From Cyanidioschyzon merolae (lineage: Eukaryota): a DNA stretch of 64,000 bases. Location of the stretch: the NCBI GenBank assembly GCA_000091205.1, contig AP006486.2, one strand, 5' to 3'. The notes beneath the pieces are model-generated. The model did not search any database. It was not told where the DNA came from and saw only the letters and a list, made by a program, of their open reading frames with translations. This document shows positions 1 to 64,000 of the stretch, piece after piece. The position numbers were made by a program, and so were the translations under genes. Numbering within the stretch: the first letter of the stretch is position 1; each line of letters starts with the position of its first letter.

Positions 1-1284
1 GCGCGAATCGCGCAAGTGACGAATGAGCTTCGCAAGAGAGGCCTCGTCCTACAGAACTTCGCTTCCATTTCAGAACAGCAAGTGGGTGGCTTTTTTCAGG
101 TGGGTGCACACGGGACGGGGATCCGTATCCCTCCTGTCGATGAACAGGTGGTATCATTCCGGATAGCGACACCTGCCGTAGGCTCGATAGAAATAAGCAG
201 CGGTCATCCGTTGTTCGGATTGTTGCGTGTTGGCCTCGGTGCCTTCGGCGTTGTGACCGAGGTCACTCTTCAAGCCACCGCAGCACACAAACTCGTCGAA
301 TACACAAAGGTGATGACGCACGAAGAGCTGCGAGATAGGCATGAAGAGTTACTAAGTCAACACCAGCATGTGCGCTATATGTGGATACCGTACACGGACT
401 CTGTGGTCGTTGTCTACTCGGACCCGCTAGAACGTGCCTCTGCGCCAAACAGTGCGGATATGCAGCACCTTACGAACGATTACAAACTGGCACCATTGCG
501 TGAGTTGTTACTCGCGAGCGCTGGAAACAGACTGTCGCCACAAGAAGTACAGAGAATGTCTTTTGCGGAGATGCGGGACTACCTGATTGCGAGAGACCCC
601 TTGAATACCGAGTGGATTCGGCGAGTGAATCAGGCCGAGGCAGCGTTTTGGAAACGCAGTGAAGGCATACGCATCGATTGGAGCGATAGAATTCTGGGCT
701 TTGACTGTGGCGGCCACCAATGGGTAAGTGAAGTCGCTTTTCATGCACCGCTTGGCCAGCGTCGTGATCTCGAATACATGACGAAGCTGTTGCGCCTCAT
801 TCAAGATCACCAAATACCAGCACCGGCACCAATCGAACAGCGCTGGACCTCGGGAAGCGGATCTCTGATGAGTCCTGTCTACCGGGGACCGGATACGCTC
901 CCGCCGGATCAAGACGTTTACTCGTGGGTTGGGATTATCATGTATTTACCGACAGATGATGAGGCTGCGCGTCAAAGTATAACCAGGGAATTCTGGCGAT
1001 ACCGGCACCTATGTGCAAAGTTATGGGAAGCGTACGATGCCGCCGAGCACTGGGCCAAGATTGAAATCCCCAGTCCATCGTATATGGGATCAGAGGACGC
1101 ACTCCGATACAAAAACTTCATTTTGAAAAGAGTTCGGGAGAAGTATCCATTGGACAACTTTGGACGCGCGCATAGGATGTTGGACCCTAACCGCATCATG
1201 ACGAATGCTTTCATCGATGAGGTATTGCTCGATAATGTGGAACCATCGAAAGAATCGAACGTTTCGCAGGACCGCGTTATCTGA
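1..1284 (+). CDS. GLDH: L-galactono-1,4-lactone dehydrogenase, C-terminal ALO-domain portion. The 5' end is cut by the window: the frame is open back to nt 1 with no ATG, and the listed ORF 'start' at 16 is a GTG.
   Basis: Long blocks match plant GLDH by recollection: LQNFASI.EQ.GG..QVGAHGTG, IPYTDSVVVVY, KVNQAEAAFWKRSEG, ILGFDCGG.QWVSE, IPAPAPIEQRWT, SWVGIIMYLPT, EHWAKIEIP and LDPNRI. The frame stays open to position 1. Confidence 0.85.
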   Translation, partial: ARIAQVTNELRKRGLVLQNFASISEQQVGGFFQVGAHGTGIRIPPVDEQVVSFRIATPAVGSIEISSGHPLFGLLRVGLGAFGVVTEVTLQATAAHKLVEYTKVMTHEELRDRHEELLSQHQHVRYMWIPYTDSVVVVYSDPLERASAPNSADMQHLTNDYKLAPLRELLLASAGNRLSPQEVQRMSFAEMRDYLIARDPLNTEWIRRVNQAEAAFWKRSEGIRIDWSDRILGFDCGGHQWVSEVAFHAPLGQRRDLEYMTKLLRLIQDHQIPAPAPIEQRWTSGSGSLMSPVYRGPDTLPPDQDVYSWVGIIMYLPTDDEAARQSITREFWRYRHLCAKLWEAYDAAEHWAKIEIPSPSYMGSEDALRYKNFILKRVREKYPLDNFGRAHRMLDPNRIMTNAFIDEVLLDNVEPSKESNVSQDRVI

Positions 1285-1465
1285 ACGCGCGCCCGACGCT
1301 TTGACCTCAACGTCACAGAGTGCGGTTCTGCGGCGGCCGCTAACACATATGTTCCGACATGGTGCCTAGCGACATACTCAACGGAAAATACCCGGAGCAT
1401 GCAGGACAGCTTGCGACCATCTTGCACAGCGTGGACGCCTTGGAAACTTCAATCCCAGCATACGA

Positions 1466-1993
1466 CTACGGAGATCGGTGAACGTTCGAACGGGAATATA
1501 TGCGGTCAAGGAAACTGTTAATGTGAGAACGCGCAACTGTGTTCACGTCTACGGACTTTCGACCGACGCGGAACTCACCGTTCCGATAATAGTAATGCAG
1601 CCGCGTTCGCTTAATCACGTAGGCATGATTCTGGAACTCGAGAATATCTCCGTTATGGACACGAGGATCGAGCTTGAACTGCCCGAGGTAGTACGGCGGA
1701 GGCGTCGTGACGTAAACATCAAAAGGCAGTTTGTCGCGATTGTCTCGAGGCCACTTTTTTCGGCTGATGACCGCCATTTCTCCAGAAGAGTCCCCACTGT
1801 TACGCGGACCGTTCTCACCAGGCTCTTTTTCTTCAGGAGACGCTGCCAAGGATGCCACAAGCCGCCTCAACACTCCGTTCAGCGTTCGCGCCGGGGCCAC
1901 GCTGGAGAGCCCCGGCTGCACAGGACGACGAGGGCTTTGGCAGTACACGCGCAGCCGCGGACGCGACAGCAAACTAAATGTTTCTACGAACAT
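1466..1993 (-). CDS. Hypothetical small protein with an S/R/P-rich N-terminal presequence, possibly organelle-targeted. The start is placed at the first in-frame ATG; the ORF-track start at 2038 is a GTG.
   Basis: 175-aa ORF. It has an Arg/Ser/Pro-rich N-terminus (SLLSRPRLRVY..SPRRPVQPGLSSVAPARTL) followed by a non-repetitive, protein-like C-terminal half (LPFDVYVTTPPPYYLGQFKLDPRVHNGDILEFQNHAYVIKRTRLHYYYRNGEF). I recognise no family. Confidence 0.3.
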   Translation of the reverse strand: MFVETFSLLSRPRLRVYCQSPRRPVQPGLSSVAPARTLNGVLRRLVASLAASPEEKEPGENGPRNSGDSSGEMAVISRKKWPRDNRDKLPFDVYVTTPPPYYLGQFKLDPRVHNGDILEFQNHAYVIKRTRLHYYYRNGEFRVGRKSVDVNTVARSHINSFLDRIYSRSNVHRSP

Positions 1994-4448
1994 GAGCCCC
2001 CAGCTTTCGTGACTTTCACCGGAGTAACAACGCTGCACGCGACGTTCGGTACGAGTTTCACCACAGCGCCAGCGAGAGCGTGCTGATACGTGTCGCTCCC
2101 TCTCTTGAACAGAAATAATTCAGCAAGTCTCAGGGACAAACGCCTCTTGAAACCAACAGAGCTTTCAAAAAGAATCCAAACCTCCGGGATACCAGGCGAA
2201 GGAGCAAACGTATGTTTTACGGTGCAGGTAGAATATCTGTCAATCGCTGAAGCAGCCTATGCAGCAGGCGCTGCATGTGAAAGCAGAGCGCGCATTTCAC
2301 GTGCATCAGACACGCGTCGATCAGATCGCACGCGCGCACGCGCGCACGCATACGCATGCGCGGGAGGTCGCGCAGCGGACACGTGTACGCTGAACAACTC
2401 CTACAGTCTACGCGTTGACTATCGGCAGCGATCCGGCATCGATGAGGGAGCCTTGAGGAACGTCGTGTCGAGTGCTTGGATTCCGAAGCATGACGCATGA
2501 AGCGCGTCTTCGCTTCATGTTTTCTCGAAGGACCTACAGGCAGCATGGTGATTCCTGCTTGCTTCTTTCGATGATGATTCCGAACGAAGATAAAGGCATT
2601 GTTTCTGGTGCTTGTATATCTTTGGCCAAGTTACGTGTGCATCGCTTGTCCTATACTGGATTGGTTGGAATGCGCAGCAGTAGCAATTGCCTTCGTCAGG
2701 GACGATAGACTGATATGTCCTTCGTAGGGTGCTATTTGCGTCTAGAGGTCTGGATCGTGCACTGCACGGGCCCCTAGCGTCTAGGCGCTCGGGTAGCGAC
2801 AAGTTCGGTCTGCAGGGACCATGACGGGAGCGTCTGACTTCACGAGTTGTCTGCAGCTGCTGCTGGACCTCGGTCAGGTTGTGTATTCTTTAGAACCGTG
2901 CAGATTGGATGATTCATCGACTGTCTGGAAAAAAATTGGTTTTCAGAAGTTTACAAGGCAATCATTGGCGTCGGGCTGAAAATTCAAAGCGTAGCGGAGC
3001 ACGCTGATGAGTCCGATGTCGCAGTTAAGCTCGGGGGCAGCACATGCGTCTTGGAGCCGGTTAGAACTGCTGATACAGGTGATGCGATTGTCCGCAACGA
3101 TCTCTCTGGTGCTTTGATTTGGTTCAAACCCGTATCGCTCCTTTGAATCGCAGAGCTGTGACTCGTGTTCTCGCTGAGGGACTGTCTTTTGAGGCTCAGC
3201 TCCAAATCCATGGGAAATTCAAGTTGAGGCCTCGCACGAGTTCAGCTACGCAGCGTGCTGTATGCGTCGGCTCAGGCGGACATGCCGTCCAGGTGCTGCT
3301 AAGGATCTTCGCCACATGTAATACAAGTCTCGAAACAGGATCTAAATGATAGACAGATTCAATAACCATGCTCATTGTTCCTCAAAAACCGCCTCTATAC
3401 GCAGATCCACTCTCCAGAACACCGTTCTCCCCAAGATATCGCACAGCATTCCGCAGGTGCCCCGCTTGGAAACGATGACACGCAAAACAACGGCTGCATC
3501 GCTTTGTATGCCAAACGGCGAGACTGTGCTACTGGACTTGTGCTGTGGACAGCCAAAGATTCCTCAGTGCATCGCTTGTGCTTGAGAGCGGTACGGAGTG
3601 CTCAAAGCTGCAACGAACGCAGCGGCTAGTTTGCAGCGTCGCTGCTGCTCAGCGCAAACTGCTGGCACACGCCCATTTGCGTCATTTTGGCATATTCTCT
3701 CGATCTGCGTACCTCTATCCATCACCAGAGTCCCCGAAAACTGAAATGTCACAACACTTGATTGAGGCGTGAGCGCGCAACCAGCTACGCAACGAGACGG
3801 GGCTTCTTGCGTGACCTTTCGCACGCGCCTGCAGCTCCGCTATCTTTGAAGCCGCCCATATGCTGCAGGCCGTGTACTGGTGATGTCGAAGCCCATTTAC
3901 AACGACCTCGCGCCACTGGTAAGACGCGGCCGTCGTTCGGTGCCAGCTCTCGAGGCGACCGCCCTGAGCGCTGCGGTGCCAACGTTACCTCCGCGGCGCA
4001 CCTTGAAATGCACAAACTCTCGATCTGCAAGTTAATGAAGACCACCGCTGTTCACCTACCTTCCTTCGTATCAGCACCTGATATAGCACAACACGGTGTG
4101 TGTAGAACAGTCACCAAACGTCAAAAAACTCACATCTGAGATCCGCTGGGAACTGGTGAGCGCACATCCGAGCGCAGCGCTGCGCTATGGATGGGCAAAC
4201 AGGCCGCCTGTATCGATGCAGAATACTTTTGCCTTTGTACTTGGAACAGTGCGTGTGATACAGAGCATCGGCTTGTGTGTGTTGTTCTTGCGTCTGACAC
4301 TGTGGTTGCTGGGCTCTACCAGCACGTAAACACGTCTAACGCTTGATAGTGTTCTGGGTTCTTGAGGACAAGTCTAGCGCTTTTACGACGCAGATCGGAA
4401 GTGCTCGCGCACACCGCAAGTCTCCGGAAGCCAGTGCTACACGGATAA

Positions 4449-7019
4449 ATGTTTCGTTCTGAGGATATTGTTCTACTCCGCGTCTATTTTCAAAGAACAG
4501 CCGCACATGACTGTGTGGAAGAACTTGGACGCCGGGGTCTTGTAGAGTTTCGGGACCTAAACGCGAACACCTCGGCACTGCAGCGAACGTTCGCCGCTGA
4601 GCTCAAGCTGTGCGATGAACTACAGCGGAAACTTCGGTTTCTTTCCGAACAAGCAAATAAATATTTGCCAAGCGAGAAGACGTTTACAACCTTGGCTGCG
4701 CAATCACAACAGCTGATCGAAGCTGGACCTGGGTACAGCCGCGTACAAGCAACGGACACCGTGACGTTGGAGGATCTTAATGGGCAGCTCCGGAGACTTG
4801 AAGCGGATCTTGAGGAAATGAACCTTCACTGGGACGCGCTGCAGAGTGAGCTGATTACCATTCGTGAGCACGGTTACGTTTTGGAGCTCGGAGAAGCCAT
4901 TTTTTCGGAGGCCAGAACACAACGCATATCAGTGTCACAGTACGGGACACTGCCGCTTTTGGAATCCAACGTTCTAACAGGTGAAGACGTCATCTCGGAA
5001 CGTCGCGGACCCCCGGATGATTCCGAATCCGCAGGACAGCGCGTTGAACGAGGTCAAGGCCAGGGTTACACGCCTGTGAACGCAGTGCTTAATGTGTTCG
5101 CGGGTACCATAGCGGCGAAGCATCTGGAAGCATTCTCCCGAATGGTATTCCGTGTCTCGCGAGGGAACTGCTTTCTGAGATGGGTATCAATACCTGAACC
5201 CATCTTTGATATAGAGCGAAATGAGTCTGTGGCGAAGACGGTATTTGTTCTGTTTTTTCCGGGTCAGCATTTGCGATCGAAGCTCACCCGCATCTGCGAA
5301 GGGTTCGGCGCAACGCGCTATCCATTCCCCGACTCAACTGGTGAACGTGATCGCCTGAAAACGGAATTAGTAATCCGGAGACAGGAGCTAGAGGCTATCA
5401 TTGAGACAACACAAAGACAACGAGCTGATGTACTCGGTGAGGTAGCTACAAACGTAACATTCTGGACCGAGAAAGTTGCCAAAGAGAAAGCAATCTACTT
5501 CACACTCGATAAGCTGAATTACGACGTCTCCGAACGGGTTTTCGTAGGCGAGTGTTGGTGCCCCCGAGCGGAGATCGAAGAGGCCCGCGCAGCTATTCAT
5601 ATCGGCGATATCCGCTCGAATGCCCAGGCGCCTTCCATCATGGAAGAGTGCGCTACGGATGAAGCGCCTCCTACTTTCTTCCGATGCAATCGCTTCACTG
5701 CGGTTTGGCAGGATATCGTCGAGGCGTACGGTATTGCTGCCTACAAGGAAATGAATCCGGCTCCGTGGTCCATCGCGACTTTCCCTTTTCTGTTCGCAAT
5801 CATGTTTGGCGATGTTGGGCACGGCATGCTCATGACGGTCGCGGCGCTCTACGTCGTCTTCCGTGAGCGTCAGTGGCGTTATCGCAAGCTTGGAGATCTC
5901 CTGCAAACCATGTACGATGGCCGATATCTGATCCTTATGATGGGTGTATTCTCGATGTTTACCGGTTTGATTTACAATGAGTGCTTTGGTGTGCCGATCA
6001 ATCTATTCGGCTCCACTTGGAAGTGGGTAGACGGTTCCGCGGTCGCTTGTGGGATCGATCACTGCGAGCAGCCCAAGTTGGGAATGCCGCCCAAGAGAAC
6101 CTATCCGTTTGGCTTTGACCCCGCCTGGAAAATAGCCGAGAATAGTCTGACAATGCTGAACTCCTTCAAAATGAAAATGAGTATCGGCTTCGCGGTCGCG
6201 CAGATGACCCTGGGTATCATCTTATCGTACAGCAATGCGAGATACTTTGCGCAGTCGCTTGATATCTGGCATGTGTTTGTGCCGCAGATTCTGTTCTTTT
6301 TAGCTATTTTTGGCTATCTGCTTCTTCTCATCTTCCTGAAATGGTCAACAGACTGGAATGCGCCGGGAGCTTCGTCACCGCCTGACCTCAAGGCGGTGCT
6401 CATTGCCATGTTTATGTCGCCTGGGTCACTGCCACGAAGCCTGCGTCTTTTCCCAGGCCAACATGTGGTTCAGCTTGTGTTGCTCGCTATCGCCATCGTC
6501 ACGGTCCCGTGGATGCTCCTTGCAAAGCCGCTCGTACTTCGACGTCGGATGCGGACGCAACGACCTCATGCATACACGCCACTACACAATGGGGATCGAC
6601 GTGACGCTCCGGCGAACTTGAATAGTTCAGAGGCGGAGAGCAGGAAGGCAGAGCCTCACGAGTCGGTGGGCAATTTTGCGGAAATCTTTGTGAATAACAT
6701 GATTCATACAATCGAGTTCGTCCTCGGTGCAATTTCAAACACCGCGTCTTACCTGCGTCTCTGGGCGCTATCACTCGCACACGCGGAGCTCACGGACGTC
6801 TTTCTTCAGAAAATTCTGTATACTGCGCTGGCTACCGAAAATGTGATTGCTACCATGATTGGATTCGTGCTGTGGTTCGGTCTCACAGTTGGCGTTCTCA
6901 TGCTCATGGAGTCGCTTTCCGCATTCCTGCACGCGCTTCGACTGCACTGGGTTGAATTCCAGAACAAGTTTTACAATATTCATGGTTCTGGTGTGAAATT
7001 TACACCGCTTCGGCTCTGA
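4449..7019 (+). CDS. VHA-a: V-type proton ATPase subunit a (V0 sector 100-116 kDa subunit), full length and intronless.
   Basis: An ATG at 4449 follows an in-frame TAA. The N-terminus MFRSEDIVLLRVYFQ matches the conserved FRSE.M.L...L start of V-ATPase a subunits. The protein is 856 aa with multiple C-terminal hydrophobic helices and the conserved C-terminal LHALRLHWVEFQNKFY.G.G..F.P region. Confidence 0.9.
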   Translation: MFRSEDIVLLRVYFQRTAAHDCVEELGRRGLVEFRDLNANTSALQRTFAAELKLCDELQRKLRFLSEQANKYLPSEKTFTTLAAQSQQLIEAGPGYSRVQATDTVTLEDLNGQLRRLEADLEEMNLHWDALQSELITIREHGYVLELGEAIFSEARTQRISVSQYGTLPLLESNVLTGEDVISERRGPPDDSESAGQRVERGQGQGYTPVNAVLNVFAGTIAAKHLEAFSRMVFRVSRGNCFLRWVSIPEPIFDIERNESVAKTVFVLFFPGQHLRSKLTRICEGFGATRYPFPDSTGERDRLKTELVIRRQELEAIIETTQRQRADVLGEVATNVTFWTEKVAKEKAIYFTLDKLNYDVSERVFVGECWCPRAEIEEARAAIHIGDIRSNAQAPSIMEECATDEAPPTFFRCNRFTAVWQDIVEAYGIAAYKEMNPAPWSIATFPFLFAIMFGDVGHGMLMTVAALYVVFRERQWRYRKLGDLLQTMYDGRYLILMMGVFSMFTGLIYNECFGVPINLFGSTWKWVDGSAVACGIDHCEQPKLGMPPKRTYPFGFDPAWKIAENSLTMLNSFKMKMSIGFAVAQMTLGIILSYSNARYFAQSLDIWHVFVPQILFFLAIFGYLLLLIFLKWSTDWNAPGASSPPDLKAVLIAMFMSPGSLPRSLRLFPGQHVVQLVLLAIAIVTVPWMLLAKPLVLRRRMRTQRPHAYTPLHNGDRRDAPANLNSSEAESRKAEPHESVGNFAEIFVNNMIHTIEFVLGAISNTASYLRLWALSLAHAELTDVFLQKILYTALATENVIATMIGFVLWFGLTVGVLMLMESLSAFLHALRLHWVEFQNKFYNIHGSGVKFTPLRL

Positions 7020-8368
7020 GAGCGTAAACTGCGGGCCTGTAAACATTCAGAGCGACGAGCGGTGAAAGTCCCAGTCGTGGACGCTGCATACCGGAGTGCT
7101 TGGCGCCAGGTGCTTTCCTGTCTGAACGAAGTCGCTGTGAGAAGAAAACATGGTCAGAACCGCGTCCTTGGTATAACATGGAGAGACCCAACAATAATCG
7201 CTGCCGAGAACTTGTCGATGGACAAGTGTCGGAAGCGAGCACACCCTTTCCGGAAGGAAACACGAGTAGCATGCTTTCAAGCTGGTGCCTTTTCCTTCAT
7301 TACGTCGCTTCCGTTCTGTTCGCGCCCCCAGGACGACCGATAGAAACGTAAGAGCTCGTATCTCGCCCTGGAACAGGAAAACCCATCTTGAGACGCCCGA
7401 GCAGCGCTCGATAAAAGGCATGCTTTGTCTCCGCCAATTGAAACGCATCCTCCCCACACATGTAAGAGTGCAAAGCGTCAACGGTTAGGAAAGAGCCATC
7501 TTTGAGTACACAGACGCTTCCGCATTCCATATACAACACAGTTCGGTTTTGTGTGCAGCTGGAAGCAGTACAGCGGGTTCTTCGAATAGCGCCCACGTCA
7601 GCAAGCGTCCCAGGGGCTTACTGCAGGGCAAAGGTTACCATTATGATCAATAAAATGAAGTACAACATTTCACAATCAGGGCGTATGCATATACCTACTC
7701 ATAGACGCCTCCGAGCGTTCTTTGAACAGCCATCTGCTATCTACTTCAGTTTACCCATGCACACGTCGACCATGAAACGTTGCCGCACGAAGTTAAACGG
7801 CGTCAGCGGCGTTTTTCCAGCATTGGGAGTCGGATGCCTGCCTGTAAGCGTCGCACAGGTCGCGGAGGTCTCCCAGCATGTCCTTGTGCACCCCTTTGGG
7901 ATCAGCTCTCTGGAAGGGGCCTGCTGGGTCCGAAATAGACACAGAGTCTTGCCCCTATTCTGGATGGACGATACCTCAAGCTGACGCCCTCAATGGCATC
8001 GCTACGTACTACGCTCTCCGTGTCGCTTCCATGCATGCGCTAGGGACGAACTTTCGAACGCTTACAGCAGGCTCGGCGCCCCGTGGACCGTAGGAAATAG
8101 CCGCTATCTCCGAGAACAAGTACAGGCAATGTCATTTGAAGGTTGGAAGAGCGATGGGCGCTTTTGCGGATCGCTTATATCAGGCTCCGTCGCACATCAC
8201 AGTGCAGTGCACATATGCCGTCAACGGAATCGTGAGAGGATCCGCGTCATTGATGATCATTGATATCTCGTACATTTTGAGAAGATCTGGTACATACGGT
8301 ACGCTAGGTTCTTCGACCCGGTGTATTTGTTTCGATGTCTGCTAAGCTTAACAGTCAACACTGATGTG

Positions 8369-10060
8369 CGCATGATACTGGCGAGGAACTTGCTCCATGT
8401 ACCAAGACCCAGCTTGTACGTTGTCGCAGCGCTGGGAGCGTTTTCGCTCTTCCAAGTTGGTAGCACAGTCGCGAAGTATGCACTATGGTTCTGGAAACAG
8501 AAGCGCGCTGGCCGCCCTGTAAGTCGCGGGCTCCTTGAAGTCGTCACAGCGCTGGGGCCGGTACCGGTTCCGGGTTTCGGCAACGCTCTCTACTTGAGTC
8601 GCGTCGGTTTCTTCCGTGCCCTTTACGAGTCCTGTTTGGAACGCCAGGTCACGGTCTTTTGGCTTAGCAGCACGCCATTGTTGATCGTTTCGGCTCCTGA
8701 TCTGGTGGAACAGGTACTAACGAGTCGCACGTTCGAGAAGCCGCAGTATTTCGGGTATCGTTCCCGCACTGTAAAGACCGCTCTGGAGCTGCACCAAAGG
8801 GCCGAGCTTCTACGTGAAAAAATCGAGACTGCGGACCCAGATCAGCAGCAACGAGTTCGCGAAGACCCGTCGCGGGCGGCTTTGTTGGACTTGATTGACC
8901 GCTCGCTCACTGAAATCGCCTCGAGTACAGAAAAATTTCTCGCAGAGCTACGCGCTGAAGACAACGTGGGGAAAGACGCATCCAAGCTTATTCAACGATT
9001 CTACGTACAGCTTAACTGCAAGGTGCTATTCGGGCTGGTGGTCGATAATGCTGAAGCAACACGCATTGCGTCCGCTATCGAAAAGGCTGGTGCGGAGTTC
9101 AGCAGACGCATGATTTTGCCACAACGAGCCCTTTATGCATGGTTCGCCAACGTAAGCTACATCTACCATACAAGTGTCCTGCTTATCTTCGGGCAGAAGA
9201 TTCTCCGCCATCTGCGGATATCATCAAATTCGTGGATAAATGGCTGGCTTGGTAAAGCAGGTCGGCTGCGAAGGTTGGCGAAAGTGCTCGGCTTATTGAT
9301 GGCGGCTACGCAGACGGTGCCTATCGCTGCTAGCTGGGCACTGATACTGGTAAGCGTCCACGAAGATGTTCGTGAGAAGTTGGCTTGCGAGGCGCGACGA
9401 TTGCTTTCTGAAGATCTCAGTGTGAACGGGGGCAGAGGTGTCGCCCAACAGGGTTCGCAGACCTCGCAGACTACGCCAGCGCAAAAAGCAAACTTGACTG
9501 CATCGGACATTGCCACTGACGTGAATCGTCTATCCAAGCTGTTGAAGAAACATTCCTACTTTGATGCGGTAATTGCCGAAACGCTGCGGCTCTTTCCACC
9601 GTTTCCTTTGATTCAGCGGCAGGCTCAATGTGACACTCACTTGGGCGACGTATTTGTGCCCGGGGGAACCCTCGTGGCGGCTGTTCCCTGGCTTCAGCAC
9701 CATCACCCGGCGTACTGGAAACAGGCAGAATCTTTCAACCCGGAAAGATGGATCAGCCCAACGGATAATGTTGCTCGCCATGGAGATGCACCATCCGACT
9801 ACTGCTACATTCCGTTCGGAAGGGGTCGAAGAATGTGCGCAGGTAATCCGCTCGCGATGGTTGAGCTCAAGTGCCTCCTGTTGCTTGTTGCTTTACAGGA
9901 GCCGGACCTGCTCTTCGACTTGGAACCACAAGAGACGTCTCCTGAGCCTCAGGCTGGGATGCGGTTCCCGCCCCTGACCATGCGCCCGCCACGATTTGCT
10001 GTTCGACAGGAAGAACCGATTCATCGCAAGTTATGCCAGCAAAACTCGAATGAACTTTGA
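8369..10060 (+). CDS. Cytochrome P450 monooxygenase, family not assignable.
   Basis: It has the heme-binding signature FGRGRRMCAGNPLA (FxxGxRxCxG), the ExxR motif ETLRLFPP and the PERF-like FNPERW. There is an N-terminal hydrophobic anchor (LYVVAALGAFSLFQVG). The start is set at the first in-frame ATG (8369); the ORF-track start at 8321 is a GTG. Confidence 0.8.
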   Translation, partial: RMILARNLLHVPRPSLYVVAALGAFSLFQVGSTVAKYALWFWKQKRAGRPVSRGLLEVVTALGPVPVPGFGNALYLSRVGFFRALYESCLERQVTVFWLSSTPLLIVSAPDLVEQVLTSRTFEKPQYFGYRSRTVKTALELHQRAELLREKIETADPDQQQRVREDPSRAALLDLIDRSLTEIASSTEKFLAELRAEDNVGKDASKLIQRFYVQLNCKVLFGLVVDNAEATRIASAIEKAGAEFSRRMILPQRALYAWFANVSYIYHTSVLLIFGQKILRHLRISSNSWINGWLGKAGRLRRLAKVLGLLMAATQTVPIAASWALILVSVHEDVREKLACEARRLLSEDLSVNGGRGVAQQGSQTSQTTPAQKANLTASDIATDVNRLSKLLKKHSYFDAVIAETLRLFPPFPLIQRQAQCDTHLGDVFVPGGTLVAAVPWLQHHHPAYWKQAESFNPERWISPTDNVARHGDAPSDYCYIPFGRGRRMCAGNPLAMVELKCLLLLVALQEPDLLFDLEPQETSPEPQAGMRFPPLTMRPPRFAVRQEEPIHRKLCQQNSNEL

Positions 10061-10306
10061 CGGGGCATCCGTAATTCGTTAGGTATGATTCCAATATCTC
10101 CACATTAGACGTCGATATAATAATGTTCTCATTGCGAGCGACTGGCTTCAAGTCGAGACACAGATTGCCGATATAGATTCCATGCGAACGATCCCAAGCG
10201 ATATCAGGTCGCAAAGACGCCTTTGCCATGAGCAAATGCCATGGTTTGTACACCGAATATTCCCGGCCCTTCTCATATGAATAGTGCCCAATCGTGGTGA
10301 TGTTCA

Positions 10307-11164
10307 TCAGAAGCGCAGCTCTCCGTAAATCCCGTAATGGTCAGATGGAAATACAGCATGCCCGAGTCGCTCTCGACCCAAAAGCCGCATGGCGTTCGCT
10401 TGAAAAGGCCTAGTGAAAAGCACTTGGTCGAAACGAGCCCGCGGCCTGAACCGAGGTGGCAACTCCTTGACTTTGTTCGTGTTTGTGCGTGTGTCCCAGG
10501 TGAAACGCAAATGTGAAGGCTCCCCTACCTCAACAAATAGGTCAAAAAGTCGCATCTCTTCTGAGCCGATCGCTTTAGCGATTTCCTTCTCAAATCCTGC
10601 TTTTTCTTTCTCTCGAAAATTGGTATCTCCTGCAAATATTGCCGGGGTATCACCCTCGAGCATCTCATACGCGATTTGCCTCATCTGCTGAACTCGGACT
10701 TCCGAACAGGCAGTTCCGGATTCGAGGTGTGATGTAAGCACTCGAAACTTGAAATCTCCGCACATATCTCTGGGCTCGAGCTGTATTGCGAGCAGACCTC
10801 TTCCCTGTGAAGAGTTTTCAAATTCAGTGTATTCGTATCCGTGAACTCGATACTTGCTTCGGTCAACGAACGCCATCACGAAGTATGCCTGCTCTGAGGG
10901 TAAGCCGAGATCAACAATTGGCTCATATAGAGCCTCAAGACGACGCAAGAGGACCTTGTAACAAGAATCATGCTGACGAGCGGACGTAATCGTCGACTGC
11001 TCTTTCTCGCCCTGCCAAGAGGAGAACGGTAAATCAGAGACTTCTTGAAAAAGCACCACGCCGGGTTTTGCACCCAGGACCTCTTCGGCAATAGCTGTAA
11101 ACCGCTCGTAGTTAAACGGAGAGTCGAAGTCAACGTTCCATGTTACCAGCCGTATATACGACAT
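10307..11164 (-). CDS. TDP2: Tyrosyl-DNA phosphodiesterase 2-like enzyme of the endonuclease/exonuclease/phosphatase (EEP) superfamily.
   Basis: The start is an ATG. The motifs VTWNVD, LFQEV, LTSHLES, IFAGDTNFRE, TWDT.TN.N, RFDQVLF and the C-terminal FPSDHYG all parallel human TDP2 (SLITWNIDG, LQEV, MTSHLES, IFAGDTNLRD, TWDTQMNSN, RFDRIFF, FPSDHWG). Confidence 0.75.
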   Translation of the reverse strand: MSYIRLVTWNVDFDSPFNYERFTAIAEEVLGAKPGVVLFQEVSDLPFSSWQGEKEQSTITSARQHDSCYKVLLRRLEALYEPIVDLGLPSEQAYFVMAFVDRSKYRVHGYEYTEFENSSQGRGLLAIQLEPRDMCGDFKFRVLTSHLESGTACSEVRVQQMRQIAYEMLEGDTPAIFAGDTNFREKEKAGFEKEIAKAIGSEEMRLFDLFVEVGEPSHLRFTWDTRTNTNKVKELPPRFRPRARFDQVLFTRPFQANAMRLLGRERLGHAVFPSDHYGIYGELRF

Positions 11165-12902
11165 GGAAAGAAGCTGATTATGCTCAAGAGCTGCGTTAAG
11201 CGAGCCCTATCGCCGGTTACCTGCGTGGAATCATAGGTCGTGCCGCGGAATCGTGCGCCCCACCGGTGTGTGTTCAAATCGCTGACGGTGCAACCGGTGG
11301 TATGGATTGGTGAGCTCGACTTCCTTTCCTGTCTGTCAGTCTGTCTGGCAACAGTTTGAAGCTCTTTATTGCTGTACTCAGCAGGTGCACGACCTAAAGT
11401 TGCGGTGGCATCGAGTCGACGAATGGAACCAGATGAGCTCAAGAGCCCGGGTCAGAGGGTACCGAGTAAAGCGATAAGCATACTTCTTTGGTGTATGCGA
11501 TAATCCCAAAGCTTCGGAGCTGTGTTCTCATCGGAAATAGAGGTTGGTATGCAATTCCTGGCACGCATGCTATGCACCATAGATGCTGCTCGTTTCGGAA
11601 AGGCGAATTGGTAGCTCGCGACTCGCAATGTTCGTATTCCGGATCGATCCTCGGAAGCTGAACGTATTGCAAGCGCGAACACAGCCCGCTGGCAGGCTGT
11701 AAGATTCAGCGCGTACGCAGACGCTTCCAGGTTCCTCTTGGATCAGATTATCGTTTCGCTGGTGAAAATATGTTTGAATTATCCGACTACCTGCTGGTGT
11801 GCTCGTCGCGGCGCTGCGTGCGCCACTCCGAGATGCAACCCCCTCGCCGTGCCAGTGCCGGATCCGGGGCAAGATACACCACCCCGGCACCGATGACTTT
11901 CCCGCAGGCGTCGACCGAGAGGATGCATCTGGTTGTTGTCAGGATTTGGTCAACGGATGCCACGGACAGCAGAACAGTGAGCTGTACGCTATCTGCGAGG
12001 GGAGCAATTTTGCTTTCTGTCGTCTTGCTGTGTATTCTCAGCACAAGCTCAAAGTCATTTCGCGATGTCTACTTTGATGGACAGATTCGGCTCTTCAAAA
12101 TTTGAAAAAAAATACCAGTATAATTCCCGAAGAGTCCACGGATCTGCGAGGAAAAAGGTTGCTCTACTGCTTGATGACGTGTCTGTACATGCGAAACCGC
12201 CGCTTGGCTCTCTCTGTCAGTATTAGCTCCGCAGCGCGCACCGCATCTCTGCTTTCGAAGGATGCGTCTCTTCATGGGCATCCAAGCTGAACCCAACAGG
12301 AGCATGCGATCGCGCATCGAAAACCGTCTGCCCGCAGTGCTTAGCGCTCCCCGCTACATCCCGACAATCTTTCACCGATTGAGGACAACAGTGTGAAAGA
12401 GTACGAACGTATCCTTTGCGGCACATACTTCCGCGTTGCGCAGTTCGTTTCCTCGATGCATCTAGAGGTCTACCGATTTTTCGGGCCGTTCGCCGAAGCT
12501 CGACATGTATCGATAAGGAGAGAGGCGCAACGACCGGTATTGTTCCAGCGTGTGAGCATTGCCGAACATTGATGACGTGATCGAGTCCATCACAGCTAGC
12601 ATGACCGGTTCCGCCAGACATCAGGCGTCTCTTTTACAATTGAAACAGGTCACAGCATCCGCGACGTTGAACCACCACCGGGACCGATTCCAATACAGCG
12701 GACTTTGTTTTTCCCGTTTGACTCGTAATTGAGAGTAAGTAGCAGGGCGATTTCTATGCAAAGGCTGTGGTTCAACTTTTGCCAATTGCAGCCATTGTTC
12801 GCAGACCCTTGCAGTCCGCCAATACGCCACAAATTTTGTTGTTATGTTCAAATTCAACTCGTCCTAGTGTGCAAACATTTGCACATGCGCGAAGCATATC
12901 GA

Positions 12903-14018
12903 CTAGGCCCGTTCGATATTACGCTCGGCGAAAAAGGCTGCACAATATCTGCTGAACACGCGGATCCGCTGCAAAACAGTTGAAAGATAATGCACCTCGA
13001 TGTCGTTATGTGAGGCATTTTCCAGCCAGAGGGGCTCAGTTTTCATTTTGCAGCGTTCATAGAGCCCTCTTCCATGGCAAATTGAAACAACATTGTCCTG
13101 CATTCCATGAATAATGAGAACCGGAGCCTTGATGAGATGGATCCGATCAATCGATGGGAACATGTCCAGACAGGGAATCGTACAGCGAATGTCGGGGTAC
13201 ACCACGCGTAAACAGCTCATGAGTGGTGCAATGAGGACGACACCACCGATGGGAAATCTCGAAGCCAGCTCAACTGTTGGTCCTGATCCAACGGAGCGGC
13301 CAATGAGCAGGATTCGCTCGGGAGGCACGCCTAGATTGATAAGGTAACGATAACACGCGTACGTATCCTTATAGAAACGATATTCTGAGGGGCGAACACC
13401 AGCCGGTAACGAAAGACCGTATCCGGTGTAATCATAAGCAATCGCCTTACAGCCCAGAACCGTCGTCAATAGCTGCACATATGCTCCTGCAGAAGCAAGG
13501 TCCTCGGCATTGCCGTGCGAGTAGAGTATCGTGAAAAACTCCTCCGGATATCCCCTTCGTTCCCTCCTGGGTTGCGGCACTTGGTTTAAAATATCAAGAA
13601 CGTGTCCAGCTTCCATTTCATCACGGGAATCTGCAGTCCCCCCGGAGGTACCCTGACCTCTTTCCAACGGGGTGTCTTGTAGCTTCTGCCCATGCGCAGC
13701 CCTGCTCGACAAATCAAGCAAGGCTGCGACCTCACGTGGATCAACTTTTGCCTCTTGACCGACGTGAGTAGACTTTCGAGGCCAGACTTTCCAAAACGGT
13801 CGACTGTAGCGACGCAACTCTTGCACAGGAGACGCCGAGGTTCGCTGCTCCGAGCGGTTGCGTGGGGTCGGCTTTCGAGCCACACCTCCGTCGTAGTAAA
13901 TAACTGGAATGCGCGACCCACTTGCGGTCCATATCCAAAAAAGTTCGTTCTCCGACTCAACGGAATACTGCGGGGGGCGCGGAGGCTGAAAAACCATACG
14001 GGAATAAAGCAGCCCCAT
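12903..14018 (-). CDS. Alpha/beta-hydrolase of the ABHD17/FAM108 (ABHD13-like) family, a putative protein depalmitoylase or serine hydrolase.
   Basis: ATG start. The core LYSHGNAEDL ... YDYTGYG ... GRSVGSGPTVELASR ... PVLIIHGMQDNVV..HG..LYERC....EPLWLE.ASHNDIE aligns with ABHD17 (FSHGNAVDLGQ, YDYSGYG, GQSIGTVPTVDLASR, PVLIIHGTEDEVI, LWVEGAGHNDIE). The catalytic GxSxG is present. Confidence 0.75.
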   Translation of the reverse strand: MGLLYSRMVFQPPRPPQYSVESENELFWIWTASGSRIPVIYYDGGVARKPTPRNRSEQRTSASPVQELRRYSRPFWKVWPRKSTHVGQEAKVDPREVAALLDLSSRAAHGQKLQDTPLERGQGTSGGTADSRDEMEAGHVLDILNQVPQPRRERRGYPEEFFTILYSHGNAEDLASAGAYVQLLTTVLGCKAIAYDYTGYGLSLPAGVRPSEYRFYKDTYACYRYLINLGVPPERILLIGRSVGSGPTVELASRFPIGGVVLIAPLMSCLRVVYPDIRCTIPCLDMFPSIDRIHLIKAPVLIIHGMQDNVVSICHGRGLYERCKMKTEPLWLENASHNDIEVHYLSTVLQRIRVFSRYCAAFFAERNIERA

Positions 14019-16152
14019 TTGTTCTCACGGAAGCAGCGAAACGAGCTGCCATAAGCTCCAAAAAGACGCTTTTCTTCCCAGAAAACGAGACTGTGGATTT
14101 CGCGGAGAGCGATACCTGCCTCGTCCGTTCTGAAGCAAACAGAACCAACTGTCAGTATCCAAGTTAGATTAATTTGCAACAGTTGTAGTATTTCAACTTA
14201 ATTGGGTTCCGCTACCAGGTGCACGCCATCAAATGTTTCTTCGCGATTTTTAGCAGATGTGTCCAAACAGCGTCCACGTTCAGAAGTAAAAATCCAGGGA
14301 AACGTTATGGTGGTGAAAGTTGGGGCATCCCGTAAGCGCAGCGTCGCCGGCAGTCGGAAGAAAGGAAAAAACCTATTGGCCGACCATCGAACGATGAAGA
14401 GCAAATGACGAAGAAGAAAGAGAAGCTGGGAGATAGGCGAGAATATTTGTTTGCCCGACGAGACGATGTCCAGAATATTTTGGTACAGACGGCGCGAGTT
14501 CTAGCAATCCACGCAAAGCTGGGTTCAACCAGCGTCAATTCACGCAAAGGGTTCGTAAATAGAGACCTCAAAACCGCCATCCATGTTAGACGATGTTTGG
14601 TGCTGACGGCGAAACCCGAGGAGCTGAAGCGATCCTGCTTCGTAGGGCAGCCTTTCAGGCTCAACGCGTTCAGTGAGGAGCTGAAGCCGGTAGCTGTCAG
14701 CGGACCGAAAAAGGCTGGAAGGCGTCTGTGCGTGCGTAGATGTATGTACGCTTGTTGGTCGAAGAATGTGCTTCGTTTCGCTCACGATATATGTGCGCGC
14801 CTTGATTCTGCCTTGCGATTTTCCCAAGCTTCTTAGGCGTACAGCCTGCATATTCAAAGTGCAGTAATAAGGACCTACGGATTCAAACGCAAATTAAGTA
14901 TTCTAGGTCGTCTTTTCGGAGTGGATCCGTCGGAGCTTCGCAGCTCGAGTTTGCTTCGTCACCAAGATAAAAATGATTCGCGACGCTCCCGAAAGCGGTT
15001 CCTAAAATGACCGATTCATCATTTAGTTTATTCGTACATTCCTCCACTTGTATCGTTTCCTTACGTGAAGCAAACTCATATTACATATTCGACAAGCTTT
15101 CGAGCTTGTTGTTTAAAGACAGCTCGTAGGCAGAGCACTTCGCGCTGCTGCATTGACGAGGTAAAAGTCAAGCAGTCGTCAATTAACAACATCTTCACGA
15201 GCTCATGCCGCGGGCTCAGCGAACATGTCACTTCAAATCATCGATTCCGTTCGAAAGACAAGTACGTTTCTCTGATTGATCATCGTTGATATAGGTTTAC
15301 GCAGCTACAAGACACCTTTACCGAGCTACGCTCCCAGAGGCTCCTGTGCCCTCGGTTTGCACCCAAAAGGGTATCGGACTCGGAAATTAGTCATTGCTGT
15401 GATCGCTTCATGTCGAAGGTGCGTCTCTGCTTTGTACGACGAGAGCGTATACGGGTCGACATTTCTTGACTGGTTCTCCAGCTTGGTTTTCCTTCTGATC
15501 GTTTTCCGTCATGCACGATATCATGCTCCCCAAATCGTCTATAGAATGGTACTACGTACGCCCGCGTGTGCAGCGGACGGATGACTCACTGAGGCCATCG
15601 CCCACAACAAGCCCCCGATCGTAGGGCATGGCACAGCGCGGGGACGGAAGAGAGCGTTCAGGCGAGCCCTCGGTACCCGTCAAGGAAATATATCGAGCGA
15701 TCCAGCGAACGTTCACGCGCTACAGCCCCGCCTTGGAGTGAGATGTGTTGTGGATACAGCGCAACCCCGGACCATTAAAATGCCTCACCACTGCCAGGGT
15801 CGTACCCAGGCTATATACAAAGAAGACGAAAATGGCATGCGACGCGTCTCTCATAACGTGCACCTGTGCGTCAAACGCAAATGAAAACAAGCAGAATCAG
15901 CGAAATCGCGACTTGAACCTCGGCACCAACATTCATCGACTGCTGACAACGGAACTGGAGGGACACGAGAGGCCGCCGTGCCCCCCGATGAAGGTATGGG
16001 AAAGAATATGGAAATGGTTGGAGGAAAAATCTCCTCAACGCTGGTGTAGATAGCGTCGGGAAGCATCCCAAACTTGATGATGCAAACGCGAGTTCGACAA
16101 GTAGACCTATCCACTTTTATTCAGGCAAGAATGCAAAAGCGCCCCCCGAAAA

Positions 16153-17988
16153 ATGTGTGGTGGATCATGCGCTATCGCACCGCCTGCGCTCCTGATCCGC
16201 GCTGCAAGCCGCATCGCACCGCCGATCATTTCTTTATCAATTTTATGTGAGGCAGCGAGTTCAACTCTTGAATCGTTCACGAGACTCAAGTACCGCGCTG
16301 ATTATAGAGCTGGACTGCTGCGCAGATCGGGATCCAAGGCTGAAACTTTACAGTCGGGCAACTTGAAAAATGCTCAGGGTGGCGCCTCGGTGCAGCCGGG
16401 CCGCGATCCACGCCAGCTTTCGAGCAGCGATCTGCTCAGCCTCGCAAGCAAGGAACAGGCAGCTCGCCAGTCAAAAGTTGGAAAAGGACCTGAGGAGCGC
16501 ATTTATGAGGTGATGCTTCGGCAGGAGCTAGAGTCTTTTGTTCGTTTGACCGCTTCAGCGCTTCGTCTAGAGGATGAGGAGCTGGTTGAGGTTGATTCTG
16601 AGGACTCTTCAGAACAAGAGACGGCTCTGAGCAAAGACGCTGCCGAGCCTGCGCATAGCCGTGTCCTTGTAGGAACGTTGAGCGAGAGCGTGCTGCCCCC
16701 GGTGGCTGGCACGGCTTCTGCACAGAGTGCGGCCTCGGCCTACAATGCCTCGCGGCTGCGAGTCGGGATCATCGGATGTGGGCGTATCGGCCAGGTTCAT
16801 GCGAATAACTTGGCGAACCGCGTGCCGAACGCTGCGCTTGTAGCTGTGAGTGATGCCATTGAGGATGCTGCCCGACGGATTGCGGCGCGTTTCCACGTCC
16901 CCATCTGGTACACGAATGCGGAGGACTTGGTGCATGACCCTAGAGTGGACGCCGTGGTCATCTGTTCGCCGACGGACACCCACGCACCGCTTATGAAGGA
17001 GTGCGCGCGCTATGGGAAGCACGTTTTCTGCGAGAAGCCGATTGCACTCGGCCTTGATGTGATCGATGATGCGCTGGCAACACTGGACGCTGCGAATGCG
17101 GACGTCAAAGAGCTGCGACTTCAAGCAAAACGCCCGAGCCTGTTCGTCAGCGGCGAGACTGGACTTGACAATCTAAGCCTGGCACAATTCGAGCATGATC
17201 GCCGGCTGCGTCGACTGCAACGCTCAGGCATCCAGCTGATGGTTGCCTTTCAGCGCAGATACGATCAAAACTTCCAACGTGCGCGCCTTGCCCATGACTC
17301 CGGGTTTCTCGGGAGGCCACTCAAGCTACACCTTGTGTCGAGGGATCCTGCGCCGCCACCGCTCGCCTATCTCAAAGTCTCTGGCGGCATCTGGCTCGAC
17401 CAGGCGATCCACGACTTCGATATGGCTCGATTTCTGCTTAAGTCAGAGCCCGTCGAAGTGTTTGCCATGGGCCTTTGCTGCGAACCGAGTATAGCGGAAA
17501 TCGGGGACTGCGATCACGTCATGACTCAGGTGCGCTTCGCAAACGACGCAATTTGCGTCATCGACAATTCGCGATCGACTCCGCATCAGGCGTATGACCA
17601 GCGCGCGGAGCTCTTTGGAACCGAGGGCTGCATCACCGTCGGCAACGAGTATCCCAACACTGCTGAGTATATGGATGTGATTGGACAGCACCGGGACAAA
17701 CCGTTGAACTTTTTCATGGAACGTTACGCGGAGGCTTATCTGCAGGAGATGCTTGCCTGGGTGCAGCACCTGGTAGAGATTCGGGCAGGCGGCGCCCGCA
17801 CAGCCGAAGCGGGAACGGATGCGGGTACGCCTGCTTTGCCGTTGCCGTCGGACTTCGACGGCCGCATCGCCGTGGTTATGGCCATGGCCGCTAGACGTTC
17901 CTTCGAACTCAAAAGACCGGTACGCATCACGGAAATTGACCCGAGCCTGGAGCCGATCATCGAAGCAGCTCGCACGCGTGCTGTTTAA
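16153..17988 (+). CDS. Gfo/Idh/MocA-family NAD(P)-dependent oxidoreductase (inositol 2-dehydrogenase-like) with a roughly 200-aa non-conserved N-terminal extension. The true start is uncertain.
   Basis: It has a Rossmann motif LRVGIIGCGRIGQVHANNLA and a conserved EKP motif (HVFCEKPIAL). A GFR-family C-terminal region is present (GGIWLDQAIHDFDMARFLL, FGTEGCITVGNEY). An ATG sits at 16153. The acidic N-terminal region (EDEELVEVDSEDSSEQE) has no family match. Confidence 0.7.
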   Translation: MCGGSCAIAPPALLIRAASRIAPPIISLSILCEAASSTLESFTRLKYRADYRAGLLRRSGSKAETLQSGNLKNAQGGASVQPGRDPRQLSSSDLLSLASKEQAARQSKVGKGPEERIYEVMLRQELESFVRLTASALRLEDEELVEVDSEDSSEQETALSKDAAEPAHSRVLVGTLSESVLPPVAGTASAQSAASAYNASRLRVGIIGCGRIGQVHANNLANRVPNAALVAVSDAIEDAARRIAARFHVPIWYTNAEDLVHDPRVDAVVICSPTDTHAPLMKECARYGKHVFCEKPIALGLDVIDDALATLDAANADVKELRLQAKRPSLFVSGETGLDNLSLAQFEHDRRLRRLQRSGIQLMVAFQRRYDQNFQRARLAHDSGFLGRPLKLHLVSRDPAPPPLAYLKVSGGIWLDQAIHDFDMARFLLKSEPVEVFAMGLCCEPSIAEIGDCDHVMTQVRFANDAICVIDNSRSTPHQAYDQRAELFGTEGCITVGNEYPNTAEYMDVIGQHRDKPLNFFMERYAEAYLQEMLAWVQHLVEIRAGGARTAEAGTDAGTPALPLPSDFDGRIAVVMAMAARRSFELKRPVRITEIDPSLEPIIEAARTRAV

Positions 17989-20272
17989 GAATCGCTACCT
18001 TCATGTACGCTGGCATGCGTCGTCGATTGCTTGACAGCGTCGGAGCAGAGCAGCCTCGGGGAGCTGCTCTCTGAAACCGATTCATTGTCGCCGGTTTATC
18101 CATTTTCTCTGCAGCACTGCGTGGTGAAATTTCTCTGTCCGCACAGCAGTCGTTTGCAAGTATCGTTTGGGGAGGGGGCCATTTCAGTGCGAGCGTGCAG
18201 TGCACTGGCCAGGATTTGCCTCTACTGCTCGCACACGAAGGACGACGTGCGTCGGGGTAGATGCTTGGCACCGGTCCACGTAGCGGCCGCGGACGTTGCG
18301 CTCGACTGGGTGTCGTACCAGGGCACCCCGTGTACCACCAAAAGAACTGGTTTGGGGGCTGGGAATAATGATGTATGCTCCTCATAGCTGTAAGTGCCAG
18401 AATCTTTTGATTGATGAAGTGATAGAACGCCAGACGATGGCGATCTGTGGCGAGCAACAGGATTCTTGCCAGAGGCGTGCAATATACCTCAATGGACTTT
18501 GTTCGTTCCGAATGGATAGATTTTCGTCCTAACATCAAGCGGTTAGTAAACGAAAACGAGCGTATGATTATCGTCAAAACGGCAACTCCAATCGTTTGGA
18601 GGAAATGGCTGCATGGTCTTCAGTGAACTCACAAACTCTGTATGTTGGCGGACTGTTTTGGAAGTATGGTACCGCACGGGGACGCCAACAGGCGATCCAC
18701 ACGTGCACCTGCGCTCAGGAATGAAAGGCGATCATCTGGCATCGACGCTGATGGGGTCCTCCTGCCATAAGCGTGTCGAGAAGGAGATGCCAAGCCGATC
18801 GCACGGTATCGGCTGCTGCTGGCTGAAACGCCAGCGTGTCTGCTTAGAGGCGGTTGCTTCAGCGCCATGCATTTGTCGTGGATGCTCACGAACTGGCTAT
18901 TGGATTTTAGTTGTGCATGTCCCATGATTCTGACCGGAATTCTGTGGACATAGGTCTGTTGTCGATAACCAGGAAGAAAGCAGATTCCTTTTTTCTACGG
19001 TGCCGGGTATGAGAATCTGAAGGAAATCCAGTCGACGCACGACCGCTGTCGTCTGCGAGATATATGGGCGATATGCTTTGTGCTATAGAGTCAGATCCGT
19101 CAATCTAACAGGAATCCGCTAAATGCACGACTGCTGTCGGTAACCTGAGGGGTGCATGGTGATCTTTTCCAGAATCGGCTACCTCGACTGACCTTTGGAA
19201 AGGCTGCTCGTCGTGGATGCTGATTAGATCCATCTAGAATCCGCTCATATGTTGGAGCTACAGTGGGCATTTGCTGCGATGCTGGATCCACCTTTGAGGC
19301 AGTCGTCGCATTGAGAGAGAACGGCTTTGCTGTGCCAAATGGACGTCAATTCGAGGCTCGAGGGAGTGGATGATGCCAACCCGCATCCGTGGAGAGTCCC
19401 CTTCGGAAGAGGATTGTGAAAGCTCCACGACGGACATGTATACGCATGCATTCTAAGGCACGCTCCCGTCGGCGAAGAGTAACCCGATGCGCCCACGCGC
19501 AGTCAGTGCGTGGATCGAACGCTCTGGGCCGCAGTGTATGCGGTCACCAGGACGGCTCCGCTGCTAACGTTCCGGCCAGTGAGCGCGGAAAATGGCAGTT
19601 TCTGGCGCACCAAATCCCTAGCTGCACTCCTCGTTTCAGTGAATGCTGCCTCCGAAAATCCTGATAGGGAACAGACTGCAAGTATCAATATAAGAGAACT
19701 CGACAAGGCCAGATATTGAATCCATTCCCGCACAGAGGTCATGCACCTCCAGTGCGTATTTTACCACACGAAAGCGTTATCGTGCAGCCCCACGACAGCG
19801 TTAGCGATGTGACGATCTGCATATCGCAGCCTCAGTTCTAAAACAACGCAGCCCTCGGTCTCGAAGAACGTGGCATACCGCTGCTCATGGTTAAATCATC
19901 TCCGGGGCGTGCGTTTCCGCCCATACTTTTCACGCGTTTCCGCGTTTCGTAGCATATCAATGCGAGTTTTTCACATCGGCCGCTCCCGTCCCACAAACTG
20001 TCAGAGTCCTGCAGAATTCAGAAGTCTAAAGCTTATATCTTGTTCCCAATAATTGCACGAGCAAAAGAAACTGTCCTATCCAGCTCAAGAAAACGCATAT
20101 TTCGGGCGTTTCAGCCGCACTGCCTTCAGCGCTGCTCGCAAGTGCATCATGTGGCGTTTCGGGCGGACGGCGATTTTCGCCGGCGCGGGCATGTGCGCGT
20201 CCGGCTGAACGCGTCCTCAAGAGCGGTACGAAGCAGCGTTCGAGTTCGTTGCAACGCAGTGAAACTTCCAGC

Positions 20273-21418
20273 ATGTTCCTTATAGCAAGCTGGAACTGCA
20301 ATTCTGTAACGAATGCTTTCCACCAGAAACTGGTGGTCCGATACAGTTCAGAATTAAGTCGCAGAAACCCACGAAAAGGAGCGTGTGGTGATTTCTGGGG
20401 CACAACTGAGCTTTCGAGGCGGTTGCCACAGGTTGACCGCCCGACCACGAGATTTGCTACCAGCAAGCAAACTCGCCGGAGAAACCGTTCAGAACTTGTA
20501 CGCTCTTCAGCACGTGGAGGCTCCGGCTCTAATGACCCTGAGGAAAAAGACGCAACCCCGGAACCAGGATCTTTCTTTGAAGAGGATTCAACGGCTATTG
20601 AGTACTTCAGCCCAAGTGAAAAGAGGGACACAGAGGTTCCGGTTTCGGGAAAGCTCGCTGAACTGCCTCTGTTTCCACTGCCCCTTGTTCTGAGTCCTGG
20701 ACAGCCCATTCCCCTGCATATTTTCGAAATGAGATATCGTCAGATGTTTCAGCGAATTCGGGAAGGAGATGGCCGTTTCGGTATTGTGATGTATGACAAG
20801 GACCGGAACGCACACGCTGCTGTCGGCACCATGGCCGAAATAAATGTATACGAACCCCTTGCGGACGGTCGAATCATGACAAGCAGTATCGGACGCGAGC
20901 GCTTCAGAGTGCTCAAGTACACGAAGGACTCTCCGTACCTAGTTGCGCTTGTGGAATACTTTGACGACGAAGTGTGCATCGAGAGCGTGGAGCAAATATT
21001 AGCGGCCCTGAAAGAGCCGCTACCGCAGAGCGGCGATCAGGAAACGAGCAGGATTTCCAAGCAAAGCTTGACGCTACTGGAGAGACGCGTTTGGTCGGCG
21101 CTCGGTGACGTGTTGCGGCTGTCAAATAAGCTGTACAACAGGGTGGTGAGTTTGAGTAAGCTCGTGGTGGATAATAGCCCTGAGACGGTGCTGAGCATTC
21201 CCGAGGGGCATTTGGATCCGGAGCAGAATTTCCATCGGCAGAAGCTATTTAGTTTTGCCGTAAGCAGTATACTCGACATGCCTGTGCGGCAGCAGCAGTT
21301 GCTACTGCAAACGCGCAGTACCGCAAAAAGGCTGTTGAAGCAGGCGCAATTACTCGAGGGAGCTCGACAGTACCTTGCTGCTCAAGTCACGATTAAGAAA
21401 GCCCTTGGAGAGTCGTAG
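20273..21418 (+). CDS. Lon protease N-terminal (LON substrate-binding) domain-containing protein with an S/R-rich N-terminal presequence.
   Basis: PLFPLPLVLSPGQPIPLHIFEMRYRQMFQRI...DGRFGIVMY...GTMAEI matches the Lon N-domain consensus (LPL..VLFPG..LPL.IFE.RY..M). The start is the first in-frame ATG; the ORF-track start at 20249 is a TTG. Confidence 0.6.
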   Translation: MFLIASWNCNSVTNAFHQKLVVRYSSELSRRNPRKGACGDFWGTTELSRRLPQVDRPTTRFATSKQTRRRNRSELVRSSARGGSGSNDPEEKDATPEPGSFFEEDSTAIEYFSPSEKRDTEVPVSGKLAELPLFPLPLVLSPGQPIPLHIFEMRYRQMFQRIREGDGRFGIVMYDKDRNAHAAVGTMAEINVYEPLADGRIMTSSIGRERFRVLKYTKDSPYLVALVEYFDDEVCIESVEQILAALKEPLPQSGDQETSRISKQSLTLLERRVWSALGDVLRLSNKLYNRVVSLSKLVVDNSPETVLSIPEGHLDPEQNFHRQKLFSFAVSSILDMPVRQQQLLLQTRSTAKRLLKQAQLLEGARQYLAAQVTIKKALGES

Positions 21419-21529
21419 TTTCGTTCATTTTGCACCCGCCAACAAGCGCATCCTGTCATCAAGTCCAACATCGTGCGAGCATCGCTCTGTGACGTTCACA
21501 AAAGGCCATTCATTGGCTCATTTTTTCAA

Positions 21530-23443
21530 TCATGATCTCGCTGGTACCGCAGACTCTTTTGTGCCTTGCACCTTCGTTTTCGCGGCTTCTTGCCTAGATT
21601 TCCGTGGAGCTCGAACGTTGTCAGTTTGTGGCCGAATCGAGCCAGCACGGAGGACAGTGGCAACACGAGATACAGTCGGATCGTAGCGGATAGGGTCCGT
21701 TGACGTCAGTCGATCCTGACGGCTGTCTGTTCCAAATGGATTCGGATGCAGGTAATGAAAAGAGAACTGAACCGGTTGCCTTTGAGTGGGCACGTACGCC
21801 CCCTGTAGGCGTGCAAACTGGAGTCGCTCTGTTGCCACTTCGCGCATAGCATCGACAAGTGCTCGACGCTCAATCTCATGACGCCACGGAAGCGCACCGG
21901 CATTGGATGAGGCGTTTCCGCCGCGTGGCGCATCGCGGCATTTGAGTAAGTCAGCCTGTTCGATAAAGTACTTCTCATTCTCCCGAATCTGCCTTTCTAC
22001 GTCCTTCTCTACCCTATTCGTTACCTGGATCCGAGTCAATGCCAGCTTGAACCTATCGAACGCGACCTCCCGGAGCTTCAGCAGCTGTTTCGCATATATG
22101 GTACGTAGGTCATTCAAAATGGAGGAGCGGAGTTCGTTTCGCTTCCTGATGAATGTCTTGGTATGACGGAACGCTGCAGCATCACGATCGTACTCTTCGA
22201 GCGCATTCTGAAGCAGACCATCAGCCTCGGTGCCAAAATTCTCGATTATTCGACCATCTTCTGCACGTGATTTCCAGGAGCGTGCACTATCCAGATACTG
22301 GGAAAATATGAAACTGCAGATCTCATCACACCTATACGAAGCTTCGAGCTCAGAGCTTCCTTCGACTTCAAGTCCACCATCAGTCTCTCCAACGCTGCGA
22401 TCTTTCCGGAATTGGCTCAGTGCCTTGAAGACGTTTTCAATGTGCAATTCCAATTCTGACAGCGGCACCGGACAAGAATACCTTGCAATGCTCTCGCCAG
22501 AACGATTGTCCCTCTGGAAAAAATATCCATCTGCTGTCGGGTCCAGAAAACGACGCTGCAGCTCTCCAACGCGCCGCATGAAATCAATCTTCCGCAGTAA
22601 AGCGCTTGGCAGAAACGCATATTCTGTTTGGTAGAACTCACTGAATCTCGAATTTCCTAAACGAGAGGGTTTCGTCATTCTGGACCACAGCGCGTTGAGA
22701 TCCTCCTGAAAAGCCGCAGCAACTTCGTCCCGGGAAACTTCTTCATCCTCGAAGTCGCGCACGATGACCAAAAGCATGCGCTTTCGTGACGGATGCGGCA
22801 TCGGACCCATCCCATGAAGCATGCCGGACGCGCAAAGACGGAGATAGGTCTCAAGGGCGCTGCCCAGACCACGCAGGCCAGATGCCGTTGACCTGGACAA
22901 GCTGTGATACTGCACGTTGAAAACGAGCACGTCGGCCATGGCTACGCCAAGCTCCACAGCTGTAGCCCCGTCATGTACAGCCCCCGACAGACCCTGCCTA
23001 CGGACTTGCAGGACGGAGCCCGCCCCCAAGGTGCTTGTAGACAAACCGTCCACATCCAAAACCAGTAGCTCTTGAGGTGGCTGGGCGAGAATAAGGGAGC
23101 GTGCGAGCGGCTCCGCTCGGCTCAGGCGCACGGTGCCACCTTTGGACGCACGCACTTCAGGCGCATCTTGCTCACCGCGGCCAACTGGCGGCGATGCACG
23201 AGCGCCTCCTGGGGCTCCGCGGCCGCCTGAAGGTGAAGGCCCATTAAATCGATCGGACACGCCTTTGCTTTCCGGAAAAGTCGTGCCAAAAACTTCGTTC
23301 AGAAACGTGGTCTTGCCTGAGCCCTCGACACCAACAGCCGCCACTGTAGAGTAGGACTCGTCTGAGAGTTCATTCTCCTTGATGAGCGCTTCGATGACAT
23401 TCTTATGTAAGCCGCTGGAGTTGTAAAGCTCCCAAACTCCCAT
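21530..23443 (-). CDS. RHD3/Sey1-type dynamin-like GTPase with no detectable C-terminal transmembrane anchor.
   Basis: The P-loop context YSTVAAVGVEGSGKTTFLNEVFGTTF parallels Sey1 ([26 protein letters not shown]). LLVLDVDGL, ADVLVFNVQ and LLVIVRDFED parallel Sey1/RHD3 (ILVMDVEG, EVLIVNMW, LLFVIRDH). The start is the first in-frame ATG at 23443; the ORF-track start at 23569 is a GTG. The protein is 638 aa. Confidence 0.7.
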   Translation of the reverse strand: MGVWELYNSSGLHKNVIEALIKENELSDESYSTVAAVGVEGSGKTTFLNEVFGTTFPESKGVSDRFNGPSPSGGRGAPGGARASPPVGRGEQDAPEVRASKGGTVRLSRAEPLARSLILAQPPQELLVLDVDGLSTSTLGAGSVLQVRRQGLSGAVHDGATAVELGVAMADVLVFNVQYHSLSRSTASGLRGLGSALETYLRLCASGMLHGMGPMPHPSRKRMLLVIVRDFEDEEVSRDEVAAAFQEDLNALWSRMTKPSRLGNSRFSEFYQTEYAFLPSALLRKIDFMRRVGELQRRFLDPTADGYFFQRDNRSGESIARYSCPVPLSELELHIENVFKALSQFRKDRSVGETDGGLEVEGSSELEASYRCDEICSFIFSQYLDSARSWKSRAEDGRIIENFGTEADGLLQNALEEYDRDAAAFRHTKTFIRKRNELRSSILNDLRTIYAKQLLKLREVAFDRFKLALTRIQVTNRVEKDVERQIRENEKYFIEQADLLKCRDAPRGGNASSNAGALPWRHEIERRALVDAMREVATERLQFARLQGAYVPTQRQPVQFSFHYLHPNPFGTDSRQDRLTSTDPIRYDPTVSRVATVLRAGSIRPQTDNVRAPRKSRQEAAKTKVQGTKESAVPARS

Positions 23444-23747
23444 GGTTCTACCTTTCAGAACCAGTGTACTGCGAAGTATGGAGACAAAGTCATCCACTGC
23501 ATTCCGAGTTCGACGGCGGTGCGCCGCTGAGTGGCGGCGCAGGTTTGCTCGAGGAACGCGTACGAGCACCTATCCATCCTTGTTCTGAATAGTATAGTTT
23601 CGAAATCTCTCGTAGTTTGCCGTGGCCGGAAAGGCTGCGCAACCTGATTCAGAAGCTGGCTCCTGAATACTATCAACAACATATGGACTGTTTCTCAGGG
23701 GCAACCGCAGTTCCAGTCAACTTGTACCGCTTCAGTACGCATGAAAA

Positions 23748-24401
23748 ATGATTCTCGGAGTGTTGGTGTTTAATAGCCACGGCAAGTCCAGACTGGTTCG
23801 TTGGTACGATACTCGTCTGCAGAACCTCCCATTGAGTCAAAAACGCTTTATCGTTTGGAAGTGCTACCGTGCTGCTAGCACGCGAAATGCGGGCTCCAGC
23901 AACTTTTTGTTCAGCACGGACAGCGAGATCAGTGAGATTTTGGCCTTTCCCCTGAAAAGTGTCGAGCCTGCTGGTTTGGGGCGCACGTCTGGTGGAAACT
24001 CAGACGCGGCAAGTGTCGGACACGATCGCCCACGAAGAGACGCTTCGGACCGGCCTGAAACACGGCTCTATGGACGAGACCTCAGAGTCGTATTTCGCCA
24101 CTATGCCACACTTTTCTTCGTCTTTATCGTGGACGAAAATGAGAACGAGCTCGGGATTCTTGACCTGATCCAGGTATTCGTTGAAACATTGGACAGATAC
24201 TTCGGTAACGTCTGCGAACTCGACATTGTGTTCCATCATGAGAAAGTAAACTACGTCCTTGATGAATTAATCAGCGGTGGACTCGTGCTTGAAACGAACC
24301 AAGCCGATATCCTATCGGCGCTTCATGGAATATCCGAAGCGATAACAGCGGAGAACACGGGACAAGGGCTGACGAGTCTCGCTAGGAAAATGCGTCGATA
24401 G
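23748..24401 (+). CDS. Clathrin adaptor (AP) complex sigma small subunit.
   Basis: ATG start. The N-terminus MILGVLVFNSHGKSRLVRWY and the core FRHYATLFFVFIVDENENELGILDLIQVFVETLDRYFGNVCELDIVFHHEKVNYVLDELISGGLVLETN align closely with AP sigma1/2 (MI.F.L..NRQGK.RL.KWY; YRRYASLYFC..VD..DNEL..LE.IH.FVE.LD.YF.NVCELDLIFNF.KVY.ILDE...GE..ETS). Confidence 0.75.
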   Translation: MILGVLVFNSHGKSRLVRWYDTRLQNLPLSQKRFIVWKCYRAASTRNAGSSNFLFSTDSEISEILAFPLKSVEPAGLGRTSGGNSDAASVGHDRPRRDASDRPETRLYGRDLRVVFRHYATLFFVFIVDENENELGILDLIQVFVETLDRYFGNVCELDIVFHHEKVNYVLDELISGGLVLETNQADILSALHGISEAITAENTGQGLTSLARKMRR

Positions 24402-24909
24402 CAGGTGAAACACGCTTGAGGCACATGAGCGAACGTAGCGACCAGCATTGCCGAGCACTTTGTAAAGCAATAACTGCTCTTTTTAGGGGTCCTACGGCAA
24501 TTTAATGCATGCTCTCCAGAATACATCCAAATCGACCTCTCGACCAGGCCGGACAGCATATGCCTCGGGACATAAGTTTTGCATAAAACACATGCTCGAT
24601 AGGTTGCTACACATCTAGATGATTCGAAGCGAATCATGTTCCGCTAAAAAAACATGCATGAAGCGTCAGTAAAAGATTTCTCCGAACAACACAAAGCATG
24701 CATTCCACGTGCATGAAGAGGACCAATGGATGCTGAGGATTTCCGAGCTACGCCAAAATCCAGAATCATGTACGGAAAACCTTTGTTCCATATGACAAGC
24801 AGCAACTGAATCGTGTGCTGATGAAAGTGCGCTCTCCCTGCGTCCGTTCGCTGACGCGTTCATTGCAAGGCTGATGCTTCACCAAGAGTGTCGCTCTGGC
24901 AGGGGTTCT

Positions 24910-25446
24910 CTAAAATCCAAGTGCACGCACCCACTCGCGAACAGGGAAGAGAAAGTCGCCCTCGACCACGAGCCTTGGTCCCGGGCGGACGGTCACTTTC
25001 CGACCACCGCATACGCGTTCCATGTCAACAGCTAGGAGATCCACGCGCCCACGTACTCGCTTCAGTACTGTGTACACTTTGTTATGACCACGAAAGTCTC
25101 TATAAACTGGAATATTGTTGCCCTTTTCAGTTCGATAAACTATAAAAGGGAGCTTTGAGGGCCTGCCCAACGACGCTCCTGTATTGATAGGGCGCCCCTC
25201 TGCTGTAGATGCCAGCTCTACAGGAAAGGTTAGTCCCGTCGGTGGTGTCCATCTTATTCGTGCTCTCCCTTTCACTGCTTGCAAGAGATCAAGGCCTTTT
25301 TGTTCTTTTTCTAAAAGCCTTTCTCCAGGAGCCTGACAGAATGCACGAAGCCCGTTGGAAGCGAGAAGGTTCAGCGATTTCGAGCTTCGTTGAAGCAGCT
25401 GCAGTGCTCCCGTTGTGTTTCGTGAGAGCTGTTTGACGCTCTGCAT
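24910..25446 (-). CDS. Mitochondrial ribosomal protein L49 / Img2.
   Basis: The conserved C-terminal region NIPVYRDFRGHNKVYTVLKRVRG...FLFPVREWV matches the MRP-L49/Img2 family. The N-terminus looks like a presequence. The start is the first in-frame ATG; the ORF-track start at 25452 is a TTG. Confidence 0.6.
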   Translation of the reverse strand: MQSVKQLSRNTTGALQLLQRSSKSLNLLASNGLRAFCQAPGERLLEKEQKGLDLLQAVKGRARIRWTPPTGLTFPVELASTAEGRPINTGASLGRPSKLPFIVYRTEKGNNIPVYRDFRGHNKVYTVLKRVRGRVDLLAVDMERVCGGRKVTVRPGPRLVVEGDFLFPVREWVRALGF

Positions 25447-26288
25447 ATACAAGACCCAAACGTCCAGGAAATATACTTAGGAAACTCACGGAGGTATACT
25501 GCGTTATCAGCGATGCAACCAGAAGCAAAAACTAGTGGAAAAAGCGAAGACTATAAGTGCTGCGGTCTTAATCAAGCTTACGAACTCGCCGTTATAATCT
25601 CAGGTCTGTAATGGGCAATCGCGATGACCCAAGCGCTGTTGTTTGCCATATCCACTCAAATGTTGGCCTTGGTAGTCCTTGGCCACGAAGAGTGCCCTTT
25701 TCCTTGTGTGGAGAGGGTGCTTAAACTCTAGCCCATCTTCAACCGGTATGGAGCATATATCAGTCCAGTTTAGCTGCTCCCTTTCCAGAACAAAATGGAA
25801 GTGGACCGCATACTCGGGTACAGACAAAAATGGAAACGTTCCTACTATGCTAAAGGGCAGCCTTTGGAACATTGTTCTGCATCTGTTTCTCTACCTCTAT
25901 ATCCTCTCCGCTCATAAATAAGACAAGAAATCTTTTCCCCAAGCTCCTTTTCAGCAGTAAAACGATATTGATAGCAGCGTTCAAGTTCAGATTTCGCCAT
26001 TTCCATCAGATGTCGTTGCATTCCATGCACAGGTGGGAGTTGCGAGCTATGCTTTGCTTGCCATTCGCATCTACATTTTTCGCTGCCTCTGTGTCCACTT
26101 CGCAGCGCTGGGAATATTCCATGTTGAGTGATCTGGTATATCCACCACACTTCCTCCTGCGAGCGCCGCCCTGTGGCGCGTGAATGCTCGCGCCATCGTT
26201 CAGTAGGTCCACCTGATGGTTCCAGAAGACTTCGCTCGATACCATCATCCTTCTGCGAGCTCGCTGCGGCTCTTCGATCATACGTCTA

Positions 26289-28824
26289 TTATCAAGCCTG
26301 GGTGTTCCCTCTGTCTCTGGTACATTCACGGATAACACCGTGTTTCTCAAATGCTCTTCGGTTCGGAAAATAGCATAGAACAGAGAATGGGACATCTCAC
26401 ACAAAACTACTTATTCTGTTTCGATTACACCGATCGATAACGTCTTTTGAGCTTCGAAGAACAGATTCAGTGAAGCAAATACAGGTATCGATGACTCAGA
26501 TCGTCCTCGGCACGAGCCAGTGATCGATGCCCTTGGCGACGCGCCTGAGGCCGACAGGCTCCTCGGAGCTCTTCCCGGAAAAGCCCTTGACACTGGAAAA
26601 TGGCGGCTTTGCGAAGAGGCATATAGAAAAGAGACGAACAAGGTCCAAACAATAAATACATATTGCTTGTTTATCGATGGATACACACACTCAAGCACAG
26701 CAGGTTTGCCGGGCGAACAACAGTATTACTGCAACAAAAGAATCCGGGAACGTTCCGAAAAAATGTGCGTACCGCTCAAAGAGAGCTCGCTCATTCTCCG
26801 GCGGGACGCCTTCCTGCACGGAGCTCGCCGCCTGGGCTTTCTCTCGAACGAAAAGCACCGCACATCGCTAGTCTACGATACAGCGGTCGTTGCGGGATCC
26901 CTTGGAATGCACTTTTTCCCCGCCGGAACACAGAGGCCGCGTACGAGAATACGCGATCCTTCACAATGTGCCCGGCACGGCGCTTAGCTCGTACTTAAGA
27001 CGGTGTACCTCGAGTGCATCGGGGACCTCGAAAAAAGCATTTCGTAGTGGCACAGTCGGCACTGATGGCCATTTCTCTCCCCAGCTCCTCGCGTACACAC
27101 ATACACGACGCGCCACAGCCGATGCCCAGATATGCAGTTTGGCCGATGCCAAGGGCGTCGCTCGCTTCGTGTCTCATATCCGCCAGGCCTCCAAGAAGGA
27201 GCACGTGGGCGAAAAATATGCATGGTCACGCTGGACCTAGCCGGCATTCACCTACAGGGTCGCGTGATGGAATCGATAATGCAGAGACGAACGGGAGAGG
27301 ACACAGTCACTAGGCTGTACCGCACGACAGAGCTCTTCATGACCGGCGCTTCGTCGAAGCCCATCTGCTCAGAGGATAGACAGAAAGAGATCGACCTCTG
27401 AAGAATACTCCTGGAAGGCGGAGAAGCCAGGGAGCAGATCGACCTGCCGCCAATGAGCAGCTTGCCCTCAGAAGCGATGCTACTTCTGCATTCGGCGTGG
27501 GGCTCAGAGCCCCTAGAGGGACCAGACCCTCGGCTTTTCCACGGGCACCGTGCTGACGCTCACATCAGCCCCGCGATGCGCGCCTGTCTCGCTTCGTTGT
27601 GGAGTGGGTGTCTCTGCGACAGATGCGAAAATGCGACTGATGGAGGACTGAAGCACCAACGAAGAGGAGGGGTTGATCGACGACATGGAGTTCATAAAGC
27701 GAAGTAGGCGCCATTCCTCCAAAGATTGAAACAATGCACGAACCGCTGGAGGAAGAAAAGCGAAAGGATTGTAAGAATGCTTCGAAAGAAATGCAAAACA
27801 TGAGGAGCAGAAGTTTCTCACAACGACGAGTGGACCTATTGGCTTCTATCAGGGCCGATGGTATAGGTATTTCGATCGCCATCAACAGCAAGCTTCCGGG
27901 ACGCTTCACGAGCCCCTCTGAGCTCGAACACACCCCATGCACAGAAATGGACTACGCGTAGGAACAAAACGCAACACAGATGCGCGGCCACGCGAAGTTG
28001 CTCCGCAATACGACACCCGTCAGCCCGGACCCAGGAAGAGCAAACCCATACACCTGCGCTCCTATGAGACCTAACGAGAGGTCAGACACGCAGGTGGCAA
28101 CCGACGCTAATTGGAAGGCTTAAGATCCGAAGTATCCGACTCTAACCTGAAGGCGTAGGCTCTAGGCGCACGTACATCATGTTCTTCTCAGCGGAACCGA
28201 GCAAATGAAGGAATGGTCCGATAAGCGAGCCAGCGAAACTGATTCTAGTTACGGAAGCGTTCGCAGCATTGCGTCGAGCTCGTGGGATCTATAGGAACGA
28301 TGGTCACCAGAAGGTAAGGTTCGTCGATGTCCATCACGGTCATTGGCTCGTGTTGTGGAGTATGTTGGCAGCAGACGGGGAGCGTGCCTCGAAGCGGACG
28401 GTGAGTTATCGAATGGAACGCTTTGCTCTTGCTCCTGCAGCAGTCATGGTGGTTTTCTAGGGAATCGCTTAGCAGAGGTCCGTGATCGTCGGGAGCGTCA
28501 CAGCGTGCGGCAACAGGGCAGAGAGTCGGGGCAGGCCATGTATACCCTCCAAGGCCGTTTGCCGAGCGATGCAACATGAGTTCACGAGCCGCAGCGTGAC
28601 GCTCGAGAAGGACGTGTGGCGGACATAAGGGAACACCTGACCGCAACCTAACATCACTGCCGCGCCGGGAGCACCGACGCTGTACACAAAGAATACGAAT
28701 GCGGCGAGCAAAGCGTGGATTAGAAACTTCAACTATGCTTCGGATGCCAAGAAAGCATCGGGAGGCGGCGAGATCAAGGTGTGAACGCTACCGTGAGCAT
28801 CGTTTGACTGCTGACAAAGGGGCC
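26289..28824. repeat. Dispersed repeat family A, copy 1 (about 2.54 kb), apparently non-coding.
   Basis: It is about 98-99% identical to 55011..57558 in the same orientation, which also gives identical or near-identical ORF-track translations at 26411/55133, 26520/55242, 27565/56287 and so on. The two boundaries are defined by where similarity with copy 2 breaks down. Confidence 0.9.
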
Positions 28825-29438
28825 GGACAAAATGAGACTCCGGCGTTCTCATGGGTAACGTTGGGAGCTGGAAAGCAAGCAGCACTACAAAAGCCCGGAA
28901 AGGCTTGTGTTAATAATAGTTAGGAGAGAGCCAGATTGTAGGTGATATATTCGGTTAGTTAAATAACTCCATTCCATTTTATTCTGACATTGTGCTACTG
29001 AAAAACCGACGTCTTCCATAAGATTAAGAAATGTGTCAACTGGGAACCAGAATCCAGAATTTCGGCGAACAATGTACCAAAATAGATTATATTGTTCTCT
29101 ACGGACATTTCCGTCCGTGCGCATGAAAGCCGCCATCGCGGGCTCCCGATGAGGCCAGCGAGATCTCTGCAGCAGCGTACCAGCGCCAGGAGACAAATCG
29201 CGCTCCAATCGATCATTGTGGTAAGTTGCTCACGACTCTCGGCGGCGTTAGTCATAGACTGTTCTCCGAGAAGGTTGCCGTCGAAACAACTTTTTGGTTT
29301 TAGACCTGTTACAAGCCGCTGTTGGAGACAGCAGCGGACTGTAAAAACGGGGCCAGACAAGTGGCCGACTTGGCAAAAGGACACGCAAGTTTCACTTCAA
29401 GCACTGCTACCTAGTACTCATCCGCTGTGTTGGCCAAA

Positions 29439-30647
29439 ATGTTTGTGGCAAAGGTTCCGCTTAGCATTCGAGGACAGCCGAGTTTGAATGCCATAAAGCC
29501 GTCTGCGACCGCGCCCAAGCGCCGGAAGCTTTCGTTGTTTGCAGTTGCGGCTCCTCGTCGCTCGAGCGAACAGGCTTCTACTTCAGCAAACTCGCCTCTG
29601 CTTCCGAGAAACGATAAGGGGGAACCGTGGGTGGTACAGAGATCACGTCCTCGCCGGAATCGCAAGACAAATGCGGTTAGAGAAATGGTGCGTGAGAACG
29701 TCGTATCACCGGGGAACCTTGTGTATCCTGTCTTCATTCATGACGAAGACCACGATGAAGATATCGACGTGATGCCTGGATGCAAGCGCCTGAGCATCCA
29801 GAGTCTGCTGAAACACGCAGCGCAGGCTCTGGATTTAGGAATTGGCCACATCATTCTCTTCCCCAAAATCGAAGAGCATCTGAAAAGCAACACCGCGGAT
29901 GAATGCTACAACCCGAAAGGTCTTGTTCCCAGCGCAATTAAGGCGCTCAAAGAGAAGTTCGGCTCTCGAATCACTGTCTGGACGGACATCGCTCTGGACC
30001 CATACTCTGATCAGGGCCATGATGGCATTGTAAGCAACGATAGTTTAGGAGACGGCGGCTGTGCCAGAATCTTGAACGATGAGACTGTCGAGCAACTCTG
30101 CCGTCAGGCGCTCTGCCACGCACGGGCTGGAGCCGATATCGTTGCACCCTCGGATATGATGGATGGCCGCGTCGGGGCAATTCGTGACGCCCTTGATGAA
30201 GAGGGGTTCACGGATGTCTCGATCGTTTCCTACGCTGCGAAGTACGCCTCCTCATTTTATGGACCTTTCCGAGGTGCGCTTGATTCTGCTCCACGGGAAA
30301 CAAGTCGGGCACCGCGGGATAAAAAGACATACCAAATGGATCCGGGAAACGCGAGGGAAGCGCTTCGTGAAGCAGCGGCTGACCTCGAGGAAGGGGCAGA
30401 CATGCTTCTCGTGAAGCCTGGAGTTCCCTATCTCGATATCATTCACCTTCTTTACGATGCCTTCCCTGTTCCCATCGCCGCCTATCACGTCAGCGGTGAA
30501 TATGCCATGATCAAAGCAGCAGCACAACGGGGATGGATAGACGAGAAGCAGGTCGTTTTGGAAACCTTGTTAAGTTTGAAAAGAGCAGGTGCTACCTCTA
30601 TTCTCACGTACTACGCACTAGAGGCAGCTAAATGGATGCAGGAATAA
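29439..30647 (+). CDS. HEMB: Delta-aminolevulinic acid dehydratase (porphobilinogen synthase) with an N-terminal organellar (plastid-type) transit peptide.
   Basis: RPRRNRKTNAVREMVRE, VYPVFIHDED, SDQGHDG, APSDMMDGRVGAIR, VSYAAKYASSFYGPFR and HVSGEYAMIKAAAQ are classic ALAD blocks. The active-site lysine context is present. A roughly 70-aa S/A/R/P-rich presequence precedes the conserved core. The start is the first ATG at 29439; the ORF-track start at 29427 is a GTG. Confidence 0.9.
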   Translation: MFVAKVPLSIRGQPSLNAIKPSATAPKRRKLSLFAVAAPRRSSEQASTSANSPLLPRNDKGEPWVVQRSRPRRNRKTNAVREMVRENVVSPGNLVYPVFIHDEDHDEDIDVMPGCKRLSIQSLLKHAAQALDLGIGHIILFPKIEEHLKSNTADECYNPKGLVPSAIKALKEKFGSRITVWTDIALDPYSDQGHDGIVSNDSLGDGGCARILNDETVEQLCRQALCHARAGADIVAPSDMMDGRVGAIRDALDEEGFTDVSIVSYAAKYASSFYGPFRGALDSAPRETSRAPRDKKTYQMDPGNAREALREAAADLEEGADMLLVKPGVPYLDIIHLLYDAFPVPIAAYHVSGEYAMIKAAAQRGWIDEKQVVLETLLSLKRAGATSILTYYALEAAKWMQE

Positions 30648-31433
30648 CAAAACGAGCGCGTGCTGAGAGAGCCCGTCTCTGCGGAGAATTGCAATGGTTG
30701 ATGGATGTCTTTTGCGCTCGGCACTGCCTCAGATCCGTTGCATTATCGAGCTGCTAAATCTTTGTTCACAGCTCCTGCTCTGAATTTGTTGCGAAGACCG
30801 ATATAACAATGCTAGGCCAATTGCTGCGGCGAACAGAAAGAATATGAACATGATCAGCGATCGTAAAGCGATGCGACGCATTTTGCACTTTTTGTTCCAC
30901 GCTTCGCGCCGTCAACATCCAACAGGGCGCTGGCACTTATGTCCGTCTTCGACTGACAGCAGATCTGGCAAAAAAGGGATGCTGGCGTATGAGAATCCGA
31001 AGATAGGAAGACGACAAGGAAGCTGTTGTAGAGAGAACCCTCAAAGCTTTGCGTTTTAATAGTGGAAAGAGTCCCAAACTTCAACCTGGACGCTCGTGTC
31101 GGTGGAACTGCTTCATTTCATAGTGACAGGGTGTAGTGCTGGCGAGCGGCTACGTTGGAAGCGCTCGAGCTTCTCTGCGGAAAGCTGGTTTCACCGTGGA
31201 CAACTCAAAAGGCCAGCTTCCGCAATATGTTGAGACTTTTTGTTTAAAACACCTAAAAGTCAGCGAGTGTTTGACTTTCGCAACGAGGCGCTGGCTTTCC
31301 GAGAGTTACTTACTATTAACGAAAGAGAACATTTAAAGCTCCACGGCAGGAAGCTGTTCGAAAGAAATTTGTGACTCTTTTGCACTCGCTGTGGAAACTT
31401 TGCGAAACCTTCCGTGACTATCAACTCGTTCAT

Positions 31434-32381
31434 ATGGATCAAGAGCGCGTTCTTCTTTCGCTTCAGCGACTCCTGGCCCCGGGCCAGCATCAGTCTGAGA
31501 CACAACTCGTTGCCTGCCTAGACGCGAGGGAGCTTAACGTGGAGGTGTTCTCAACTTTGTGGGAAAGCCTTGCAGCCACAGTCAGTTCAATCAACCCCAG
31601 ACTACTTCAGGTGCTCGAAGCAGAGCTCAGAGCGCTGCTTCGCCTCCTCTATTTTGCATTCAGCGTCGGTGTCGGCAGACCATTTCCTGGCGACGTTTAC
31701 CAGAACCTCACATACAGGGTAGATGTTGGTAATACTGTGTCAGAGGGAGACTCCGTTATCATGACCAGGGGCAGAAGGTTCCTCTACGGTTGTGCCTACG
31801 TCCTGGGGCACTACCTGCTGGAGCGTTACCAGACGATGCGTTACACGGGCTCCCCTTGGGTGCCGTCTGCGTCGAGCGCAGAAATGATCGACAACCTTCT
31901 CAAATCTATGGAATCTCTGAACTTTTTCCTGTTCTTTTTGATGAGAAAGTACCGGAATCCACTGGAGCGCATTTTTAGGCTGCGCTTGCGGCGGGCAGAG
32001 ACAGGCGCAACCCGCGCTCTAAGTTTTGAGATGCTCAATCGACAGCTTGTCTGGGAGGGCTTCACGGAACTTGCGATATCGGTGATACCCATCTTGCAGT
32101 CACCGCTTCTGCATCGAATCCTGAGGAAGGCCGTTTTCCATGGCCGTTTTGGAGCAGCATCGCGTGAAGTTGTGTCTCAAGAGCACTCGGGCAAAATCCG
32201 ATGCCGACTTTGCGGAAAATCGAGACCTCTTATGCCGCACATTCTCATCCCATGCCGACATCTTTTCTGCTACGTCTGCATGGCTATGAAAATACGTACC
32301 AATGGCTCGGAGGGATGTCCGTATTGTGGGTCTGAGTTTGAGCGGGCTGAAAGCGTGATTCCATCTCAGATGGTCATGTGA
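31434..32381 (+). CDS. PEX2: Peroxisome biogenesis factor 2 (PEX2), a RING-finger peroxin.
   Basis: It ends in a C3HC4 RING, CRLCGKSRPLMPHILIPCRHLFCYVCMAMKIRTNGSEGCPYCG (human PEX2: [28 protein letters not shown]...CPKCG). The N-terminus MDQERVLLSLQRL...LDARELN resembles the PEX2 N-terminus (RVLRISQLDALELN). The central block LNFFLFFLMRKY...LERIFRLRL...FEMLNRQLVWEGFTEL resembles LINFLIFLQRGKF..LTERLLGI...EYMNRELLWHGFAEF. The start is the first ATG; the ORF-track start at 31371 is a GTG. Confidence 0.75.
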   Translation: MDQERVLLSLQRLLAPGQHQSETQLVACLDARELNVEVFSTLWESLAATVSSINPRLLQVLEAELRALLRLLYFAFSVGVGRPFPGDVYQNLTYRVDVGNTVSEGDSVIMTRGRRFLYGCAYVLGHYLLERYQTMRYTGSPWVPSASSAEMIDNLLKSMESLNFFLFFLMRKYRNPLERIFRLRLRRAETGATRALSFEMLNRQLVWEGFTELAISVIPILQSPLLHRILRKAVFHGRFGAASREVVSQEHSGKIRCRLCGKSRPLMPHILIPCRHLFCYVCMAMKIRTNGSEGCPYCGSEFERAESVIPSQMVM

Positions 32382-32791
32382 AAAACTGGATCCAGCGGGC
32401 GTTAGACATCCGCAAAACGGCGCGTCTGCACTGTGCGATCTATTTACCTCCTAAATTTTAACTTTTCTTTGTGGATCTGTTGGAGTACTCAGAAATCTGC
32501 GTTGCTGTCGGATTGCGCTAAGAGGTCTGATCACGATTGTTTCCAAGAATGTACACGAAATTGTGATTTTTAGCACTTCATCGGAGTCACACTGCTGCTT
32601 GCGTATACTGGATATTTGGAAAGCAGCTGAAGGCTGAAAGCCCCAAAAGCAATTTCATGCGCACGATGCTCCGCTAGACTCTAGGAGGGGAACTTCAAAA
32701 TGGTGGAAAGAGCCAGACAGATCCCTTCTAGGAAATTACGCAACACCGGTGCAAACTTATGCCGGCAAAACGGACTAGGTCATGTGTCGTT

Positions 32792-35323
32792 TCAGGCGGT
32801 CTTCAAAGTGGAATCTTGTGAATGTACGGGGTTCGGATGGGAAACCTGAGCACCAACGAGCATACGGCTATGTACTGGCGAAGCGATGTCGATGCGTGTC
32901 CTTTGACGCTGCTGAGGCTGAGCTTCTCTATTCGAGCAATGGTCGCTAGGTGCGTCCGCGCCGGTGTGCTGCGCTGACCCCGGCGCAAGGCAACTTGACG
33001 TCCACGAATAGTGGGAGCGAAATGCCTCTCTCTCTTGAAGCTCATTCAGTACTGTTCGCCAGCTGGCGCTCGGTGCTGCAAAGCGTAACGCGTATAGTGC
33101 ATAGCCTTTCCAGAAGCTCGCGATTGGTTCATCTGCAGCGTCGTTAGCCTCGGTACCACTAACGCCTTTTGGTATGTCAGAAAACTGCTGCTCAAGTGTT
33201 GCCGGTCGGTCCCGCAACGCCGTGGCGACCTCTGCTACGCCACGGAGCCATACCTCAAGCATGGCGCGCGCTGCCTGGAAAAGCCATTCAGTTATCTCCT
33301 TGTCTAGCGCTCCAAGGTCTTCCTGGTCATAAAACAGCCGCAGGCTATCCACTATGTGACAAAAAGCATATGCCAAAAGAAGTGGAACCCAGCGCAGCCC
33401 ACGCTCGAACAGCTGCACCAGGCTTGTCACACTGCAAATGCGGCCGGAAGCAATATCTGTAGTGAATCCACGAATCCGCTCCTTGAGCTGCCGCAGGAAA
33501 TGCTTTTTCATGTTTGGAAATGCACGACATATCAAGCTAAATTCCTTCATTATGCGCTGTGTGCAGCTCTCGATTTCATTCCAGGTACAGGTCGCATACC
33601 AGAGCGGGGATTCCGCCTCAGGCATGCCCACCGTATAAGCAACAGACTGATTAGGTTCGCATGAGTACGCCGCCTGGACCAGTTGACAGTCAAGCAAAGG
33701 TCCCGACTTTGGGCTGATGCGCTCCAACGAAATATGTAGCGTTTCCGGTATTGATGTGGAGAACACCGAGCGGAATCGGGACGGACGCATTTTCCTTGCA
33801 ACTGACGAGAAGTCCGCGAGTTTCGGTATGCAAAGAGCAGTACTCACCTGTTCTTCATGCAGCAAAGCTCTTCCATCTCGAACACACTCGCCAATGAGTC
33901 GATGCAAAATCTGTGTATAGCCGTCTACCAGATCTTCCGCATGCTGCGACAGCACGGCGGGAACCAGTTTTTCTAGCGGCCTCATCAACATAGTGAGAAT
34001 CTCTGCTTGTAAAGCGGCGAAAAACCCCGGCGCTGCGGGGCCTTTCGCTGTTCGTGATCGCCCCAAGCGACAAGCGCTATCAAGTTCCTGAAGCAAGCCA
34101 GTGAGTGAGGCGGCGGTTGCCTTGTTCGCTCCGTGGTCCGCCAGCTTCTCGACGACTGTGTCTAGCATCTGCCAAATCTGTTTTGTATATGCATCAAGCA
34201 GAGACTCTTGTTTTGGTGCCGGTGTGGATACAATAGTCGGTCGCAGCCGGAGGGGTTCGCAGTCCGGGGAGCGCTCCGGGTGGTCACCATACCCGTCGAC
34301 CAGATCCAGCGGCTGGGCAGACCAAATAGAGAGCGTGACTGCCTCGTGATTTGCAGATTGCTCCTCGAGGCTCGCAAATGCCCCAAGGAATGAAATGACT
34401 GCACAAAAAGCCTGTCGCACCAATGTAAGCGTGACTTCAGGTCCACGGCTGCGCATCCGTTCGCAAACAATCCGACTGTGACTCTGAAACAGAGTATGCA
34501 GCATCTCGCCTAAATCCATGCCGAGGTCGATCTGGAGCCAGAGGAGCGCAGCAAAGCGCTTTCGCCGTTCAGACATTGGATACTCTATCGAAGAACTATC
34601 AAAGCACATGCTACATGCCGTCATTCTAGCTCGCTCTACGATCTCTTCTCGGAGCAGTGCACATTGTTCATGCAGCCTCACTCGTAGCTCGTGAATGAGA
34701 CTTTCAGAACGCAGTGTTGCGGTTTTCGTATCCTCCACAGGATTCCCCAGGGCGGCCTTGCTGCGTACGTATAGGGCATGCGCCTTCACAAGTTCTAGCC
34801 ACGAGCCATCCTCCAGCGCAGAGCAGGCACGCTCGAGAAGGCGCCGAGCCAAGCGGAGGCATTGCACTTGGGCCAGCAGGTCCAAGGGCGCTGCTGAGGG
34901 GTTTCGCGTTGCCGCTAGGTGGCAAGGTTGGACGTCCAGAGACTTCCACGTTGCGTCCCGGCGAAGTCGGTAAGAGAAAGGTGCAACGCTTCCTTCAGCT
35001 GACCCGCGAGAGCGCGCTTCGAGTTGCTCGTTTTCCCTCGATCCGTATCCCGCAAGCGACTCGTCCGACTTGGTTCCCAGCGGCGTACCCTGCTGAGAGA
35101 CCGCTTCCGATGAAGGACAACGCACACGAGAAGAGGTTTGGGCTGCAGCTCCGCGATCGCTTTCCTGCAAGGTCTCCAAGGTTCCGCACAACAAGTGCGC
35201 CCGCCTTGCAACAAATTCTAACGCGCTTGCAGCTTTTACAACAGAGGGATACACCAGCAAGAGGTTAGGCACCTCCTGTTGCATACCCCGAGCACCAGCG
35301 GAGTTGGAGCTATGAGGTTCCAT
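32792..35323 (-). CDS. Large hypothetical protein (about 843 aa), predicted mostly alpha-helical, function unknown.
   Basis: A long uninterrupted ORF with non-repetitive composition and codon usage like the neighbouring genes. I recognise no diagnostic motif. The start is the first in-frame ATG at 35323; the ORF-track start at 35329 is a TTG. Confidence 0.5.
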   Translation of the reverse strand: MEPHSSNSAGARGMQQEVPNLLLVYPSVVKAASALEFVARRAHLLCGTLETLQESDRGAAAQTSSRVRCPSSEAVSQQGTPLGTKSDESLAGYGSRENEQLEARSRGSAEGSVAPFSYRLRRDATWKSLDVQPCHLAATRNPSAAPLDLLAQVQCLRLARRLLERACSALEDGSWLELVKAHALYVRSKAALGNPVEDTKTATLRSESLIHELRVRLHEQCALLREEIVERARMTACSMCFDSSSIEYPMSERRKRFAALLWLQIDLGMDLGEMLHTLFQSHSRIVCERMRSRGPEVTLTLVRQAFCAVISFLGAFASLEEQSANHEAVTLSIWSAQPLDLVDGYGDHPERSPDCEPLRLRPTIVSTPAPKQESLLDAYTKQIWQMLDTVVEKLADHGANKATAASLTGLLQELDSACRLGRSRTAKGPAAPGFFAALQAEILTMLMRPLEKLVPAVLSQHAEDLVDGYTQILHRLIGECVRDGRALLHEEQVSTALCIPKLADFSSVARKMRPSRFRSVFSTSIPETLHISLERISPKSGPLLDCQLVQAAYSCEPNQSVAYTVGMPEAESPLWYATCTWNEIESCTQRIMKEFSLICRAFPNMKKHFLRQLKERIRGFTTDIASGRICSVTSLVQLFERGLRWVPLLLAYAFCHIVDSLRLFYDQEDLGALDKEITEWLFQAARAMLEVWLRGVAEVATALRDRPATLEQQFSDIPKGVSGTEANDAADEPIASFWKGYALYALRFAAPSASWRTVLNELQEREAFRSHYSWTSSCLAPGSAQHTGADAPSDHCSNREAQPQQRQRTRIDIASPVHSRMLVGAQVSHPNPVHSQDSTLKTA

Positions 35324-36660
35324 CAACAAAAAGGGCCACAGCGTTCGGCACCCTGGCGCAAGCTTGCCTTAAGCAGTTACGTCACACGCATTCACTGAAG
35401 CACCTTCCAGTGGAGTCCAGCGGTAAACGACGCAAGTGTGCCGAACTCAACCCGGTGGACAAACAAAGTCAATCTACCATCATCAGTCGACGTCCTGGTT
35501 AGCGTTTTCAATTGGTAGGTTCGCTAAACCCCTTCAAGATTATCCCCGATCTGCAGATGCTCGAATCGCTCTGCATGCCGGTGCACGCTGCCAGCTGCAT
35601 CATGTGTTCTTGTCCTATGTTACCTGCATTCGCTGCCGACGGTCTTGCCGTCCACGCATCTATCGTACATCATCCAAACAGGTCACGCAGGCGCCCCTAC
35701 CCACTTGCGCGGAGAACCGCGGATCCGAAACTTACCACGATTTCAGGCCTCTTTTGCTTGATCCACTTGGCTCCGTTGTGCACCATCCGTCCTATGGAGA
35801 AGCTCATCACTGAGGGCTTCAAAGGTGTGCGACGAGCACCTGTGATACTCATAGCCGTTCAGCTGGGCTATTCCTATGTGGCAAGCTAGTAGATTAGCCT
35901 AGACCAGGCATTTAGTGTGTGTTAAAGAATAATATCTGTAGCGCGAACTTATTTGCGAGACGTGATATGCGCCATTGCCCATCCCTTGACTCTGCGCTGC
36001 CCTTGCGTTGGGGAGAATTGCTGTCTCTTCCAGAATGCCGCGGTTTCGAATCGCAACGAGTATATTTGTTGAGATGTGTCAATCGCGTCTGGGAGCGACG
36101 CACACAGCGCCCTGGCGCGAACGCAGCACACGCAGCGTGGCAGCTTCTGAGTCGAGCGATCGACTTCTATTCGATTGTTTAGTATGCAGTGTGGGTATTG
36201 TGCTGGAATGCTGCGGACTCTCGATGAAAAACATCATGTATCATCAGAGCGGCGATTAAGTCCCCGCTTGGGGCAAGCCACTTGTATGGTACGGTCTGCA
36301 CTGTATCAAGGCTGGACTGCCATATACTTTCGCCACGAACAATGTTCGTGGGTAACTGTTAAACTATAATTGTGTTTCATTCATCAACATGACGGAGAAT
36401 AAATCCACCAATCACATAACATGTACAAAACGTACAGACCGATTGGGCTGCAATCACCTCGGCAGGTGCGGAACGGGCACCGCATCCCCGAGGTGAGCCT
36501 GGCTCTCTGGAGCGGGCGCGCTGAGAACACCGGCCAGTAACGGGATCACTCCCACGCGAAGCGCTTCGAAATATCAAAGAACATTCTTCGTTTCGTTGAG
36601 CGTTTAACGGCATTGCCACGTGAAATTCCTCTCGTTTGGAAGTAGACGTTTTTGACTGTT

Positions 36661-37824
36661 ATGGCTTTCGTGTGCTATCCGCTGTTTACAAGTGCAAAGT
36701 TTCGTGTCATACCCGCACACGGTCTGCATTCGAGGAGCAGCACGCTGTGGAAGGGCACTACTGCGGGACGGCATGCGGCTGGTAGGGCTCTTGTCGCCTC
36801 TTCAACAGCCCGCGGCGCTCTCACACTTCGAGGCAACGCGGCGGGCGCTCCTCGACGCCCTTTGCAACCGCTGCTTGCGAAAGGTGCGGCCGTGCTCGCG
36901 GCTTTAGCTGTTGCAATCTCTCCGTTGCTTGGTGACCCAGAAGCCGCACTTGCAGCACAGGGAGGCGGTCGGGTCGGTGGCTCGTCTTTTCGGGCACCGG
37001 CGACTCGGAGCGCACCGCCTCGGAGCTATCGCGCTCCTTCCGGGGGTATTGGAGGATATTATTATAGCCCGGCACCAGTTTTGCCTTTCACGCCCTTCTA
37101 CTTCGGGCCAGTGGTTGTGCCGTTTGGTTTCACCGGAATAGGGACTTTTCTTCTTGCGGCGGCATTCTTCGCGTTTGCCACACGTGCTCTAAGCTCGAAT
37201 CTATCCGGTCTTGGAGTTTCTGCTGCCGCAGAGGATAGTGAACTGGCCGCAGAACAGACGACGCTGGTGAAGCTTAAGGTGGGTTTGCTCAGTACAGCTC
37301 GCGAGCTGCAACAGGAACTGGAAGAAATTGCGCTCCGCAGTAAGACAGATTCTATTGTCGGCCTGCAGCAGGTCTTACAGGAGACAACGCTTGCGTTGTA
37401 CCGAAACCCTGACTATTGGAGCTTCGGGAGCGTAAACGTGAAGCGCACGTCGCTCTCAGAGGCAGAGGCTGCATTCAACAACGAGTCTTTCGCTGAACGC
37501 GGGAAACTTGAGAAAGAGACACTATCAAATTTTGGTGGACAGATTGATATTCGGAAGCGGGAGGTTGCAGAACGCGACTCCACCGACATGCGAGTACCCG
37601 AGTTTATTGTGGTCACACTGATTGTTGCTGCGTCTGGCCGAGTTCCAGGCGTTCCTACAGAGATTCGAAGAAGCAGTGACATCGAGGCGGCGCTTCGGGC
37701 ACTTAGCAGCATCCCGCGGGAAGCACTCCAGGGCGTGGAGGTCATCTGGTCACCTCAGTCGCGCGAGGATGCGCTTACTGAGAGCGAAATGCTCGCTGAC
37801 CATCCGGAGCTGGTGCGAATATAG
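36661..37824 (+). CDS. DUF1517-like glycine-rich membrane protein, putatively plastid-targeted.
   Basis: After an N-terminal presequence-like region comes a Gly-rich block GGGRVGGSSFRAPATRSAPPRSYRAPSGGIGGYYY, then hydrophobic segments (FGFTGIGTFLLAAAFFAFA), then a charged coiled region. This architecture recalls the plant and cyanobacterial DUF1517 family. The assignment rests on memory of the family pattern, not a search. Confidence 0.45.
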   Translation: MAFVCYPLFTSAKFRVIPAHGLHSRSSTLWKGTTAGRHAAGRALVASSTARGALTLRGNAAGAPRRPLQPLLAKGAAVLAALAVAISPLLGDPEAALAAQGGGRVGGSSFRAPATRSAPPRSYRAPSGGIGGYYYSPAPVLPFTPFYFGPVVVPFGFTGIGTFLLAAAFFAFATRALSSNLSGLGVSAAAEDSELAAEQTTLVKLKVGLLSTARELQQELEEIALRSKTDSIVGLQQVLQETTLALYRNPDYWSFGSVNVKRTSLSEAEAAFNNESFAERGKLEKETLSNFGGQIDIRKREVAERDSTDMRVPEFIVVTLIVAASGRVPGVPTEIRRSSDIEAALRALSSIPREALQGVEVIWSPQSREDALTESEMLADHPELVRI

Positions 37825-38735
37825 AGTGATGCGGAGTCCACCGAATACCAGAAACGGAGGTTCGCTCTCGGAAGGCGAAATCGTTAGGAACACGAGATCC
37901 AGCGTGGATATCGATGTGGATTTGGTTCGTCGCATATAGCAAGGTCGATACGGCGGCCCGCATCAGCAGGTCTCCTGCAACGTCATCCGTTCCATGCGCT
38001 CCGTGACATCAATGCTGTCACCTCCAGTGTCATTCCTAACTCATCGAAAGCGATACTTTAAAGCGGAAGCGCGGACCCCACAGAGTGGACGCATCTCGCT
38101 GAAACCCAGAATAGAATCGTGGGTTTGGTGCTCTGTGCATGTGGCCCACGCCCAGCGCTGAACTACGGAAATCTGGCTTGTGGACTGGTACGCAAGACCT
38201 GCGTGGCAATACGAGCGGGGCACCCATATGAAGTATCCATGTGCGTCTTGCACAGAATGCGATGTGCGACCCAAAAAGCGAGCACTCGATGGCGGCGACA
38301 TATCTCCCCAGGAATTGCCCCTCTTGCCGCTCTCGATTGTTGGGTTCGCGAGAAACACCGGAACTTTTATATTCTTTGGAAAGAGGCAAACAGTGCGCGA
38401 GAACTGAGCAGCGTTGCAAGTCTGTAGTCCATAGCTGCTGATTCAGTGCGTTGACAGAGGGTAATATGCTGGAAGTGGGGCGCAACGTGTTTCAGAAAGT
38501 TGTACAGAAATGCCCAACCGGTTGCGGCAGCATGCATGCGCCGCCCCAGCACCTCCAAGGCTATGGTGGCGGTTTGCTGCGGGCGTTCTGCGGATCTCAA
38601 GCCGGATCTTCGGGTTTGCGGGCAAGGCGCTTCATGTTCGTTGCAGGTAGAGTCGAGAGCGCGTTTTTCTCGCGAAAAACAACAAGGGTTTTGTCTAGAT
38701 ATAAGACTTCGAAAAGTAGAATTTCCAGGTGTAAA

Positions 38736-39239
38736 ATGAGCTTTAACGGGGGGTTTCTCGGAAAGAACGCCGTGTTCGCACAGACGATGCTTCGAATCAA
38801 GGACCCCTCAAAGTCGCGGCAGTTTTACGAGGCGCTGGGTATGAACTTTCTGACGCGCTTCGACTTTCCGGAACTGTCATTCTCCCTCTATTTCTTCGCA
38901 CTGGAGAAGGATCCAACAGTGCCGGCGGAAGATGCTCCACAACCAGAGCGGGCAAAGTGGCTTTTCTCGCGTCAGTACCCGACTCTTGAGCTTACACATA
39001 ACTGGGGAACTGAGAAGGATCCGAATTTCAAGTACGCAAACGGGAATACGGAGCCGGGTAAGGGCTACGGTCACATCGGCTTTCTCGTGGATGATCTCTA
39101 CGCGAGCTGTGCCGCCGTAGAGAAAGCGGGTTATGTCGTGTCGCGGAAACCGGGACCCTTCCAGAACGTGGGCGAAATTGCTTTCGTACGGGACCCGGAC
39201 GACTACTGGATTGAGTTAATCCAAAAACCCAAGTCTTGA
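38736..39239 (+). CDS. GLO1: Lactoylglutathione lyase (glyoxalase I).
   Basis: [82 protein letters not shown] and [14 protein letters not shown] align almost residue-for-residue with human GLO1 ([22 protein letters not shown]..., [54 protein letters not shown]). The start is set at the ATG at 38736. The longer ORF-track extension from 38451 has no homology. Confidence 0.85.
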   Translation: [167 protein letters not shown]

Positions 39240-40452
39240 GCAGAACGTGCGCATGGATTTTAGAAGCAGGCGATGCGGACGAATGTCTGGGAGTCTCCGA
39301 AAGAGTCACTGTTTCGTCGGTGCAATGATAAGCAGCCCGTTTCAAGGTTGCCCGTATCCGGTGATTTCGGGAAAAACGCGAGTTTCCTGTCGAACTCGTC
39401 GGCATAACGATAGAGCGGGGGAATTTTACAGGCAAACTTGGGGCCACTGTGCTTCGGATGTAGAAGCCACGACAGCGCCAAAAAGGTCACCTCACTTGCG
39501 CTTCCACGCGGAGGCTCCTGCTTAGAAAGATGCTCGGCGCGAAGCGTTGGCATTTGGATTACGAGACTGTTTGTACCTGCTCGCCGGTTCTGGCCGGATT
39601 AAACACAAATCTTAGAGAGCACTGCACAGCTATGATTCTGGTTCACAGCTGGAGAAGAAGCAGCTGCCAGTTAGGGCGCATAGACTGGTGGCAGCGCTCA
39701 CAAATTTGGGTGAGATGTGGACGGATATCGCCGGGAGTTCTCTAAGGGGCTAGCATGAACGGATTGCATCTACGGCCTGGAAGTCTGGCGCATCTGGAGC
39801 GATCTGGAACCGTAAACTTCTTGCCGACACGGCAAATCAGCTTTCGTTGCTGCTATTGAGTATCCTGCATCCGCATTTTCTTGAAACTTTCACGCTTTGC
39901 AATTGCGTCGAATCCAACTTACTGGTCGAAAACAGCTCAAAACTGGGACCAACACTCGCCAAGTAGCTGCTCGGCATACATATTTGGGAAGCGAATCCAT
40001 CCGCGTCGATATAGGGTTCTGATGCTGTTGCATACCAGCAACACAAGCACCTTGGCAGATGCACACGTCGCTTCGGCATCTGTTGCGTGCCACAGAGAAG
40101 TGCATATCGCCGTATGCGCATCGATTTCCAAAGATGAACGCTGAAAGACGACCGGGACTTCGGCGCGATTCACCGCACCGGAGGCTGTACAATTGTAGGG
40201 CGCTTTATTATTTGACATTCTACTTTCACATAAGTTTCAAACCGAGTGGTGTTCCGGGACAAGACGGGTGTTACTGGATATCGTGTTGTCCAGTTGTCAA
40301 CGGATTGGTGTAAAATTTTTCTGTTACAACACAGCTGAGGCCTTTTTGCTATGCAACTGGGCGAGTAGACCGGATACGTGGCCCAATCTAAGGCTTCCTT
40401 ACTCGACCCTCCGGCACTGAAAGTAAGCTGAATCCGATAAGCATCTCACAAC

Positions 40453-41555
40453 ATGAGCTGCAAAGGTGCAGCTTTTGGGTTCGCCACTCTAAATGGCTTG
40501 TCAGTTCGGAGGCATTTGTTTTGTAGGAGTTCGGCAAATCTTCGAGTCTGCGGGAAGCTTTTTACTGGTTCACAATATCCACGTGCTCCAAGGTATTTTT
40601 TGGTGCACACTGACAAGAGTGCCGGCAACACTCCAAGTACACGAGGTTGGGAGGAATATGCGGGAAACTTTACTTTCAGGCCTCCGCACGTTATCGCAAG
40701 GCCCTCACAGCGCATAGCCTACAGGATTGGAAACGGTACACCGCTGCCTCCCAAAGCCCTCGTTCATTTTCTCGGGGGCGCCTTCATTGGCGCCGCGCCG
40801 CAGGTTGCGTATCGATGGTTTCTCGAGCAGTTGGCTTTAAAGGGCTTCGTAGTAGCCGCGACGCCGTATCGACTTTCCTTCGATCACCTTTGGACGATGG
40901 ATGACGTGCTCACCAGGTTTTCAGCAGCAGCGGGAATGCTCGCTCTAGATTATGATCCTATCCCTGTTGATGGGATCGGTCGCTCCTTGGGCGCTCTCCT
41001 GCACACCCTTGGAGGCAGCTTGTTTTGCAACGCGGATGGGTACAAGGCTGCCGATGTACTGATTGCATTTAATAATCGCCGCGCGGAAGATGCGATACCT
41101 TTATTCAGAGAGCTTATCGCGCCCGTAATTAAGACAGTTGCCGGACTGGTGAACTCTCTGATGTGATCCAGCGACTCGTTATCGATGGGCCTGAGACCTC
41201 TGACACTCTGTTCGACACTGTTACAGATGATGTGTTCCCTGGTTCTCGGGATAGTGAGCTTTTCGCCTTGGTGCGACAGTCAAGGGCGCTTGCGCAGCAG
41301 ATTCCACCTTTATTTGCTGAGGTCGCTGATGGAGCTTTTGCATTCAACCCTGATCCTATCGAGGTCATGGAGGCAATTCGCACACTATACAAAGTTCGTC
41401 AAACGCTTATTGTGAGCTTCGAAAACGATATCCTCGATGACTCGCGTTCGCTCCAGAAAGCACTAGACCCTGAGCGAGGCGGTACAGTAATCCGTCACGG
41501 GGGAACTCATTTAACCCACTGCGCACAGGATTTCCTGACCCACGGCTCCGAATAA
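40453..41555 (+). pseudogene. DUF1350-like alpha/beta-fold protein gene split over two reading frames (40453..41166 in frame 1, then about 41133..41555 in frame 3). It is either a frameshifted pseudogene or a sequencing error.
   Basis: ATG at 40453. LVHFLGGAFIGAAPQVAYRWFLEQLALKGFVVAATPY resembles the DUF1350 family (plant and cyanobacterial). The downstream ORF continues without an ATG (the track start is a GTG) and looks like a continuation of the protein. The two frames overlap only between a TAA at 41130 and the TGA at 41164. Confidence 0.5.
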
Positions 41556-41899
41556 GAGACTTTTTCTCCTCAGTTTCTCGAGAAGGGGATAACGATATGG
41601 CCTATATGCTCAGCGAAGCTATGTGTCGACTTGTACTTTGCGAAGCAATGCAGACGGAAAACAGTATTGTGGAGTATCTGGGCCGTGCTCCCTGACTGCA
41701 GCAACGCTCTCCATATAACTCCACGCGACTGCGTTTAAATTGAAATCGCTTGTGCGAATCCGCACGCGGCGCACTGATGAATTGCATTCAGAAATCGAAT
41801 TTATCGCCATAGCGAGAACCCTTGTTTTTGTTGGAAAACCAAAACCTGCCTCATCTTTTTTCGACGTGTATGAACGAATGAATTTGTTACACACGCCGG

Positions 41900-42800
41900 G
41901 TGTCAGGATAGCCACATATATAAATTTTTCACATGCTAAAGTATCTCCCTCTCGTTATGATCTTCGACGTGACTGATGAACACGCTACCGGTCTACATCC
42001 GCCTGATTCGAAACCCATCTTTAATTCCAATGTTTATCGCGCAGCGTTCAATAGATATTAAATACCTATTAGCCATTTGATAGAACTATTAATTGGTATT
42101 TATAGCGAGGCATACGCGGAGTGTTTATAGTACGTCATTTCACGACTATTTCCGTTGAGATGAATTTTTTGCAAAACGCTCCCTCGTAATCCGCGTTAGG
42201 CAAGGAGCGTGTCTTGCACCTGGCATCCAAAGAGCAGGTTCTTACATGCCAGAGAAGTCGTTATTCCGAGCCTGCACCCACTGAAACCGCCGAACCCAGA
42301 ACTATGTTCATCATAGCTACAATCGATTCGAACTAGAAAGTGATATACGAACCTTATTGACGATATGTTTGTTCTTGCTGTGTACTGCGGCATGCATGCT
42401 ACATGTGGAAAATCCTTCATGGGATTTTTACGGTTAGAGATATCGTCCTCTCTGCAATAACTGAAGAAATGTTTCGAATTTCTTCAATAAGAGCTCGGGT
42501 TCAGAGTCCCATGCCGCGCGTGTTTGACAAATAGTTTTAACAGCTACGATATCTCTCGGGGAGACTATTCGCTTGTTGTCGCCTGCTTTTGTTCGGGTTT
42601 CTCGGGTTGGAAGCAATATACAGCCCATTCTCAGCGGCAGCTCAAGCTAAGTCGATTTTTCTTATAGTGTGGCAAATTCTCAGGGAACTGAATTACATAA
42701 CAGCTATGCTACTTTGGGATCAAAAAAAGTTTGTATGCCTAGTCAAGGAACGCTTCATAGCCCTCCAGGCAATAAGAACAAACAGCGGAGCAGCGCTGAG
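41900..42800. other. AT-rich island (about 37-40% GC against a background near 55%) inside a 3.7-kb interval free of recognisable genes.
   Basis: Counting GC by eye in 42001..42120 gives about 37%. No conserved ORF lies between 41556 and 45220. Only low-complexity ORFs appear in the track here. Confidence 0.5.
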
Positions 42801-45220
42801 GAAGTGAGTTTCGCACTAAGTGACGAACCTTCTCACTCACTGCTCGACTACACAGTTTACCTGGTTAACTGCGAGCACGGCCCTGAACCGTGTCGTCAAG
42901 TCGTGAAAGTGTTTCGCTGCTTTGGAGCTGGCGAGCTAAACAGGGATCCATGGAAGAAGCGTCCGTTTCCCTGAAAATGACTTTTTTTCCGAGCTTCACA
43001 GATGCCACGAGCGACGGGAGGGGATGTCGAGCATCTCCCTGAGGCGCGCGTATCGAACGCGATTGCATATGCGTTGGCGCTCGTTTGCAAAACAATCCAC
43101 CGGCGGGCCAATGCATTTCAGTGCATTGTTTACGGGGTTGCTCGAGCGCGCGCAGATTTTGACAGTGGCAGCACGTGCGCGACGCGAAAGCGATGAATGA
43201 AACATGGATGATTATTTTCTCTGTAACGAATGCCATCTTGTGCCGCCAAGGTTTTTCTATGCACTGAAGTGCGTTCGTTTTTGAAAACATGTCGAAACAA
43301 AACGTCTTGGATGGCGATCTCGGAAATACTAAGAGCGAAAGCGGTCCGGACGCGTGTACAGCAGCCTTCCCCCTCGGTGCTCTAGCGGTTCTACGACTAA
43401 CGGAAATTGAGCAGTGCGCATATGACTGGGAAGGAAGTCTATGTGAAACTACAGAGAAAGGACCGGAAACAGAGGACCAGAAGGACACCATACAAACGCA
43501 GAGCCCGGGACAAAGATTTCTTCTGGGCTTTGGCTCGCCAGAGCACCGGGCCGAGCTACGAGCGCTGCTCGTGGCCGCACACGCTGGTTGTGACACGCGC
43601 ACAGTATCAGGTATTCTCTCGCCACCTAGAAGCGCTGACCTTGAAAAAGAAAAGAACTCGCTTCAGTAGTTACAGCTGGCGAAAGGAAAGCTGTCCGATG
43701 CTATACTCTGGGGTCGGGCGCTCGCCCTCTATTTTCCTCTCATTCGTATTTGTTTTCAAGTACAATTGTTTGCCGTCTATTTAGCTTCAAGAGCCGGAGT
43801 GCCAAGATTCGTATCCATTTCGCCATGTTCATGTTTGCTGGCATATGCCGTCACGGTTTGAGCAGAGGCGTACTTCGCCCCGTCGTGAACATACCTGAAG
43901 TAACGGACTAAGATATTTTCGTATAAGAACACTGCTGGCAGTCATCTATTTTGGCGATCATGACAGTGAAAGCGACTACCGTCATGCTGATGCTCGGAGG
44001 ATTCTAAGTTGCTGCCGTTCTTTGAAGTTTTCGCAAGCTATGGGCCAAAAGACTGACAAAGTCCACTTCGTACTCCGAGTTCCTTGACGACCTGTCCATG
44101 TACAGCAAGCTGGCAACGTGTACCATACGCTTACGGCTTTCAGCAATACGTAAACCAGAGGCCAAATAGAAACTTCGCAAACTCTTGAGCCCTTTGTGTC
44201 CGGCGCTGCTCAAGAGAGCTAAATCGGATGACTTTCCGCATGCTTCGATGCTGAGTCGCAAAGTCCTTCGCAGCCAATTGGAAGCCTACTCCAGAAGTTC
44301 AATGACTTCCGGGCTTCTATCCCTTGTTGCTCTTGCGTTCGATGCGCTGCACCTTAACTATGTTATAGTAGCATCGTGTTTCATGGATGCCATGCACATC
44401 TTTCTGCAGCAGAGTGTGCTCGCTGCTGCTTGTGCACTTATTCGCGTCGCCGATCAGCTGGGCGATCTGCCTTAATTTCTCTTCAATCGATGCGATTGCA
44501 GCGAAGAGGAAACAACGATCAGCAGACTGGTTTTCTCTCTTGGAAAGGCATATGTGCGCTGCACCCGCATCAGGTGTGAGCCCCAGCGAGGCGGCAATGA
44601 TGCACCCCAAAGAGATGGCATTCTGCGCTTTTCGGAACTCTTTCAGAGTGGCGTGCTGCACTTGAAAAAGATAATTTCCCACGGTGTTCATGACGAATCT
44701 TTTACCCGACTAAATGAATTTTTTTTATTTCTATAAAGTCGCGCTCTCAGAAATGCTGTACTCTTTGATGTGCAGAATCTGGGGCTGACCAGTAATTCCG
44801 CGATTGAGCTTGCTCGGAGAACTGGAGGTCAGGGAATTGAGCACGATACCGTTCCAGACACCACCAAGTAGAATGGAGCCTAGACAAGTCCTCTCGTGCC
44901 GAAACATGGTCAGAACGTTTCAGCGATCCATCAGATGCCATGTGTACTATCCCTGATGGCTCGCTCCATGCGCGGAAGTGGTCCTCGCCAGGTGGCCGAC
45001 GGCCAAACGCGGTTCCGGTCTCGCCATTAGAATATTTTGTACGCAATGCTTTGTTGACGTTCTCCTTGCCTTGTGCCGCGGCAACCGACATACTTCTGCA
45101 GGCGGAACTTTCATCTTTCGCGTGAGCAGTTATTGTCGTCTCGTTGTTTGGGAAATTCTCGATGGTAAGCTGCTCTCACTTCTCTCGCGTAGGGCCTCGT
45201 AACGGACTATCGTTGACCAC

Positions 45221-48067
45221 ATGTTCGGAAAGCCTCTTCCAGAGTGGCTAGCGGCAACGTACCCGCCAGAACCTGGAGCCTCGCTCTGTGACTCGAGAGC
45301 TTACTGGAGGTCTCACATTTTGAACTACTTTCAAAGTGTGGGATGCCCTTTGCAAGATTGGCATCTCGGTGACCGGCCTATCACGTCAGCTCGTTCGCTT
45401 CTCGACTGGATAGATGGAATTCGCGTAGGCCAGGATCCTCAGCACCGTGAGCGCTTGCGCTGGCGACCTGCTCTGAATACGCTGATGGAAGCTGATGTGC
45501 CAGTGTCAAGGTCTCAAGAGGAGCTACTCAGAACTGCTCTTGATCTTCTTCGCGGTGACGATCGGTACGTATTGATCCGAGGTCACTCGGACTCCCGCTA
45601 TGCTGGGCCGAACGCATCAGTTGCAAGACTTCTGGCTCCAGAATGGGTAGCGCTCACGCGTGCACTGGGCGACTGCGTCGCTCTCCGGCTGATCACCGAC
45701 TTCGTCTTGCTGGAAAGAGTTGGTCCCTCCTGTTACATACAACTGAGCGGACGGGTCGGACTAGAAAGGCTCTCTGCGAAGTCAGCGAAAGCACCCCAGA
45801 CTCATCGTGAAATCCCATGCGATATGCGCGGCGCTAGTCACAGACTGCATATCAACGCAGATCCGCATAGAACTGAATGTCCAACGAAAGCACGCATTGA
45901 AACATCCAAGGCACATGCTCTCCCGATTTCGACGAAAAGCATCGCGCTCGGCCCCTACGGCATAACGACAAGGAACCCGTATCTTGCCATGCATCCCTCA
46001 AAATCTAACGCCAAACGTTTGCTTGCGCTCGCTGCGGCAGGGCTGTGCTCACGCGAAGAGTATCATGGAGGGGTGTGTCTCCCTCTTCGCTGCTCCTCCT
46101 GTATTCGTTTCCTTGACGCTTTTCGCTGCATACTGGTGCGAGCGTGGGATATTCCTCTGAAGGGAATGCTCAACCATTACTGCCCATCGAAAGCAACCAC
46201 TGTGGACCAGTCTCAACCAGTTATGAAAAAATATGCCTCTTCACGCCGCTCTGTTTTCCATTTCCTCTTTGCGATATTCAGATCGATTGTTCCCACTTGT
46301 GTGTTTGAGTCCTTTACATTTGAAATCTGGGTACGGAAGGCGATATCCTCCTTCCTTCTGAGCAAAATATCTTCCACGCCTTACGATGTACGACTTCATG
46401 TCGCTCAGCTGATGGAAACGGTACAATTTCAGCAGCATCAGCCTATGTCTTTTGGCGACGCTGGAGTATGCCGCAACCATCCGCTGCACATTCAGCATAT
46501 TTTCAGCTTTCTTTTCAACGCCATCGTCATACACGTCTTCGATGAATGTTTTGTTCTCAGCGCAGCCGATCGCGCTGAGATGCGGAGATTGATATTACGT
46601 CGAGACTCGCTCTTCGTTTTCCGCACGCAAGCCATTGCTCACCTTGTACGCAGTGGCGACTTTGAACGCATGCGGAAGAATCTCGGTAAGCGAACTGGTC
46701 ACTGGACAAGTGTTCGTATTTTGCCGAAAGCGAACAGCTTTCGACTTGTTCAAAAAATGAGCCCTGACACACAGGGGAAGGAGACAACCCTAATACACGC
46801 TGTTTGCCTGTACGAGCGCTTGTCTCGACCTGAGGCGTTCGGCGCGAGCATTCGTTCTCTAACTGAAATGCACCAGCGTTGGGCCGCCTTCGTCCAGAGA
46901 TGGCGACGGTTTGGGCGACCGCCTCTTTTTGCACTATGCTTCGATATCCGCCAGGCTTTCGATTCTATACCTTTGAAGCGTTTTCTCTGGCGAGAGCTTT
47001 CGGATTTCTTTCACTCAGAGGCCTACGCGCTTCGAAGGTTCATTGTCACAGACAAACAATTTCGATTTCCACAACGAAAGTGGTTTGCCTGCCCTATTGC
47101 TGATGTCACTAGAGGTTACGACGCTTTTGCTCTGCAGTACTTGCAGTCAGCCCGCAGCAAAATTATTGCCGACGAGGGCGTGATTTGTTCGCTGCATACC
47201 GCCGATATCATTTCGCATTTACGTCGAATTATCGGAAGCAATCAAGTTCATTTTGGCGATCATTCTTCAGCGTTAATCCAGCGCCGGGGCATTCCCCAAG
47301 GTTTACCAATATCGAGCATCCTATGCGATTTTCACCTCGGATGCTTTGAGCGAAAATGTCTGAAGGATTTCCTTCGCGTTAATAGTACAAAGGATCCGCC
47401 TTCCTTATTGATGCGTTACGTAGATGATGTGTTTTTCGTAACGAGTGAAGTTTCCATCTTCCGTGCGTTTTGCAACAGGGTTCAGCAGTGCTCAAAAGCG
47501 CTTGGCGTGATGCCATCTCCCGGGAAGACTCGAAAATGCGTCGCAGGCGGTAGGAAACCCCGTATCGAATGGTGTGGCATGATTTTCGATCTGCAGAGTG
47601 CCCAAGTTCTACTACGGATGCCGCGGTCTATCCCATCGGAGGCACCGGACGCTGCTGTCTTTTTCTCGAAATGCAAAACCGCAAGCCATCCTCGAATCCT
47701 CCGACGGTTTATTTCCATTTTCGCCTCCCAGATGCAGTCAGTATTCCTTGATCTCTCCATTAACGGCCCTGAAACTGTGAAACGGAATATCTGCACTGCA
47801 TTACGCCTAGCCCTTAACCGCATCGGTGAGGATGATCTGAGAAGTTCGCTGCGAGAGAAACCAGCTCAACGCATCCTGTTGCGATGGCTACGTCAAACGA
47901 CCATGAATCGATGCTGCCGCTGGGAGCCGTTGTCGGAACAAACGCCACAAACGTACCGCAGTGAACTGAACCGAATCCTCTGCGAAGGATTTAGGATAAT
48001 CTTACACAAATGCATTCACAACGAAGATTGTTTTCAAGGCTGTCGTGCTGCTTCAAGCTGTGCGTGA
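45221..48067 (+). CDS. TERT: Telomerase reverse transcriptase (TERT), 948 aa in a single exon.
   Basis: RT motifs match TERT: motif 1/2 VRILPKANSFRLV (human RFIPKPDGLRPI), motif A LFALCFDIRQAFDSIP (hhDVTGAYDTIP), motif B' RGIPQGLPISSILCDFHLGCFE ([22 protein letters not shown]), motif C LLMRYVDDVFFVTS (LLLRLVDDFLLVT) and motif E IEWCGMIFDL. The upstream T/CP-like region and the N-terminal extension are consistent with a TEN/TRBD region. ATG at 45221. Confidence 0.85.
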   Translation: MFGKPLPEWLAATYPPEPGASLCDSRAYWRSHILNYFQSVGCPLQDWHLGDRPITSARSLLDWIDGIRVGQDPQHRERLRWRPALNTLMEADVPVSRSQEELLRTALDLLRGDDRYVLIRGHSDSRYAGPNASVARLLAPEWVALTRALGDCVALRLITDFVLLERVGPSCYIQLSGRVGLERLSAKSAKAPQTHREIPCDMRGASHRLHINADPHRTECPTKARIETSKAHALPISTKSIALGPYGITTRNPYLAMHPSKSNAKRLLALAAAGLCSREEYHGGVCLPLRCSSCIRFLDAFRCILVRAWDIPLKGMLNHYCPSKATTVDQSQPVMKKYASSRRSVFHFLFAIFRSIVPTCVFESFTFEIWVRKAISSFLLSKISSTPYDVRLHVAQLMETVQFQQHQPMSFGDAGVCRNHPLHIQHIFSFLFNAIVIHVFDECFVLSAADRAEMRRLILRRDSLFVFRTQAIAHLVRSGDFERMRKNLGKRTGHWTSVRILPKANSFRLVQKMSPDTQGKETTLIHAVCLYERLSRPEAFGASIRSLTEMHQRWAAFVQRWRRFGRPPLFALCFDIRQAFDSIPLKRFLWRELSDFFHSEAYALRRFIVTDKQFRFPQRKWFACPIADVTRGYDAFALQYLQSARSKIIADEGVICSLHTADIISHLRRIIGSNQVHFGDHSSALIQRRGIPQGLPISSILCDFHLGCFERKCLKDFLRVNSTKDPPSLLMRYVDDVFFVTSEVSIFRAFCNRVQQCSKALGVMPSPGKTRKCVAGGRKPRIEWCGMIFDLQSAQVLLRMPRSIPSEAPDAAVFFSKCKTASHPRILRRFISIFASQMQSVFLDLSINGPETVKRNICTALRLALNRIGEDDLRSSLREKPAQRILLRWLRQTTMNRCCRWEPLSEQTPQTYRSELNRILCEGFRIILHKCIHNEDCFQGCRAASSCA

Positions 48068-49207
48068 ATCACTCAGTCGCTCGGAGAGTGGTCACGCGTC
48101 TAGAGTCGTGCCTCCGTACGAGAACCGACGATGCGTTTCAGCCACGCTTAGCGTGGGGTTATATGAGGATGCGTCAGGATTAGTCCAGTGAGTCTGGCGA
48201 GGCCCCAATTTCATGGGACATTCCGTTTCTCTCCAACGCGTTCCAGCGCCTTAGACCGCGCGATAGATATTCCTGTGGTTCTCTGGTTGGATCATTGATG
48301 CGTCGTTGAGCCGAGCACGATGAAACGCTTCTAGGTGACGCTTATAAACATGGCGTATCTCGAACATATATACCATTTAGCGAATCGTGCTGCGAAGAAT
48401 CGAGGCAATATGAGATGGATCTTGTGCAGGCTCACCATTCAAAGAAGAATTCAATGCAATACACATAGGGCGCCAGCGTTTTCTTTACAAATATGACAAA
48501 GGAGCTTCCAGTTCATCTCGGCATCTTATGCCTAGCCAGAGACTCGGGAAACTATTCTCCGGAAGACACATTTGCACAAGGTTTGCAGAATTGCACTGGA
48601 GACAGAGGCTCTTTCTCTCGTTTTCCTGAATACCATAATGCGGACTTGCAGGTCTGGTTCATCCGGAATAAACTCGGAAACAGGACGGATCCCAAAGTCT
48701 GTTTCTTCCGTACGAACTTGAGCATGCATTGGCAGTAAATGGGCGGAAGAACTCAACGTCAAGTGTAGCTGAGGAACGCAAGTGCGTTCAGTTCTGATAT
48801 TCTAAGCCCGCTGCATGAGACCAGATGCAGTCGGCGAAGCTCTTATTGACGGTTTCCACAAAGGCGAGAGCCGCCCCCTTTGTGATAGTGCTTCGTATAA
48901 TAGCATTTCTGACCACGGATGCACCTTACACACAGGTGCCACAAATCTGCAGTCTGGCAGCGACTACGCCGTTCTCTGAAGGCCGCTTCCACGCCCTACA
49001 ATGCTCAAGGCATTTTTCACGATAGGAATAGAAGTTAGATTGATTCAGCGTTAGAGATTGCACTGCTGCCGAGCGCACCGCACATCCCCTTGGTGCAGCA
49101 CTGGAGGCTGTGGCAGCAGCAGCTACGACACTGGCACCATACGAAGGCAGCCTTGCTTGGCGTTGCATTTGCAAGCGTCCCTTCGAGACCTGCGTCCGTT
49201 ATACTCT

Positions 49208-51610
49208 GAGCAGTGAATCCCGGAACAAGTGCATCAGCTCGCACTTTCCTTCTTGTTCCATTTGTCACAAGTACTCATCAAAAGAAATGTATATTTTAGA
49301 TCGGAGAAAGGTCCCGAAAACATTAGATTTCGTCACTGCTAGCTTCCCCGGAAAACGAGCTTGCTTCTTCCAGCCTGTTATTCGTCGGTCAGCAGGCGGA
49401 TACATCCCCGCCCTTCACGTATTGCTTATCCTGAACGTTGTGCTTCCACAACAGAACTTATCAAACCCGCTGGACGCGACGGTCGCCTCGTCAATCCGTT
49501 CCTCCCCATACGTTCTCGGTGAGATACCACCAAAGAAGTCACAGCATGCGCAGTTTCCCCATCGGTGATACAGGCGGAGAAAAATACGCCCGGATGCAAG
49601 AGCAAAACGAACATGCTTCTTCGGGAGACCGTCGCGCATTGAATGAAGCACCCCTCGTTTCGCACTGGAGCGCGAAGGCCTCGCACTCGACGGATGTTCG
49701 TCTCGATATCCTGAACCTTATGCCCGACAAATGGTAGACATGTGCACGGCGACTCGAGCAGGGTCAAACCGCTGTTCGTGCAGCAGAGACAAGAGAGCAT
49801 GATGACAATATCGGCCCTAGCGACGGTGCTATCCTGTGGTCGCCTACGTATCGCGATTCGGACAGGATTGGTCAACGCCTTAGCCTTCGTCGAGGAACGC
49901 TTCGCGGCTTCTCCTCCACCATGTCATTCTATGCTGTTCTTCGTAGACTTCGCTTTCCGTGTCTTAGACGCTGTCAAAGAGTACGCAGGTGGAACTAGCG
50001 CTGAGCCGCCCTTCACGTCAGACTATTCTTCCTGGTTCAATGCGTCGAATGCATCTTGTCTGTTATCAGACACCATCTCTGTGCTCACTCACCTATAGAC
50101 GAGTCATTCGCATCCGTAAAATTATTCTTCAACGAGTACGTCTTCGAGAACAGGTCCTGTACTTTCACTGGGCCTGAATTGCTGCGTTCCTCCTGCGCTC
50201 TTTCTGCTGAGGGAGCGCAGAGGCGCGCTCCGTGCCGCGAGCGTACTCGCCACGGAGAAGTCTGTAATGAGGCACTTGAGCAATCGTGGTTGCTTGCGTA
50301 CACAGAAAAGCACGAATGTCAGCGCCGTCGTCCGCACCGTGTGCCTGAGTCCCAGGAAAAAAGGATTTGGATTATAGCGACAACATCCACACTACTCCGC
50401 CAGCGAGACGACGGGGCGACGGAGAAAGACAGGAAAATGCCGGACAAACAGGAAGTGAATGATCCTCCCAGAAAGAGGACGAAGAAGAACCAGAAGGGAA
50501 AGCGGCCGGGGCAGACATATCAGCGAGAAACAGTTGCCGAAGCCTCTCTACGGAAACACATCAATGGGGGCAAGCCTCCAAGATGTGGGGTTCAGGACAC
50601 CATTCGGGATTTCGAGGCTTCTCACTCGAGGAAGTCTCCACGGGCTTCTCTCGCCGAGGCGCCCGTCGTCAAACACATGTTCGCGTGAGTGCTGGACGCA
50701 GAGCTCCCCGCGCTCCAGGCTCCTCTGGATTTTGCCAAGTAAATCTTCGACCGGCAACGCAGCTGATGCTCGCGACGGTGGATGCAGCACGGCCTGATCG
50801 AAGAATCAGGGACTTGTATGAATGCCTCTGAGCGTACGATGACTCGTCGGCGCGCCGCGTCGGCAACAGGAACGTCTACAACGCAGGTGCCACAGATGAA
50901 ATGAACCACCAAAAATTCAAGTTCCTTGGCGGGTCATTGTTGAGCACCTCACCGGGCATACCCAGTCAGCGTTGTACGCTTGTGCACTCACACCAGTGGT
51001 CCGGAGCGTGAGCACTGATGGAAGGGGTTCATAGGGGTGCCCATGGAGGCAAGTGACGAGCTGGAGGCTACGGAGGAGCGCGAGATGGCAGCGAGTTTCG
51101 AGAAGATGCCGCAGCAAGAGCGGTGGGCGCTTCAGATCGTTCAAGTTTATGGTGCTGCTGAGGGCTATTGGACCGCCGAACGTCGTTCCTGAGTATGTTT
51201 GAAGCGCGACGCCTGCCATGCTTGCATGTTGCGCTACTTCGGTTTCCTGAACAAAACCTCCACTGTAGAGCACCCTCCCTGGCCGAGTCCGAACTCCCTG
51301 GCCTACTCAAGCGCTTCTTGGACGCGGTCCATGCACGCGACTTCTAGGGCCACGATATTACTGTACTGTACTGCACTGCAGTGTACTGGACTGCACTGGA
51401 CTGCACTGCACTGTACTGCACTGTACTGTACTGCTCTGTACTGCACTGCTCTGTACTGCACTGCACTGTACTGCTCTGTACTCCTCTGTACTGCACTGCA
51501 GTGTACTGGACTGGACTGGACTGCACTGCACTGGACTGCACTGTGCTGTGCTGTGCTGTGCTGTGCTGTGCTGTGCTGTGCTGTGCTGTGCTGTGCTGTG
51601 CTGCACTTGA
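49208..51610. repeat. Dispersed repeat family B, copy 1 (at least 2.4 kb), apparently non-coding. Its 3' part is a pentamer minisatellite.
   Basis: It is about 97-98% identical to 61773..64000 in the same orientation (constant offset 12565 until the minisatellite). The ORF-track translations are duplicated at 49742/62307, 50056/62621, 49426/61991 and so on. Copy 2 is cut by the window end, so the true 3' boundary of the family is unknown. Confidence 0.9.
51354..51608. repeat. Minisatellite of degenerate (T/C/G)ACTG pentamers, about 38 units, followed by about 12 perfect CTGTG units.
   Basis: Direct reading gives tactg tactg tactg cactg cagtg tactg gactg ... then ctgtg repeated 12 times across 51541..51602. 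It generates long spurious ORFs on both strands (51199..51870 +, 51344..51616 -). Confidence 0.95.
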
Positions 51611-53341
51611 CCGCACTGCCCCGTCCTATCCTATACTGTACTACCTGCTCAATGAGCTACAACTGGTCTTTGCGAGCACATATGAAGCACTCGAGCATCT
51701 TTACGAAGAGCATTGGCGGGGGCCGTTCAAGGTTGTTTCTTGACGCAGAGTCCAAGGAAGGAACTGGACAGGTGCAGTGCAGACCGACGGAATATCCCTC
51801 TGGTTGCACTCTGTTCAGTCGATACCCGAGTCCCGCAAAGAGGCTCGTTTCAATCGCTCATCGTCGATGAAATCTAAAATTTCGCGGCGGGTGTAGGTCC
51901 CGGGTTGCAGGACGTCATAGCTGTCGCCGTGCTCCCAGGTCAGGACGACGAAGCCAAGGGCCTGAACTGAAAGCAGCTGGAGAAGCTAAATGTTTCCAGA
52001 GCTCCGTCTTATTGAGGGTCGCGCATGACAGGTGTCAGAAGGCATACCGACAGATGGAATGGACGCGGCAGGACCCAGATAGACGCCCTGAATACCGTGC
52101 GGAGCAGAGGTGGTCCTTCGAACGCTTCAGCCGAAGATTGCGTGAGCGTCTGAATGGCTCGTGCGGAAGGCGTCTCTGGCAGGCGTACCCGAGGCCGCGC
52201 TGAGGTCGCCAACTTTTTCGGTTGCACGGAGACAAGAAACGTCCATTGACCGTCCACTTCCATATATTGGAGAAGGAAATGACCGACAAGTCGCTTCGTT
52301 CGAAGGCAGCGTAGGGTTCTTGATGTGTTGCGGCGTGCAGTGGCTCCACTCTTGCTCGTCGAATGCGAGCGCACGACAAGTGCAGGAATCGACTCTTCAG
52401 GAATCCCATCGGTGAGTTCGGGACGACAAACACTCCTTGCGGACACGGGTGTGCGCTGAAACCGATTGAGAAGAAGCGAGTGAAGCGCAGACAGCTGTAT
52501 GAGATGGTGTACGGCAGGGTGACCAAACCTCAGATACCGGTGCATTCGAAGGCGAGCGGCTTTGTATAGTGCGATTCTACCAGCAAGCTTGTGCGCAGGC
52601 GCTTTCTGCAGCGAGACTTGAACGTCCCGCTCAACGTTCGGAAATGTCACGTGCCTCCGGAGCGCTCAGCGGCTTTGCATCGAGCGGGTTGTCGGGGAAG
52701 AATCGTTCGCTTCTCAGCGTAGGCATTGTGCTGGAGCGCTGAGGACTCCCGATGCAGAACAAATCAGTAGCCGGGATCGAGGATCGTGGATTTCCGCCTG
52801 GAGCAAGACACTGGTATGGAACGGTGTATCAGTTCGGAATAGGCTGGAGTGCCGCTTATCTAGATCGGGAAAGACTTTCGTAGGCAACTGATGAGTGATT
52901 ATGGTGTAGGATTACTCAATAAGATGGGCAAAGTTGAGCGAGCCCTGTCGTCAACGCCGTGCCTGCGTTAGCGACGGCTTTCGCAGCTGTATGCCAGGCT
53001 TCCTGACACCAGCGGATTCGGCGAACGAAAATATTTCGAAGTTCAAAAAATTCCTGACGACCTCGATTATTCTGAGATGTACATAGACGAAATTCGTGGA
53101 TTCCTGACAACGCATCTGGCTCGAGAATTGTACGCACCACAGACTGGATCCTAATCGCAGATCTGTTCATTCCTGTGGAAGAGATAAATGCGGGTCGTTC
53201 GCTCGTCGACCTTGACACCTCTAAATCGCAACATCATCCGTTGTTCATCGATGTGGAGGAGCCTCAAAGCAACAGCTCAGCTAGTGTCTCGCAAAATGCG
53301 ACTCGTGCGAGCCTGCTGAGCGCAAATCCTCAGAGAGGCTT

Positions 53342-54148
53342 TCACGAACTTTTGTTAGATTGTCGCTCCGAGCATCGCATTCGTCGAGCAACTGCTGCAA
53401 CAAATGGAAGCAGAATCTTCCCAGTAAGGTCATCGATCAAAAGGATATTGTACAGGGCCGAGGCCGCCCAGACGACTTTTCGAAGGCCTGCTCCAGGTGG
53501 CGAGGCCGGTTGCCCTCGTTTGCATGATAGTTCGTGCCAGAGGATGATTCTTCGCACGACCTCCACTCTTGCAGGTGGTACACATATCAGGGTAAATACA
53601 GACGGCGGAGAATCATTGGCTCCCTCCACAACAAGCTGATAAACGAAGCAGTCCGCTTCGAGGTGCTCTTTGGACTGAGACACCAGAGATAGACCGTCGA
53701 GAATCGAGTTGAGCTCTACTGCACCAGTTTCCCGCTGCAATAGATTCATTGAACGTTTCATGGTTTCTGCAATGAGATCCTTTTGAATAGGCGTGTCGCT
53801 ATCGGTGTTGTAGAGTGCGACAGCAACAAAGTCGACAACCAAAGGACCAAAGTTCGGAAACTGCGAGAGCATATAGTCCAGGATAACGCGCTCTGCCCAT
53901 GACGAGCGACCTTTCGCTCCAAACACTAGAGCGCATACCGTCGCCTGCGGGGAAGTGGACTGTCCGAAGTGGGGAAAGACCTTCTCCGACAAAAAACCAT
54001 AGATTCCTTCTGTTGCTGGTGCAGCCGCTACAGATACCCCTTGCGACAAGGGCAGACCCAAAAGACTGGAACCTGATAGGTCTCCACGGCTTGAACTGGT
54101 ACCCGGCTCCCAAAACGAACTTGGTTCTGTAACTATGAGAGTTTCCAT
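53342..54148 (-). CDS. Hypothetical protein (268 aa), no recognisable family.
   Basis: The ATG-initiated ORF has a non-repetitive sequence with mixed hydrophobic and charged composition. An alternative overlapping ORF (53799..54242) looks less protein-like. Confidence 0.35.
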   Translation of the reverse strand: METLIVTEPSSFWEPGTSSSRGDLSGSSLLGLPLSQGVSVAAAPATEGIYGFLSEKVFPHFGQSTSPQATVCALVFGAKGRSSWAERVILDYMLSQFPNFGPLVVDFVAVALYNTDSDTPIQKDLIAETMKRSMNLLQRETGAVELNSILDGLSLVSQSKEHLEADCFVYQLVVEGANDSPPSVFTLICVPPARVEVVRRIILWHELSCKRGQPASPPGAGLRKVVWAASALYNILLIDDLTGKILLPFVAAVARRMRCSERQSNKSS

Positions 54149-55010
54149 ACCTTGTCTGCGGAAACCTGTTCGAAGCAGAAACCGGCTCGACGAATTGCTC
54201 TGTTTGCACTTTTGCGAAATCCGCGAACAATCTCGTTGGCAACCGTCGCTCAGTGCCGATGCATTTCGAGAGCGCTCTGTTGATGTACTTCCCCTAAACC
54301 TATTTCAGATTCCATTGAAACACTCAGCAGCCTATTCAGTTCATGCTTTTCGAAGTTTTTCGAAATTTGTTGCCCGATATCCAGCCTCGACAATGGTGGG
54401 ACAGCAATAAAGCTACACAGTTTCAAACGTGATTTTAGGGTTCTCAGTCGTCTTTCTGGAAAAGCTACATCTAACCAATGCCGCTGGAATTCGTTACGTC
54501 TCGGGTATCAAAATGATTCGCGATGCAATGGAGCAAGACTTCAACTTAGCCGATATCATCATCAAAATCGTACAAAGAAGGTTCCAATATTCTCCATTAC
54601 CTTTCGCGTTGTGTGGTTAAATAATGTTTCCTTCAAGTTTGTAATGTTTCTATTTCAAGGCAACTCATGAATGCAGGAATTCGCGGAGCAGAATTGAAGA
54701 TAAAAAATCTCGACGTCGCCCATTGACGGTTAATTTACAAGCTCACTCAGTATAGTCACTAAATTTGTCACGTCAGGTAATCGGTATCGTTCGAATGACA
54801 AATGCTACTCTCTATCCAGTGAAGAAATAAGATTCGACACAAGACTGGTGACTTTCACAGGGGATGATGCCAGAGACTCTCGTCTGTTATGTGTCCATAG
54901 AAATGGATCTTCGACTCGGACTTCAGTTCTCGCACAATCTACGTCCAGTGGAAAGGTACATAATCGCTTTTCAGGAGCGAAGCTTCGATGGACCGAAATT
55001 CCGCATCTTA

Positions 55011-57558
55011 TTATCAAGCCTGGGTGTTCCCTCTGTCTCTGGTACATTCACGGATAACACCGTGTTTCTCAAATGCTCTTCGGTTCGGAAAATAGCATAG
55101 AACAGAGAATGGGACATCTCACACAAAACTACTTATTCTGCTTCGATTACACCGATCGATAACGTCTTTTGAGCTTCGAAGAACAGGTTCAGTGAAGCAA
55201 ATACAGGTATCGATGACTCAGATCGTCCTCGGCACGAGCCAGTGATCGATGCCCTCGGCGACGCGCCTGAGGCCGACAGGCTCGTCGGAGCTCTTCCCGG
55301 AAAAGCCCTTGACACTGGAAAATGGCGGCTTTGCGAAGAGGCATATAGAAAAGAGACGAACAAGGTCCAAACAATAAATACATATTGCTTGTTTATCGAT
55401 GGATACACACACTCAAGCACAGCAGGTTTGCCGGGGGAACAACAGTATTACTGCAACAAAAGAATCCGGGAACGTTCCGAAAAAATGTGCGTACCGCTCA
55501 AAGAGAGCTCGCTCATTCTCCGGCGGGACGCCTTCCTGCACGGAGCTCGCCGCCTGGGCTTTCGCTCGAACGGAAAGCACTGCACATCGCTAGTCTACGA
55601 TACAGCGGTCGTTGCGGGATCCCTTGGAATGCACTTTTTCCCCGCCGGAACACAGAGGCCGCGTACGAGAATACGCGATCCTTCACAATGTGCCCGGCAC
55701 GGCGCTTAGCTCGTACTTAAGACGGTGTACCTCGAGTGCATCGGGGACCTCGAAAAAAGCATTTCGTAGTGGCACAGTCGGCACTGATGGCCATTTCTCT
55801 CCCCAGCTCCTCGCGTACACACACACACGACGCGCCACAGCCGATGCCCAGATATGCAGTTTGGCCGATGCCAAGGGCGTCGCTCGCTTCGTGTCTCATA
55901 TCCGCCAGGCCTCCAAGAAGGAGCACGTGGGCGAAGAATATGCATGGTCACGCTGGACCTAGCCGGCATTCACCTACAGGGTCGCGTGATGGAATCGATA
56001 ATGCAGAGACGAACGGGAGAGGACACAGTCACTAGGCTGTACCGCACGACAGAGCTCTTCATGACCGGCGCTTCGTCGAAGCCCATCTGCTCAGAGGATA
56101 GACAGAAAGAGATCGACCTCTGAAGAATACTCCTGGAAGGCGGAGAAGCCAGGGAGCAGATCGACCTGCCGCCAATGAGCAGCTTGCCCTCAGAAGCGAT
56201 GCTGCTTCTGCATTCGGCGTGGGGCTCAGAGCCCCTAGAGGGACCAGACCCTCGGCTTTTCCACGGGCACCGTGCTGACGCTCACATCAGCCCCGCGATG
56301 CGCGCCTGTCTCGCTTCGTTGTGGAGTGGGTGTCTCTGCGACAGATGCGAAAATGCGACTGATGGAGGACTGAAGCACCAACGAAGAGGAGGGGTTGATC
56401 AACGACATGGAGTTCATAAAGCGAAGTAGGCGCCATTTCTCCAAAGATTGAAACAATGCACGAACCGCTGGAGGAAGAAAAGCGAAAGGATTGTAAGAAT
56501 GCTTCGAAAGAAATGCAAAACATGAGGAGCAGAAGTTTCTCACAACGACGAGTGGACCTATTGGCTTCTATCAGGGCCGATGGTATAGGTATTTCGATCG
56601 CCATCAACAGCAAGCTTCCGGGACGCTTCACGAGCCCCTCTGAGCTCGACCACACCCCATGCACAGAAATGGACTACGCGTAGGAACAAAACGCAACACA
56701 GATGCGCGGCCACGCGAAGTTGCTCCGCAATACGACACCCGTCAGCCCGGACCCAGGAAGAGCAAACCCATACACCTGCGCTCCTATGAGACGTAACGAG
56801 AGGTCAGACACGCAGGTGGCAACCGACGCCAATTGGAAGGCTTAAGATCCGAAGTATCCGACTCTAACCTGAAGGCGTAGGCTCTAGGCGCACGTACATC
56901 ATGTTCTTCTCAGCGGAACCGAGCAAATGAAGGAATGGTCCGATAAGCGAGCGAGCGAGCGAGCCAGCGAAACTGATTCTAGTTACGGAAGCGTTCGCAG
57001 CATTGCGTCAAGCTCGTGGGATCTATAGGAACGATGGTCACCAGAAGGTAAGGTTCGTCGATGTCCATCACGGTCATTGGCTCGTGTTGTGGAGTATGTT
57101 GGCAGCAGACGAGGAGCGTGCCTCGAAGCGGACGGTGAGTTATCGAATCGAACGCTTTGCTCTTGCTCCTGCAGCAGTCATGGTGGTTTTCTAGGGAATC
57201 GCTTAGCAGAGGTCCGTGATCGTCGGGAGCGTCACAGCGTGCGGCAACAGGGCAGAGAGTCGGGGCAGGCCATGTATACCCTCCAAGGCCGTTTGCCGAG
57301 CGATGCAACATGAGTTCACGAGCCGCAGCGTGACGCTCGAGAAGGACGTGTGGCGGACATAAGGGAACACCTGACCGCAACCTAACATCACTGCCGCGCC
57401 GGGAGCACCGACGCTGTACACAAAGAATACGAATGCGGCGAGCGAAGCGTGGATTACAAACTTCAACTATGCTTCGGATGCCAAGAAAGCATCGGGAGGC
57501 GGCGAGATCAGGGTGTGAACGCTACCGTCAGCATCGTTTGACTGCTGACAAAGGGGCC
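55011..57558. repeat. Dispersed repeat family A, copy 2 (about 2.55 kb).
   Basis: It is about 98-99% identical to 26289..28824, with a constant offset of 28722 at the 5' end. It carries a copy-specific (GCGA/GCGAGC) microsatellite expansion at about 56941..56966, which accounts for most of its extra 12-14 nt. Confidence 0.9.
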
Positions 57559-59211
57559 AGAGGGAAAAGAGATACCGGCGCCTTTGAAACCAAAGAGAAA
57601 AGAGAGGGAACGGTCGCAGTCACCGAGTAAGCCGGCGAACCTGGTATTGATGAGAATAGAAAAAGAACCAAAACTGTGGTGTATATGCCCGTGTCAGTGG
57701 AACCGTTTCGTTGTATTTTGACGTAGGTGTAGCTCCTGTACTGGTGGTCAGCAGGCTTCGGCCAAAGCTTGACGAGTCTTTCCGATAGCATAGGAGCATT
57801 AGCGTTTCTGAGACATGCGCCGGACCTAGCGTTCAAGCTTCCGCTCTGTCTCGGTCGGCATCTGAGGCCTCGGCATGAATACATCACGTGGAAAGTTCTT
57901 CTCGGGTACCGTTGCATTTCATACATATCATGCAGTGTCAGTTCGTTATAAGCAAGCAGAGATTCCAGCCCGTGTAGTTATCACGTGCCAAGTTGAGAGA
58001 GCACTTCGGCGAGGGAGACCGAGGTAATAGGCAACGGGTAGAGCCCTCAGAAGAAAAAGTAGAGCAACGAGCATCTGCGACGATCGCGTTCACCAGCTGC
58101 ACTTTGGCGCCTACTATGCGAAGGCAATGGCGCTTGGGGTGTTCGATGAGAGAAAATCTATCTACGTTGGCATAGGGACACACGTTAGTGCAGCGTGCAC
58201 TGCATTCCTCAACGGATAGACATCCAAGGATGGAACAGGCCGAAACGTGTGGAATACTAGCTTCCGAGAGCAGATATTGCGAGGGATGCTGCAAGTGTCC
58301 GCCTCGTTCCGTCGAAGTGGACAGCAGTCTCGAACGAGACCGTAAAGCAGGTAGTCGATGAGCCCGAGCAACACGACGCTTGCACTGCCGTGGGTATCTG
58401 ACATTTGCCTATCGCTGACATGCTACAGAGTCTTCTTCGAAAGGGGCCCATCCCAGACCGCGAAGACTCGGCGCTCTAGTGGGCATTGCGCGCAACCTCG
58501 AACAGGCTCACTCGCCGCAGGACATAGGCAGACACAGAATATGGTGGTCCAGAGTTCGCGGCGCTTCGAAAACCAAAGTGGCGTCTTTACACATGCTCAG
58601 GAACGTGAGGCGCCACAAAGAACCAAATCTTCGACTTTTCATGAAAACCTGCTTTCTCGCGGACATGTTATGGCCTCAAGATAATCATGCATCAATTGTG
58701 AATCTGGATGGATGGCTTGTACGTCAACATCCTCACTTTACGCAGACGTCCTGATGTCAGACGACTTCCATCTGCAAGAATCAAATATCACAGTTTCCAA
58801 TGATTTGCTGCTAGCGCACACCATCTTTGGCCTCTGAAGGTCACGACGGTGCATATGTGCTCGAAACCTGGCGTGAAACACATTCCTGACTCTCGTTATC
58901 CGAACTCATATAAACCTCCACGCAGCGATTATCTTTTGACACCTGTAAAGTCTTGTATGTGCGACTCCCACGGGCTGCACTGGTCTCTCGCAAGGCCCCG
59001 CCCATGCGATTGCAGCAACCAGCTCAACCCGAATGGAGCCGAATGTAGAAGATGACCGCTGGATAGAGCAGGGCCCAACATGAAGAAACTCAGGCTTGTC
59101 AATGAGCTGGCGGTTCAGAGCGCGACCATACAGCATAACGGATTTCGGAAATAAAACTGGACTCAGGGTCAGCGAAACTTCCGCAGTTAACACAGCAATG
59201 GGAACGGCGCT

Positions 59212-59754
59212 TCAATGTCGTTGCCGCTGCTGCAACAAGAAGCTGCAGATCTCCCGAAGCTTCTCATGCTGAATTCCATTGCAAGCCTCAAAAAATTCGG
59301 TCAATTCCATGTTTTCTTGCGTGTTTTCGTAAGTAAGAGCCTGCAAGACCATATCAAGTTTGTCTAACTGGTGAACAAAAACGGCCGCTGGGGTATTTGC
59401 TTCCTCGTACTCGCGAAAGAGTGCGTACAGTTCGCAACCCGCTTCAGAGCCAGAGAGGACGTCGTCCCGGATTTTCCGAAAAGCCTCATCCTCGAGGACT
59501 GCCTTTTCCCGTGGCGAAATCCCACACTTTGGCGTTATGTCTCCAACGAGGGATTCCGCCAGATCATGCACCAAGGCAAGTTTCAGTACCTGAGCATCCC
59601 CGTCACCAAGCAAAAGCGCGAGCATCGCCACACCGTACGAGTGACTAGCGACTGTCTCGGGCACACACACACCCGAGCGCACCCATCCTGTTCGTTGCAG
59701 CGCCTTGAGTCGCGCGACAAGTTCGAAGAACTGAACGACCTGCGAAGGCCTCAT
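59212..59754 (-). CDS. HDDC2: HD domain-containing protein 2 (HDDC2/YfbR-like 5'-deoxynucleotidase).
   Basis: LKALQRTGWVRSGVCVPETVASHSYGVAMLALLL, LALVHDLAESLVGDITP and VHQLDKLDMVLQALTYE align with human HDDC2 (LKRVPRTGWVYRNVQRPESVSDHMYRMAVMAM, LALVHDMAECIVGDIAP, VKQLDQCEMILQASEYE). The start is the first in-frame ATG; the ORF-track start at 59760 is a TTG. Confidence 0.8.
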   Translation of the reverse strand: MRPSQVVQFFELVARLKALQRTGWVRSGVCVPETVASHSYGVAMLALLLGDGDAQVLKLALVHDLAESLVGDITPKCGISPREKAVLEDEAFRKIRDDVLSGSEAGCELYALFREYEEANTPAAVFVHQLDKLDMVLQALTYENTQENMELTEFFEACNGIQHEKLREICSFLLQQRQRH

Positions 59755-60339
59755 ATCCAACGCTATTAAGCGTTCGTGCGCTCATGCGCGCACGACCCAC
59801 GAAGCGCCGCGCTGCGAGCACAACAAGCTAGCATCGCTGCAACAATACAGCGGAAGTGCCAAGCTGTGCAAAACACCGCATGGTACCCTGTCCAAACATC
59901 CTTTCAGAAGCTGCTCGTTTTGGTTGGTCACATCATCGCCACACAGGTACCAGGGATCCTCGATTGCGCATTTGATACTAGTGCGTAGTGCAGCCTACAT
60001 CGTTGCACGCCGCACTTCCTACTTCCACGACCCATTCGTACCCTCATACGTCCTGGGTGCCGCTAGAGATCGCAGGCAGGCGCAGGTCATCGCCAACCGC
60101 TCATCATCAACGCAGCGCCTATGTGCCCGGCTACCTGACTATCTGGATACCTGGCTATCTGGATGTGTGCTTTGCAATGCGTCGCAATAGCTGCATCACG
60201 CGATTCCACAAATGGCGTGGCAGCATTGCCGCTGGCGCAGCGCGCGGCAGCTGTCTCGCGATAATGTACGGTGGGGGTTTGCAGTTGGCGCGCGCAGTTC
60301 AGCGAGCGTTTAGTGATATCTTTTGAGCAAGAGTGGCTG

Positions 60340-61413
60340 ATGACGGAGAAACATAAGGTTGCTATACTTGGATCAGGTAACTGGGGCAGCACGGTGGCGA
60401 AGATCGTGGGATCGAACGTCAAAACGAAGACAGAATCGTTTGATCCGGAGGTTCGCGTGTGGGTATACGAGGAGCTTGTCGACGGACGGAAACTTACCGA
60501 GATTATCAATAGCGATCACGAGAATGTCAAGTACCTTCCAGGTAAGAAGCTTCCAGAGAACGTGGTTGCCGTTCCGGACCCGATCGAGGCTGTCGCTGGG
60601 GCCGATATTCTCGTCTTTGTGCTGCCTCACCAGTTTGTGCGAGGCCTCTGTGCCAAGCTCCGAGGGAACGTTCGCGAGGGCGCTTTCGCAGTTTCGTTGA
60701 TTAAAGGCGTGGAGTTTGATGAAAACGGTATTGTGCTGATTAGCGACGTGATTTCGAAGGAACTTGGTGTGGAGTGTTCCGTTCTGATGGGCGCAAATAT
60801 TGCCAATGAGATAGCAGATGAGCAGTTCAGTGAGGCCACCATCGGGTACAAGAATGCCGCGCACGCGAAACTATTGCAAATCATTTTCCAGAAGCCCTAC
60901 TTTCGGATCGCAGGTGCACCAGATATCCCAGGCGTAGAGATCTGTGGGGCCCTAAAAAACGTGGTTGCTCTTGGAGCCGGTTTCTGTGATGGCCTCGGTT
61001 ACGGAAACAACACGAAGGCGGCAGTTATTCGTTTTGGACTCCTGGAAATGGTTCGTTTTGCGAAAAAGTTTTTCAAGAATGTCCAGTATACAACGTTCTT
61101 GCAGTCTAGTGGTGTGGCGGATCTCATAACGACTTGCTACGGTGGCCGAAATCGTAAATGCGCGGAGGCATTTGCGCGGGCTGGTGGCCGGAAGAGTTTC
61201 GAAGAACTGGAGGTGGAACTGCTCAATGGCCAAAAGCTCCAAGGTACGCTCACAGCGAAAGAAGTACATGAGGTACTCCAGCGCCAAAAACTTATGAAAG
61301 AGTTTCCATTTTTTGAAGTGATATATGATATCGTTTACGAAGGTAGACCGGTTGAGCAGTTCCTGCAGGAGCTGAGCGAGAAAGAGCTCTCGCTTGAAGG
61401 AAACATTGAGTGA
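60340..61413 (+). CDS. GPD1: NAD-dependent glycerol-3-phosphate dehydrogenase (cytosolic GPD1 type).
   Basis: KVAILGSGNWGSTVAKIVG, TEIINSDHENVKYLPGKKLPENVVAVPD, ADILVFVLPHQF, VSLIKGV, VLMGANIANEIADEQFSEATIG, EICGALKNVVALGAGFCDGLGYGNNTKAAVIRFGLLEM, GVADLITTCYGGRNRKCAEAFAR and ELLNGQKLQG are near-identical to human GPD1 blocks. The start is the first in-frame ATG; the ORF-track start at 60271 is a GTG. Confidence 0.9.
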   Translation: MTEKHKVAILGSGNWGSTVAKIVGSNVKTKTESFDPEVRVWVYEELVDGRKLTEIINSDHENVKYLPGKKLPENVVAVPDPIEAVAGADILVFVLPHQFVRGLCAKLRGNVREGAFAVSLIKGVEFDENGIVLISDVISKELGVECSVLMGANIANEIADEQFSEATIGYKNAAHAKLLQIIFQKPYFRIAGAPDIPGVEICGALKNVVALGAGFCDGLGYGNNTKAAVIRFGLLEMVRFAKKFFKNVQYTTFLQSSGVADLITTCYGGRNRKCAEAFARAGGRKSFEELEVELLNGQKLQGTLTAKEVHEVLQRQKLMKEFPFFEVIYDIVYEGRPVEQFLQELSEKELSLEGNIE

Positions 61414-61772
61414 AGCTGTTTCATGAATGTTCGTGTCACCGTAGTTCGCGGGCTCGTCAAGCTTAATTTTAGCTGATGCGTAAATGCTTTCGTTTATCTA
61501 TTCGGGTGTACTGAGGATATGTCTGCGGCTCTCGTGTGGCGGGGTATTCAAGCACATGCACATTCCGACACCTTTGCACAAAAGCGAAATCTCTTGAAAG
61601 ATACAGCATCAATCGCTAAGGTGCGGTGCCTAGCCTGGATTGGAAGTGTCCCTTTATACGCGCAAATAGACTCTGCGGACAATGCGCATTTGTCCGCTAT
61701 GTGCTCAAGCAGAAGCCTTTCCACACTTCCAACCTGCAAACGATGAAAGTCGGATTGGTGGGAGCATAATTA

Positions 61773-64000
61773 GAGCAGTGAATCCTGGAACAAGTGCATC
61801 AGCTCGCACTTTCCTTCTTGTTCCTTTTGTCACAAGTACTCATCAAAAGAAATGTATATTTTAGATCGGAGAAAGGTCCCGAAAACATCAGATTTCGTCA
61901 CTGCTAGCTTCCCCGGAAAACGAGCTTGCTTCTTCAAGTCTGTTATTCGTCGGCCAGCAGGCGGATACATCCCCGCCCTTCACGTATTGCTTATCCTGAA
62001 CGTTGTGCTCCCACAACAGAACTTATCAAACCCGCTGGACGCGACGGTCGCCTCGTCAATCCATTCCTCCCCATACGTTCTCGGTGAGATACCACCAAAG
62101 AAGTCACAGCATGCGCAGCTTCCCCATCGGTGATACAGGCGGAGAAAAATACGCCCGGATGCAAGAGCAAAACGAACATGCTTCTTCGGGAGACCGTCGC
62201 GCATTGCATGAAGCACCCCTCGTTTCGCACTGGAGCGCGAAGGCCTCGCACTCGACGGATGTTCGTCTCGATATCCTGAACCTTATGCCCGACAAATGGT
62301 AGACATGTGCACGGCGACTCGAGCAGGGTCAAACCGCTGTTCGTGCAGCAGAGACAAGAGAGCATGATGACAATATCGGCCCTAGCGACGGTGCTATCCT
62401 GTGGTCGCCTACGTATCGCGATTCGGACAGGATTGGTCAACGCCTTAGCCTTCGTCGAGGAACGCTTCGCGGCTTCTCCTCCACCATGTCATTCTATGCT
62501 GTTCTTCGTAGACTTCGCTTTCCGTGTCTTAGACGCTGTCAAAGAGTACGCAGGTGGAACTAGCGCTGAGCCGCCCTTCACGTCAGACTATTCTTCCTGG
62601 TTCAATGCGTCGAATGCATCTTGTCTGTTATCAGACACCATCTCTGTGCTCACTCACCTATAGACGAGTCATTCGCATCCGTAAAATTATTCTTCAACGA
62701 GTACGTCTTCGAGAACAGGTCCTGTACTTTCACTGGGCCTGAATTGCTGCGTTCCTCCTGCGCTCTTTCTGCTGGGGGAGCGCAGAGGCGCGCTCCGTGC
62801 CGCGAGCGTACTCGCCACGGAGAAGTCTGTAATGAGGCACTTGAGCAATCGTGGTTGCTTGCGTACACAGAAAAGCACGAATGTCAGCGCCGTCGTCCGC
62901 ACCGTGTGCCTGAGTCCCAGGAAAAAAGGATTTGGATTATAGCGACAACATCCACACTACTCCGCCAGCGAGACGACGGGGCGACGGAGAAAGACAGGAA
63001 AATGCCGGACAAACGGGAAGTGAATGATCCTCCCAGAAAGAGGACCAAGAAGAACCAGAAGGGAAAGCGGCCGGGGCAGACATATCAGCGAGAAACAGTT
63101 GCCGAAGCCTCTCTACGGAAACACATCAATGGGGGCAAGCCTCCAAGATGTGGGGTTCAGGACACCATTCGGGATTTCGAGGCTTCTCACTCGATGAAGT
63201 CTCGACGGGCTTCTCTCGCCGAGGCGCCCGTCGTCAAACACATGTTCGCGTGAGTGCTGGACACAGAGCTCCCCGCGCTCCAGGCTCCTCTGGATTTTGC
63301 CAAGTAAATCTTCGACCGGCAACGCAGCTGATGCTCGCGACGGTGGATGCAGCACGGCCTGATCGAAGAATCAGGGACTTGTATGAATGCCTCTGAGCGT
63401 ACGATGACTCGTCGGCGCGCCGCGTCGGCAACAGGAACGTCTACAACGCAGGTGCCACAGATGAAATGAACCACCAAAAATTCAAGTTCCTTGGCGGGTC
63501 ATTGTTGAGCACCTCACCGGGCATACCCAGTCAGCGTTGTACGCTTGTGCACTCACACCAGTGGTCCGGAGCGTGAGCACTGATGGAAGGGGTTCATAGG
63601 GGTGCCCATGGAGGCAAGTGACGAGCTGGAGGCTACGGAGGAGCGCGAGATGGCAGCGAGTTTCGAGAAGATGCCGCAGCAAGAGCGGTGGGCGCTTCAG
63701 ATCGTTCAAGCTTATGGTGCTGCTGAGGGCTATTGGACCGCCGAACGTCGTTCCTGAGTATGTTTGAAGCGCGACGCCTGCCATGCTTGCATGTTGCGCT
63801 ACTTCGGTTTCCTGAACAAAACCTCCACTGTAGAGCACCCTCCCTGGCCGAGTCCGAACTACCTGGCCTACTCAAGCGCTTCTTGGACGCGGTCCAAGCA
63901 CGCGACTTCGAGGCCCACGATATTACTGTACTGCACTGCACTGCAGTGTACTGGACTGGACTGGACTGCACTGCACTGGACTGCACTGTGCTGTGCTGTG
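61773..64000. repeat. Dispersed repeat family B, copy 2, cut by the window end inside its terminal minisatellite.
   Basis: See copy 1. The pentamer minisatellite begins at about 63921. It has far fewer NACTG units (about 13) before the CTGTG tract than copy 1 (about 38). Confidence 0.9.

Follow-up and report, generated by a model that had tools for sequence, protein, structure and literature searches.

The gene at positions 21530-23443 (minus strand) of the analysed window, which is a stretch of 64,000 nucleotides of the Cyanidioschyzon merolae genome (contig AP006486.2), is proposed here to be PTF2, a soluble cytosolic paralogue of the ER fusogen Sey1/RHD3 which takes part in preprotein targeting. 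We give this reading a probability of about 0.78; the function in it is taken from the literature on the family, and indirect evidence links the gene to the locus tag CMD101C. Three Sey1/RHD3-like GTP-binding proteins of C. merolae, PTF1 (CMI311C), PTF2 (CMD101C) and PTF3 (CMQ054C), were described as "plastid targeting factors" by Baek et al. 2022 (PNAS, PMC9407449). They are without TM segments, their N-terminal 400-500 residues resemble Sey1/RHD3 with the GTP-binding motif included, and their C-terminus is PPP1-like with conserved glutamines. All three were co-purified transiently with a translocating chloroplast preprotein; PTF1 and PTF3 were located mostly in the cytosol and were able to bind transit peptides in vitro, and for PTF2 the finding is co-purification by mass spectrometry only (PMC9407449). 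A soluble Sey1-like GTPase had been considered unusual in the first-pass annotation of this DNA; the soluble form is borne out, but the class has been known since 2022 as the published PTF family.

The coding sequence is intronless and runs from an ATG at 23443 to a TGA at 21532-21530, as given by the ORF translation. The ORF was earlier counted as 638 aa, which is right for codons only if the stop is included; the protein has 637 residues. Its translation is an exact match of BAM79175.1 / XP_005535461.1 of C. merolae 10D. The same Met begins both orthologues compared (MGAWELY..., MTVYEVY...). A longer ORF with a GTG start, which reaches 23569, and metagenome models of 655 aa were rejected as artefacts of mechanical or prokaryotic-style gene calling. 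In GenBank the gene is labelled 'unknown GTP-binding protein', and orthologues carry the wrong labels 'Protein SEY1' or 'EcfA2'. The gene and its neighbour are as follows.

21530..23443, minus strand: complete CDS, 637 aa plus stop, inferred CMD101C (PTF2); from the ORF, the exact protein match and Pfam RHD3_GTPase and Sey1_3HB
20249..21418, plus strand: convergent Lon-N-domain gene; Pfam LON_substr_bdg 6.5e-24

The family placement was done by profile, sequence and fold. Two Pfam profiles exceeded their cut-offs: RHD3_GTPase (PF05879) with 59 bits (cut-off 42.4) and Sey1_3HB with 35 bits (cut-off 24), the latter over profile positions 1-102 of 419 only. The top PDB match by sequence was Candida albicans Sey1p (5ca8, E 1.4e-13), and Foldseek also placed Sey1p (5ca8/5ca9) first at 6.5e-18, with GBP and atlastin at about 1e-7. 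Membership of GBP or atlastin was rejected on this difference and on the absence of a Pfam GBP match in the window protein, so that the Sey1/RHD3-type assignment made earlier is upheld on all three counts. The AF2 model used was built from a 36-sequence alignment (pLDDT 79.9); that from a 3-sequence alignment was unusable (pLDDT 46.7). A word-indexed homology search returned the same four proteins only, whether a single protein or the 36-sequence alignment was the query. Galdieria, Cyanidium, Rhodosorus and Porphyridium have orthologues of PTF2, and Tribonema has related proteins. In a BLASTP comparison with BAM81980.1 of C. merolae, the presumed PTF3, residues 140-500 were 25% identical (E 6e-24).

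In the second half of the protein the membrane anchor of Sey1 is missing, as had been suggested, and a different C-terminus is present.

21806..22462, minus strand: helical stalk, residues 328-546; AF2 helices and Sey1_3HB positions 1-102 of 419
21644..21901, minus strand: C-terminal PTF2/PPP1-type signature, residues 515-600, ...ATERLQFARLQGAYVPTQRQPVQFSFHYLHPNPFGTDSR...; sub-HMM search
21533..21643, minus strand: basic disordered tail, residues 601-637, weakly conserved; calculated pI 11.5 and AF2

A Kyte-Doolittle scan averaged over 19 residues detected no transmembrane segment and no C-terminal hydrophobic hairpin in the window protein. The whole protein stays below 1.6, and the highest mean (1.50, residues 159-177) falls within the G domain, on the core strand that corresponds to '...SEVLIVNIW' in Sey1p. 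The fungal Sey1 used as control gave two peaks, at 664-682 and 686-704, and canonical members among the same matches gave paired peaks at about residues 650-790. The stalk helices of the AF2 model (328-351, 362-395, 403-421, 429-471, 478-500 and 523-546; pLDDT about 95) form a stalk shorter than that of Sey1p, and the tail is hydrophilic and basic, in agreement with its earlier description, and is disordered in the model. A sub-HMM of residues 515-600 matched 56 of the best 150 relatives and none of the canonical TM-bearing Sey1 proteins. G548, P557, H563, L565, P569, F570, G571 and D573 are near-invariant in this signature, and the block ...ERLQxARLQG...RxPV...PFGxDSR is common to the 56 related clusters, Tribonema included.

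The Sey1_3HB match ending at profile position 102 of 419 could by itself suggest that the C-terminal part is missing, that is, that the gene is a truncated or mis-modelled canonical Sey1/RHD3 with its TM hairpin in a missed 3' exon or recently lost by frameshift. Such a reading is effectively refuted and its probability is negligible. In three species, at 70% and 53-56% identity, the strongly conserved C-terminal block is followed by ends of the protein that differ in position by no more than about 10 residues, and the same TM-less architecture is present in more than 50 related clusters. The convergent Lon-N gene lies 111 bp from the window gene, stop codon to stop codon, and the same arrangement was found in two relatives, the spacing being 108-111 bp in two species and at most 760 bp in the third; since this neighbour is syntenic, a missing 3' exon is unlikely, as was argued in the first pass. 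No downstream hydrophobic stretch conserved across the relatives was found, and a missing 3' exon carrying the hairpin was rejected on both grounds. C. merolae does have two hydrophobic 19-mers further down this strand; they fall opposite the Lon-N gene, in antisense, or past it, and the relatives do not conserve them. Moreover, the canonical ER Sey1 of C. merolae is named in the literature as a separate gene, CMN141C (PMC9407449), listed at 768 aa, and only this gene plus '3 weaker hits' are given for the species. As C. merolae keeps CMN141C, the window protein is read as a diverged paralogue with another C-terminal domain and not as a Sey1 that has lost its anchor. One 768-aa protein (P0160) was considered as CMN141C and was found to be a Picocystis-type RHD3.

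Three traits of the PTF proteins are present in the window protein, namely the Sey1-like N-terminus with its GTP-binding motif, the lack of a TM segment and paralogy to the inferred PTF3. BAM79175.1 sits on a contig of 513,455 bp and the paralogue BAM81980.1 on one of 1,232,258 bp. We take the third letter of the locus tag to denote the chromosome, lettered by size, and on this assumption BAM81980.1 fits CMQ054C on chromosome 17. A P450 ORF is located five ORF-genes upstream of the window gene; CMD096C is a P450 of C. merolae in the literature, and the gene count from it gives 101, which fits CMD101C. The assignment as PTF2 is thus drawn from chromosome size, gene order, the C-terminal signature and elimination of the other PTF loci. 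CMD101C was equated by Zauner et al. 2019 with a family of Sey1-like nucleomorph and periplastid-compartment proteins, and this equation is matched here by the C-terminal signature in stramenopile relatives.

The G domain retains its nucleotide motifs in part.

22484..23362, minus strand: RHD3/Sey1-type G domain, about residues 28-320; Pfam, AF2 pLDDT mostly >85 outside loops, Foldseek 5ca8/5ca9
23309..23332, minus strand: G1 / Walker A GVEGSGKT, residues 38-45; motif alignment, Gly at position 4
23132..23269, minus strand: low-complexity insertion of 46 aa (residues 59-104), rich in G/S/P/R/A, within the loop alpha1-beta2 (switch 1); composition, pLDDT, orthologue alignment
23075..23122, minus strand: conserved block SRAEPLARSLILAQPP, residues 108-123, after strand beta2; invariant alignment columns
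23045..23056, minus strand: G3 / switch 2 DVDG, residues 130-133; alignment to canonical Sey1 'LDVEGxD'
22754..22759, minus strand: G4 'RD' motif, R229 and D230; alignment

For switch 1 and G3 the MAFFT alignment was read against the canonical Sey1 proteins other than the fungal P0004, which misleads there because its gene model is without that segment. D230 is invariant in 15/15 aligned proteins; the RD motif is typical of the Sey1, atlastin and GBP subclass, and its role is described in PMC4576867. The core residues of the SRAEPLARSLILAQPP block are invariant in the three Cyanidioschyzon/Cyanidium-type proteins.

A low-complexity insert of about 60 aa, after the P-loop and before the switch region, had been reported for the G domain. 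The low complexity and the placement in the G domain after the P-loop are correct; the insert is shorter and lies within the switch 1 loop itself. Residues 59-104 consist to 72% of G/A/P/S/R, against 40% in the whole protein, with 65% GC, and disorder is indicated by pLDDT below 50 at residues 67-93 (AF2). The distance from P-loop to G3 is 84 aa in the window protein; the orthologues of Galdieria and Rhodosorus have 48 aa there and canonical Sey1/RHD3 proteins a median of 41 aa, from which the true excess comes to about 36-43 aa. In the comparison with related algae the insertion proved lineage-specific and the C-terminal ends conserved: the insertion is confined to three Cyanidioschyzon/Cyanidium-type proteins. 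The two closest orthologues carry versions of it that vary in length and sequence, and in the alignment it is absent from those of Galdieria and Rhodosorus. An unspliced intron was rejected as its origin, the frame being open across the variable-length region in 3 species and every independent gene call reading through it.

Two features of the canonical active site are lost. Position 4 of the P-loop is Ser in 47/47 canonical Sey1/RHD3 proteins (the catalytic S68 of caSey1p, PMC4576867) and Gly in the window protein, and the switch-1 motif T-x-G-[IV]-W, found in 46 of these 47, is absent from it; most PTF/PPP1 relatives have lost both as well. With these losses and a disordered loop in switch 1, PTF2 probably runs a nucleotide cycle unlike that of Sey1p, in which binding would be kept and intrinsic hydrolysis would be weakened or dependent on a partner, as judged from the sequence. 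The same losses may also be read in a stronger way, with PTF2 as a nucleotide-binding, catalytically dead scaffold (pseudo-GTPase) which uses the Sey1 fold as a platform for dimerisation or chaperoning and for which the GTP cycle is irrelevant. It would agree with this that Walker A is kept in only 8/56 PTF2/PPP1-type clusters (absent in 48/56) and that stramenopile relatives are missing G3 too. We consider it rather unlikely, as the Walker A Lys/Thr, G3 DxxG and G4 RD are strictly kept in the three Cyanidioschyzon/Cyanidium-type orthologues, which argues for selection on nucleotide binding; further, Ser100-Lys-Gly could substitute for the switch-1 Thr-x-Gly, and a dimer partner could supply hydrolysis in trans.

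In other lineages the PTF2/PPP1-type relatives have mostly lost Walker A or G3, at least one stramenopile included. It is possible, and put forward tentatively, that the PTF/PPP1 lineage records a stepwise decay from a mechanochemical fusion GTPase to a nucleotide-gated and then a nucleotide-independent targeting chaperone. In that case PTF2 would bind GTP but would need a partner for its hydrolysis, either PTF1/PTF3 or a receptor at the envelope, and the disordered loop might serve in regulation or in the binding of clients.

Of the anatomy of Sey1, PTF2 retains the G domain (P-loop, G3 DxxG, G4 RD) and the beginning of the stalk; the distal stalk, TM hairpin and amphipathic tail are replaced by the conserved C-terminal signature, which it probably has in common with the PPP1-type proteins found in the red plastid lineage. 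By extension from the literature, in the proposed role as a targeting factor it may engage preproteins bound for the chloroplast, at the outer envelope or close to it, probably as a homodimer or as a heterodimer with PTF1/PTF3 and together with cytosolic Hsp70, and would hand them to the import machinery.

A main function in plastid division, as a Sey1-derived dynamin-like protein at the plastid-dividing ring or outer envelope, has also to be weighed. Dynamin-superfamily proteins are established plastid-division factors, which counts for it. A passage in Zauner et al. 2019 reports CMD101C in the proteome of isolated plastid-dividing machineries, and these authors argue for such a role of the cryptophyte nucleomorph homologues. 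Any envelope-bound protein would, however, be expected in a plastid-surface fraction, Toxoplasma depleted of PPP1 still had intact plastid shape and division at 48 h, with import blocked (PMC3228799), and all three PTFs came down with the translocating preprotein (PMC9407449). A role mainly in division is therefore held to be improbable, and PTF2 as a preprotein targeting factor is the reading preferred.

Red algae are without clear orthologues of Toc75, Toc34 and Toc159, so the route of preproteins into red-algal and red-derived plastids (diatoms, apicomplexans) calls for another explanation, and the candidate at present is the PTF/PPP1 family; this point was already made in 2022. The present locus adds little to it, the sequence suggesting a PTF2 GTPase cycle unlike that of Sey1p. 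The small additions made here are the lineage-specific switch-1 insertion, the loss counts for the P-loop Ser and switch-1 motif, and the Lon-N synteny.

Among known systems, PTF1 and PTF3 are the nearest in type, with a Sey1/RHD3-like G domain, Walker A, proximal stalk, no TM segment, about 610-640 aa and co-purification with preprotein. PTF3 shares the Gly at P-loop position 4 and has its own G-domain loop insertion, which comes after G3, but it is only 25% identical to PTF2, and the C-terminal domain of the PTF3 type (...GVVIGFGLNTALRP...LFRWQPTVHFDIDL) can hardly be aligned to the signature of PTF2 (weak similarity, hhalign probability 57%); the signature common with stramenopile PPP1-type proteins is in PTF2 and not in PTF3. 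PPP1 (T. gondii 087270, with diatom and cryptophyte nucleomorph homologues), which is needed for apicoplast import (PMC3228799), is described with a C-terminal block with conserved glutamines (PMC9407449, PMC3228799), to which the signature of PTF2 would correspond; this block is reported from the red plastid lineage only and is linked to plastid protein import (PMC9407449, PMC3228799, Zauner et al. 2019). The PTF2 C-terminal sub-HMM recovers many proteins of 450-590 aa, several with an N-terminal hydrophobic peak which may be a signal peptide. PPP1 proteins are periplastid in the literature with the GTP-binding region lost or replaced, whereas PTF2 keeps G1, G3 and G4 and is without a signal peptide. 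Atlastins and GBPs belong, like the window protein, to the dynamin-like subclass with the RD motif, and GBPs are soluble, but their matches are far weaker than those of Sey1p. Sey1p/RHD3 (5ca8, 5ca9) share with PTF2 the G-domain subclass with RD at G4 and the way in which the three-helix-bundle stalk begins; PTF2 differs from them by the lack of a TM hairpin and amphipathic tail, a stalk of about half the length, the 36-43-aa insertion in switch 1, and the loss of the catalytic Ser and the switch-1 motif.

The protein under study is encoded by an uninterrupted ORF at 21530-23443 (-) of the window, which runs from an ATG at 23443-23441 to a TGA; the first-pass annotation had found this ORF and counted 638 aa, and translation gives 637 residues. 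Exact-sequence look-up returned BAM79175.1 (XP_005535461.1; UniRef100_M1V477), labelled 'unknown GTP-binding protein' of C. merolae 10D and located on a 513,455-bp contig. The base composition and gene density of the window resemble those of a compact eukaryotic genome. Longer versions of the ORF, one of 679 aa that starts at a GTG and 655-aa calls in metagenomes, were rejected as mechanical gene-calling artefacts; the orthologues begin at the same methionine.

We identify this protein as PTF2 (locus CMD101C), with a probability of about 0.9, on four points. The locus tags of C. merolae presumably bear the chromosome letter, with chromosomes lettered by size, and the 513-kb chromosome fits D (chromosome 4), not I or Q. 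The 1.23-Mb contig of the paralogue BAM81980.1 fits Q, so that this protein would be PTF3. Five genes upstream of PTF2 there is a P450 ORF, and counting ORF-genes from CMD096C, a C. merolae P450, leads to 101. The C-terminal signature common to stramenopile proteins is found in PTF2 and not in the PTF3-type protein, which agrees with the linking of CMD101C to Sey1-like cryptophyte nucleomorph ORFs and a diatom periplastid protein (Zauner et al. 2019) and so supports CMD101C. The gene is thus very probably an already known one, PTF2 itself, and no new family member. No unusual feature was noticed in the following genes of the window.

Selected genes of the window
4449-7019 (+): V-ATPase subunit a
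8321-10060 (+): cytochrome P450, probably CMD096C
29427-30647 (+): ALAD / porphobilinogen synthase
31371-32381 (+): Pex2/Pex12-type RING peroxin

A 948-aa ORF at 45221-48067 (+), whose sole Pfam match is RVT_1 (2.8e-11, residues 570-788), could be a retroelement or, as transposons are few in this genome, a telomerase reverse transcriptase. The ORFs at 32792-35329 (-), 42865-43602 (-) and 53342-54148 (-), of 845, 245 and 268 aa, gave no Pfam match at E <= 0.01.

PTF2 exceeds the cut-offs of Pfam RHD3_GTPase (59 bits; cut-off 42.4) and Sey1_3HB (35 bits; cut-off 24), the latter stalk model being covered only at positions 1-102 of 419, and its sole meaningful PDB sequence match is C. albicans Sey1p (1.4e-13). 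The AF2 model, built from a 36-sequence alignment, is confident (mean pLDDT 79.9; 356 residues above 90) and predicts a G domain, a helical stalk with helices between residues 328 and 546, and a conserved but irregular segment of middling confidence (547-590); the tail and the low-complexity residues 67-93 are disordered. Foldseek of this model against the PDB placed Sey1p at the top (5ca8, 6.5e-18; 5ca9, 3e-17) with GBPs and atlastins behind at about 1e-7, so that GBP-like membership was rejected and the original Sey1/RHD3 placement was upheld. A 19-residue Kyte-Doolittle scan of the whole protein gave no value above 1.50, a peak that belongs to a buried G-domain strand (residues 159-177), while the fungal Sey1 used as control gave the peak pair expected of it, located at 664-704. 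At the C-terminus, a basic tail of 37 residues has a calculated pI of 11.5. The missing membrane anchor and the hydrophilic, basic tail described in the first-pass annotation were thus both found again; its reading of a soluble Sey1-like GTPase was correct, but the type is already published (PMC9407449).

Close homologues of PTF2 are few, namely a 70%-identical protein (assembly GCA_041825655.1 and hot-spring metagenomes) and Cyanidium caldarium KAK4538306.1 (53-56% identity). The C-termini of the three orthologues fall within about 10 residues of one another, and in each a divergent basic tail comes after a block of strong conservation. The order ALAD, Img2, AP-sigma, PTF2, convergent Lon-N is the same in the 70%-identical relative, Lon-N is convergent in Cyanidium too, and the stop-to-stop gap between the PTF2-type gene and Lon-N is 108-111 bp in two species (111 bp in the window). 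No hydrophobic stretch was conserved downstream of PTF2 on comparison of the relatives' downstream regions. Given the shared ends, conserved order, short gap and lack of conserved hydrophobicity, it is very unlikely that a 3' exon coding for a TM hairpin was missed, as had been argued earlier from the convergent neighbour, and truncation of a canonical Sey1 is practically excluded.

The Lon-N gene itself (20249-21418 (+); 7023-8168 and 7613-8758 in the relatives' loci L001 and L004) encodes a stand-alone Lon N-terminal (substrate-binding) domain without AAA or protease domain; its listed ORF begins with TTG, and translation probably starts at an ATG further downstream. With 111 bp between the stops, the 3' ends of the PTF2 and Lon-N transcripts must abut or overlap. 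A 227-aa ORF at 20026-20709 (-), antisense to the 5' part of Lon-N and with a hydrophobic end (ICVFLSWIGQFLLLVQLLG), has no conserved counterpart downstream in the relatives and is therefore most likely spurious.

A search of 1.84 billion representative proteins with a profile of PTF2 and its two close homologues yielded 829 matches at E <= 1e-3 (48 at E <= 1e-30). The best 150 of them were dissected by hydropathy and by separate sub-profiles for the N-terminus, the G domain, the stalk and the C-terminal block. Three groups were seen among these 150. The first, about 56 clusters of 190-590 aa sharing the C-terminal block, has no member with a C-terminal TM segment by hydropathy; the majority are without Walker A and several have an N-terminal hydrophobic peak. 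Its named members belong to Galdieria phlegrea, Rhodosorus marinus, Porphyridium purpureum ('Protein SEY1'), Porphyridium aerugineum and the stramenopile Tribonema minus. The second is canonical Sey1/RHD3 (700-880 aa), with Walker A and paired TM peaks and without the C-terminal block. The third is TM-less, keeps Walker A and has a different C-terminus; it includes C. merolae BAM81980.1 (P0180, the inferred PTF3; 638 aa, on a 1,232,258-bp contig). P0180 and the PTF3-type proteins P0056, P0075, P0069 and P0112 share a C-terminal segment of their own (...QRGVVIGFGLNTALRPRGYGNFQLIAS...LFRWQPTVHFDIDL), which is strongly conserved, looks beta-rich and can be aligned only marginally with the PTF2/PPP1 signature (hhalign probability 57%). 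Database labels are poor for PTF2 ('unknown GTP-binding protein') and its orthologues: P0030 of Porphyridium purpureum is named 'Protein SEY1' in public sources, and P0002 and P0005-P0012 are mislabelled 'energy-coupling factor transporter ATP-binding protein EcfA2' by JGI/IMG metagenome pipelines. P0049 (Tribonema minus KAG5188969.1) and its close metagenomic relative P0050 are PPP1-type proteins with an N-terminal hydrophobic peak; they keep Walker A (GSQGTGKT / GSEGTGKS) and lack the switch-1 region and the G3 DxxG. Their Walker A partly qualifies the published claim that outside Rhodophyta the GTP-binding domain is missing.

Residues 59-104 of PTF2 are 72% G/A/P/S/R, and alignment with relatives places this insert in the alpha1-beta2 loop, i.e. 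switch 1. It is found in all three Cyanidioschyzon/Cyanidium-type proteins, with differing lengths and sequences, and the orthologues of Galdieria and Rhodosorus lack it. From P-loop to G3 the three proteins with the insert span 84, 85 and 68 aa, the two orthologues without it 48 aa, and canonical proteins 41 aa (median). The disordered loop is lineage-specific; the G-domain insert first put at about 60 aa is present, with an excess of only about 36-43 residues. PTF3 has its own loop insertion, located after G3, and the AP-complex sigma subunit (23748-24401 (+); 217 aa; Pfam Clat_adaptor_s 2.6e-40) matches its 142-position profile in two stretches, with about 50 aa of low-complexity sequence (...EPAGLGRTSGGNSDAASVGHDRPRRDASDRPETRLYG...) splitting the domain. 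Loop insertions rich in G/S/R/P/A may thus be widespread among C. merolae proteins, and their presence does not have to imply a function.

In caSey1p, S68, the fourth P-loop residue, is the counterpart of S41 in dynamin and of the Arg finger in atlastin (PMC4576867). Among the canonical proteins, taken as listed matches of 700 aa or more (n=47), Ser occupies this position in all 47 and the switch-1 motif T-x-G-[IV]-W occurs in 46. The PTF2 P-loop, GVEGSGKT, has Gly where the canonical Ser sits, and the T-x-G-[IV]-W motif is absent from its sequence; that of PTF3 is GPRGSGKS, and Walker A is kept in only 8 of 56 PTF2/PPP1-type clusters (best 150 of 829 matches). In the alignment, G1 Lys/Thr, G3 DVDG and G4 RD are invariant among the three closest orthologues. 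Judged from these motifs, the catalytic Ser appears lost across the PTF family, and PTF2 would keep nucleotide binding but not Sey1-style intrinsic catalysis. The motif losses would also fit a pure pseudo-GTPase scaffold, although such a scaffold does not go well with the conserved G1, G3 and G4.

Baek et al. (2022) isolated C. merolae proteins that bind transiently to a chloroplast preprotein during its translocation (PMC9407449). In the PTF proteins the N-terminal 400-500 residues resemble Sey1/RHD3, the two TM segments are absent, and the C-terminal ~200 residues, with conserved glutamines, are like PPP1 (PMC9407449), known from Toxoplasma and diatoms as the periplastid import factor (Sheiner et al. 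2011, PMC3228799). PTF1 and PTF3 reside chiefly in the cytosol and bound transit peptides in vitro, and the true Sey1/RHD3 orthologue CMN141C is missing from the preprotein-associated fraction (PMC9407449); for C. merolae, a comparative survey gives CMN141C, 768 aa, 'and 3 weaker hits'. For PTF2 itself the functional evidence is co-purification only (PMC9407449). In the best-supported reading, whose anatomy is observed here and whose function comes from the 2022 paper, PTF2 would be a soluble Sey1-derived GTP-binding protein that takes part in preprotein delivery to the plastid envelope, perhaps complexed with PTF1/PTF3 and Hsp70. A role in plastid division, a minority alternative, would accord with the presence of CMD101C in the plastid-dividing-machinery proteome (Zauner et al. 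2019), but depletion of the Toxoplasma PPP1 hit import rather than division (PMC3228799).

Follow-up and report, generated by a model that had tools for sequence, protein, structure and literature searches.

The repeated sequence and its two loci

Two direct copies of one sequence, family A, lie 28.7 kb apart on chromosome 4 of Cyanidioschyzon merolae 10D, within the window (the whole 64,000-nucleotide stretch of DNA analysed). Copy 1 occupies 26287..28845 and copy 2 occupies 55009..57580, both on the + strand. In self-BLAST the copies match over 2572 columns at 98.37% identity with 29 mismatches and 2 gap openings (E = 0), or 98.4% with gaps counted, in agreement with the 98-99% reported in a first-pass annotation. 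In a MAFFT alignment the 5' boundary is sharp, at 26287/55009, and up to 28824/57558 the copies differ by 27 substitutions and a single 12-nt GCGA indel. Past these positions they diverge, and the 21-22 nt by which BLAST extends the 3' end (21 nt in copy 1) are already degraded. The limits drawn initially, 26289..28824 and 55011..57558, are right to within 2 nt. The 27 differences are scattered over the whole tract. The indel, also seen at first pass, is a (GCGA)3 expansion at 56946..56957 on the + strand, found in copy 2 but not in copy 1.

Independent metagenome contigs carry each locus with its own flanks: copy 1 in L001 and L037, where it is orthologous, and copy 2 in L027, orthologous as well, and in L044, L055 and L060. 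It is vanishingly improbable that the pair is an assembly duplication of one locus, an artefact that the first-pass annotation had considered. Logan unitigs do merge the copies into 2.5-kb repeat-only contigs, and two metagenome contigs join copy-1 upstream to copy-2 downstream sequence. The copies however differ by the 27 sites and the indel and have different old tails, and the genome of 10D has been sequenced to finished quality (PMC1955436). Among all contigs fetched, near-identical A sequence occurs at these two loci only; a third such copy, or a younger source element, could still lie elsewhere in the C. merolae genome.

The elements that hold the copies

Copy 2 lies inside a complete long-form element of 3.43 kb (54297..57729, + strand), delimited with an nhmmer family profile and by direct reading of its ends. 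Its parts follow in the order left terminal inverted repeat, dead transposase gene, dead Fanzor1 gene and right terminal inverted repeat. The left repeat (54297..54321, + strand) reads AACCTATTTCAGATTCCATTGAAAC and the right repeat (57705..57729, + strand) reads GTTTCGTTGTATTTTGACGTAGGTG. They are degenerate: compared with the reverse complement of the right repeat, the left repeat agrees at 16 of its 25 positions. The family consensus inverted repeat is CACCCGTGTCAGATTAAAATGGAAC; the two ends of the consensus pair as inverted complements along ~25-28 nt, apart from 3 mismatches. TA dinucleotides flank the element at 54295-54296 and 57730-57731. TA is found at both flanks in the family consensus and, among the copies, in this element only; across copies it is found in 7 of 24 flanks, a shortfall for which decay and alignment offsets could account. 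These flanks weakly suggest a TA target-site duplication for the family.

The family profile has 1401 positions and represents the short form. In the copy-2 element, nhmmer aligns positions 3-803 with 54293-55090 and positions 791-1394 with 57140-57734, and these two matches flank a 2.05-kb segment. In contigs L021 and L045, family ends lie next to older relatives of this segment with 58-62% identity. Copy 1 lies within a second element (26287-28995) that is truncated at its 5' end. Here one uninterrupted nhmmer match covers profile positions 791-1384 at 28406-28990, and an old 3' tail (28846..28995, + strand; profile ~1240-1394, including the right inverted repeat) is followed by TA at 28996-28997.

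The ends of the A tract fall inside the element, at profile positions ~722 and ~1240. Neither inverted repeats nor a target-site duplication were found at the tract boundaries when read in the MAFFT alignment, and family A has no long terminal repeats. The first-pass annotation had likewise seen no terminal inverted or LTR-like repeats there, and had pointed to the same boundaries as the place to look for target-site duplications; the inverted repeats sit at the element ends. A retrotransposon identity was rejected, as family A lacks long terminal repeats and the sole reverse-transcriptase ORF of the window (45221-48067) is the annotated telomerase.

Remnants of two transposon genes

The 5' 800 bp of the copy-2 element are homologous to the family consensus (nhmmer E = 2e-95). 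By DNA homology to the family profile, a decayed transposase gene of the IS630/Tc1-mariner type (DDE_3) is placed at approximately 54380..55260 on the + strand. This consensus is the majority of 10 diverged copies. With one frameshift repaired it matches Pfam PF13358 DDE_3 at 37.3 bits, above the cutoff of 28.6 (E = 2.9e-9), and it has weak matches to HTH_33 and HTH_Tnp_Tc3_2. Frame translations inside family A show what is left of catalytic motifs two and three, 'FTDNTVFLK' and 'TTYSASITPIDNVF', at ~55040-55200. The copies' own translations gave nothing significant against Pfam. The predicted protein assignment of family A draws on collinear weak-to-moderate matches together with DNA homology to the family consensus.

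The second gene, on the + strand, is a decayed gene for Fanzor1, the TnpB-like RNA-guided nuclease of eukaryotes. Its detected part in copy 2 (55612..57535; tblastn and profile HMM) consists of nine collinear profile-HMM segments over Fanzor1 positions 58-645 of 687, and the whole gene probably spans ~55440-57680. The part detected by tblastn in copy 1 (26805..28801) has ten collinear HMM segments over profile positions 30-645. Intact Fanzor1 relatives of 680-800 aa from GC-poor metagenome contigs, P0071 and P0073 among them, are collinear with both A copies on the + strand, with linked tblastn E values down to 1e-20 to 8e-22. In copy 2 the reading frame is broken by multiple stops and frameshifts. 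A RuvC-I remnant 'SPDPGRANPYT' is found at ~56750 and a RuvC-III remnant 'RDQGVNATVSIV' at ~57500-57540.

The Fanzor1 motif was defined as D-X(125,275)-[TS][TS]-X-X-C4 zinc finger-X(5,50)-RD, that is, the RuvC D/E/D residues plus the zinc ribbon. It occurs without variation in the intact relatives, which keep DPG of RuvC-I, the glutamate of 'WE..TT', the C4 zinc ribbon and RD.NAA.NI of RuvC-III. The family consensus also has it and ends in a Cas12f1-like_TNB / RuvC-III C-terminus, 'NRDLNAAINI'. Relatives P0071-P0099 match CMe-1 at a BLASTP E value of 3e-13 and WSSV SWv-1 at 6e-17, and three intact relatives exceed the Pfam TNB cutoff. The best PDB matches of the relatives' profile are three solved Fanzor1 proteins (9cf0 at E = 4e-9). 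By these matches the intact relatives are Fanzor1 proteins. Of the full motif the A copies keep remnants only, 'DPGRANPYT' and 'RDQGVNATVSIV'. Judged from sequence, the Fanzor1 gene of family A is a pseudogene, and the window copies cannot be nucleases because the glutamate of 'WE..TT' is lost and stops and frameshifts are present. A Fanzor1 element would encode its guide (omega) RNA at the 3' end, but dead copies under neutral decay should display no covariation there.

The longest ORF in either copy is at most 155 aa, and to that extent the initial description of family A as non-coding stands; the sequence is made up, however, of pseudogenes of two protein-coding transposon genes. The amino-acid differences quoted between the copies are real, and the absence of protein-level selection was correctly deduced.

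An old family of decayed elements

Elsewhere in the window, two sequences are ~60% identical to the final 450 bp of A, and a conserved 19-base motif has 4 matches in the window against 0 expected. Searching with this motif recovered 58 metagenome loci, 37 of which carry the family module. At 90% identity the modules form 17 clusters, so that related metagenomes contain no fewer than 17 distinct loci. Homology between the modules spans ~1,380 bp. The members now share ~55-62% identity, and the majority are derivatives of 1.4 kb with an internal deletion. A full-length short form in the window, a 1.35-kb internal-deletion derivative (14795..16140, + strand; profile 40-1396, Fanzor profile 551-659), fuses the N-terminal two-thirds of the transposase to the Fanzor1 C-terminus in consensus translation. 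In L063, a GC-poor relative, the transposase C-terminus is followed by the Fanzor start. The window also holds an inverted ancient 3' fragment (25772..26268, - strand; profile 882-1394), 18 bp from the truncated 5' end of copy 1, and a small ancient 3' fragment (30947..31128, + strand; nhmmer, family profile 1191-1383). The family is old; its degraded members inserted long ago.

Old members have no conserved ORF and no codon periodicity, and show no constraint past neutral decay. This speaks against a structured non-coding RNA family or a conserved lncRNA locus kept by selection, as does the spread of the 27 differences over the tract, and the collinear remnants of two protein genes account for its whole length. 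Rfam gave 0 matches at the gathering score over the whole window, and no tRNAs were found in it. An RNA locus, one of three candidates put forward at first pass, is most improbable, even though intact ORFs are lacking, the + strand has a strong A-over-T skew and the interspersed repeats of C. merolae are reported to be transcribed (PMC1955436). Family A is largely ordinary, being dead transposon sequence and neither an RNA locus nor a new kind of element. The premise of a repeat-poor genome in which such repeats would be uncommon did not hold either: Fanzor-element debris makes up ~15 kb (24%) of the window, and the genome is reported to have 253 copies of a 3.2-kb interspersed element, ~5% of its length (PMC1955436).

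Relation to known Fanzor elements

Mariner/Tc1-type Fanzor1 elements, for example PUl-1 of Pythium ultimum and PGv-1, have been described (Bao & Jurka 2013, PMC3627910). The A family is like them in its inverted repeats, its IS630/Tc1-mariner transposase followed by Fanzor1, its size (~3.4-3.6 kb), its internal-deletion derivatives and the TA flanks of its consensus and copy-2 element. The likeness to PUl-1 is one of architecture, of DDE_3 and Fanzor1 domain matches, and of a by-eye reading of the printed transposase motif. The A family differs in its Cyanidiophyceae host and in that all C. merolae copies seen are dead. On these features, the element is a further instance of a known transposon type, Tc1/mariner-IS630 with Fanzor1. 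As for the TnpB/Fanzor nucleases (8gkh, 9cf0, 9cer), the intact relatives match solved Fanzor1 proteins, whereas the window copies are decayed.

A Fanzor1 element is already published from C. merolae, CMe-1A / TE-N2_CMe, with ~150 copies and a 3,169-bp consensus; the literature describes its copies as transcriptionally repressed. Nozaki 2007 reported a WSV486-related interspersed element of 3.2 kb in 253 copies, afterwards named the 'WSV repeat', and this is probably CMe-1A. CMe-1A and the A family share the genome, the Fanzor1 superfamily, a similar element size, dispersed copies and a similar age (copies each ~80% identical to their consensus), but CMe-1A has neither inverted repeats nor a transposase and the A family has both. 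In a sensitive blastn search of the window, the CMe-1A consensus matched at 7804-8181 and 14186-14733 and nowhere in A. The CMe-1 protein and the A-family consensus have only the RuvC-III motif in common (E = 0.018), and the intact relatives of A's Fanzor are ~24-28% identical to CMe-1. Since tblastn with WSSV SWv-1 at E <= 10 gave no match in A, the A family may not be counted among the 253. By sequence comparison it is different from the published CMe-1A.

How the two copies became alike

Across the 3' boundary the identity between the copies drops from 98.8% to 43.9%. The tails beyond it, 28846-28995 and 57581-57729, are ~44% identical to each other, and each shows a background identity of 38-45% to other family members. 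Both tails stay within one uninterrupted family-profile match across the boundary. The drop is in register and falls just past the RuvC-III codons, the family's most conserved block (DNA motif GACTGCTGACAA). In copy 2, family homology also extends past the 5' boundary, again at the ~44-60% of the old copies, and the 5' junction of copy 1 is in register with no + strand family sequence. The pair is a mosaic in which near-identity is set in register within old, diverged elements.

Family A represents the interiors of two dead transposon copies that were probably made alike by recent homology-guided copying and not by transposition. Both are ancient copies of a Tc1/mariner-IS630-type cut-and-paste transposon with a Fanzor1 gene, derived from a full element of ~3.4 kb with terminal inverted repeats (probably TA-flanked), a DDE_3 transposase and then Fanzor1. 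The in-register fall of identity after the RuvC-III codons suggests that ectopic gene conversion, or repair of a double-strand break from a template, carried a tract of 2.56 kb or more from one old element to the other. The 3' end of the tract would have been resolved just beyond the RuvC-III codons, and its 5' end coincides with the truncation point of the copy-1 element. This latter junction, off register and 18 bp from the inverted fragment, implies non-homologous joining of one end or both, or else a later rearrangement of the copy-1 element.

Ectopic (interlocus) gene conversion between dispersed repeats has documented precedents in the Ty elements of yeast and in repeat families of mammals, and efficient homologous recombination in C. 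merolae is known from the gene-targeting literature. The A pair is like such cases in its sharp-ended near-identity within diverged paralogous copies, on one chromosome, with a boundary beside a conserved block. It is unlike the usual conversion substrates in that the partners are ~44-60% identical outside the tract and one junction is non-homologous. Because homologous recombination between ~55-60%-identical sequences is normally very inefficient, copying between the diverged elements may have used short conserved blocks or microhomology.

The first-pass annotation had proposed a non-autonomous mobile element, and was right about the transposon origin of the sequence. That the pair itself was made by transposition of a currently or recently mobile element is very unlikely. 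The neighbouring family B, a pair at 49208-52930 and 61773-end that is 98.8% identical, covers an entire element including both termini and makes recent mobilisation of dead elements conceivable here. The A boundaries, however, are internal to the element and lack the inverted repeats and target-site duplication of a transposed unit, homology continues in register past the 3' boundary in both copies and past the 5' boundary in copy 2, and in all contigs fetched two loci alone have the sequence. Internal boundaries, with homology running on beyond them, largely refute transposition as the origin of the A pair.

Recent segmental duplication was the closest of the three initial proposals, as a copying event did occur recently; the old elements, however, pre-exist and the 3' end is in register. 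A homology-independent duplication of 2.56 kb near old elements, or of a larger segment whose ends were overwritten or deleted, seems unlikely. It would fit the non-homologous 5' junction of copy 1 beside the inverted fragment and the interleaving of the high-identity family B pair in the same 40 kb. A random insertion, however, would not keep a gapless family alignment over the 3' boundary (791-1384), nor is there reason to expect it to stop no more than 10-30 nt from the most conserved block. No larger duplication is visible, the A1-B1 and A2-B2 intervals sharing nothing in self-BLAST. A copy event that runs from one old element to another and ends in register on its 3' side argues for homology-directed copying, not plain duplication.

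It may be suggested, quite tentatively, that dead Fanzor/mariner copies in this haploid, readily recombining alga undergo repeated homogenisation by ectopic gene conversion, even between partners of just ~55-60% identity, with short ultra-conserved coding blocks such as the RuvC-III codons as resolution points. If true, this would be an unusual form of concerted evolution, acting on highly diverged repeats in a eukaryote with a minimal genome, and it could occasionally rebuild longer elements out of fragments. Two side observations fit repeated homogenisation: a second high-identity pair, family B, lies within the same 40 kb, and strain-specific alleles are common to both A copies.

Boundaries of the repeat pair

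Self-BLAST of the window aligned family A, a direct pair, as 26287-28845 (copy 1) and 55009-57580 (copy 2), 98.4% identical over 2572 columns. A global alignment including the flanks showed a 5' boundary that is sharp at 26287/55009 and a breakdown of similarity 3' of 28824/57558; up to the latter positions the copies differ by 27 substitutions and one 12-nt (GCGA)3 insertion, in copy 2. An ORF scan found no frame longer than 155 aa in A. The first-pass annotation had described A in these terms, and all three analyses agree with it. Its premise of a repeat-poor genome was too strong. The finished Cyanidioschyzon merolae genome has few classical transposons and 253 copies of a 3.2-kb interspersed element, whose truncated ORF is weakly similar to WSSV WSV486 and which makes up ~5% of the genome (PMC1955436). 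Near-identical A sequence was confined to these two loci among all retrieved metagenome and Logan contigs. The 155-aa ORF was rejected as a gene: it has no homologues beyond its own cluster (>=90% identity), and its N-terminal portion is the tail of a transposase frame read out of context.

An old family with long and short forms

Sensitive searches found ~60%-identical relatives of the last ~450 bp of A at 15540-15978 (+) and, inverted and immediately upstream of copy 1, at 25943-26201. A conserved motif of this 3' module has 4 matches in the window against 0 expected. It retrieved 58 metagenome loci, 37 of which contain the module (17 clusters at 90% identity). The extended family sequences form a ~1,380-bp unit of well-conserved length, with inverted-complementary ends and pairwise identity of ~58-63%.

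A 1401-position profile of this short form located a full family copy at 14795-16140 (+, profile positions 40-1396). The element containing copy 2 matched in two parts, 5' at 54293-55090 (+, 3-803) and 3' at 57140-57734 (+, 791-1394), and the copy-1 element in a 3' part at 28406-28990 (+, 791-1384). Two further fragments lie upstream of copy 1 (26268-25772, -, 882-1394) and at 30947-31128 (+, 1191-1383), the latter small. Thus copy 2 sits in a 3.43-kb element in which an extra segment of 2.05 kb separates the family's 5' and 3' parts. A takes in profile ~722-803, this extra segment and profile 791 to ~1240. In two metagenome loci (L021 and L045), family ends are adjoined by older sequences 58-62% identical to the extra segment, so the long form is ancient and the common 1.4-kb form is its internal-deletion derivative. 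In one old copy, profile 754-817 is tandemly duplicated as a 64-bp unit, with 2 units in locus L051 (~5400-5530) and 4 in L054 (7784-7911); the spot coincides with the short form's internal-deletion junction, at about positions 791-803.

The transposase gene

Neither 11 diverged short copies nor the long-form pairs gave any signal of a conserved ORF or codon periodicity, as expected for neutral decay after insertion. The genes became visible solely in a majority consensus. Built from 10 diverged short copies and translated on the + strand, it contains two recognisable proteins. One is a transposase of the IS630/Tc1-mariner type, recognisable by '...VIDETAFHS...GYAPRG...FIMDNIAFHK'. After repair of one frameshift it matches Pfam DDE_3 at 37.3 bits (cutoff 28.6), and HTH_33 and HTH_Tnp_Tc3_2 weakly. 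A retains its own remnant of the second and third catalytic regions at ~55040-55200, 'FTDNTVFLK...TTYSASITPIDNVF'; Pfam searches with A's own fragments returned nothing at E <= 1. At its ends the consensus has inverted repeats (CACCCGTGTCAGATTAAAATGGAAC and the complement), with TA beside each; the flanks across copies were not enough to establish a TA duplication statistically. A coding remnant on the minus strand, initially suggested by similarity between the minus strand of A's 3' end and 15489-15867, was rejected: the two regions are homologous as DNA, and it is the + strand that carries the true frames.

The Fanzor1 gene and its intact relatives

The second consensus protein is a TnpB/Fanzor C-terminus, '...DIWEHLTTAKCHRC...NRDLNAAINILRLLTTEL', with a Cas12f1-like_TNB match at E = 1e-4. 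A word-index protein search with this C-terminus found just two fragments. An exhaustive HMMER search, seeded with the metagenomic protein P0069 from a word-index search, found uninterrupted proteins of 680-800 aa. BLASTP matched these to CMe-1, the published C. merolae Fanzor1 protein (E = 3e-13), and to SWv-1 of WSSV (E = 6e-17), both sequences being taken from the supplement of PMC3627910. Three of the relatives pass the Pfam TNB cutoff, and the alignment of the relatives shows an invariant DPG, the E of 'WE..TT', four cysteines and RD.NAA.NI. A PDB search with a single relative gave nothing, whereas the relatives' profile gave as best matches the solved Fanzor1 structures: 9cf0 from Parasitella (E = 4e-9), 8gkh from Spizellomyces and 9cer from Guillardia. 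Together, the BLASTP, TNB, motif and PDB profile results identify the 680-800-aa proteins as Fanzor1. Encoded outside the window and with their catalytic motifs kept, they could be candidate heat- and acid-tolerant RNA-guided nucleases.

The Fanzor1 relatives are collinear with the + strand of both copies. Residues 3-135, 141-258 and 254-373 of one relative, P0073, match 56052-56411, 56540-56956 and 56958-57317 (linked E 8e-22). Across the A copies a Fanzor profile HMM gave 9-10 segments in order, which together span 58-645 of its 687 positions in copy 2 and 30-645 in copy 1. The A frames preserve a decayed RuvC-I motif, 'SPDPGRANPYT', and a decayed RuvC-III motif, 'RDQGVNATVSIV', followed by a stop codon. 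The order of the two genes, transposase then Fanzor, is confirmed by a GC-poor contig (L063) in which a Fanzor start lies ~170 bp downstream of a transposase C-terminus. Family A therefore holds the last part of a dead transposase gene, then a spacer, then ~93% of a Fanzor1 gene that is likewise dead, and what was an anonymous 'non-coding repeat' can now be annotated as such. An earlier suggestion of a structured RNA found no support in this decayed coding sequence; Rfam and tRNA scans had 0 matches in the window.

The L063 contig (ENA ERZ27301260, 1,114 bp, GC 33%) carries an internally deleted Fanzor, in which residue 23 is followed by residues 540-756, and this derivative lies immediately downstream of the DDE_3 transposase C-terminus; of the N-terminus, residues 1-23 are kept. 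Another contig, L064 (ENA ERZ27265933, 2,977 bp, GC 33%), encodes an uninterrupted 756-aa Fanzor1, P0071, and is taken to be Galdieria-like purely by composition. The GC-poor contigs of the intact relatives are likewise taken to be Galdieria-like, on composition and sampling context only. In a thermoacidophilic relative, the family may have remained active.

Relation to known elements

Bao and Jurka reported that mariner elements of other taxa have captured Fanzor1 genes, one example being PUl-1 (3,620 bp, 24-bp inverted repeats, TA duplication). Their single C. merolae family, CMe-1A, is 3,169 bp long, has ~150 copies and no inverted repeats, and is unclassified (PMC3627910). A is matched neither by CMe-1A at the DNA level nor by WSSV SWv-1; thus the A family is a separate mariner-type Fanzor1 family. 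No description of it was found in the searchable literature. C. merolae has at least two more Fanzor1-type element families beyond the single CMe-1 family listed in 2013, one of which shows the mariner-plus-Fanzor organisation already known in oomycetes and algal viruses.

CMe-1A fragments are present in the window at 7804-8181 (-) and at 14186-14422 plus 14481-14733 (+). One is a piece resembling the 5' region of TE-N2_CMe; the other, an internally deleted copy, is immediately upstream of the short-form element 14795-16140.

Origin of the identity between the copies

The ends of the high-identity tract are internal to the element, and the alignment shows neither inverted repeats nor a target-site duplication there, which argues against A being a mobile unit, as had been proposed. 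On the 3' side each locus stays in one uninterrupted profile match while identity between the copies falls from 98.8% (419 columns) to 43.9% (189 columns). The latter value is background, since either tail is 38-45% identical to other family members. The fall occurs ~10-30 nt after the family's most conserved block, GACTGCTGACAA, the codons following RuvC-III. On the 5' side copy 2 runs on in register into the old transposase region, and copy 1 stops 18 bp from an unrelated inverted family fragment.

We infer that this mosaic, which fits neither transposition nor random segmental duplication, would have arisen when two old copies, inserted independently of each other, underwent ectopic gene conversion or templated break repair. 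However, such a mechanism has two weak points: the presumed partners are of low identity beyond the tract, and copy 1 has a non-homologous 5' junction. As dead DNA-transposon copies with Fanzor1, A is an ordinary kind of object. Its mildly interesting feature is that a tract was recently copied, guided by homology, from one old copy to another very diverged one, and the in-register mosaic offers a clean, small example of such copying between old repeats.

Metagenomic orthologues of each A locus are 98.4-99.5% identical; the existence of orthologues of both indicates that the copying event predates strain divergence. At 26360, 26487 and 26593 and their copy-2 equivalents, one allele is common to both copies of strain 10D and the other to both loci's contigs in other samples. 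This pattern hints at repeated conversion between the copies, but it could also come from chimeric metagenome assembly of the repeats.

Two contigs from independent assemblies, L042 (Ga0207433_10008066) and L065 (ENA ERZ27247235 k141_213270), join the upstream flank of copy 1 (RHD3, clathrin adaptor, Img2) through a single A to the downstream flank of copy 2 (HD-domain protein, GPDH). The junction would remove 28.7 kb that includes the telomerase and ALAD genes. It probably arose by chimeric assembly across the repeat and, with lower probability, represents a real pop-out or rearranged allele.

Family B and other features of the window

Self-BLAST also aligned 49208-51433 with 61773-63998, direct, at 98.8% and running off the window end. 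This second direct pair, family B (49208-52930 and 61773-64000, at least 3.7 kb), is another dead Fanzor1-type element: in three frames, 51633-52701 is ~30% identical to residues 329-700 of CMe-1. A (TACTG)n array lies within B at 51359-51650. In contrast to those of A, the boundaries of B fall where homology to old relatives at ~60% identity (in L054, L005, L020 and L048) ends; thus the B pair covers an entire element, and could result from recent mobilisation or from conversion of the element as a whole.

A weak Fanzor1-like remnant lies at 35958-36215 (-), between an 845-aa ORF and a DUF1517 gene (residues 45-130 of the relative P0074, tblastn E = 2e-4). By way of an orthologue in L001, this region is 70% identical to part of family B over 141 nt. 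Fanzor debris of three families totals ~15.3 kb, or 24% of the 64-kb window, against the genome average of ~5% for interspersed repeat (PMC1955436). That about a quarter of the window is such debris bears on repeat and H3K27me3 annotation of this model alga; the 253-copy element, later named 'WSV repeats', is often H3K27me3-marked (PMC5405695).

The 948-aa reverse-transcriptase ORF at 45221-48067 was considered as a LINE with families A and B as its truncated 3' ends. Exact protein look-up identified it as the annotated telomerase, which removes the retroelement reading. Next to the copy-2 element, a 268-aa ATG ORF at 53342-54148 (-) had no NCBI accession in this look-up, and several metagenome and Logan assemblies contain an identical or near-identical called protein; the ORF could be a gene missed by annotation or one that is spurious though conserved. 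The look-up also identified V-ATPase subunit a (BAM79169) in the window and placed the window on chromosome 4 (513,455 bp) of C. merolae 10D. The lowest G+C, 0.47-0.48 against ~0.52-0.55, is found at 41000-44000, a gene-poor region upstream of the telomerase gene.

Follow-up and report, generated by a model that had tools for sequence, protein, structure and literature searches.

The locus considered here lies in a window of 64,000 nucleotides from contig AP006486.2 of Cyanidioschyzon merolae 10D and raises a question that the sequence alone poses clearly: is the gene that begins at position 40453 really broken, and what kind of gene would it then be? The initial annotation had read the open reading frame 40453..41166 and a second one ending at 41555 in another frame as a single gene for a hydrolase-like protein, leaving the choice between a true frameshift, perhaps a strain-specific indel, and a base-calling error. 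We conclude that the feature is very probably the chromosome 4 paralogue of the DUF1350 gene of C. merolae 10D, a duplicate derived from a segment of chromosome 18 that is now a pseudogene. DUF1350 is an uncharacterised family of alpha/beta-hydrolases confined to cyanobacteria and plastid-bearing eukaryotes (PMC11878206), of which the Arabidopsis protein AT3G43540 is listed in the plastoglobule core proteome (PMC12587418) and the Chlamydomonas protein Cre01.g000900 was found in the eyespot fraction (PMC4678213).

One gene in three reading frames

The two open reading frames have the structure originally described. The first (40453..41166, plus strand, frame 1, 237 aa) is initiated by an ATG and ends with ...KTVAGLVNSLM before a TGA at 41164-41166; the other, in frame 3, has no ATG, ends at a TAA in 41553-41555 (...THGSE*) and is closed upstream by another TAA in 41130-41132. 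Both match the Pfam profile of DUF1350 (PF07082), the first with 106.5 bits (E 1.8e-30, profile positions 13-140) and the second with 36.7 bits (E 3.6e-9, positions 110-211), and since both scores exceed the gathering cut-off of 27 bits the adjacency of the two frames is not due to chance. They are parts of one gene, as tblastn with an intact relative of 417 aa also indicates: its residues 1-230 align in frame 1 (40453-41142), residues 231-362 in frame 3 (41142-41537) and residues 351-413 in frame 2 (41501-41689), three collinear pieces over which the DUF1350 domain is spread instead of occupying one continuous frame. The gene end previously placed at 41555 has to be moved accordingly, for the remnant extends to 41695 and a second break at 41536/41537 had been overlooked. 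The concern that the family might normally end near ...VNSLM does not apply, because the homologues run well past this point.

Segment 1 of the pseudogene (40453..41142, plus strand, frame 1, codons 1-230) carries the N-terminal extension, the HFLGGAF strand and the nucleophile elbow. Segment 2 (41145..41536, plus strand, frame 3, codons 232-362), lacking an ATG start of its own, carries the helical cap, the Asp strand with SFENDILDD and the motif of the catalytic His, which is GTHLTH in place of the normal GTHLTP. Segment 3 (41537..41695, plus strand, frame 2) is what remains, in degenerate form, of the C-terminal helix, DPRLRIRDFFSSVSREGDNDMAYMLSEAMCRLVLCEAMQTENSIVEYLGRAP, in which about 52 final codons are displaced into frame 2; the reading after the second site continues as DPRLRIRDFF...MCRLVLCEAMQTENSIVEYLGRAP to a TGA at 41693-41695, with 54% identity to the intact type and with the conserved LRE and RR motifs destroyed. 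The protein deposited as BAM79183.1 (237 aa), which is also XP_005535469.1 of C. merolae 10D ('hypothetical protein, conserved'), matches the first reading frame exactly and thus consists of segment 1 plus an out-of-frame tail to 41166. Neither a second copy of DUF1350 nor a gene for eIF2B-epsilon was found in the window by blastn and tblastn; the NCBIfam scan gave no match, and scans of the region for promoters, terminators and tRNAs found nothing.

Searched as one fused protein, the two halves retrieved a metagenome protein of 367 aa with 92% identity, while the best named relative came from Cyanidiococcus yangmingshanensis (62% identity). The corresponding protein cluster at 90% contains intact versions of 417 aa together with pairs of 187 and 130 aa that are identical to the two reading frames of the window. 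The gene for the intact 417-aa form (P0039, P0040, P0044 and, on 27 contigs, P0033) always adjoins that for eIF2B-epsilon, and in contig L007/L023 the latter is 100% identical to that of 10D.

Two frameshifts and the readings of the break

DNA alignment to the intact type places the first break at 41140..41145 on the plus strand, within the interval 41133-41166 to which the join had been confined: GTT GCC CAA ACT GGT of the intact type has become GTT GCC GG ACT GGT in the window, turning frame 1 into frame 3. This change, from GCCCAAACT to GCCGGACT, has a deficit of one nucleotide and converts 9 nt into 8 nt by the loss of one base and two substitutions; the premature TGA (41164..41166, plus strand) stops frame 1 seven codons later. 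At the second site (41536..41537, plus strand), TTC CTC GAC CCA of the intact type corresponds to TTC CT- GAC CCA in the window, with passage from frame 3 to frame 2, frame 3 being stopped by the TAA at 41553..41555 (plus strand). Relative to functional members of the family, the copy therefore bears the disabling lesions of a duplicated pseudogene: two frameshifts with stops at 41164 and 41553. Independent metagenome assemblies of at least nine JGI samples contain both deficits (contigs L014-L019 and L025-L029). The sequence of site 1 is identical in the B-type contigs L014-L019, which are 99.4-99.8%, not 100%, identical to the window, and the deletion of site 2 is common to the window, L001, L002 and L014-L019.

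Because both lesions recur in contigs of at least nine samples, base-calling error is excluded as their origin, and the breaks of the chromosome 4 copy are true frameshifts. A faulty reference, with an intact gene in 10D, would be the obvious suspicion for single-base indels, which are a classic sequencing artefact, the more so where a near-identical paralogue might confuse the assembly; it is nevertheless extremely improbable, for not only the two deficits but also all 43 substitutions of the first divergent tract described below are repeated in those assemblies, sequencing of the 10D genome was carried to 100% completeness (PMC1955436), the alteration at site 1 is complex and no homopolymer miscount, and the same copy has radical replacements at invariant sites. 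Could the gene then function in spite of its breaks, either by recoding, through programmed -1 ribosomal frameshifting or transcriptional slippage, or as a split enzyme? The identical -1 correction needed at both breaks, the downstream frames, uninterrupted over 130 and 52 codons, and the dN/dS below 1 of the first tract would all suit such a solution. We regard it as exceedingly unlikely, though, given that neither site (GTT GCC GGA CTG; TTC CTG ACC) contains a slippery heptamer of the form X XXY YYZ, that none of the homologues, including the near-identical paralogue type, is shifted there, that the invariant His, Asn and Pro are gone, and that segment 2 without its ATG is followed by the decayed tail of segment 3. 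The probability that a very short spliceosomal intron cancels the frame change is practically negligible. Enumeration of the GT...AG pairs left a sole candidate in the right phase, 23 nt long (41149-41171), but the intact paralogue type aligns with this stretch one base to one base, has nothing inserted and encodes TGELSDVIE there, so that the 23 nt are coding sequence; the 1-nt deficit moreover sits upstream of this pair. As the window is one nucleotide shorter, and not longer, than the intact coding sequence, there is no intron, in agreement with the earlier dismissal of this idea.

A duplication shared by two chromosomes

How is this broken gene related to the intact ones that adjoin eIF2B-epsilon? 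Cluster look-ups show that both sets of flanking genes are annotated in 10D itself, on two chromosomes and with 99-100% identity; by the published chromosome sizes, the record of 513,455 bp corresponds to chromosome 4 and that of 1,253,087 bp to chromosome 18. Between the smaller and the larger chromosome, the GFO_IDH dehydrogenases (BAM79173 and BAM82584) share 487 of 491 residues, the DUF1517 proteins (BAM79181 and BAM82580) 386 of 387 and the glyoxalase I proteins (BAM79182 and BAM82581) all 167. By accession order, the putative counterpart of the 237-aa DUF1350 fragment BAM79183 is BAM82582, whose slot falls exactly at the expected position. The gene for eIF2B-epsilon, absent from the window of the 513,455-bp chromosome, is found on the 1,253,087-bp chromosome only (BAM82583), which also has the nicotinamidase BAM82585; the nicotinamidase region of contig L022 has no match in the window.

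The homology with the chromosome 18-type locus is organised in blocks. Block 1 (36520..41783, plus strand) comprises the genes for DUF1517 (36661-37824), glyoxalase I (ending at 39239) and DUF1350, and since its left limit lies at or before 36520 it measures at least 5.3 kb; block 2 (14841..19663, plus strand, about 4.8 kb) contains the GFO_IDH or myo-inositol dehydrogenase gene (16153-17988). In the chromosome 18-type locus, block 2 lies directly beside eIF2B-epsilon and is inverted relative to the DUF1350 block, the intact-type contigs having eIF2B-epsilon on the opposite strand and then a match that runs in reverse from window position 19663 to 15573. Their homology with the window ends at 41783, about 88 nt past the remnant stop, after which the downstream context is wholly different between the two forms. 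The arrangement linked to eIF2B-epsilon is ancestral, because the Cyanidiococcus outgroup has the same order (DUF1517, glyoxalase, DUF1350, eIF2B-epsilon), and with the flanking genes present on both chromosomes the window copy is consequently the derived duplicate. Contigs of intact and broken type coexist in sample 3300050361, both starting at the equivalent of window position 40414, as would be expected where an assembly forks into two paralogues. Accession order, synteny and the contigs with an eIF2B-epsilon identical to that of 10D together argue strongly that 10D should possess an intact DUF1350 paralogue. Literature searches for a described duplication between chromosomes 4 and 18 of C. 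merolae, or for gene conversion there, returned nothing relevant.

Mosaic divergence between the paralogues

In evolutionary terms, the comparison of the 10D window with the environmental contigs of chromosome 18 type, intact and linked to eIF2B-epsilon, shows a very uneven divergence: the two copies are nearly identical in some stretches and anciently divergent in others. The flank (36520-40400) differs from the intact type by about 0.7% and the spacer upstream of the gene (39240-40452) by 0.8%; dS is 0.01-0.02 for the duplicated neighbour genes and 0.02 for codons 1-73 of DUF1350. The first divergent tract (40673..41237, plus strand) has instead 43 substitutions and one indel in 565 bp, or 7.6%, with dS 0.18 and dN 0.044. 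It is followed by a patch (41238..41420, plus strand) without any difference from the intact type, where about 14 would be expected at the rate of tract 1; the first fixed difference thereafter is at 41421, the only one within 41238-41426 (P = 9e-6 for this near-identical stretch), and codons 263-325 as a whole contain one difference. A second divergent tract (41421..41783, plus strand) has dS 0.26 over codons 326-362 and dS 0.56 with dN 0.25 in the out-of-frame tail, its divergence climbing to about 25% near the end of homology at 41783. The heterogeneity between tract and flank is highly significant (Fisher P = 9e-23), so that the paralogues form a mosaic in which near-identical stretches alternate with anciently divergent ones, as gene conversion would produce. 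The spectrum of tract 1 is ordinary, with 32 transitions and 11 transversions and no strand or base bias, and there is an excess of synonymous changes (23 of 41, P = 3e-5); for these two reasons the tracts reflect a long period during which they diverged while coding. This pattern would most simply be read as an old duplication whose blocks have repeatedly been homogenised by interlocus gene conversion, the conversion being suggested by the distribution of the differences.

Two other readings of the mosaic deserve consideration. The intact and broken forms might be alleles or strains of one locus, one of them null, with the divergent tracts reflecting introgression or long-term polymorphism; the putative DUF1350 gene of chromosome 18 is represented in 10D by an accession slot, and the mosaic forms P0001 and P0045 do resemble recombinants. 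Yet the clonal haploid strain 10D has both flanking sets on different chromosomes, plus an accession slot at the position of DUF1350, both forms occur in one sample with contigs forking at the same base, and the context after 41783 differs completely. Alleles are hence improbable, and the version with introgression or balancing selection was dropped on account of the two flanking gene sets in 10D. Very improbable is a recent duplication after which the chromosome 4 copy underwent localised hypermutation: the sharp clustering of the differences and the retrotransposon-rich surroundings, with a reverse-transcriptase reading frame 3.4 kb downstream, could be taken in its favour, while the balanced spectrum and the strong excess of synonymous changes in tract 1 contradict it. 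The same two features speak against an origin of the tracts mediated by reverse transcriptase, and no poly(A) is present at the end of homology. The old duplication with partial homogenisation accordingly remains our preferred reading. The chromosome 4 copy resembles non-processed pseudogenes subject to interlocus gene conversion in being a duplicate with disabling frameshifts and asymmetric amino-acid change, and in its mosaic identity with divergence increasing toward the block edge; it differs from them in that conversion is deduced from the pattern and that the donor is seen in environmental contigs and not in the same strain.

Decay of the chromosome 4 copy

Besides the frameshifts, the window copy has three replacements that are found in it alone within an alignment of 15 family sequences. 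Codon 177 (40981..40983, plus strand) is CGC for Arg, where all other family members have the His of G-H-S-x-G; codon 201 (41053..41055, plus strand) is GAT for Asp in place of the invariant Asn; and codon 356 (41517..41519, plus strand) is CAC for His in place of the Pro of H-L-T-P, beside the catalytic His. The columns of His177 and Asn201 are invariant in an alignment of 24 sequences that leaves the window copy out, and Pro356 is found in 12/12 other members of alignment A1, while alignment A4 has it in a nearly invariant column (at least 90%). The window copy consequently lacks the complete set of family-invariant residues (His and Ser of GHSxG, N201, D326/D329, H353, P356), retaining the codons for Ser, Asp and His despite H177R, N201D and P356H. 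Of the DUF1350 signature, one can still make out the strand with HFLGGAF, the nucleophilic Ser at the elbow, the strand with ND..D and the catalytic His. The departures from the family are GRSLG for GHSxG, HLTH for HLTP, an Asp at the invariant Asn, the twofold break of the frame and a C-terminal helix that lies in another frame and has degenerated.

Amino-acid changes have accumulated unevenly. Polarisation with red-algal outgroups shows that, of the 17 differences in tract 1, the intact type has retained the outgroup residue at 11 and the window copy at none (sign test P = 0.001); the ratio is 3:0 in the same sense for the middle part with the in-frame portion of tract 2, and 10:3 for the out-of-frame tail. 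These counts, with the dN of 0.25 in the tail, indicate an asymmetric and relaxed evolution of the window copy. In tract 1 dN/dS is 0.24, which implies that constraint acted on the copy during some of its history, and a remaining function of the 237-aa fragment is formally still conceivable.

The structural weight of the two breaks can be gauged from an AlphaFold model of an intact homologue, P0002, which is not the window copy (pLDDT 73, pTM 0.75). The predicted fold is that of an alpha/beta hydrolase whose helical cap is large, and in this intact protein it displays the central beta-sheet, the nucleophile elbow and the Ser-Asp-His triad of the fold. Foldseek comparison with the PDB gave monoglyceride lipase, curacin thioesterase and haloperoxidases as top matches (E about 1e-9 to 1e-10, probability 1.00), and the model resembles monoglyceride lipase and thioesterase-type hydrolases with a helical cap (PDB 3hju, 3qit), though with 13-18% identity, TM of about 0.37-0.5 and a helical insertion that is much larger in the red-algal DUF1350 proteins. 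Sequence search of the PDB yielded alpha/beta-hydrolase matches below threshold only (E 0.07 or worse); these weak matches are located at the nucleophile elbow. Projected on the model, frameshift 1 falls at the start of the cap, past the strand after the nucleophile, separating the Ser from the Asp and His, and frameshift 2 removes a long C-terminal helix that is confidently modelled.

Mosaic contigs L001 and L002

Two contigs, L001 and L002, complicate the distinction between broken and intact forms. They have the context of chromosome 4 and its state at 40412-40629 and from 41421 onward, with the intact-type state across exactly tract 1 (a B-A-B switching), and for this reason do not carry frameshift 1; the invariant His and Asn are likewise restored. 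The earlier suggestion of a strain-specific indel may thus be right in part, as frameshift 1 is missing from these contigs, but they are possibly assembly chimeras. Indeed, their switch points lie in stretches of 95 bp and 183 bp that are identical in both paralogues, which makes chimeras possible; the alternative is that L001 and L002 represent real strains in which tract 1 was repaired by conversion. From the samples of L001 and L002, no contig with the broken-type tract 1 was retrieved. More generally, part of the patchwork seen among metagenome contigs may stem from assemblers switching between paralogues.

Evolutionary history and significance

The following scenario would account for these observations. 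A segment of chromosome 18 containing the genes for GFO_IDH, eIF2B-epsilon, DUF1350, glyoxalase and DUF1517 would have been duplicated to chromosome 4 minus eIF2B-epsilon, probably long ago, judging from dS values of 0.2-0.5 in the unconverted tracts. With the intact copy beside eIF2B-epsilon on chromosome 18 presumably supplying the function, selection on the chromosome 4 copy would have been relaxed; two independent deficits of one nucleotide have split its frame into three pieces, invariant residues have been replaced, and amino-acid changes have accumulated almost only on this copy. Interlocus gene conversion may later have made most of the block uniform again, except for two divergent tracts, of which the second reaches the block edge. 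Tract 1 and the edge would have escaped homogenisation and show the true age of the duplication, the retrotransposon-rich DNA past 41783 probably marking the end of the duplicated block. The result is a pseudogene of the ordinary duplicated kind, which entails no new mechanism.

What had escaped the initial annotation was the existence of two paralogues arising from a segmental duplication between chromosomes 4 and 18, the loss of invariant residues and the fact that BAM79183.1 is merely an N-terminal fragment. The last point has practical consequences: the 'conserved hypothetical protein' of GenBank and UniProt (BAM79183.1, M1VF82) is a fragment of a twice-frameshifted pseudogene and is unsuited as the C. 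merolae representative of DUF1350, so that knock-out or localisation studies of DUF1350 in this organism should target the copy linked to eIF2B-epsilon. For a species usually described as having minimal redundancy, the locus documents a segmental duplication that comprises two blocks or more (one of about 4.8 kb, the other 5.3 kb or longer) and bears a gene-conversion signature, which is relevant to read mapping and to targeting by homologous recombination. The assembly of Cyanidiales metagenomes is affected as well, since contigs end at this fork or may pass there from one paralogue to the other. Finally, it is conceivable, albeit doubtful, that the chromosome 4 pseudogene exchanges actively with the intact gene of chromosome 18 in wild populations of C. 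merolae-like algae. If L001 and L002 are real, they would capture, in two hot-spring metagenomes, a pseudogene in the course of partial repair by ectopic gene conversion, and would constitute evidence for ongoing recombination in a lineage long regarded as asexual and almost devoid of redundancy.

Duplicated blocks and repeats in the window

The DUF1350 block is not the only segment of the window that is duplicated between the two chromosomes: a second block, at 14841-19663, holds a GFO_IDH / myo-inositol dehydrogenase gene (16153-17988) and directly adjoins eIF2B-epsilon in the chr18-type contigs, where its orientation is inverted with respect to that of the DUF1350 block. Depending on which environmental contig it is compared with, the block is 96.8% to 98.5% identical. 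The GenBank models for the duplicated neighbors of DUF1350 disagree between chromosomes 4 and 18, even though there is little or no difference between the copies themselves. For the glyoxalase at 38451-39239, the model has 201 aa on chromosome 4 and 167 aa on chromosome 18, while the GFO_IDH gene is modeled with 491 and 566 aa, respectively, its window ORF having 611 aa when counted from the first ATG. The start codons probably need to be harmonized.

The window also contains two pairs of direct dispersed repeats, one formed by 26287-28845 and 55009-57580 (98.4% identity over 2.57 kb) and the other by 49208-51433 and 61773-63998 (98.8% identity over 2.23 kb), the latter pair being cut by the window end. 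These repeats may be transposons or additional segmental duplications. Directly past the edge of the DUF1350 duplication, at 41783, begins a gene-poor stretch containing an intact ORF of 948 aa on the plus strand (45221-48067) with a domain match to the reverse transcriptase family RVT_1. Non-LTR retrotransposons with an intact reverse transcriptase ORF are few in number in C. merolae (PMC1955436), and this ORF presumably belongs to one of them. A related reverse transcriptase ORF lies about 6 kb past eIF2B-epsilon at the orthologous locus of Cyanidiococcus (L020, 15527 onward), showing 64% nucleotide identity with window positions 46814-47446.

Haplotypes, mosaics and possible continuing decay of DUF1350

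Among the eIF2B-linked contigs of intact type, the spacer upstream of DUF1350 (equivalent to 39444-40002 in the window) occurs in two haplotypes, which separate L009, L010, L012 and L013 from L003, L008 and L011. One haplotype is nearly identical to the window, and in the other some 20 additional differences are spread over about 560 bp. The pair could represent a further conversion tract for which the population is polymorphic, or it could have been produced by an assembler switching between paralogues. A comparable ambiguity surrounds the metagenomic contig L030 (JGI 3300053652; protein P0045), a further mosaic form of DUF1350 that is of intact type up to about codon 165 and thereafter of window type, including frameshift 1, with private changes of Y to C and VIK to VVE. 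It may be a real recombinant or an assembly chimera, its 1,052 bp being too short to separate the two.

At 41200 and 41237, the broken-type contigs L014 and L017 retain the base of the intact type, but at 41207 and 41230, which are interleaved with these two sites, they share the base of the window. F250S (41200) and the synonymous difference at 41237 thus probably arose recently, within the sub-lineage of 10D. This suggests that the DUF1350 copy of the window is still decaying.

Follow-up and report, generated by a model that had tools for sequence, protein, structure and literature searches.

TERT gene and its chromosomal context

The DNA analyzed here, referred to below as the window, is a 64,000-nucleotide stretch of the Cyanidioschyzon merolae genome (contig AP006486.2, assembly GCA_000091205.1) and is part of chromosome 4, where a telomerase reverse transcriptase (TERT) gene has already been annotated and published. 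The TERT coding sequence occupies positions 45221..48067 of the plus strand as an open reading frame (ORF) of 948 codons plus a stop, which begins with an ATG, contains zero internal stops and is by a wide margin the longest ORF in its neighborhood. These are exactly the limits that an earlier note on this DNA, made from the letters alone, had given for an uninterrupted 948-aa, single-exon TERT gene. The single exon is real; it is, however, uninformative, as introns occur in just 0.5% of C. merolae genes (PMC1955436). The G+C content is ~52% across the window, with no compositional break at the TERT gene.

The encoded protein is identical at 948/948 residues to XP_005535470.1/BAM79184.1, an entry from C. 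merolae 10D with the database title "probable telomerase reverse transcriptase," and is the same protein, with no difference, as the TERT of that strain, CMD110C. Under this name, the gene was assigned to chromosome 4 and reported to be transcribed by Nozaki et al. in 2007 (PMC1955436), the sole paper found in a full-text search for CMD110C. It is not new, having been publicly annotated ever since the papers on the C. merolae genome; the ORF listing, the sequence identity and the published description together define it. The annotated ATG is the first possible start codon past the upstream stop, and the N-terminal sequence MFG..PL..WLAA.YP is kept in three other Cyanidiales orthologues. On these two grounds, we consider the annotated start credible.

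The genes flanking TERT are ordinary cellular genes, encoding a Pex2/Pex12 RING protein (31371-32381), a DUF1517 protein (36652-37824), a glyoxalase-fold protein (38451-39239) and a DUF1350 protein (40453-41166). The earlier note had raised a retroelement context as the alternative to TERT, and a domain scan of the TERT protein, together with inspection of the neighboring ORFs, detected no endonuclease, RNase H, integrase or GIY-YIG domain. Three environmental metagenome contigs carry the TERT gene with the same upstream neighbors, in copies showing seven nucleotide differences, two of them non-synonymous (V285A and D871N). Given its ordinary neighbors, the lack of mobile-element domains and the synteny in the environmental contigs, the TERT locus is a stable single-copy chromosomal gene and not a mobile element. 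A scan of the window for sigma-70 promoters and terminators returned counts at chance level, the model being a bacterial one that is irrelevant for a eukaryote.

Reverse transcriptase domain and C-terminal extension

The reverse transcriptase (RT) domain spans residues ~495-800 (46703..47620, plus strand), as delimited by Pfam RVT_1 (residues 570-788, E 2.8e-11) and by alignment with human TERT. The earlier note had listed RT motifs 1/2, A, B', C and E, all of which we could locate, along with motif D. Reading along the plus strand, motif 1 lies at residues 498-512 (nt 46712-46756), motif 2/3 at residues 531-543 (nt 46811-46849), motif A at residues 572-584 (nt 46934-46972), motif B' at residues 687-702 (nt 47279-47326), motif C at residues 729-741 (nt 47405-47443), motif D at residues 766-772 (nt 47516-47536) and motif E at residues 784-790 (nt 47570-47590). 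Motifs A and B' are separated by the insertion in the fingers (IFD), 102 aa in length (residues 585-686, nt 46973-47278, plus strand), whose residues align collinearly with the IFD region of human TERT and are modeled at a pLDDT of 67-92. The catalytic aspartate triad, formed by D575 of motif A and D735 and D736 of motif C, is intact; these three residues, as well as Q687, G690, Q693, G694 and K769, are invariant in an alignment of 16 TERTs.

When the protein was compared by phmmer with all PDB chain sequences, 11 matches were obtained and 11/11 were TERTs, with human TERT at the top (E 3.9e-21). This single-sequence alignment pairs query residues 523-865 with residues 659-1009 of human TERT, extending from motif 2/3 through motif E and into the start of the C-terminal extension (CTE). 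The CTE, or thumb, was placed at residues ~823-930 (47687..48010, plus strand) from the human TERT alignment, a helical bundle and fold matches. Sequence alignment in this region reaches human TERT residue 1009-1025, the helical bundle is modeled at a pLDDT of 70-90, and a weak, collinear TERT_C match is seen in one orthologue (P0165).

N-terminal half of the protein

The N-terminal half is where conventional domain annotation falls silent. Pfam Telomerase_RBD, TEN_TERT and TERT_C give no match on the window protein even at E<=1, leaving RVT_1 as its sole Pfam domain. The domain search that the earlier note had proposed as a check therefore returns the RT domain and misses the telomerase RNA-binding domain (TRBD), which is nonetheless recovered by profile and structure methods. 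A plain Pfam scan thus overlooks the TRBD, TEN and CTE of a genuine TERT. The earlier note had also held that a failure to find a TRBD-like N-terminal region would speak against TERT; in divergent lineages, taking the lack of a Telomerase_RBD match in this way produces false negatives.

The TRBD covers residues ~295-490 (46103..46690, plus strand) on the evidence of phmmer, hhalign and a clade profile. It contains, all on the plus strand, the CP motif MLNHYCP (residues 316-322, nt 46166-46186), a QFP-type block (residues 344-358, nt 46250-46294) and a degenerate T motif, CFVLSA...LILRRDSLF (residues 443-465, nt 46547-46615). When 1.84 billion representative sequences were searched exhaustively by phmmer, 729 matches were obtained at E<=1e-3, and many of the alignments begin at query residue ~300-340. 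In eight of nine sampled matches, the segment that pairs with query residues ~300-500 includes Telomerase_RBD (E 1e-15 to 1e-46), and RVT_1 is present as well; TERT_C is found in most of these eight and TEN_TERT in some. The ninth, the Cyanidiococcus orthologue P0016, has RVT_1 alone, as does the window protein. A clade profile of residues 275-486, built from the window protein, P0016 and P0017, none of which has a Pfam RBD match, was aligned by hhalign to the TRBD region of 12 canonical TERTs with a probability of 97.1% (E 5.3e-11, 167 columns).

A TEN-like region with a GQ-type block was delimited by hhalign at residues ~97-178 (45509..45754, plus strand), its core reading EWVALTRALGDCVALRLI...CYIQLSG at residues 141-177. 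For this comparison, the window protein served as a single-sequence query (residues 1-178) and 12 canonical TERT N termini as the target; the alignment of residues 97-178, which recovers the GQ half of TEN, has a probability of 95.9% (E 6.4e-9, 82 columns). The stretch is collinear with residues 120-179 of human TERT and is modeled at a pLDDT of 75-88, while residues 1-95 are of low model confidence (pLDDT 38-73). The two hhalign results bear out the earlier suggestion of an N-terminal region compatible with TEN and TRBD. Between the two domains, residues 181-246 (45761..45958, plus strand) form a predicted disordered linker with a pLDDT of 25-35 and no secondary structure, and the same residues are gapped and poorly conserved in alignments.

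A profile of four Cyanidiales sequences, searched against PDB sequences, gave 18 matches, 18/18 of them TERTs. Its alignment to human TERT (E 7e-46) pairs profile positions 323-886 with human residues 438-1025, covering TRBD, RT and CTE, and the TEN stretch pairs positions 126-185 with human residues 120-179. The profile also matches the isolated TRBD crystal structures 4o26 (1.6e-9), 4lmo (1.9e-8), 2r4g (0.005) and 5c9h (0.008). The TRBD, the GQ-type TEN block, the IFD, the RT motifs with the catalytic triad and the CTE are all present in the window protein, so that the TEN-TRBD-RT-CTE architecture is complete.

Structure model

A template-free AlphaFold2 model of the protein has a mean pLDDT of 70.3 and a pTM of 0.68, with confident blocks at residues 100-180, 250-480, 520-800 and 820-930; the input was the 16-TERT alignment, which contains TERTs only and may bias the model to the TERT fold. 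When the model was compared with the PDB by Foldseek, the top 18 matches were all TERTs (E 1e-32 to 1e-14). The full-length matches include the human (1e-32), Tetrahymena (4.5e-27) and yeast (2.7e-23) proteins, aligned over ~1000 columns with TM scores of 0.54-0.60, or 0.57-0.60 for the human and Tetrahymena enzymes. The best non-TERT RT follows at E 8e-7 with a TM score of 0.21, and R2, DRT2, LINE-1 and group II intron RTs all lie at E ~1e-6 and TM ~0.2. The identification of the ORF as TERT in the earlier note is thus upheld by its identity with the database entry, by PDB sequence matches that are all TERTs and by fold matches that place TERTs first.

Relatives and divergence of the T motif

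A word-indexed protein search retrieved one 90%-identity cluster only, the protein's own (including BAM79184.1, XP_005535470.1 and UniRef100_M1V6S8), so that the exhaustive HMMER search was needed to find relatives. Full-length orthologues are present in Cyanidiococcus yangmingshanensis (KAK4533437.1, 941 aa), in Cyanidium caldarium (KAK4534983.1, 945 aa) and in a further relative (964 aa), all in the same length class of 941-964 aa as the C. merolae protein. They have in common with it the domain order, the GQ and CP motifs and a degenerate T motif, although identity to the C. merolae protein is just 26-41%. In the Cyanidiales alignment, W142, G150 and C171-G177 of the GQ-type block, C321 and P322 of the CP motif, and P358 are conserved. 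In the orthologues, Pfam matches to TEN_TERT, Telomerase_RBD and TERT_C are weak yet collinear, with TEN_TERT falling below threshold at the matching position (E 0.0045 and 0.14). The Pfam Telomerase_RBD threshold, which the C. merolae protein fails, is still cleared by the Cyanidium orthologue (E 7.8e-15).

Human TERT (PDB 7qxa and 7trd) and Tetrahymena TERT (7lma) share the TEN-TRBD-RT(IFD)-CTE order and the catalytic aspartates with the C. merolae protein, to which they are ~18% identical. The C. merolae protein differs from them in its degenerate T-motif core; it is also ~180 aa shorter than human TERT, with a shorter linker between TEN and TRBD.

The core of the T motif reads CFVLSA (residues 443-448) where canonical TERTs have FYxTE, and it is likewise divergent in the three other Cyanidiales. 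In a crude regular-expression survey of 112 other TERT matches, about one third also fail the strict pattern F[FY]x[TS]E, many of them by conservative variants, and for this reason we do not present the degenerate T motif as a discovery. We treat its divergence in this lineage as the explanation for the Pfam miss.

Telomere repeat and telomerase RNA

The repeat at all 40 C. merolae chromosome ends is AATGGGGGG (PMC1955436), a 9-nt unit as compared with TTAGGG and TTGGGG for human and Tetrahymena. The earlier note had observed that a telomerase RNA (TR) is usually unlinked to the TERT gene and had seen no template-like region or repeat array. The latter observation holds: a search of the window for CCCCCCATT found nothing, circular permutations of the telomere unit of at least 11 nt are absent from it (the longest, of 10 nt, is at 20705), and it contains no telomere-like tandem array. 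Telomere-unit 9-mers occur 3 times in the window as against a shuffle mean of 5.6, that is, at or below chance. Of the two isolated six-C runs that the earlier note reported, the one at 16142 is correctly placed and the other, given as 15991, really lies at 15981. The window holds five C6/G6 runs in total (13638+, 13972-, 15981+, 16142+ and 38748-), a number below the chance expectation of 13 +/- 4.6.

Within the window, we found no tRNA and no Rfam family at the gathering threshold. A TR linked to TERT in the window was considered and rejected, as there is no template-like sequence, Rfam match or telomere array. An unlinked RNA fits the published candidates, the genes CMM123T and CMP131T on chromosomes 13 and 16 (PMC1955436). 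In the wider group, attempts up to 2022 to infer a TR for Rhodophyta had been unsuccessful (PMC9841428), and red-algal telomere data are described in reviews as fragmentary (PMC7046594, PMC3622300). Three other red algae were assayed by TRAP for the Cyanidioschyzon-type repeat, with negative results (PMC3622300).

Function and alternative interpretations

We assign a probability of roughly 95% to the ORF encoding the catalytic protein subunit of C. merolae telomerase, for which we infer enzymatic activity, an RNA partner and a template. Points that count against this reading are the Pfam misses, the altered T-motif core, the low model confidence for the first ~95 residues, the possible TERT bias of the model and the negative TRAP assays in other red algae. 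By homology with the general TERT mechanism, the TRBD and CTE would hold a separately encoded telomerase RNA, around which a TRBD-RT-CTE ring would form. The RNA template is presumably a permutation of CCCCCCAUU. D575, D735 and D736 would copy it onto chromosome 3' ends, and the predicted product of this templated copying is a run of AATGGGGGG repeats. The TEN and IFD regions may aid repeat-addition processivity, as in better-known TERTs.

The degenerate T motif could also be read as the mark of a TERT homologue that lacks canonical telomerase function, either an inactive relic or a protein with another role. The replacement of FYxTE by CFVLSA and the failure of the Pfam TRBD model on this protein lend such a reading some color, and in the literature searched we found no biochemical experiment showing that the CMD110C protein has telomerase activity. 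We nevertheless judge it very improbable. The ORF is intact, the catalytic triad and motifs 1 to E are invariant, and the gene is reported to be transcribed (PMC1955436). The divergent T motif is retained in three other full-length Cyanidiales orthologues at 26-41% identity, which points to selection and not decay, and with about one third of the other TERT matches failing the strict T-core pattern, variation at this position is not rare. Furthermore, the regular AATGGGGGG sequence at all 40 chromosome ends needs templated synthesis.

That the ORF instead encodes a retroelement RT of the LINE, R2 or Penelope-like kind, as its generic RVT_1 domain (the only Pfam domain above threshold) and weak NCBIfam matches to group II intron RT and Drt2/Drt3a might suggest, is effectively refuted: those NCBIfam matches reach 20-24 bits where the cut-offs are 200-390 and so reflect the common RT palm only, TRBD and TEN are present, endonuclease, RNase H, integrase and GIY-YIG domains are missing from protein and flanks, the fold match to such enzymes (E ~1e-6, TM ~0.2) is far poorer than that to TERT (1e-32, TM 0.57), synteny is conserved across strains, and transposable elements make up only 0.7% of the C. 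merolae genome (PMC1955436).

With the ORF read as the telomerase catalytic subunit, the strongly diverged TRBD of the Cyanidiaceae, in which FYxTE is gone and the Pfam RBD model fails in both Cyanidioschyzon and Cyanidiococcus, might conceivably reflect an unusual mode of telomerase RNA binding or of template-boundary definition, a suggestion that we regard as unlikely. If it were true, the unique 9-nt G6 telomere repeat could be tied to the unusual TRBD, which could also account in part for the absence of a validated red-algal telomerase RNA. The CMD110C protein itself would offer a bait for RNA pull-down with which the red-algal telomerase RNA could be identified.

The T motif and domain assignment of the C. 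merolae TERT

In a Pfam search of the whole telomerase reverse transcriptase (TERT) protein encoded at 45221-48067, the models for the RNA-binding domain (TRBD; Telomerase_RBD), the N-terminal TEN domain (TEN_TERT) and the C-terminal extension (TERT_C) each gave no match at E≤1. The protein is a true TERT despite these misses. Residues 443-448 (46547-46564) form the core of the T motif and read CFVLSA, in place of the FYxTE of canonical TERTs, and it is probably this divergent core that accounts for the Telomerase_RBD miss. The core is similarly divergent in Cyanidiococcus, in Cyanidium and in one further Cyanidiales orthologue, and a strict T-core pattern is also failed by about one-third of the other TERT matches. 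A rule that treats the assignment as refuted when a domain search returns no TRBD match, as the earlier note proposed, would therefore yield a false negative for the C. merolae TERT.

TERT copies in relatives and metagenomes

One and the same TERT of Cyanidiococcus yangmingshanensis is represented by two public gene models (P0016 and P0165; KAF6001024.1 and KAK4533437.1), both of which carry the NCBI name "hypothetical protein". KAF6001024.1 (772 aa) is N-terminally truncated; the longer KAK4533437.1 (941 aa) can be aligned with the TERT of C. merolae from one end to the other.

A TERT allele is also found on three environmental contigs (L001, 10001-12847; L002, 3942-6788; L003, 1079-3925) from JGI 3300005573, JGI 3300027863 and ENA ERZ27247228. 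Compared with strain 10D, this allele has 7 nucleotide and 2 amino-acid differences, and the synteny upstream of it is conserved; public metagenomes thus sample close relatives of C. merolae.

Repeats and other features of the window

A pentanucleotide microsatellite, (YACTG)n, lies at 51359-51607 (about 50 copies, 82% matches), and roughly 13 copies of this unit form another array at the window edge (63925-63988). The first array sits within an ORF called mechanically from a TTG start (51199-51870). This ORF is unlikely to be a gene, since its translation is merely the repeat in three frames (LYCTA/LHCTA...) and it lacks any Pfam match. The 845-aa ORF on the minus strand (32792-35329), the second largest of its half of the window, has no Pfam match at E≤1e-3.

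The six-C run that the earlier note placed at 15991 in fact lies at 15981-15986, and three further C6/G6 runs (13638, plus strand; 13972 and 38748, minus strand) were absent from that note. The window holds five such runs in total, fewer than the 13 expected by chance.

Follow-up and report, generated by a model that had tools for sequence, protein, structure and literature searches.

The stretch analysed here, a 64,000-nucleotide window of Cyanidioschyzon merolae DNA, carries the genes for TERT, G3PDH and AP-3 sigma, which are exact matches to chromosome 4 proteins of strain 10D; TERT is CMD110C. A repeat unit designated B begins 1141 bp past the TERT stop codon at 48067, shortly downstream of that gene as the first-pass annotation had reported, and a second copy is cut by the end of the window (Table 1). 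In a self-BLAST, 49208-51433 and 61773-63998 align without gaps at a fixed offset of 12565; their 2226 bp differ at 26 sites (98.83% identity), a likeness far beyond chance. The two direct repeats flank an HD-domain gene, G3PDH and A2, the second member of another repeat family, and their haplotypes are common to both loci across strains. The claim of a direct repeat therefore stands, and two further parts of the same claim, that each copy ends in a minisatellite and that the family has only two members, do not.

Table 1. Features of the B family and of related relics in the window
Feature	Position	Strand	Remarks
B1, complete B element	49208..52933	+	3726 bp
B2, second copy, cut by window end	61773..64000	+	array from 63925
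5' non-Fanzor region of B	49208..50436	+	conserved left terminus GAGCAGTGAATYCYGGAAC
Open frame of 227 codons	50005..50685	+	last 83 codons, from ATG 50437, probably the former Fanzor N-terminus
Internal (ACTGY)n pentamer minisatellite	51359..51607	.	about 50 units (TRF)
Relic of C-terminal half of a Fanzor1 (TnpB-like) gene	51633..52803	+	frames 51633-51809, 51878-52135, 52174-52803
Antisense open frame of 218 codons, over Fanzor relic	52012..52665	-	probably spurious
3' terminal region (right end) of B	52700..52933	+	blocks conserved among diverged B copies
Old diverged 3'-terminal B fragment	36173..36396	+	B positions 3494-3721; nhmmer E 3.1e-16
Internally deleted CMe-1A relic, not B	14182..14740	+	consensus 784-1064 and 2833-3095
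Second internally deleted CMe-1A relic, not B	7697..8181	-	consensus 48-421 and 2978-3088

The B unit has two sharp ends, GAGCAG...GCAAAG. The left boundary comes from the self-BLAST alignment and the right boundary from metagenome contigs with the B2 context (L018 and L019). On five contigs that carry the G3PDH-side copy (L001, L003, L007, L018 and L019), homology to B1 continues through the pentamer array to 52933, where the unit ends in ...CAATAAGATGGGCAAAG; past this point the next 1253 bp of L018 are unrelated. Beyond the window end, B2 is thus inferred only from L007, L018 and L019, contigs of close relatives that share 98-99% identity with the window, and not from strain 10D itself. The array, which in B2 occupies 63925 to at least 63988, is consequently internal to a 3.7-kb unit. 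Its length varies among contigs and is about 155 bp shorter in L007.

The right third of B contains the relic of a gene for Fanzor1, an RNA-guided nuclease. The relic lies just beyond the right edge of what the first-pass annotation called copy 1 (49208-51610). By tblastn, the CMe-1 Fanzor protein given in the PMC3627910 supplement matches 51633-52701 in three frames (joint E 8.8e-23), with residues 329-388, 425-511 and 523-700 aligning at about 30% identity. At the nucleotide level, nhmmer pairs CMe-1A 2181-2983 with 51881-52679 (E 1e-13). The characteristic motifs occur in order (QTDG, G.GPG, EF.T and RDxN). The RuvC-I motif GADPG has become GVGPG with loss of the first RuvC aspartate, and the RuvC-II glutamate (EF.T) and the RuvC-III aspartate (RDxN) are retained. 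The gene is further broken by two frame changes and nine in-frame stops. No intact open reading frame with the full RuvC D-E-D triad exists in B, so the relic is not a live member of the nuclease family.

The 227-codon frame upstream of the array may preserve the other end of this gene. Its matches to CMe-1 Fanzor residues 15-113 are weak and collinear (hhalign E 0.0037; hmmsearch iE 0.085-0.4; nhmmer E 0.84), and on this sequence similarity its last 83 codons are probably the N-terminus of the former Fanzor protein. The frame is also open in two diverged relatives (P0038 and P0039, 32-42% amino-acid identity), and its upstream part differs among diverged copies at 67, 62 and 86 sites by codon position, a weak third-position excess. 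A profile search with the frame returned the same four proteins only, wsv486 not among them.

None of the B frames behaves like a live gene, in keeping with the earlier judgement that they are probably not coding. The 227-codon frame has a codon-usage score of 0.03, compared with 0.1-0.2 in real genes, and the amino-acid differences between B1 and B2 quoted previously are real: four of the five substitutions in this frame are non-synonymous and one is synonymous. The 218-codon frame on the opposite strand is probably spurious; a search of 5.8 billion proteins found for it a single cluster of near-identical metagenome calls and nothing beyond its own copies. Pfam gave no match in the six frames of B at E<=1. 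However, Pfam is nearly blind to Fanzor1 (E 0.51 for the intact CMe-1 protein, and 3.9e-5, below the cut-off, for wsv486), so its negative results for B and for family A, the other repeat family in the window, carry little weight. A phmmer search of the CMe-1 Fanzor protein against the PDB also found no match.

The B family is larger than the pair first noticed. Five loci were seen in the window and on metagenome contigs, and every copy seen is dead. They include the fragment at 36173-36396 and two further diverged copies at other loci. By nhmmer, contig L025 holds B positions 2-1591 next to a gene identical to CMI154C on chromosome 9, and contig L027 holds positions 1-140, 324-1199 and 2454-3714 next to a glutamine synthetase gene that clusters with a chromosome-9 gene. 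The L027 copy has thus suffered an internal deletion and kept both ends. The left terminus is common to B1, B2, L025 and L027, and over L025, L027 and 36173-36396 the diverged copies begin at B position 1 or 2 and end at 3714-3721. Dispersed copies at unrelated loci therefore share the two termini of B1 and B2, which argues for a discrete mobile element and against random duplication.

This bears directly on whether B1 and B2 arose by simple segmental duplication at this locus, through repair or recombination and not transposition, and hold an old transposon relic by chance. Such an event would fit copies in direct orientation only 12.6 kb apart, the lack of a TSD, a Fanzor gene that had died before B1 and B2 diverged, and a second repeat pair interleaved with the first. 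Both breakpoints, however, fall within a few bases of the ends of the diverged members (the chromosome-9 loci and 36173-36396), and a random event would not stop exactly at both ends of an element; we consider this origin unlikely. B1 and B2 resemble low-copy repeats under gene conversion as 3.7-kb direct repeats that are 98.8% identical and 12.6 kb apart and that share haplotypes across strains, but differ from them by having transposon ends and family members elsewhere.

The interleaved pair is family A (26287-28845 and 55009-57580, 98.4% identical). As noted previously, B has no similarity to it at the DNA or protein level. As far as could be judged, family A is not a Fanzor element: it gave no tblastn, nhmmer, profile or Pfam match. 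The two families do not form one tandem duplication with an A and a B member in each half, because the stretches between A1 and B1 and between A2 and B2 share nothing. The alternating order A1, B1, A2, B2 appears to be without meaning, as does the proximity to TERT. The supplements of Mikulski 2017 give no coordinates for repeats near CMD110.

The closest described relative of B is CMe-1A, a 3169-bp element with about 150 copies, no TIR, an undetermined TSD and no known class, whose copies are about 80% identical to their own consensus (PMC3627910). Bao & Jurka 2013 list it as the single Fanzor1 family of C. merolae (PMC3627910). Nozaki 2007 described a 3.2-kb element with 253 copies and a truncated open reading frame resembling WSV486 of WSSV (BLASTX E 1e-5 to 4e-2; PMC1955436). 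These are the same repeat, because the WSSV Fanzor1 protein SWv-1 is exactly wsv486; it matches CMe-1 with E 2e-22. B gives no such match to WSV486. With wsv486 as the query, tblastn against the window finds nothing in B at E<=10, and pairwise BLASTP of the stitched B relic reaches E 0.12 and 0.42 at QTDG and GxDPG, which is not significant. On these comparisons B is tied to wsv486 only through CMe-1.

B and CMe-1A occur in the same genome and in the same size class (about 3-3.7 kb), without TIRs or a recognisable TSD; in both, the 3' two-thirds are taken up by a single long Fanzor1 gene that stops near the right terminus; and both have left dispersed, diverged copies and internal-deletion derivatives. 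The two are collinear from the Fanzor start codon through to their 3' ends. This part spans 2497 bp in B (50437-52933) and 2264 bp in CMe-1A (906-3169), and the 249-bp array roughly accounts for the excess of 233 bp. They also differ: the nuclease relic shares only about 30% of its amino acids with CMe-1, a similarity that is significant only in the C-terminal half, the 5' 1.2 kb and both termini of B are unrelated to the consensus, and B is longer (3726 versus 3169 bp) with an internal pentamer minisatellite.

The shared size, organism and architecture, with a Fanzor gene on the 3' side and no TIR, might place B among the roughly 150 published CMe-1A copies. True copies, however, show 69-86% identity in blastn or nhmmer searches, as on contig L027 and at 14182-14740, and the latter also matches the Fanzor protein by tblastn (residues 633-728, 39% identity, E 5e-13). 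The nhmmer scores of the two CMe-1A relics in the window are E 1e-18 and 9e-18 for the two parts of 14182-14740 and E 1.2e-26 and 0.023 for those of 7697-8181. B has neither about 80% nucleotide identity to CMe-1A nor its termini; it gives no blastn match to the consensus, and nhmmer matches consensus positions 2181-2983 only. Membership of B in the CMe-1A family is thus highly improbable. The first-pass annotation had allowed that B might prove to be a fragment of a known transposon with coding capacity outside the window; essentially this is found, B belonging to a transposon lineage related to CMe-1A, with its decayed coding relic at 51633-52803.

The ends of B fit neither a TIR transposon nor a Helitron. 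A search of 49100-53050 found no TIRs at the termini, and the sole inverted repeats there lie between the minisatellite and 51772-51785. The flanking bases (...ct and ...ta on the left; tt... and ag... on the right) do not repeat, no TSD is present in the flanks, no poly-A or simple-repeat tail follows the 3' end, and the left flanks of the copies have no common motif. In Chlamydomonas, Fanzor1 genes occur in Helitron-associated elements without TIRs and with a 0-bp TSD (CRe-1 to CRe-3; PMC3627910 supplement). B differs from these: in neither orientation do its ends match the Helitron 5'-TC...CTRR-3' termini, it has no Rep/helicase relic, and its flanks do not fit the insertion between A and T that, along with a 3' hairpin, marks Helitrons.

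Non-LTR retrotransposons and the elements that depend on them might leave 3'-terminal, 5'-truncated fragments such as 36173-36396, and C. merolae holds 26 non-LTR elements (Nozaki 2007, PMC1955436). This origin is nevertheless very improbable for B. In none of the frames does Pfam detect remains of a reverse transcriptase or endonuclease, the tail and TSD of such an element are missing, the coding relic is a TnpB-like nuclease, and the derivative on L027 has lost internal sequence but neither end, as is typical of DNA transposons. For B, neither a transposase nor an empty-site allele was found.

The position of B1 1.1 kb downstream of TERT raises a different possibility, namely that B has a role linked to TERT, as a regulatory unit or as the source of a functional RNA such as the telomerase RNA, especially as the repeat class is transcribed according to Nozaki 2007 (PMC1955436). 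The absence of a telomerase-RNA template in B, reported in the first-pass annotation, is borne out. The template CCCCCCATT is absent from both strands of the window, no template complementary to the telomere repeat AATGGGGGG occurs there, and telomerase-RNA models give no match. The comparison with Rfam recommended at that stage yields nothing at the gathering threshold in the window and one chance-level match within B (E 0.85); no tRNAs were found. B is thus neither a telomerase RNA nor another known RNA. The published telomerase-RNA candidates lie on chromosomes 13 and 16, and B elements also adjoin G3PDH, CMI154C and glutamine synthetase. A link to TERT is accordingly the least probable of the alternatives, to the point of being negligible, and B appears to have nothing to do with the adjoining telomerase gene.

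We conclude that B is very probably a degenerate, non-autonomous Fanzor1-carrying element of C. merolae, from a lineage that is related to, yet distinct from, CMe-1A. The ancestral element would have consisted of a 1.2-kb 5' region, a Fanzor gene for a TnpB-like RuvC nuclease and a 3' tail of roughly 130 bp. The gene would have started at ATG 50437 and been destroyed by frameshifts, stops and the expansion of the (ACTGY)n minisatellite inside it. Presumably the element had died before its full length was copied again within 12.6 kb, from B1 to B2 (1.2% divergence). If so, it would therefore have been moved in trans by the machinery of a still-unclassified class. Today B1 and B2 most likely do no more than offer sites for gene conversion and unequal recombination.

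In bacterial TnpB (OMEGA) systems of IS200/IS605 and in eukaryotic Fanzor systems, the RuvC-type nuclease gene adjoins the right end of a mobile element, a region that also gives rise to the guide RNA (Saito et al. 2023, PMC10432273). An alignment of 52700-52933 from B1, B2 (via L018), L027 and 36173-36396 shows conserved sequence blocks in exactly this region; RNAalifold finds compensatory changes in 7 of 38 pairs, from only three effective sequences. By analogy, an omega-RNA scaffold would be expected at 52700-52933, and the nuclease would only help to retain the element, via RNA from the right end. B differs from these systems: its nuclease is a pseudogene, and the analysis identified neither an omega RNA nor a target-adjacent motif or partner transposase. 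A bolder proposal, which we regard as rather unlikely, is that B represents an undescribed second Fanzor1 lineage in C. merolae that was still duplicated in full (about 1% divergence) after the loss of its nuclease gene. This would mean that these unclassified elements, without TIRs and TSDs, move wholly in trans; possibly the nuclease or transposase of another element recognises the conserved 230-nucleotide right end as a still-functional omega-RNA scaffold.

The identification of B removes a false lead, since the repeat beside TERT is transposon debris and not a telomerase-related RNA or a structural feature of the chromosome. Debris of this class is already known to make up about 5% of the C. 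merolae genome, and direct comparison now joins two literatures by showing that the "WSV486-like" repeat of 2007 is a Fanzor1 element. B would add a second, diverged lineage of this element class that is dead yet was recently copied, which bears on how Fanzor1 elements without TIRs or TSDs move. Its direct repeats are also potential substrates for unequal recombination in a very compact genome.

Repeat family B is a defunct Fanzor1 element whose two ends are defined. CMe-1, the protein encoded by the published C. merolae Fanzor1 element CMe-1A, matches three plus-strand segments, each in a frame of its own, with about 30% identity (tblastn, joint E = 8.8e-23; see table), and CMe-1A consensus positions 2181-2983 align at the DNA level to 51881-52679 (nhmmer, E = 1e-13). 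The conserved motifs QTDG, the RuvC-I loop, EF.T and RDxN occur in this order. The relic contains nine in-frame stops, and its RuvC-I loop has changed from GADPG to GVGPG, replacing the first catalytic aspartate. Upstream, the tail of a 227-codon frame (50005-50685), starting with the ATG at 50437 (MPDKQEVNDPPRKRTKKNQKGKR...), is similar to the CMe-1 N-terminus (MEKEVEDP...GKKRK...), with weak, collinear matches to CMe-1 residues 15-113. Between this ATG and the right end, B has 2497 bp and CMe-1A 2264 bp. The excess of 233 bp is close to the 249 bp of the minisatellite; the array therefore expanded inside the dead gene.

The first-pass annotation correctly recognized B as a genuine repeat. 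Self-BLAST aligns the first copy (B1, 49208-51433) with the second (B2, 61773-63998) at 98.83% over 2226 bp, with an offset of 12565, no gaps and 26 mismatches (14 transitions and 12 transversions). These differences are clustered (49221-49642 and 50210-50698), and there are difference-free stretches of 567 and 447 bp. The copies had been thought to end in the pentamer array. Metagenome contigs of close relatives, chosen for carrying the window's exact G3PDH or B ORFs and 98-99.5% identical to the window, refute this: their G3PDH-side copy runs through the array and retains homology to B1 up to 52933. In one contig (L018), 1253 bp of unrelated DNA follow, so the B unit is 3726 bp long and the original estimate was too short. 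The unit ends are sharp (GAGCAGTGAATCC...CAATAAGATGGGCAAAG), and no target-site duplication, terminal inverted repeats or poly-A tail were found there. About 1.05-1.25 kb right of the B2 end, outside the window, L018 (positions 1-201) has a CMe-1A 3' end (consensus 2908-3109) that includes Fanzor residues 668-734 at 49% identity; the region right of the window is thus also repeat-rich.

Coordinates of repeat-related features and reference genes
Feature	Coordinates	Strand	Remarks
AP-3 sigma	23748-24401		exact match to C. merolae 10D protein BAM79176; chromosome 4
TERT	45221-48067		exact match to 10D protein BAM79184; CMD110C, chromosome 4
G3PDH	60340-61413		exact match to 10D protein BAM79186; chromosome 4
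CMe-1 residues 329-388	51633-51809	+	tblastn
CMe-1 residues 425-511	51878-52135	+	tblastn
CMe-1 residues 523-700	52174-52701	+	tblastn
Pentamer array, B1	51359-51607
Pentamer array, B2	from 63925 onward
Diverged 3'-terminal B fragment	36173-36396		B positions 3494-3721; nhmmer E = 3e-16
CMe-1A relic	7697-8181	-	internally deleted, parts of both ends kept
CMe-1A relic	14182-14740	+	internally deleted, parts of both ends kept; Fanzor residues 633-728, 39% identity
Old diverged family A 3' fragment	15539-15959	+
Old diverged family A 3' fragment	25935-26198	-	inverted, directly upstream of A1
B-family / CMe-1A copies, contig L027	9417-11642; 12375-13035 (-); 18094-20411

Rfam gave no match at the gathering threshold across the whole window and one chance-level match only within B (E = 0.85). 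The telomerase template CCCCCCATT was not found in the window, and the telomerase-RNA candidates in the literature map to chromosomes 13 and 16. The suggestion that B is noncoding today is borne out by weak codon usage (its long open frames score 0.03, against 0.1-0.2 in neighbouring genes), by B1/B2 differences inside these frames that are mostly amino-acid-changing, and by the lack of Pfam domains in six frames of B. This Pfam silence is uninformative, because the intact CMe-1 protein itself reaches only E = 0.51. For a 218-codon minus-strand frame of B, the only relatives are its own near-identical copies.

Two published descriptions of C. merolae repeats concern one element class. The genome paper reports repeats of 3.2 kb on average that occupy ~5% of the genome, each with a truncated ORF that has weak similarity to WSV486 of WSSV (Nozaki et al. 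2007, PMC1955436). CMe-1A is described as 3169 bp long, present in ~150 copies that are roughly 80% identical to its consensus, without terminal inverted repeats, of undetermined target-site duplication and unknown class, and encoding a 734-aa Fanzor1, a eukaryotic TnpB homologue; WSSV holds one Fanzor1, SWv-1 (Bao & Jurka 2013, PMC3627910). The supplement of PMC3627910 provided the CMe-1A consensus and the SWv-1 protein, and an exact look-up showed that SWv-1 is wsv486. Since it also matches CMe-1 (E = 2e-22), both papers describe the same class. B cannot be counted as a CMe-1A copy: true relics, in the window and on the metagenome contig L027, have 66-89% DNA identity to the consensus, whereas the B termini and 5' 1.2 kb are unrelated to it. 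B forms a distinct lineage of this kind that diverged earlier, and it is a degenerate representative of an element type already known.

The family extends beyond the two copies first reported. The 227-codon frame, used as query in an exhaustive HMMER search, recovered two distant relatives (42% and 32% identity). One, on contig L025, sits 410 bp downstream of the gene for a protein identical to C. merolae CMI154C (chromosome 9); the other, on L027, has a YbeY-like gene on one side and on the other a glutamine synthetase gene, which clusters with the chromosome-9 gene of 10D. With B1 as the nhmmer query, L025 corresponds to B positions 2-1591, up to the contig end, and L027 to positions 1-140, 324-1199 and 2454-3714, with an internal deletion and both ends kept. 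A further fragment lies within the window (see table). Homology at independent loci starts and stops where the B1/B2 duplication does. These common boundaries are the hallmark of a discrete mobile element and argue against a random segmental duplication as the source of B1 and B2. L027 (34.7 kb, from a C. merolae-like genome) holds, besides its B-family copy, a 5' piece of CMe-1A and a nearly complete CMe-1A copy with 86% identity to the consensus, a load that illustrates the high density of these elements.

B1 and B2 are both found in every related strain sampled and have identical lesions at 1.2% divergence. The unit was probably copied once more after its own nuclease gene decayed, which would imply mobilisation in trans by the machinery of the element class. 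In TnpB/Fanzor systems, transcription of the transposon end region supplies the RNA that guides the nuclease (PMC10432273). The last 230 nt of B contain sequence blocks conserved among diverged copies; in a covariation analysis of this right end, with only three effective sequences, 7 of 38 pairs showed compensatory changes. B1 and B2 haplotypes are common to both loci and swap loci between strains, a pattern that fits gene conversion between the copies and that could also be produced by chimeric short-read contigs.

As first proposed, B is unrelated to family A at the DNA and protein levels. The family A copies (A1, 26287-28845; A2, 55009-57580) are 98.4% identical. None of their frames contains a Pfam domain, nor do they resemble Fanzor or CMe-1A; they probably represent another mobile-element family of unknown class. 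For the alternating order A1-B1-A2-B2 noted earlier, the best reading is a series of independent insertions into a repeat-rich stretch and not a structural pattern: the sequences between the repeats have nothing in common, and the window also contains A fragments, two CMe-1A relics and the further B fragment. B1 apparently lies near TERT by coincidence, since other copies of the family adjoin G3PDH, CMI154C and glutamine synthetase.

Three contigs (L001, L002 and L022), compared with 21614-28845 and 55009-63998, join the A1 left flank directly to the A2 right flank and omit 28.7 kb including TERT. Either the assembly collapsed across the A repeat, or these contigs represent a recombinant haplotype; a contig from another sample (L017) covers 42027-55147 continuously. 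In some samples (L005 and L009), G3PDH is directly preceded by another gene, cupin-like or rhodanese-like, and identity with the window sets in at ~60290-60320, only about 20-50 bp before the G3PDH start codon. This suggests a structural difference between strains in the G3PDH promoter. As the C. merolae genome is compact and nearly intron-free, long gene-less stretches are conspicuous. An ATG-initiated ORF of 268 aa between B1 and A2 (53342-54148, minus strand) has a gene-like codon score of 0.087. The single NCBI protein accession in the TERT-G3PDH interval more likely corresponds to the HD-domain gene at 59212-59760; this ORF may thus be a gene missing from the annotation or have arisen by chance.

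What is modestly new here is a second Fanzor1 lineage in the C. merolae genome, apparently copied after the death of its nuclease gene, and the explicit identification of wsv486 as a Fanzor1.
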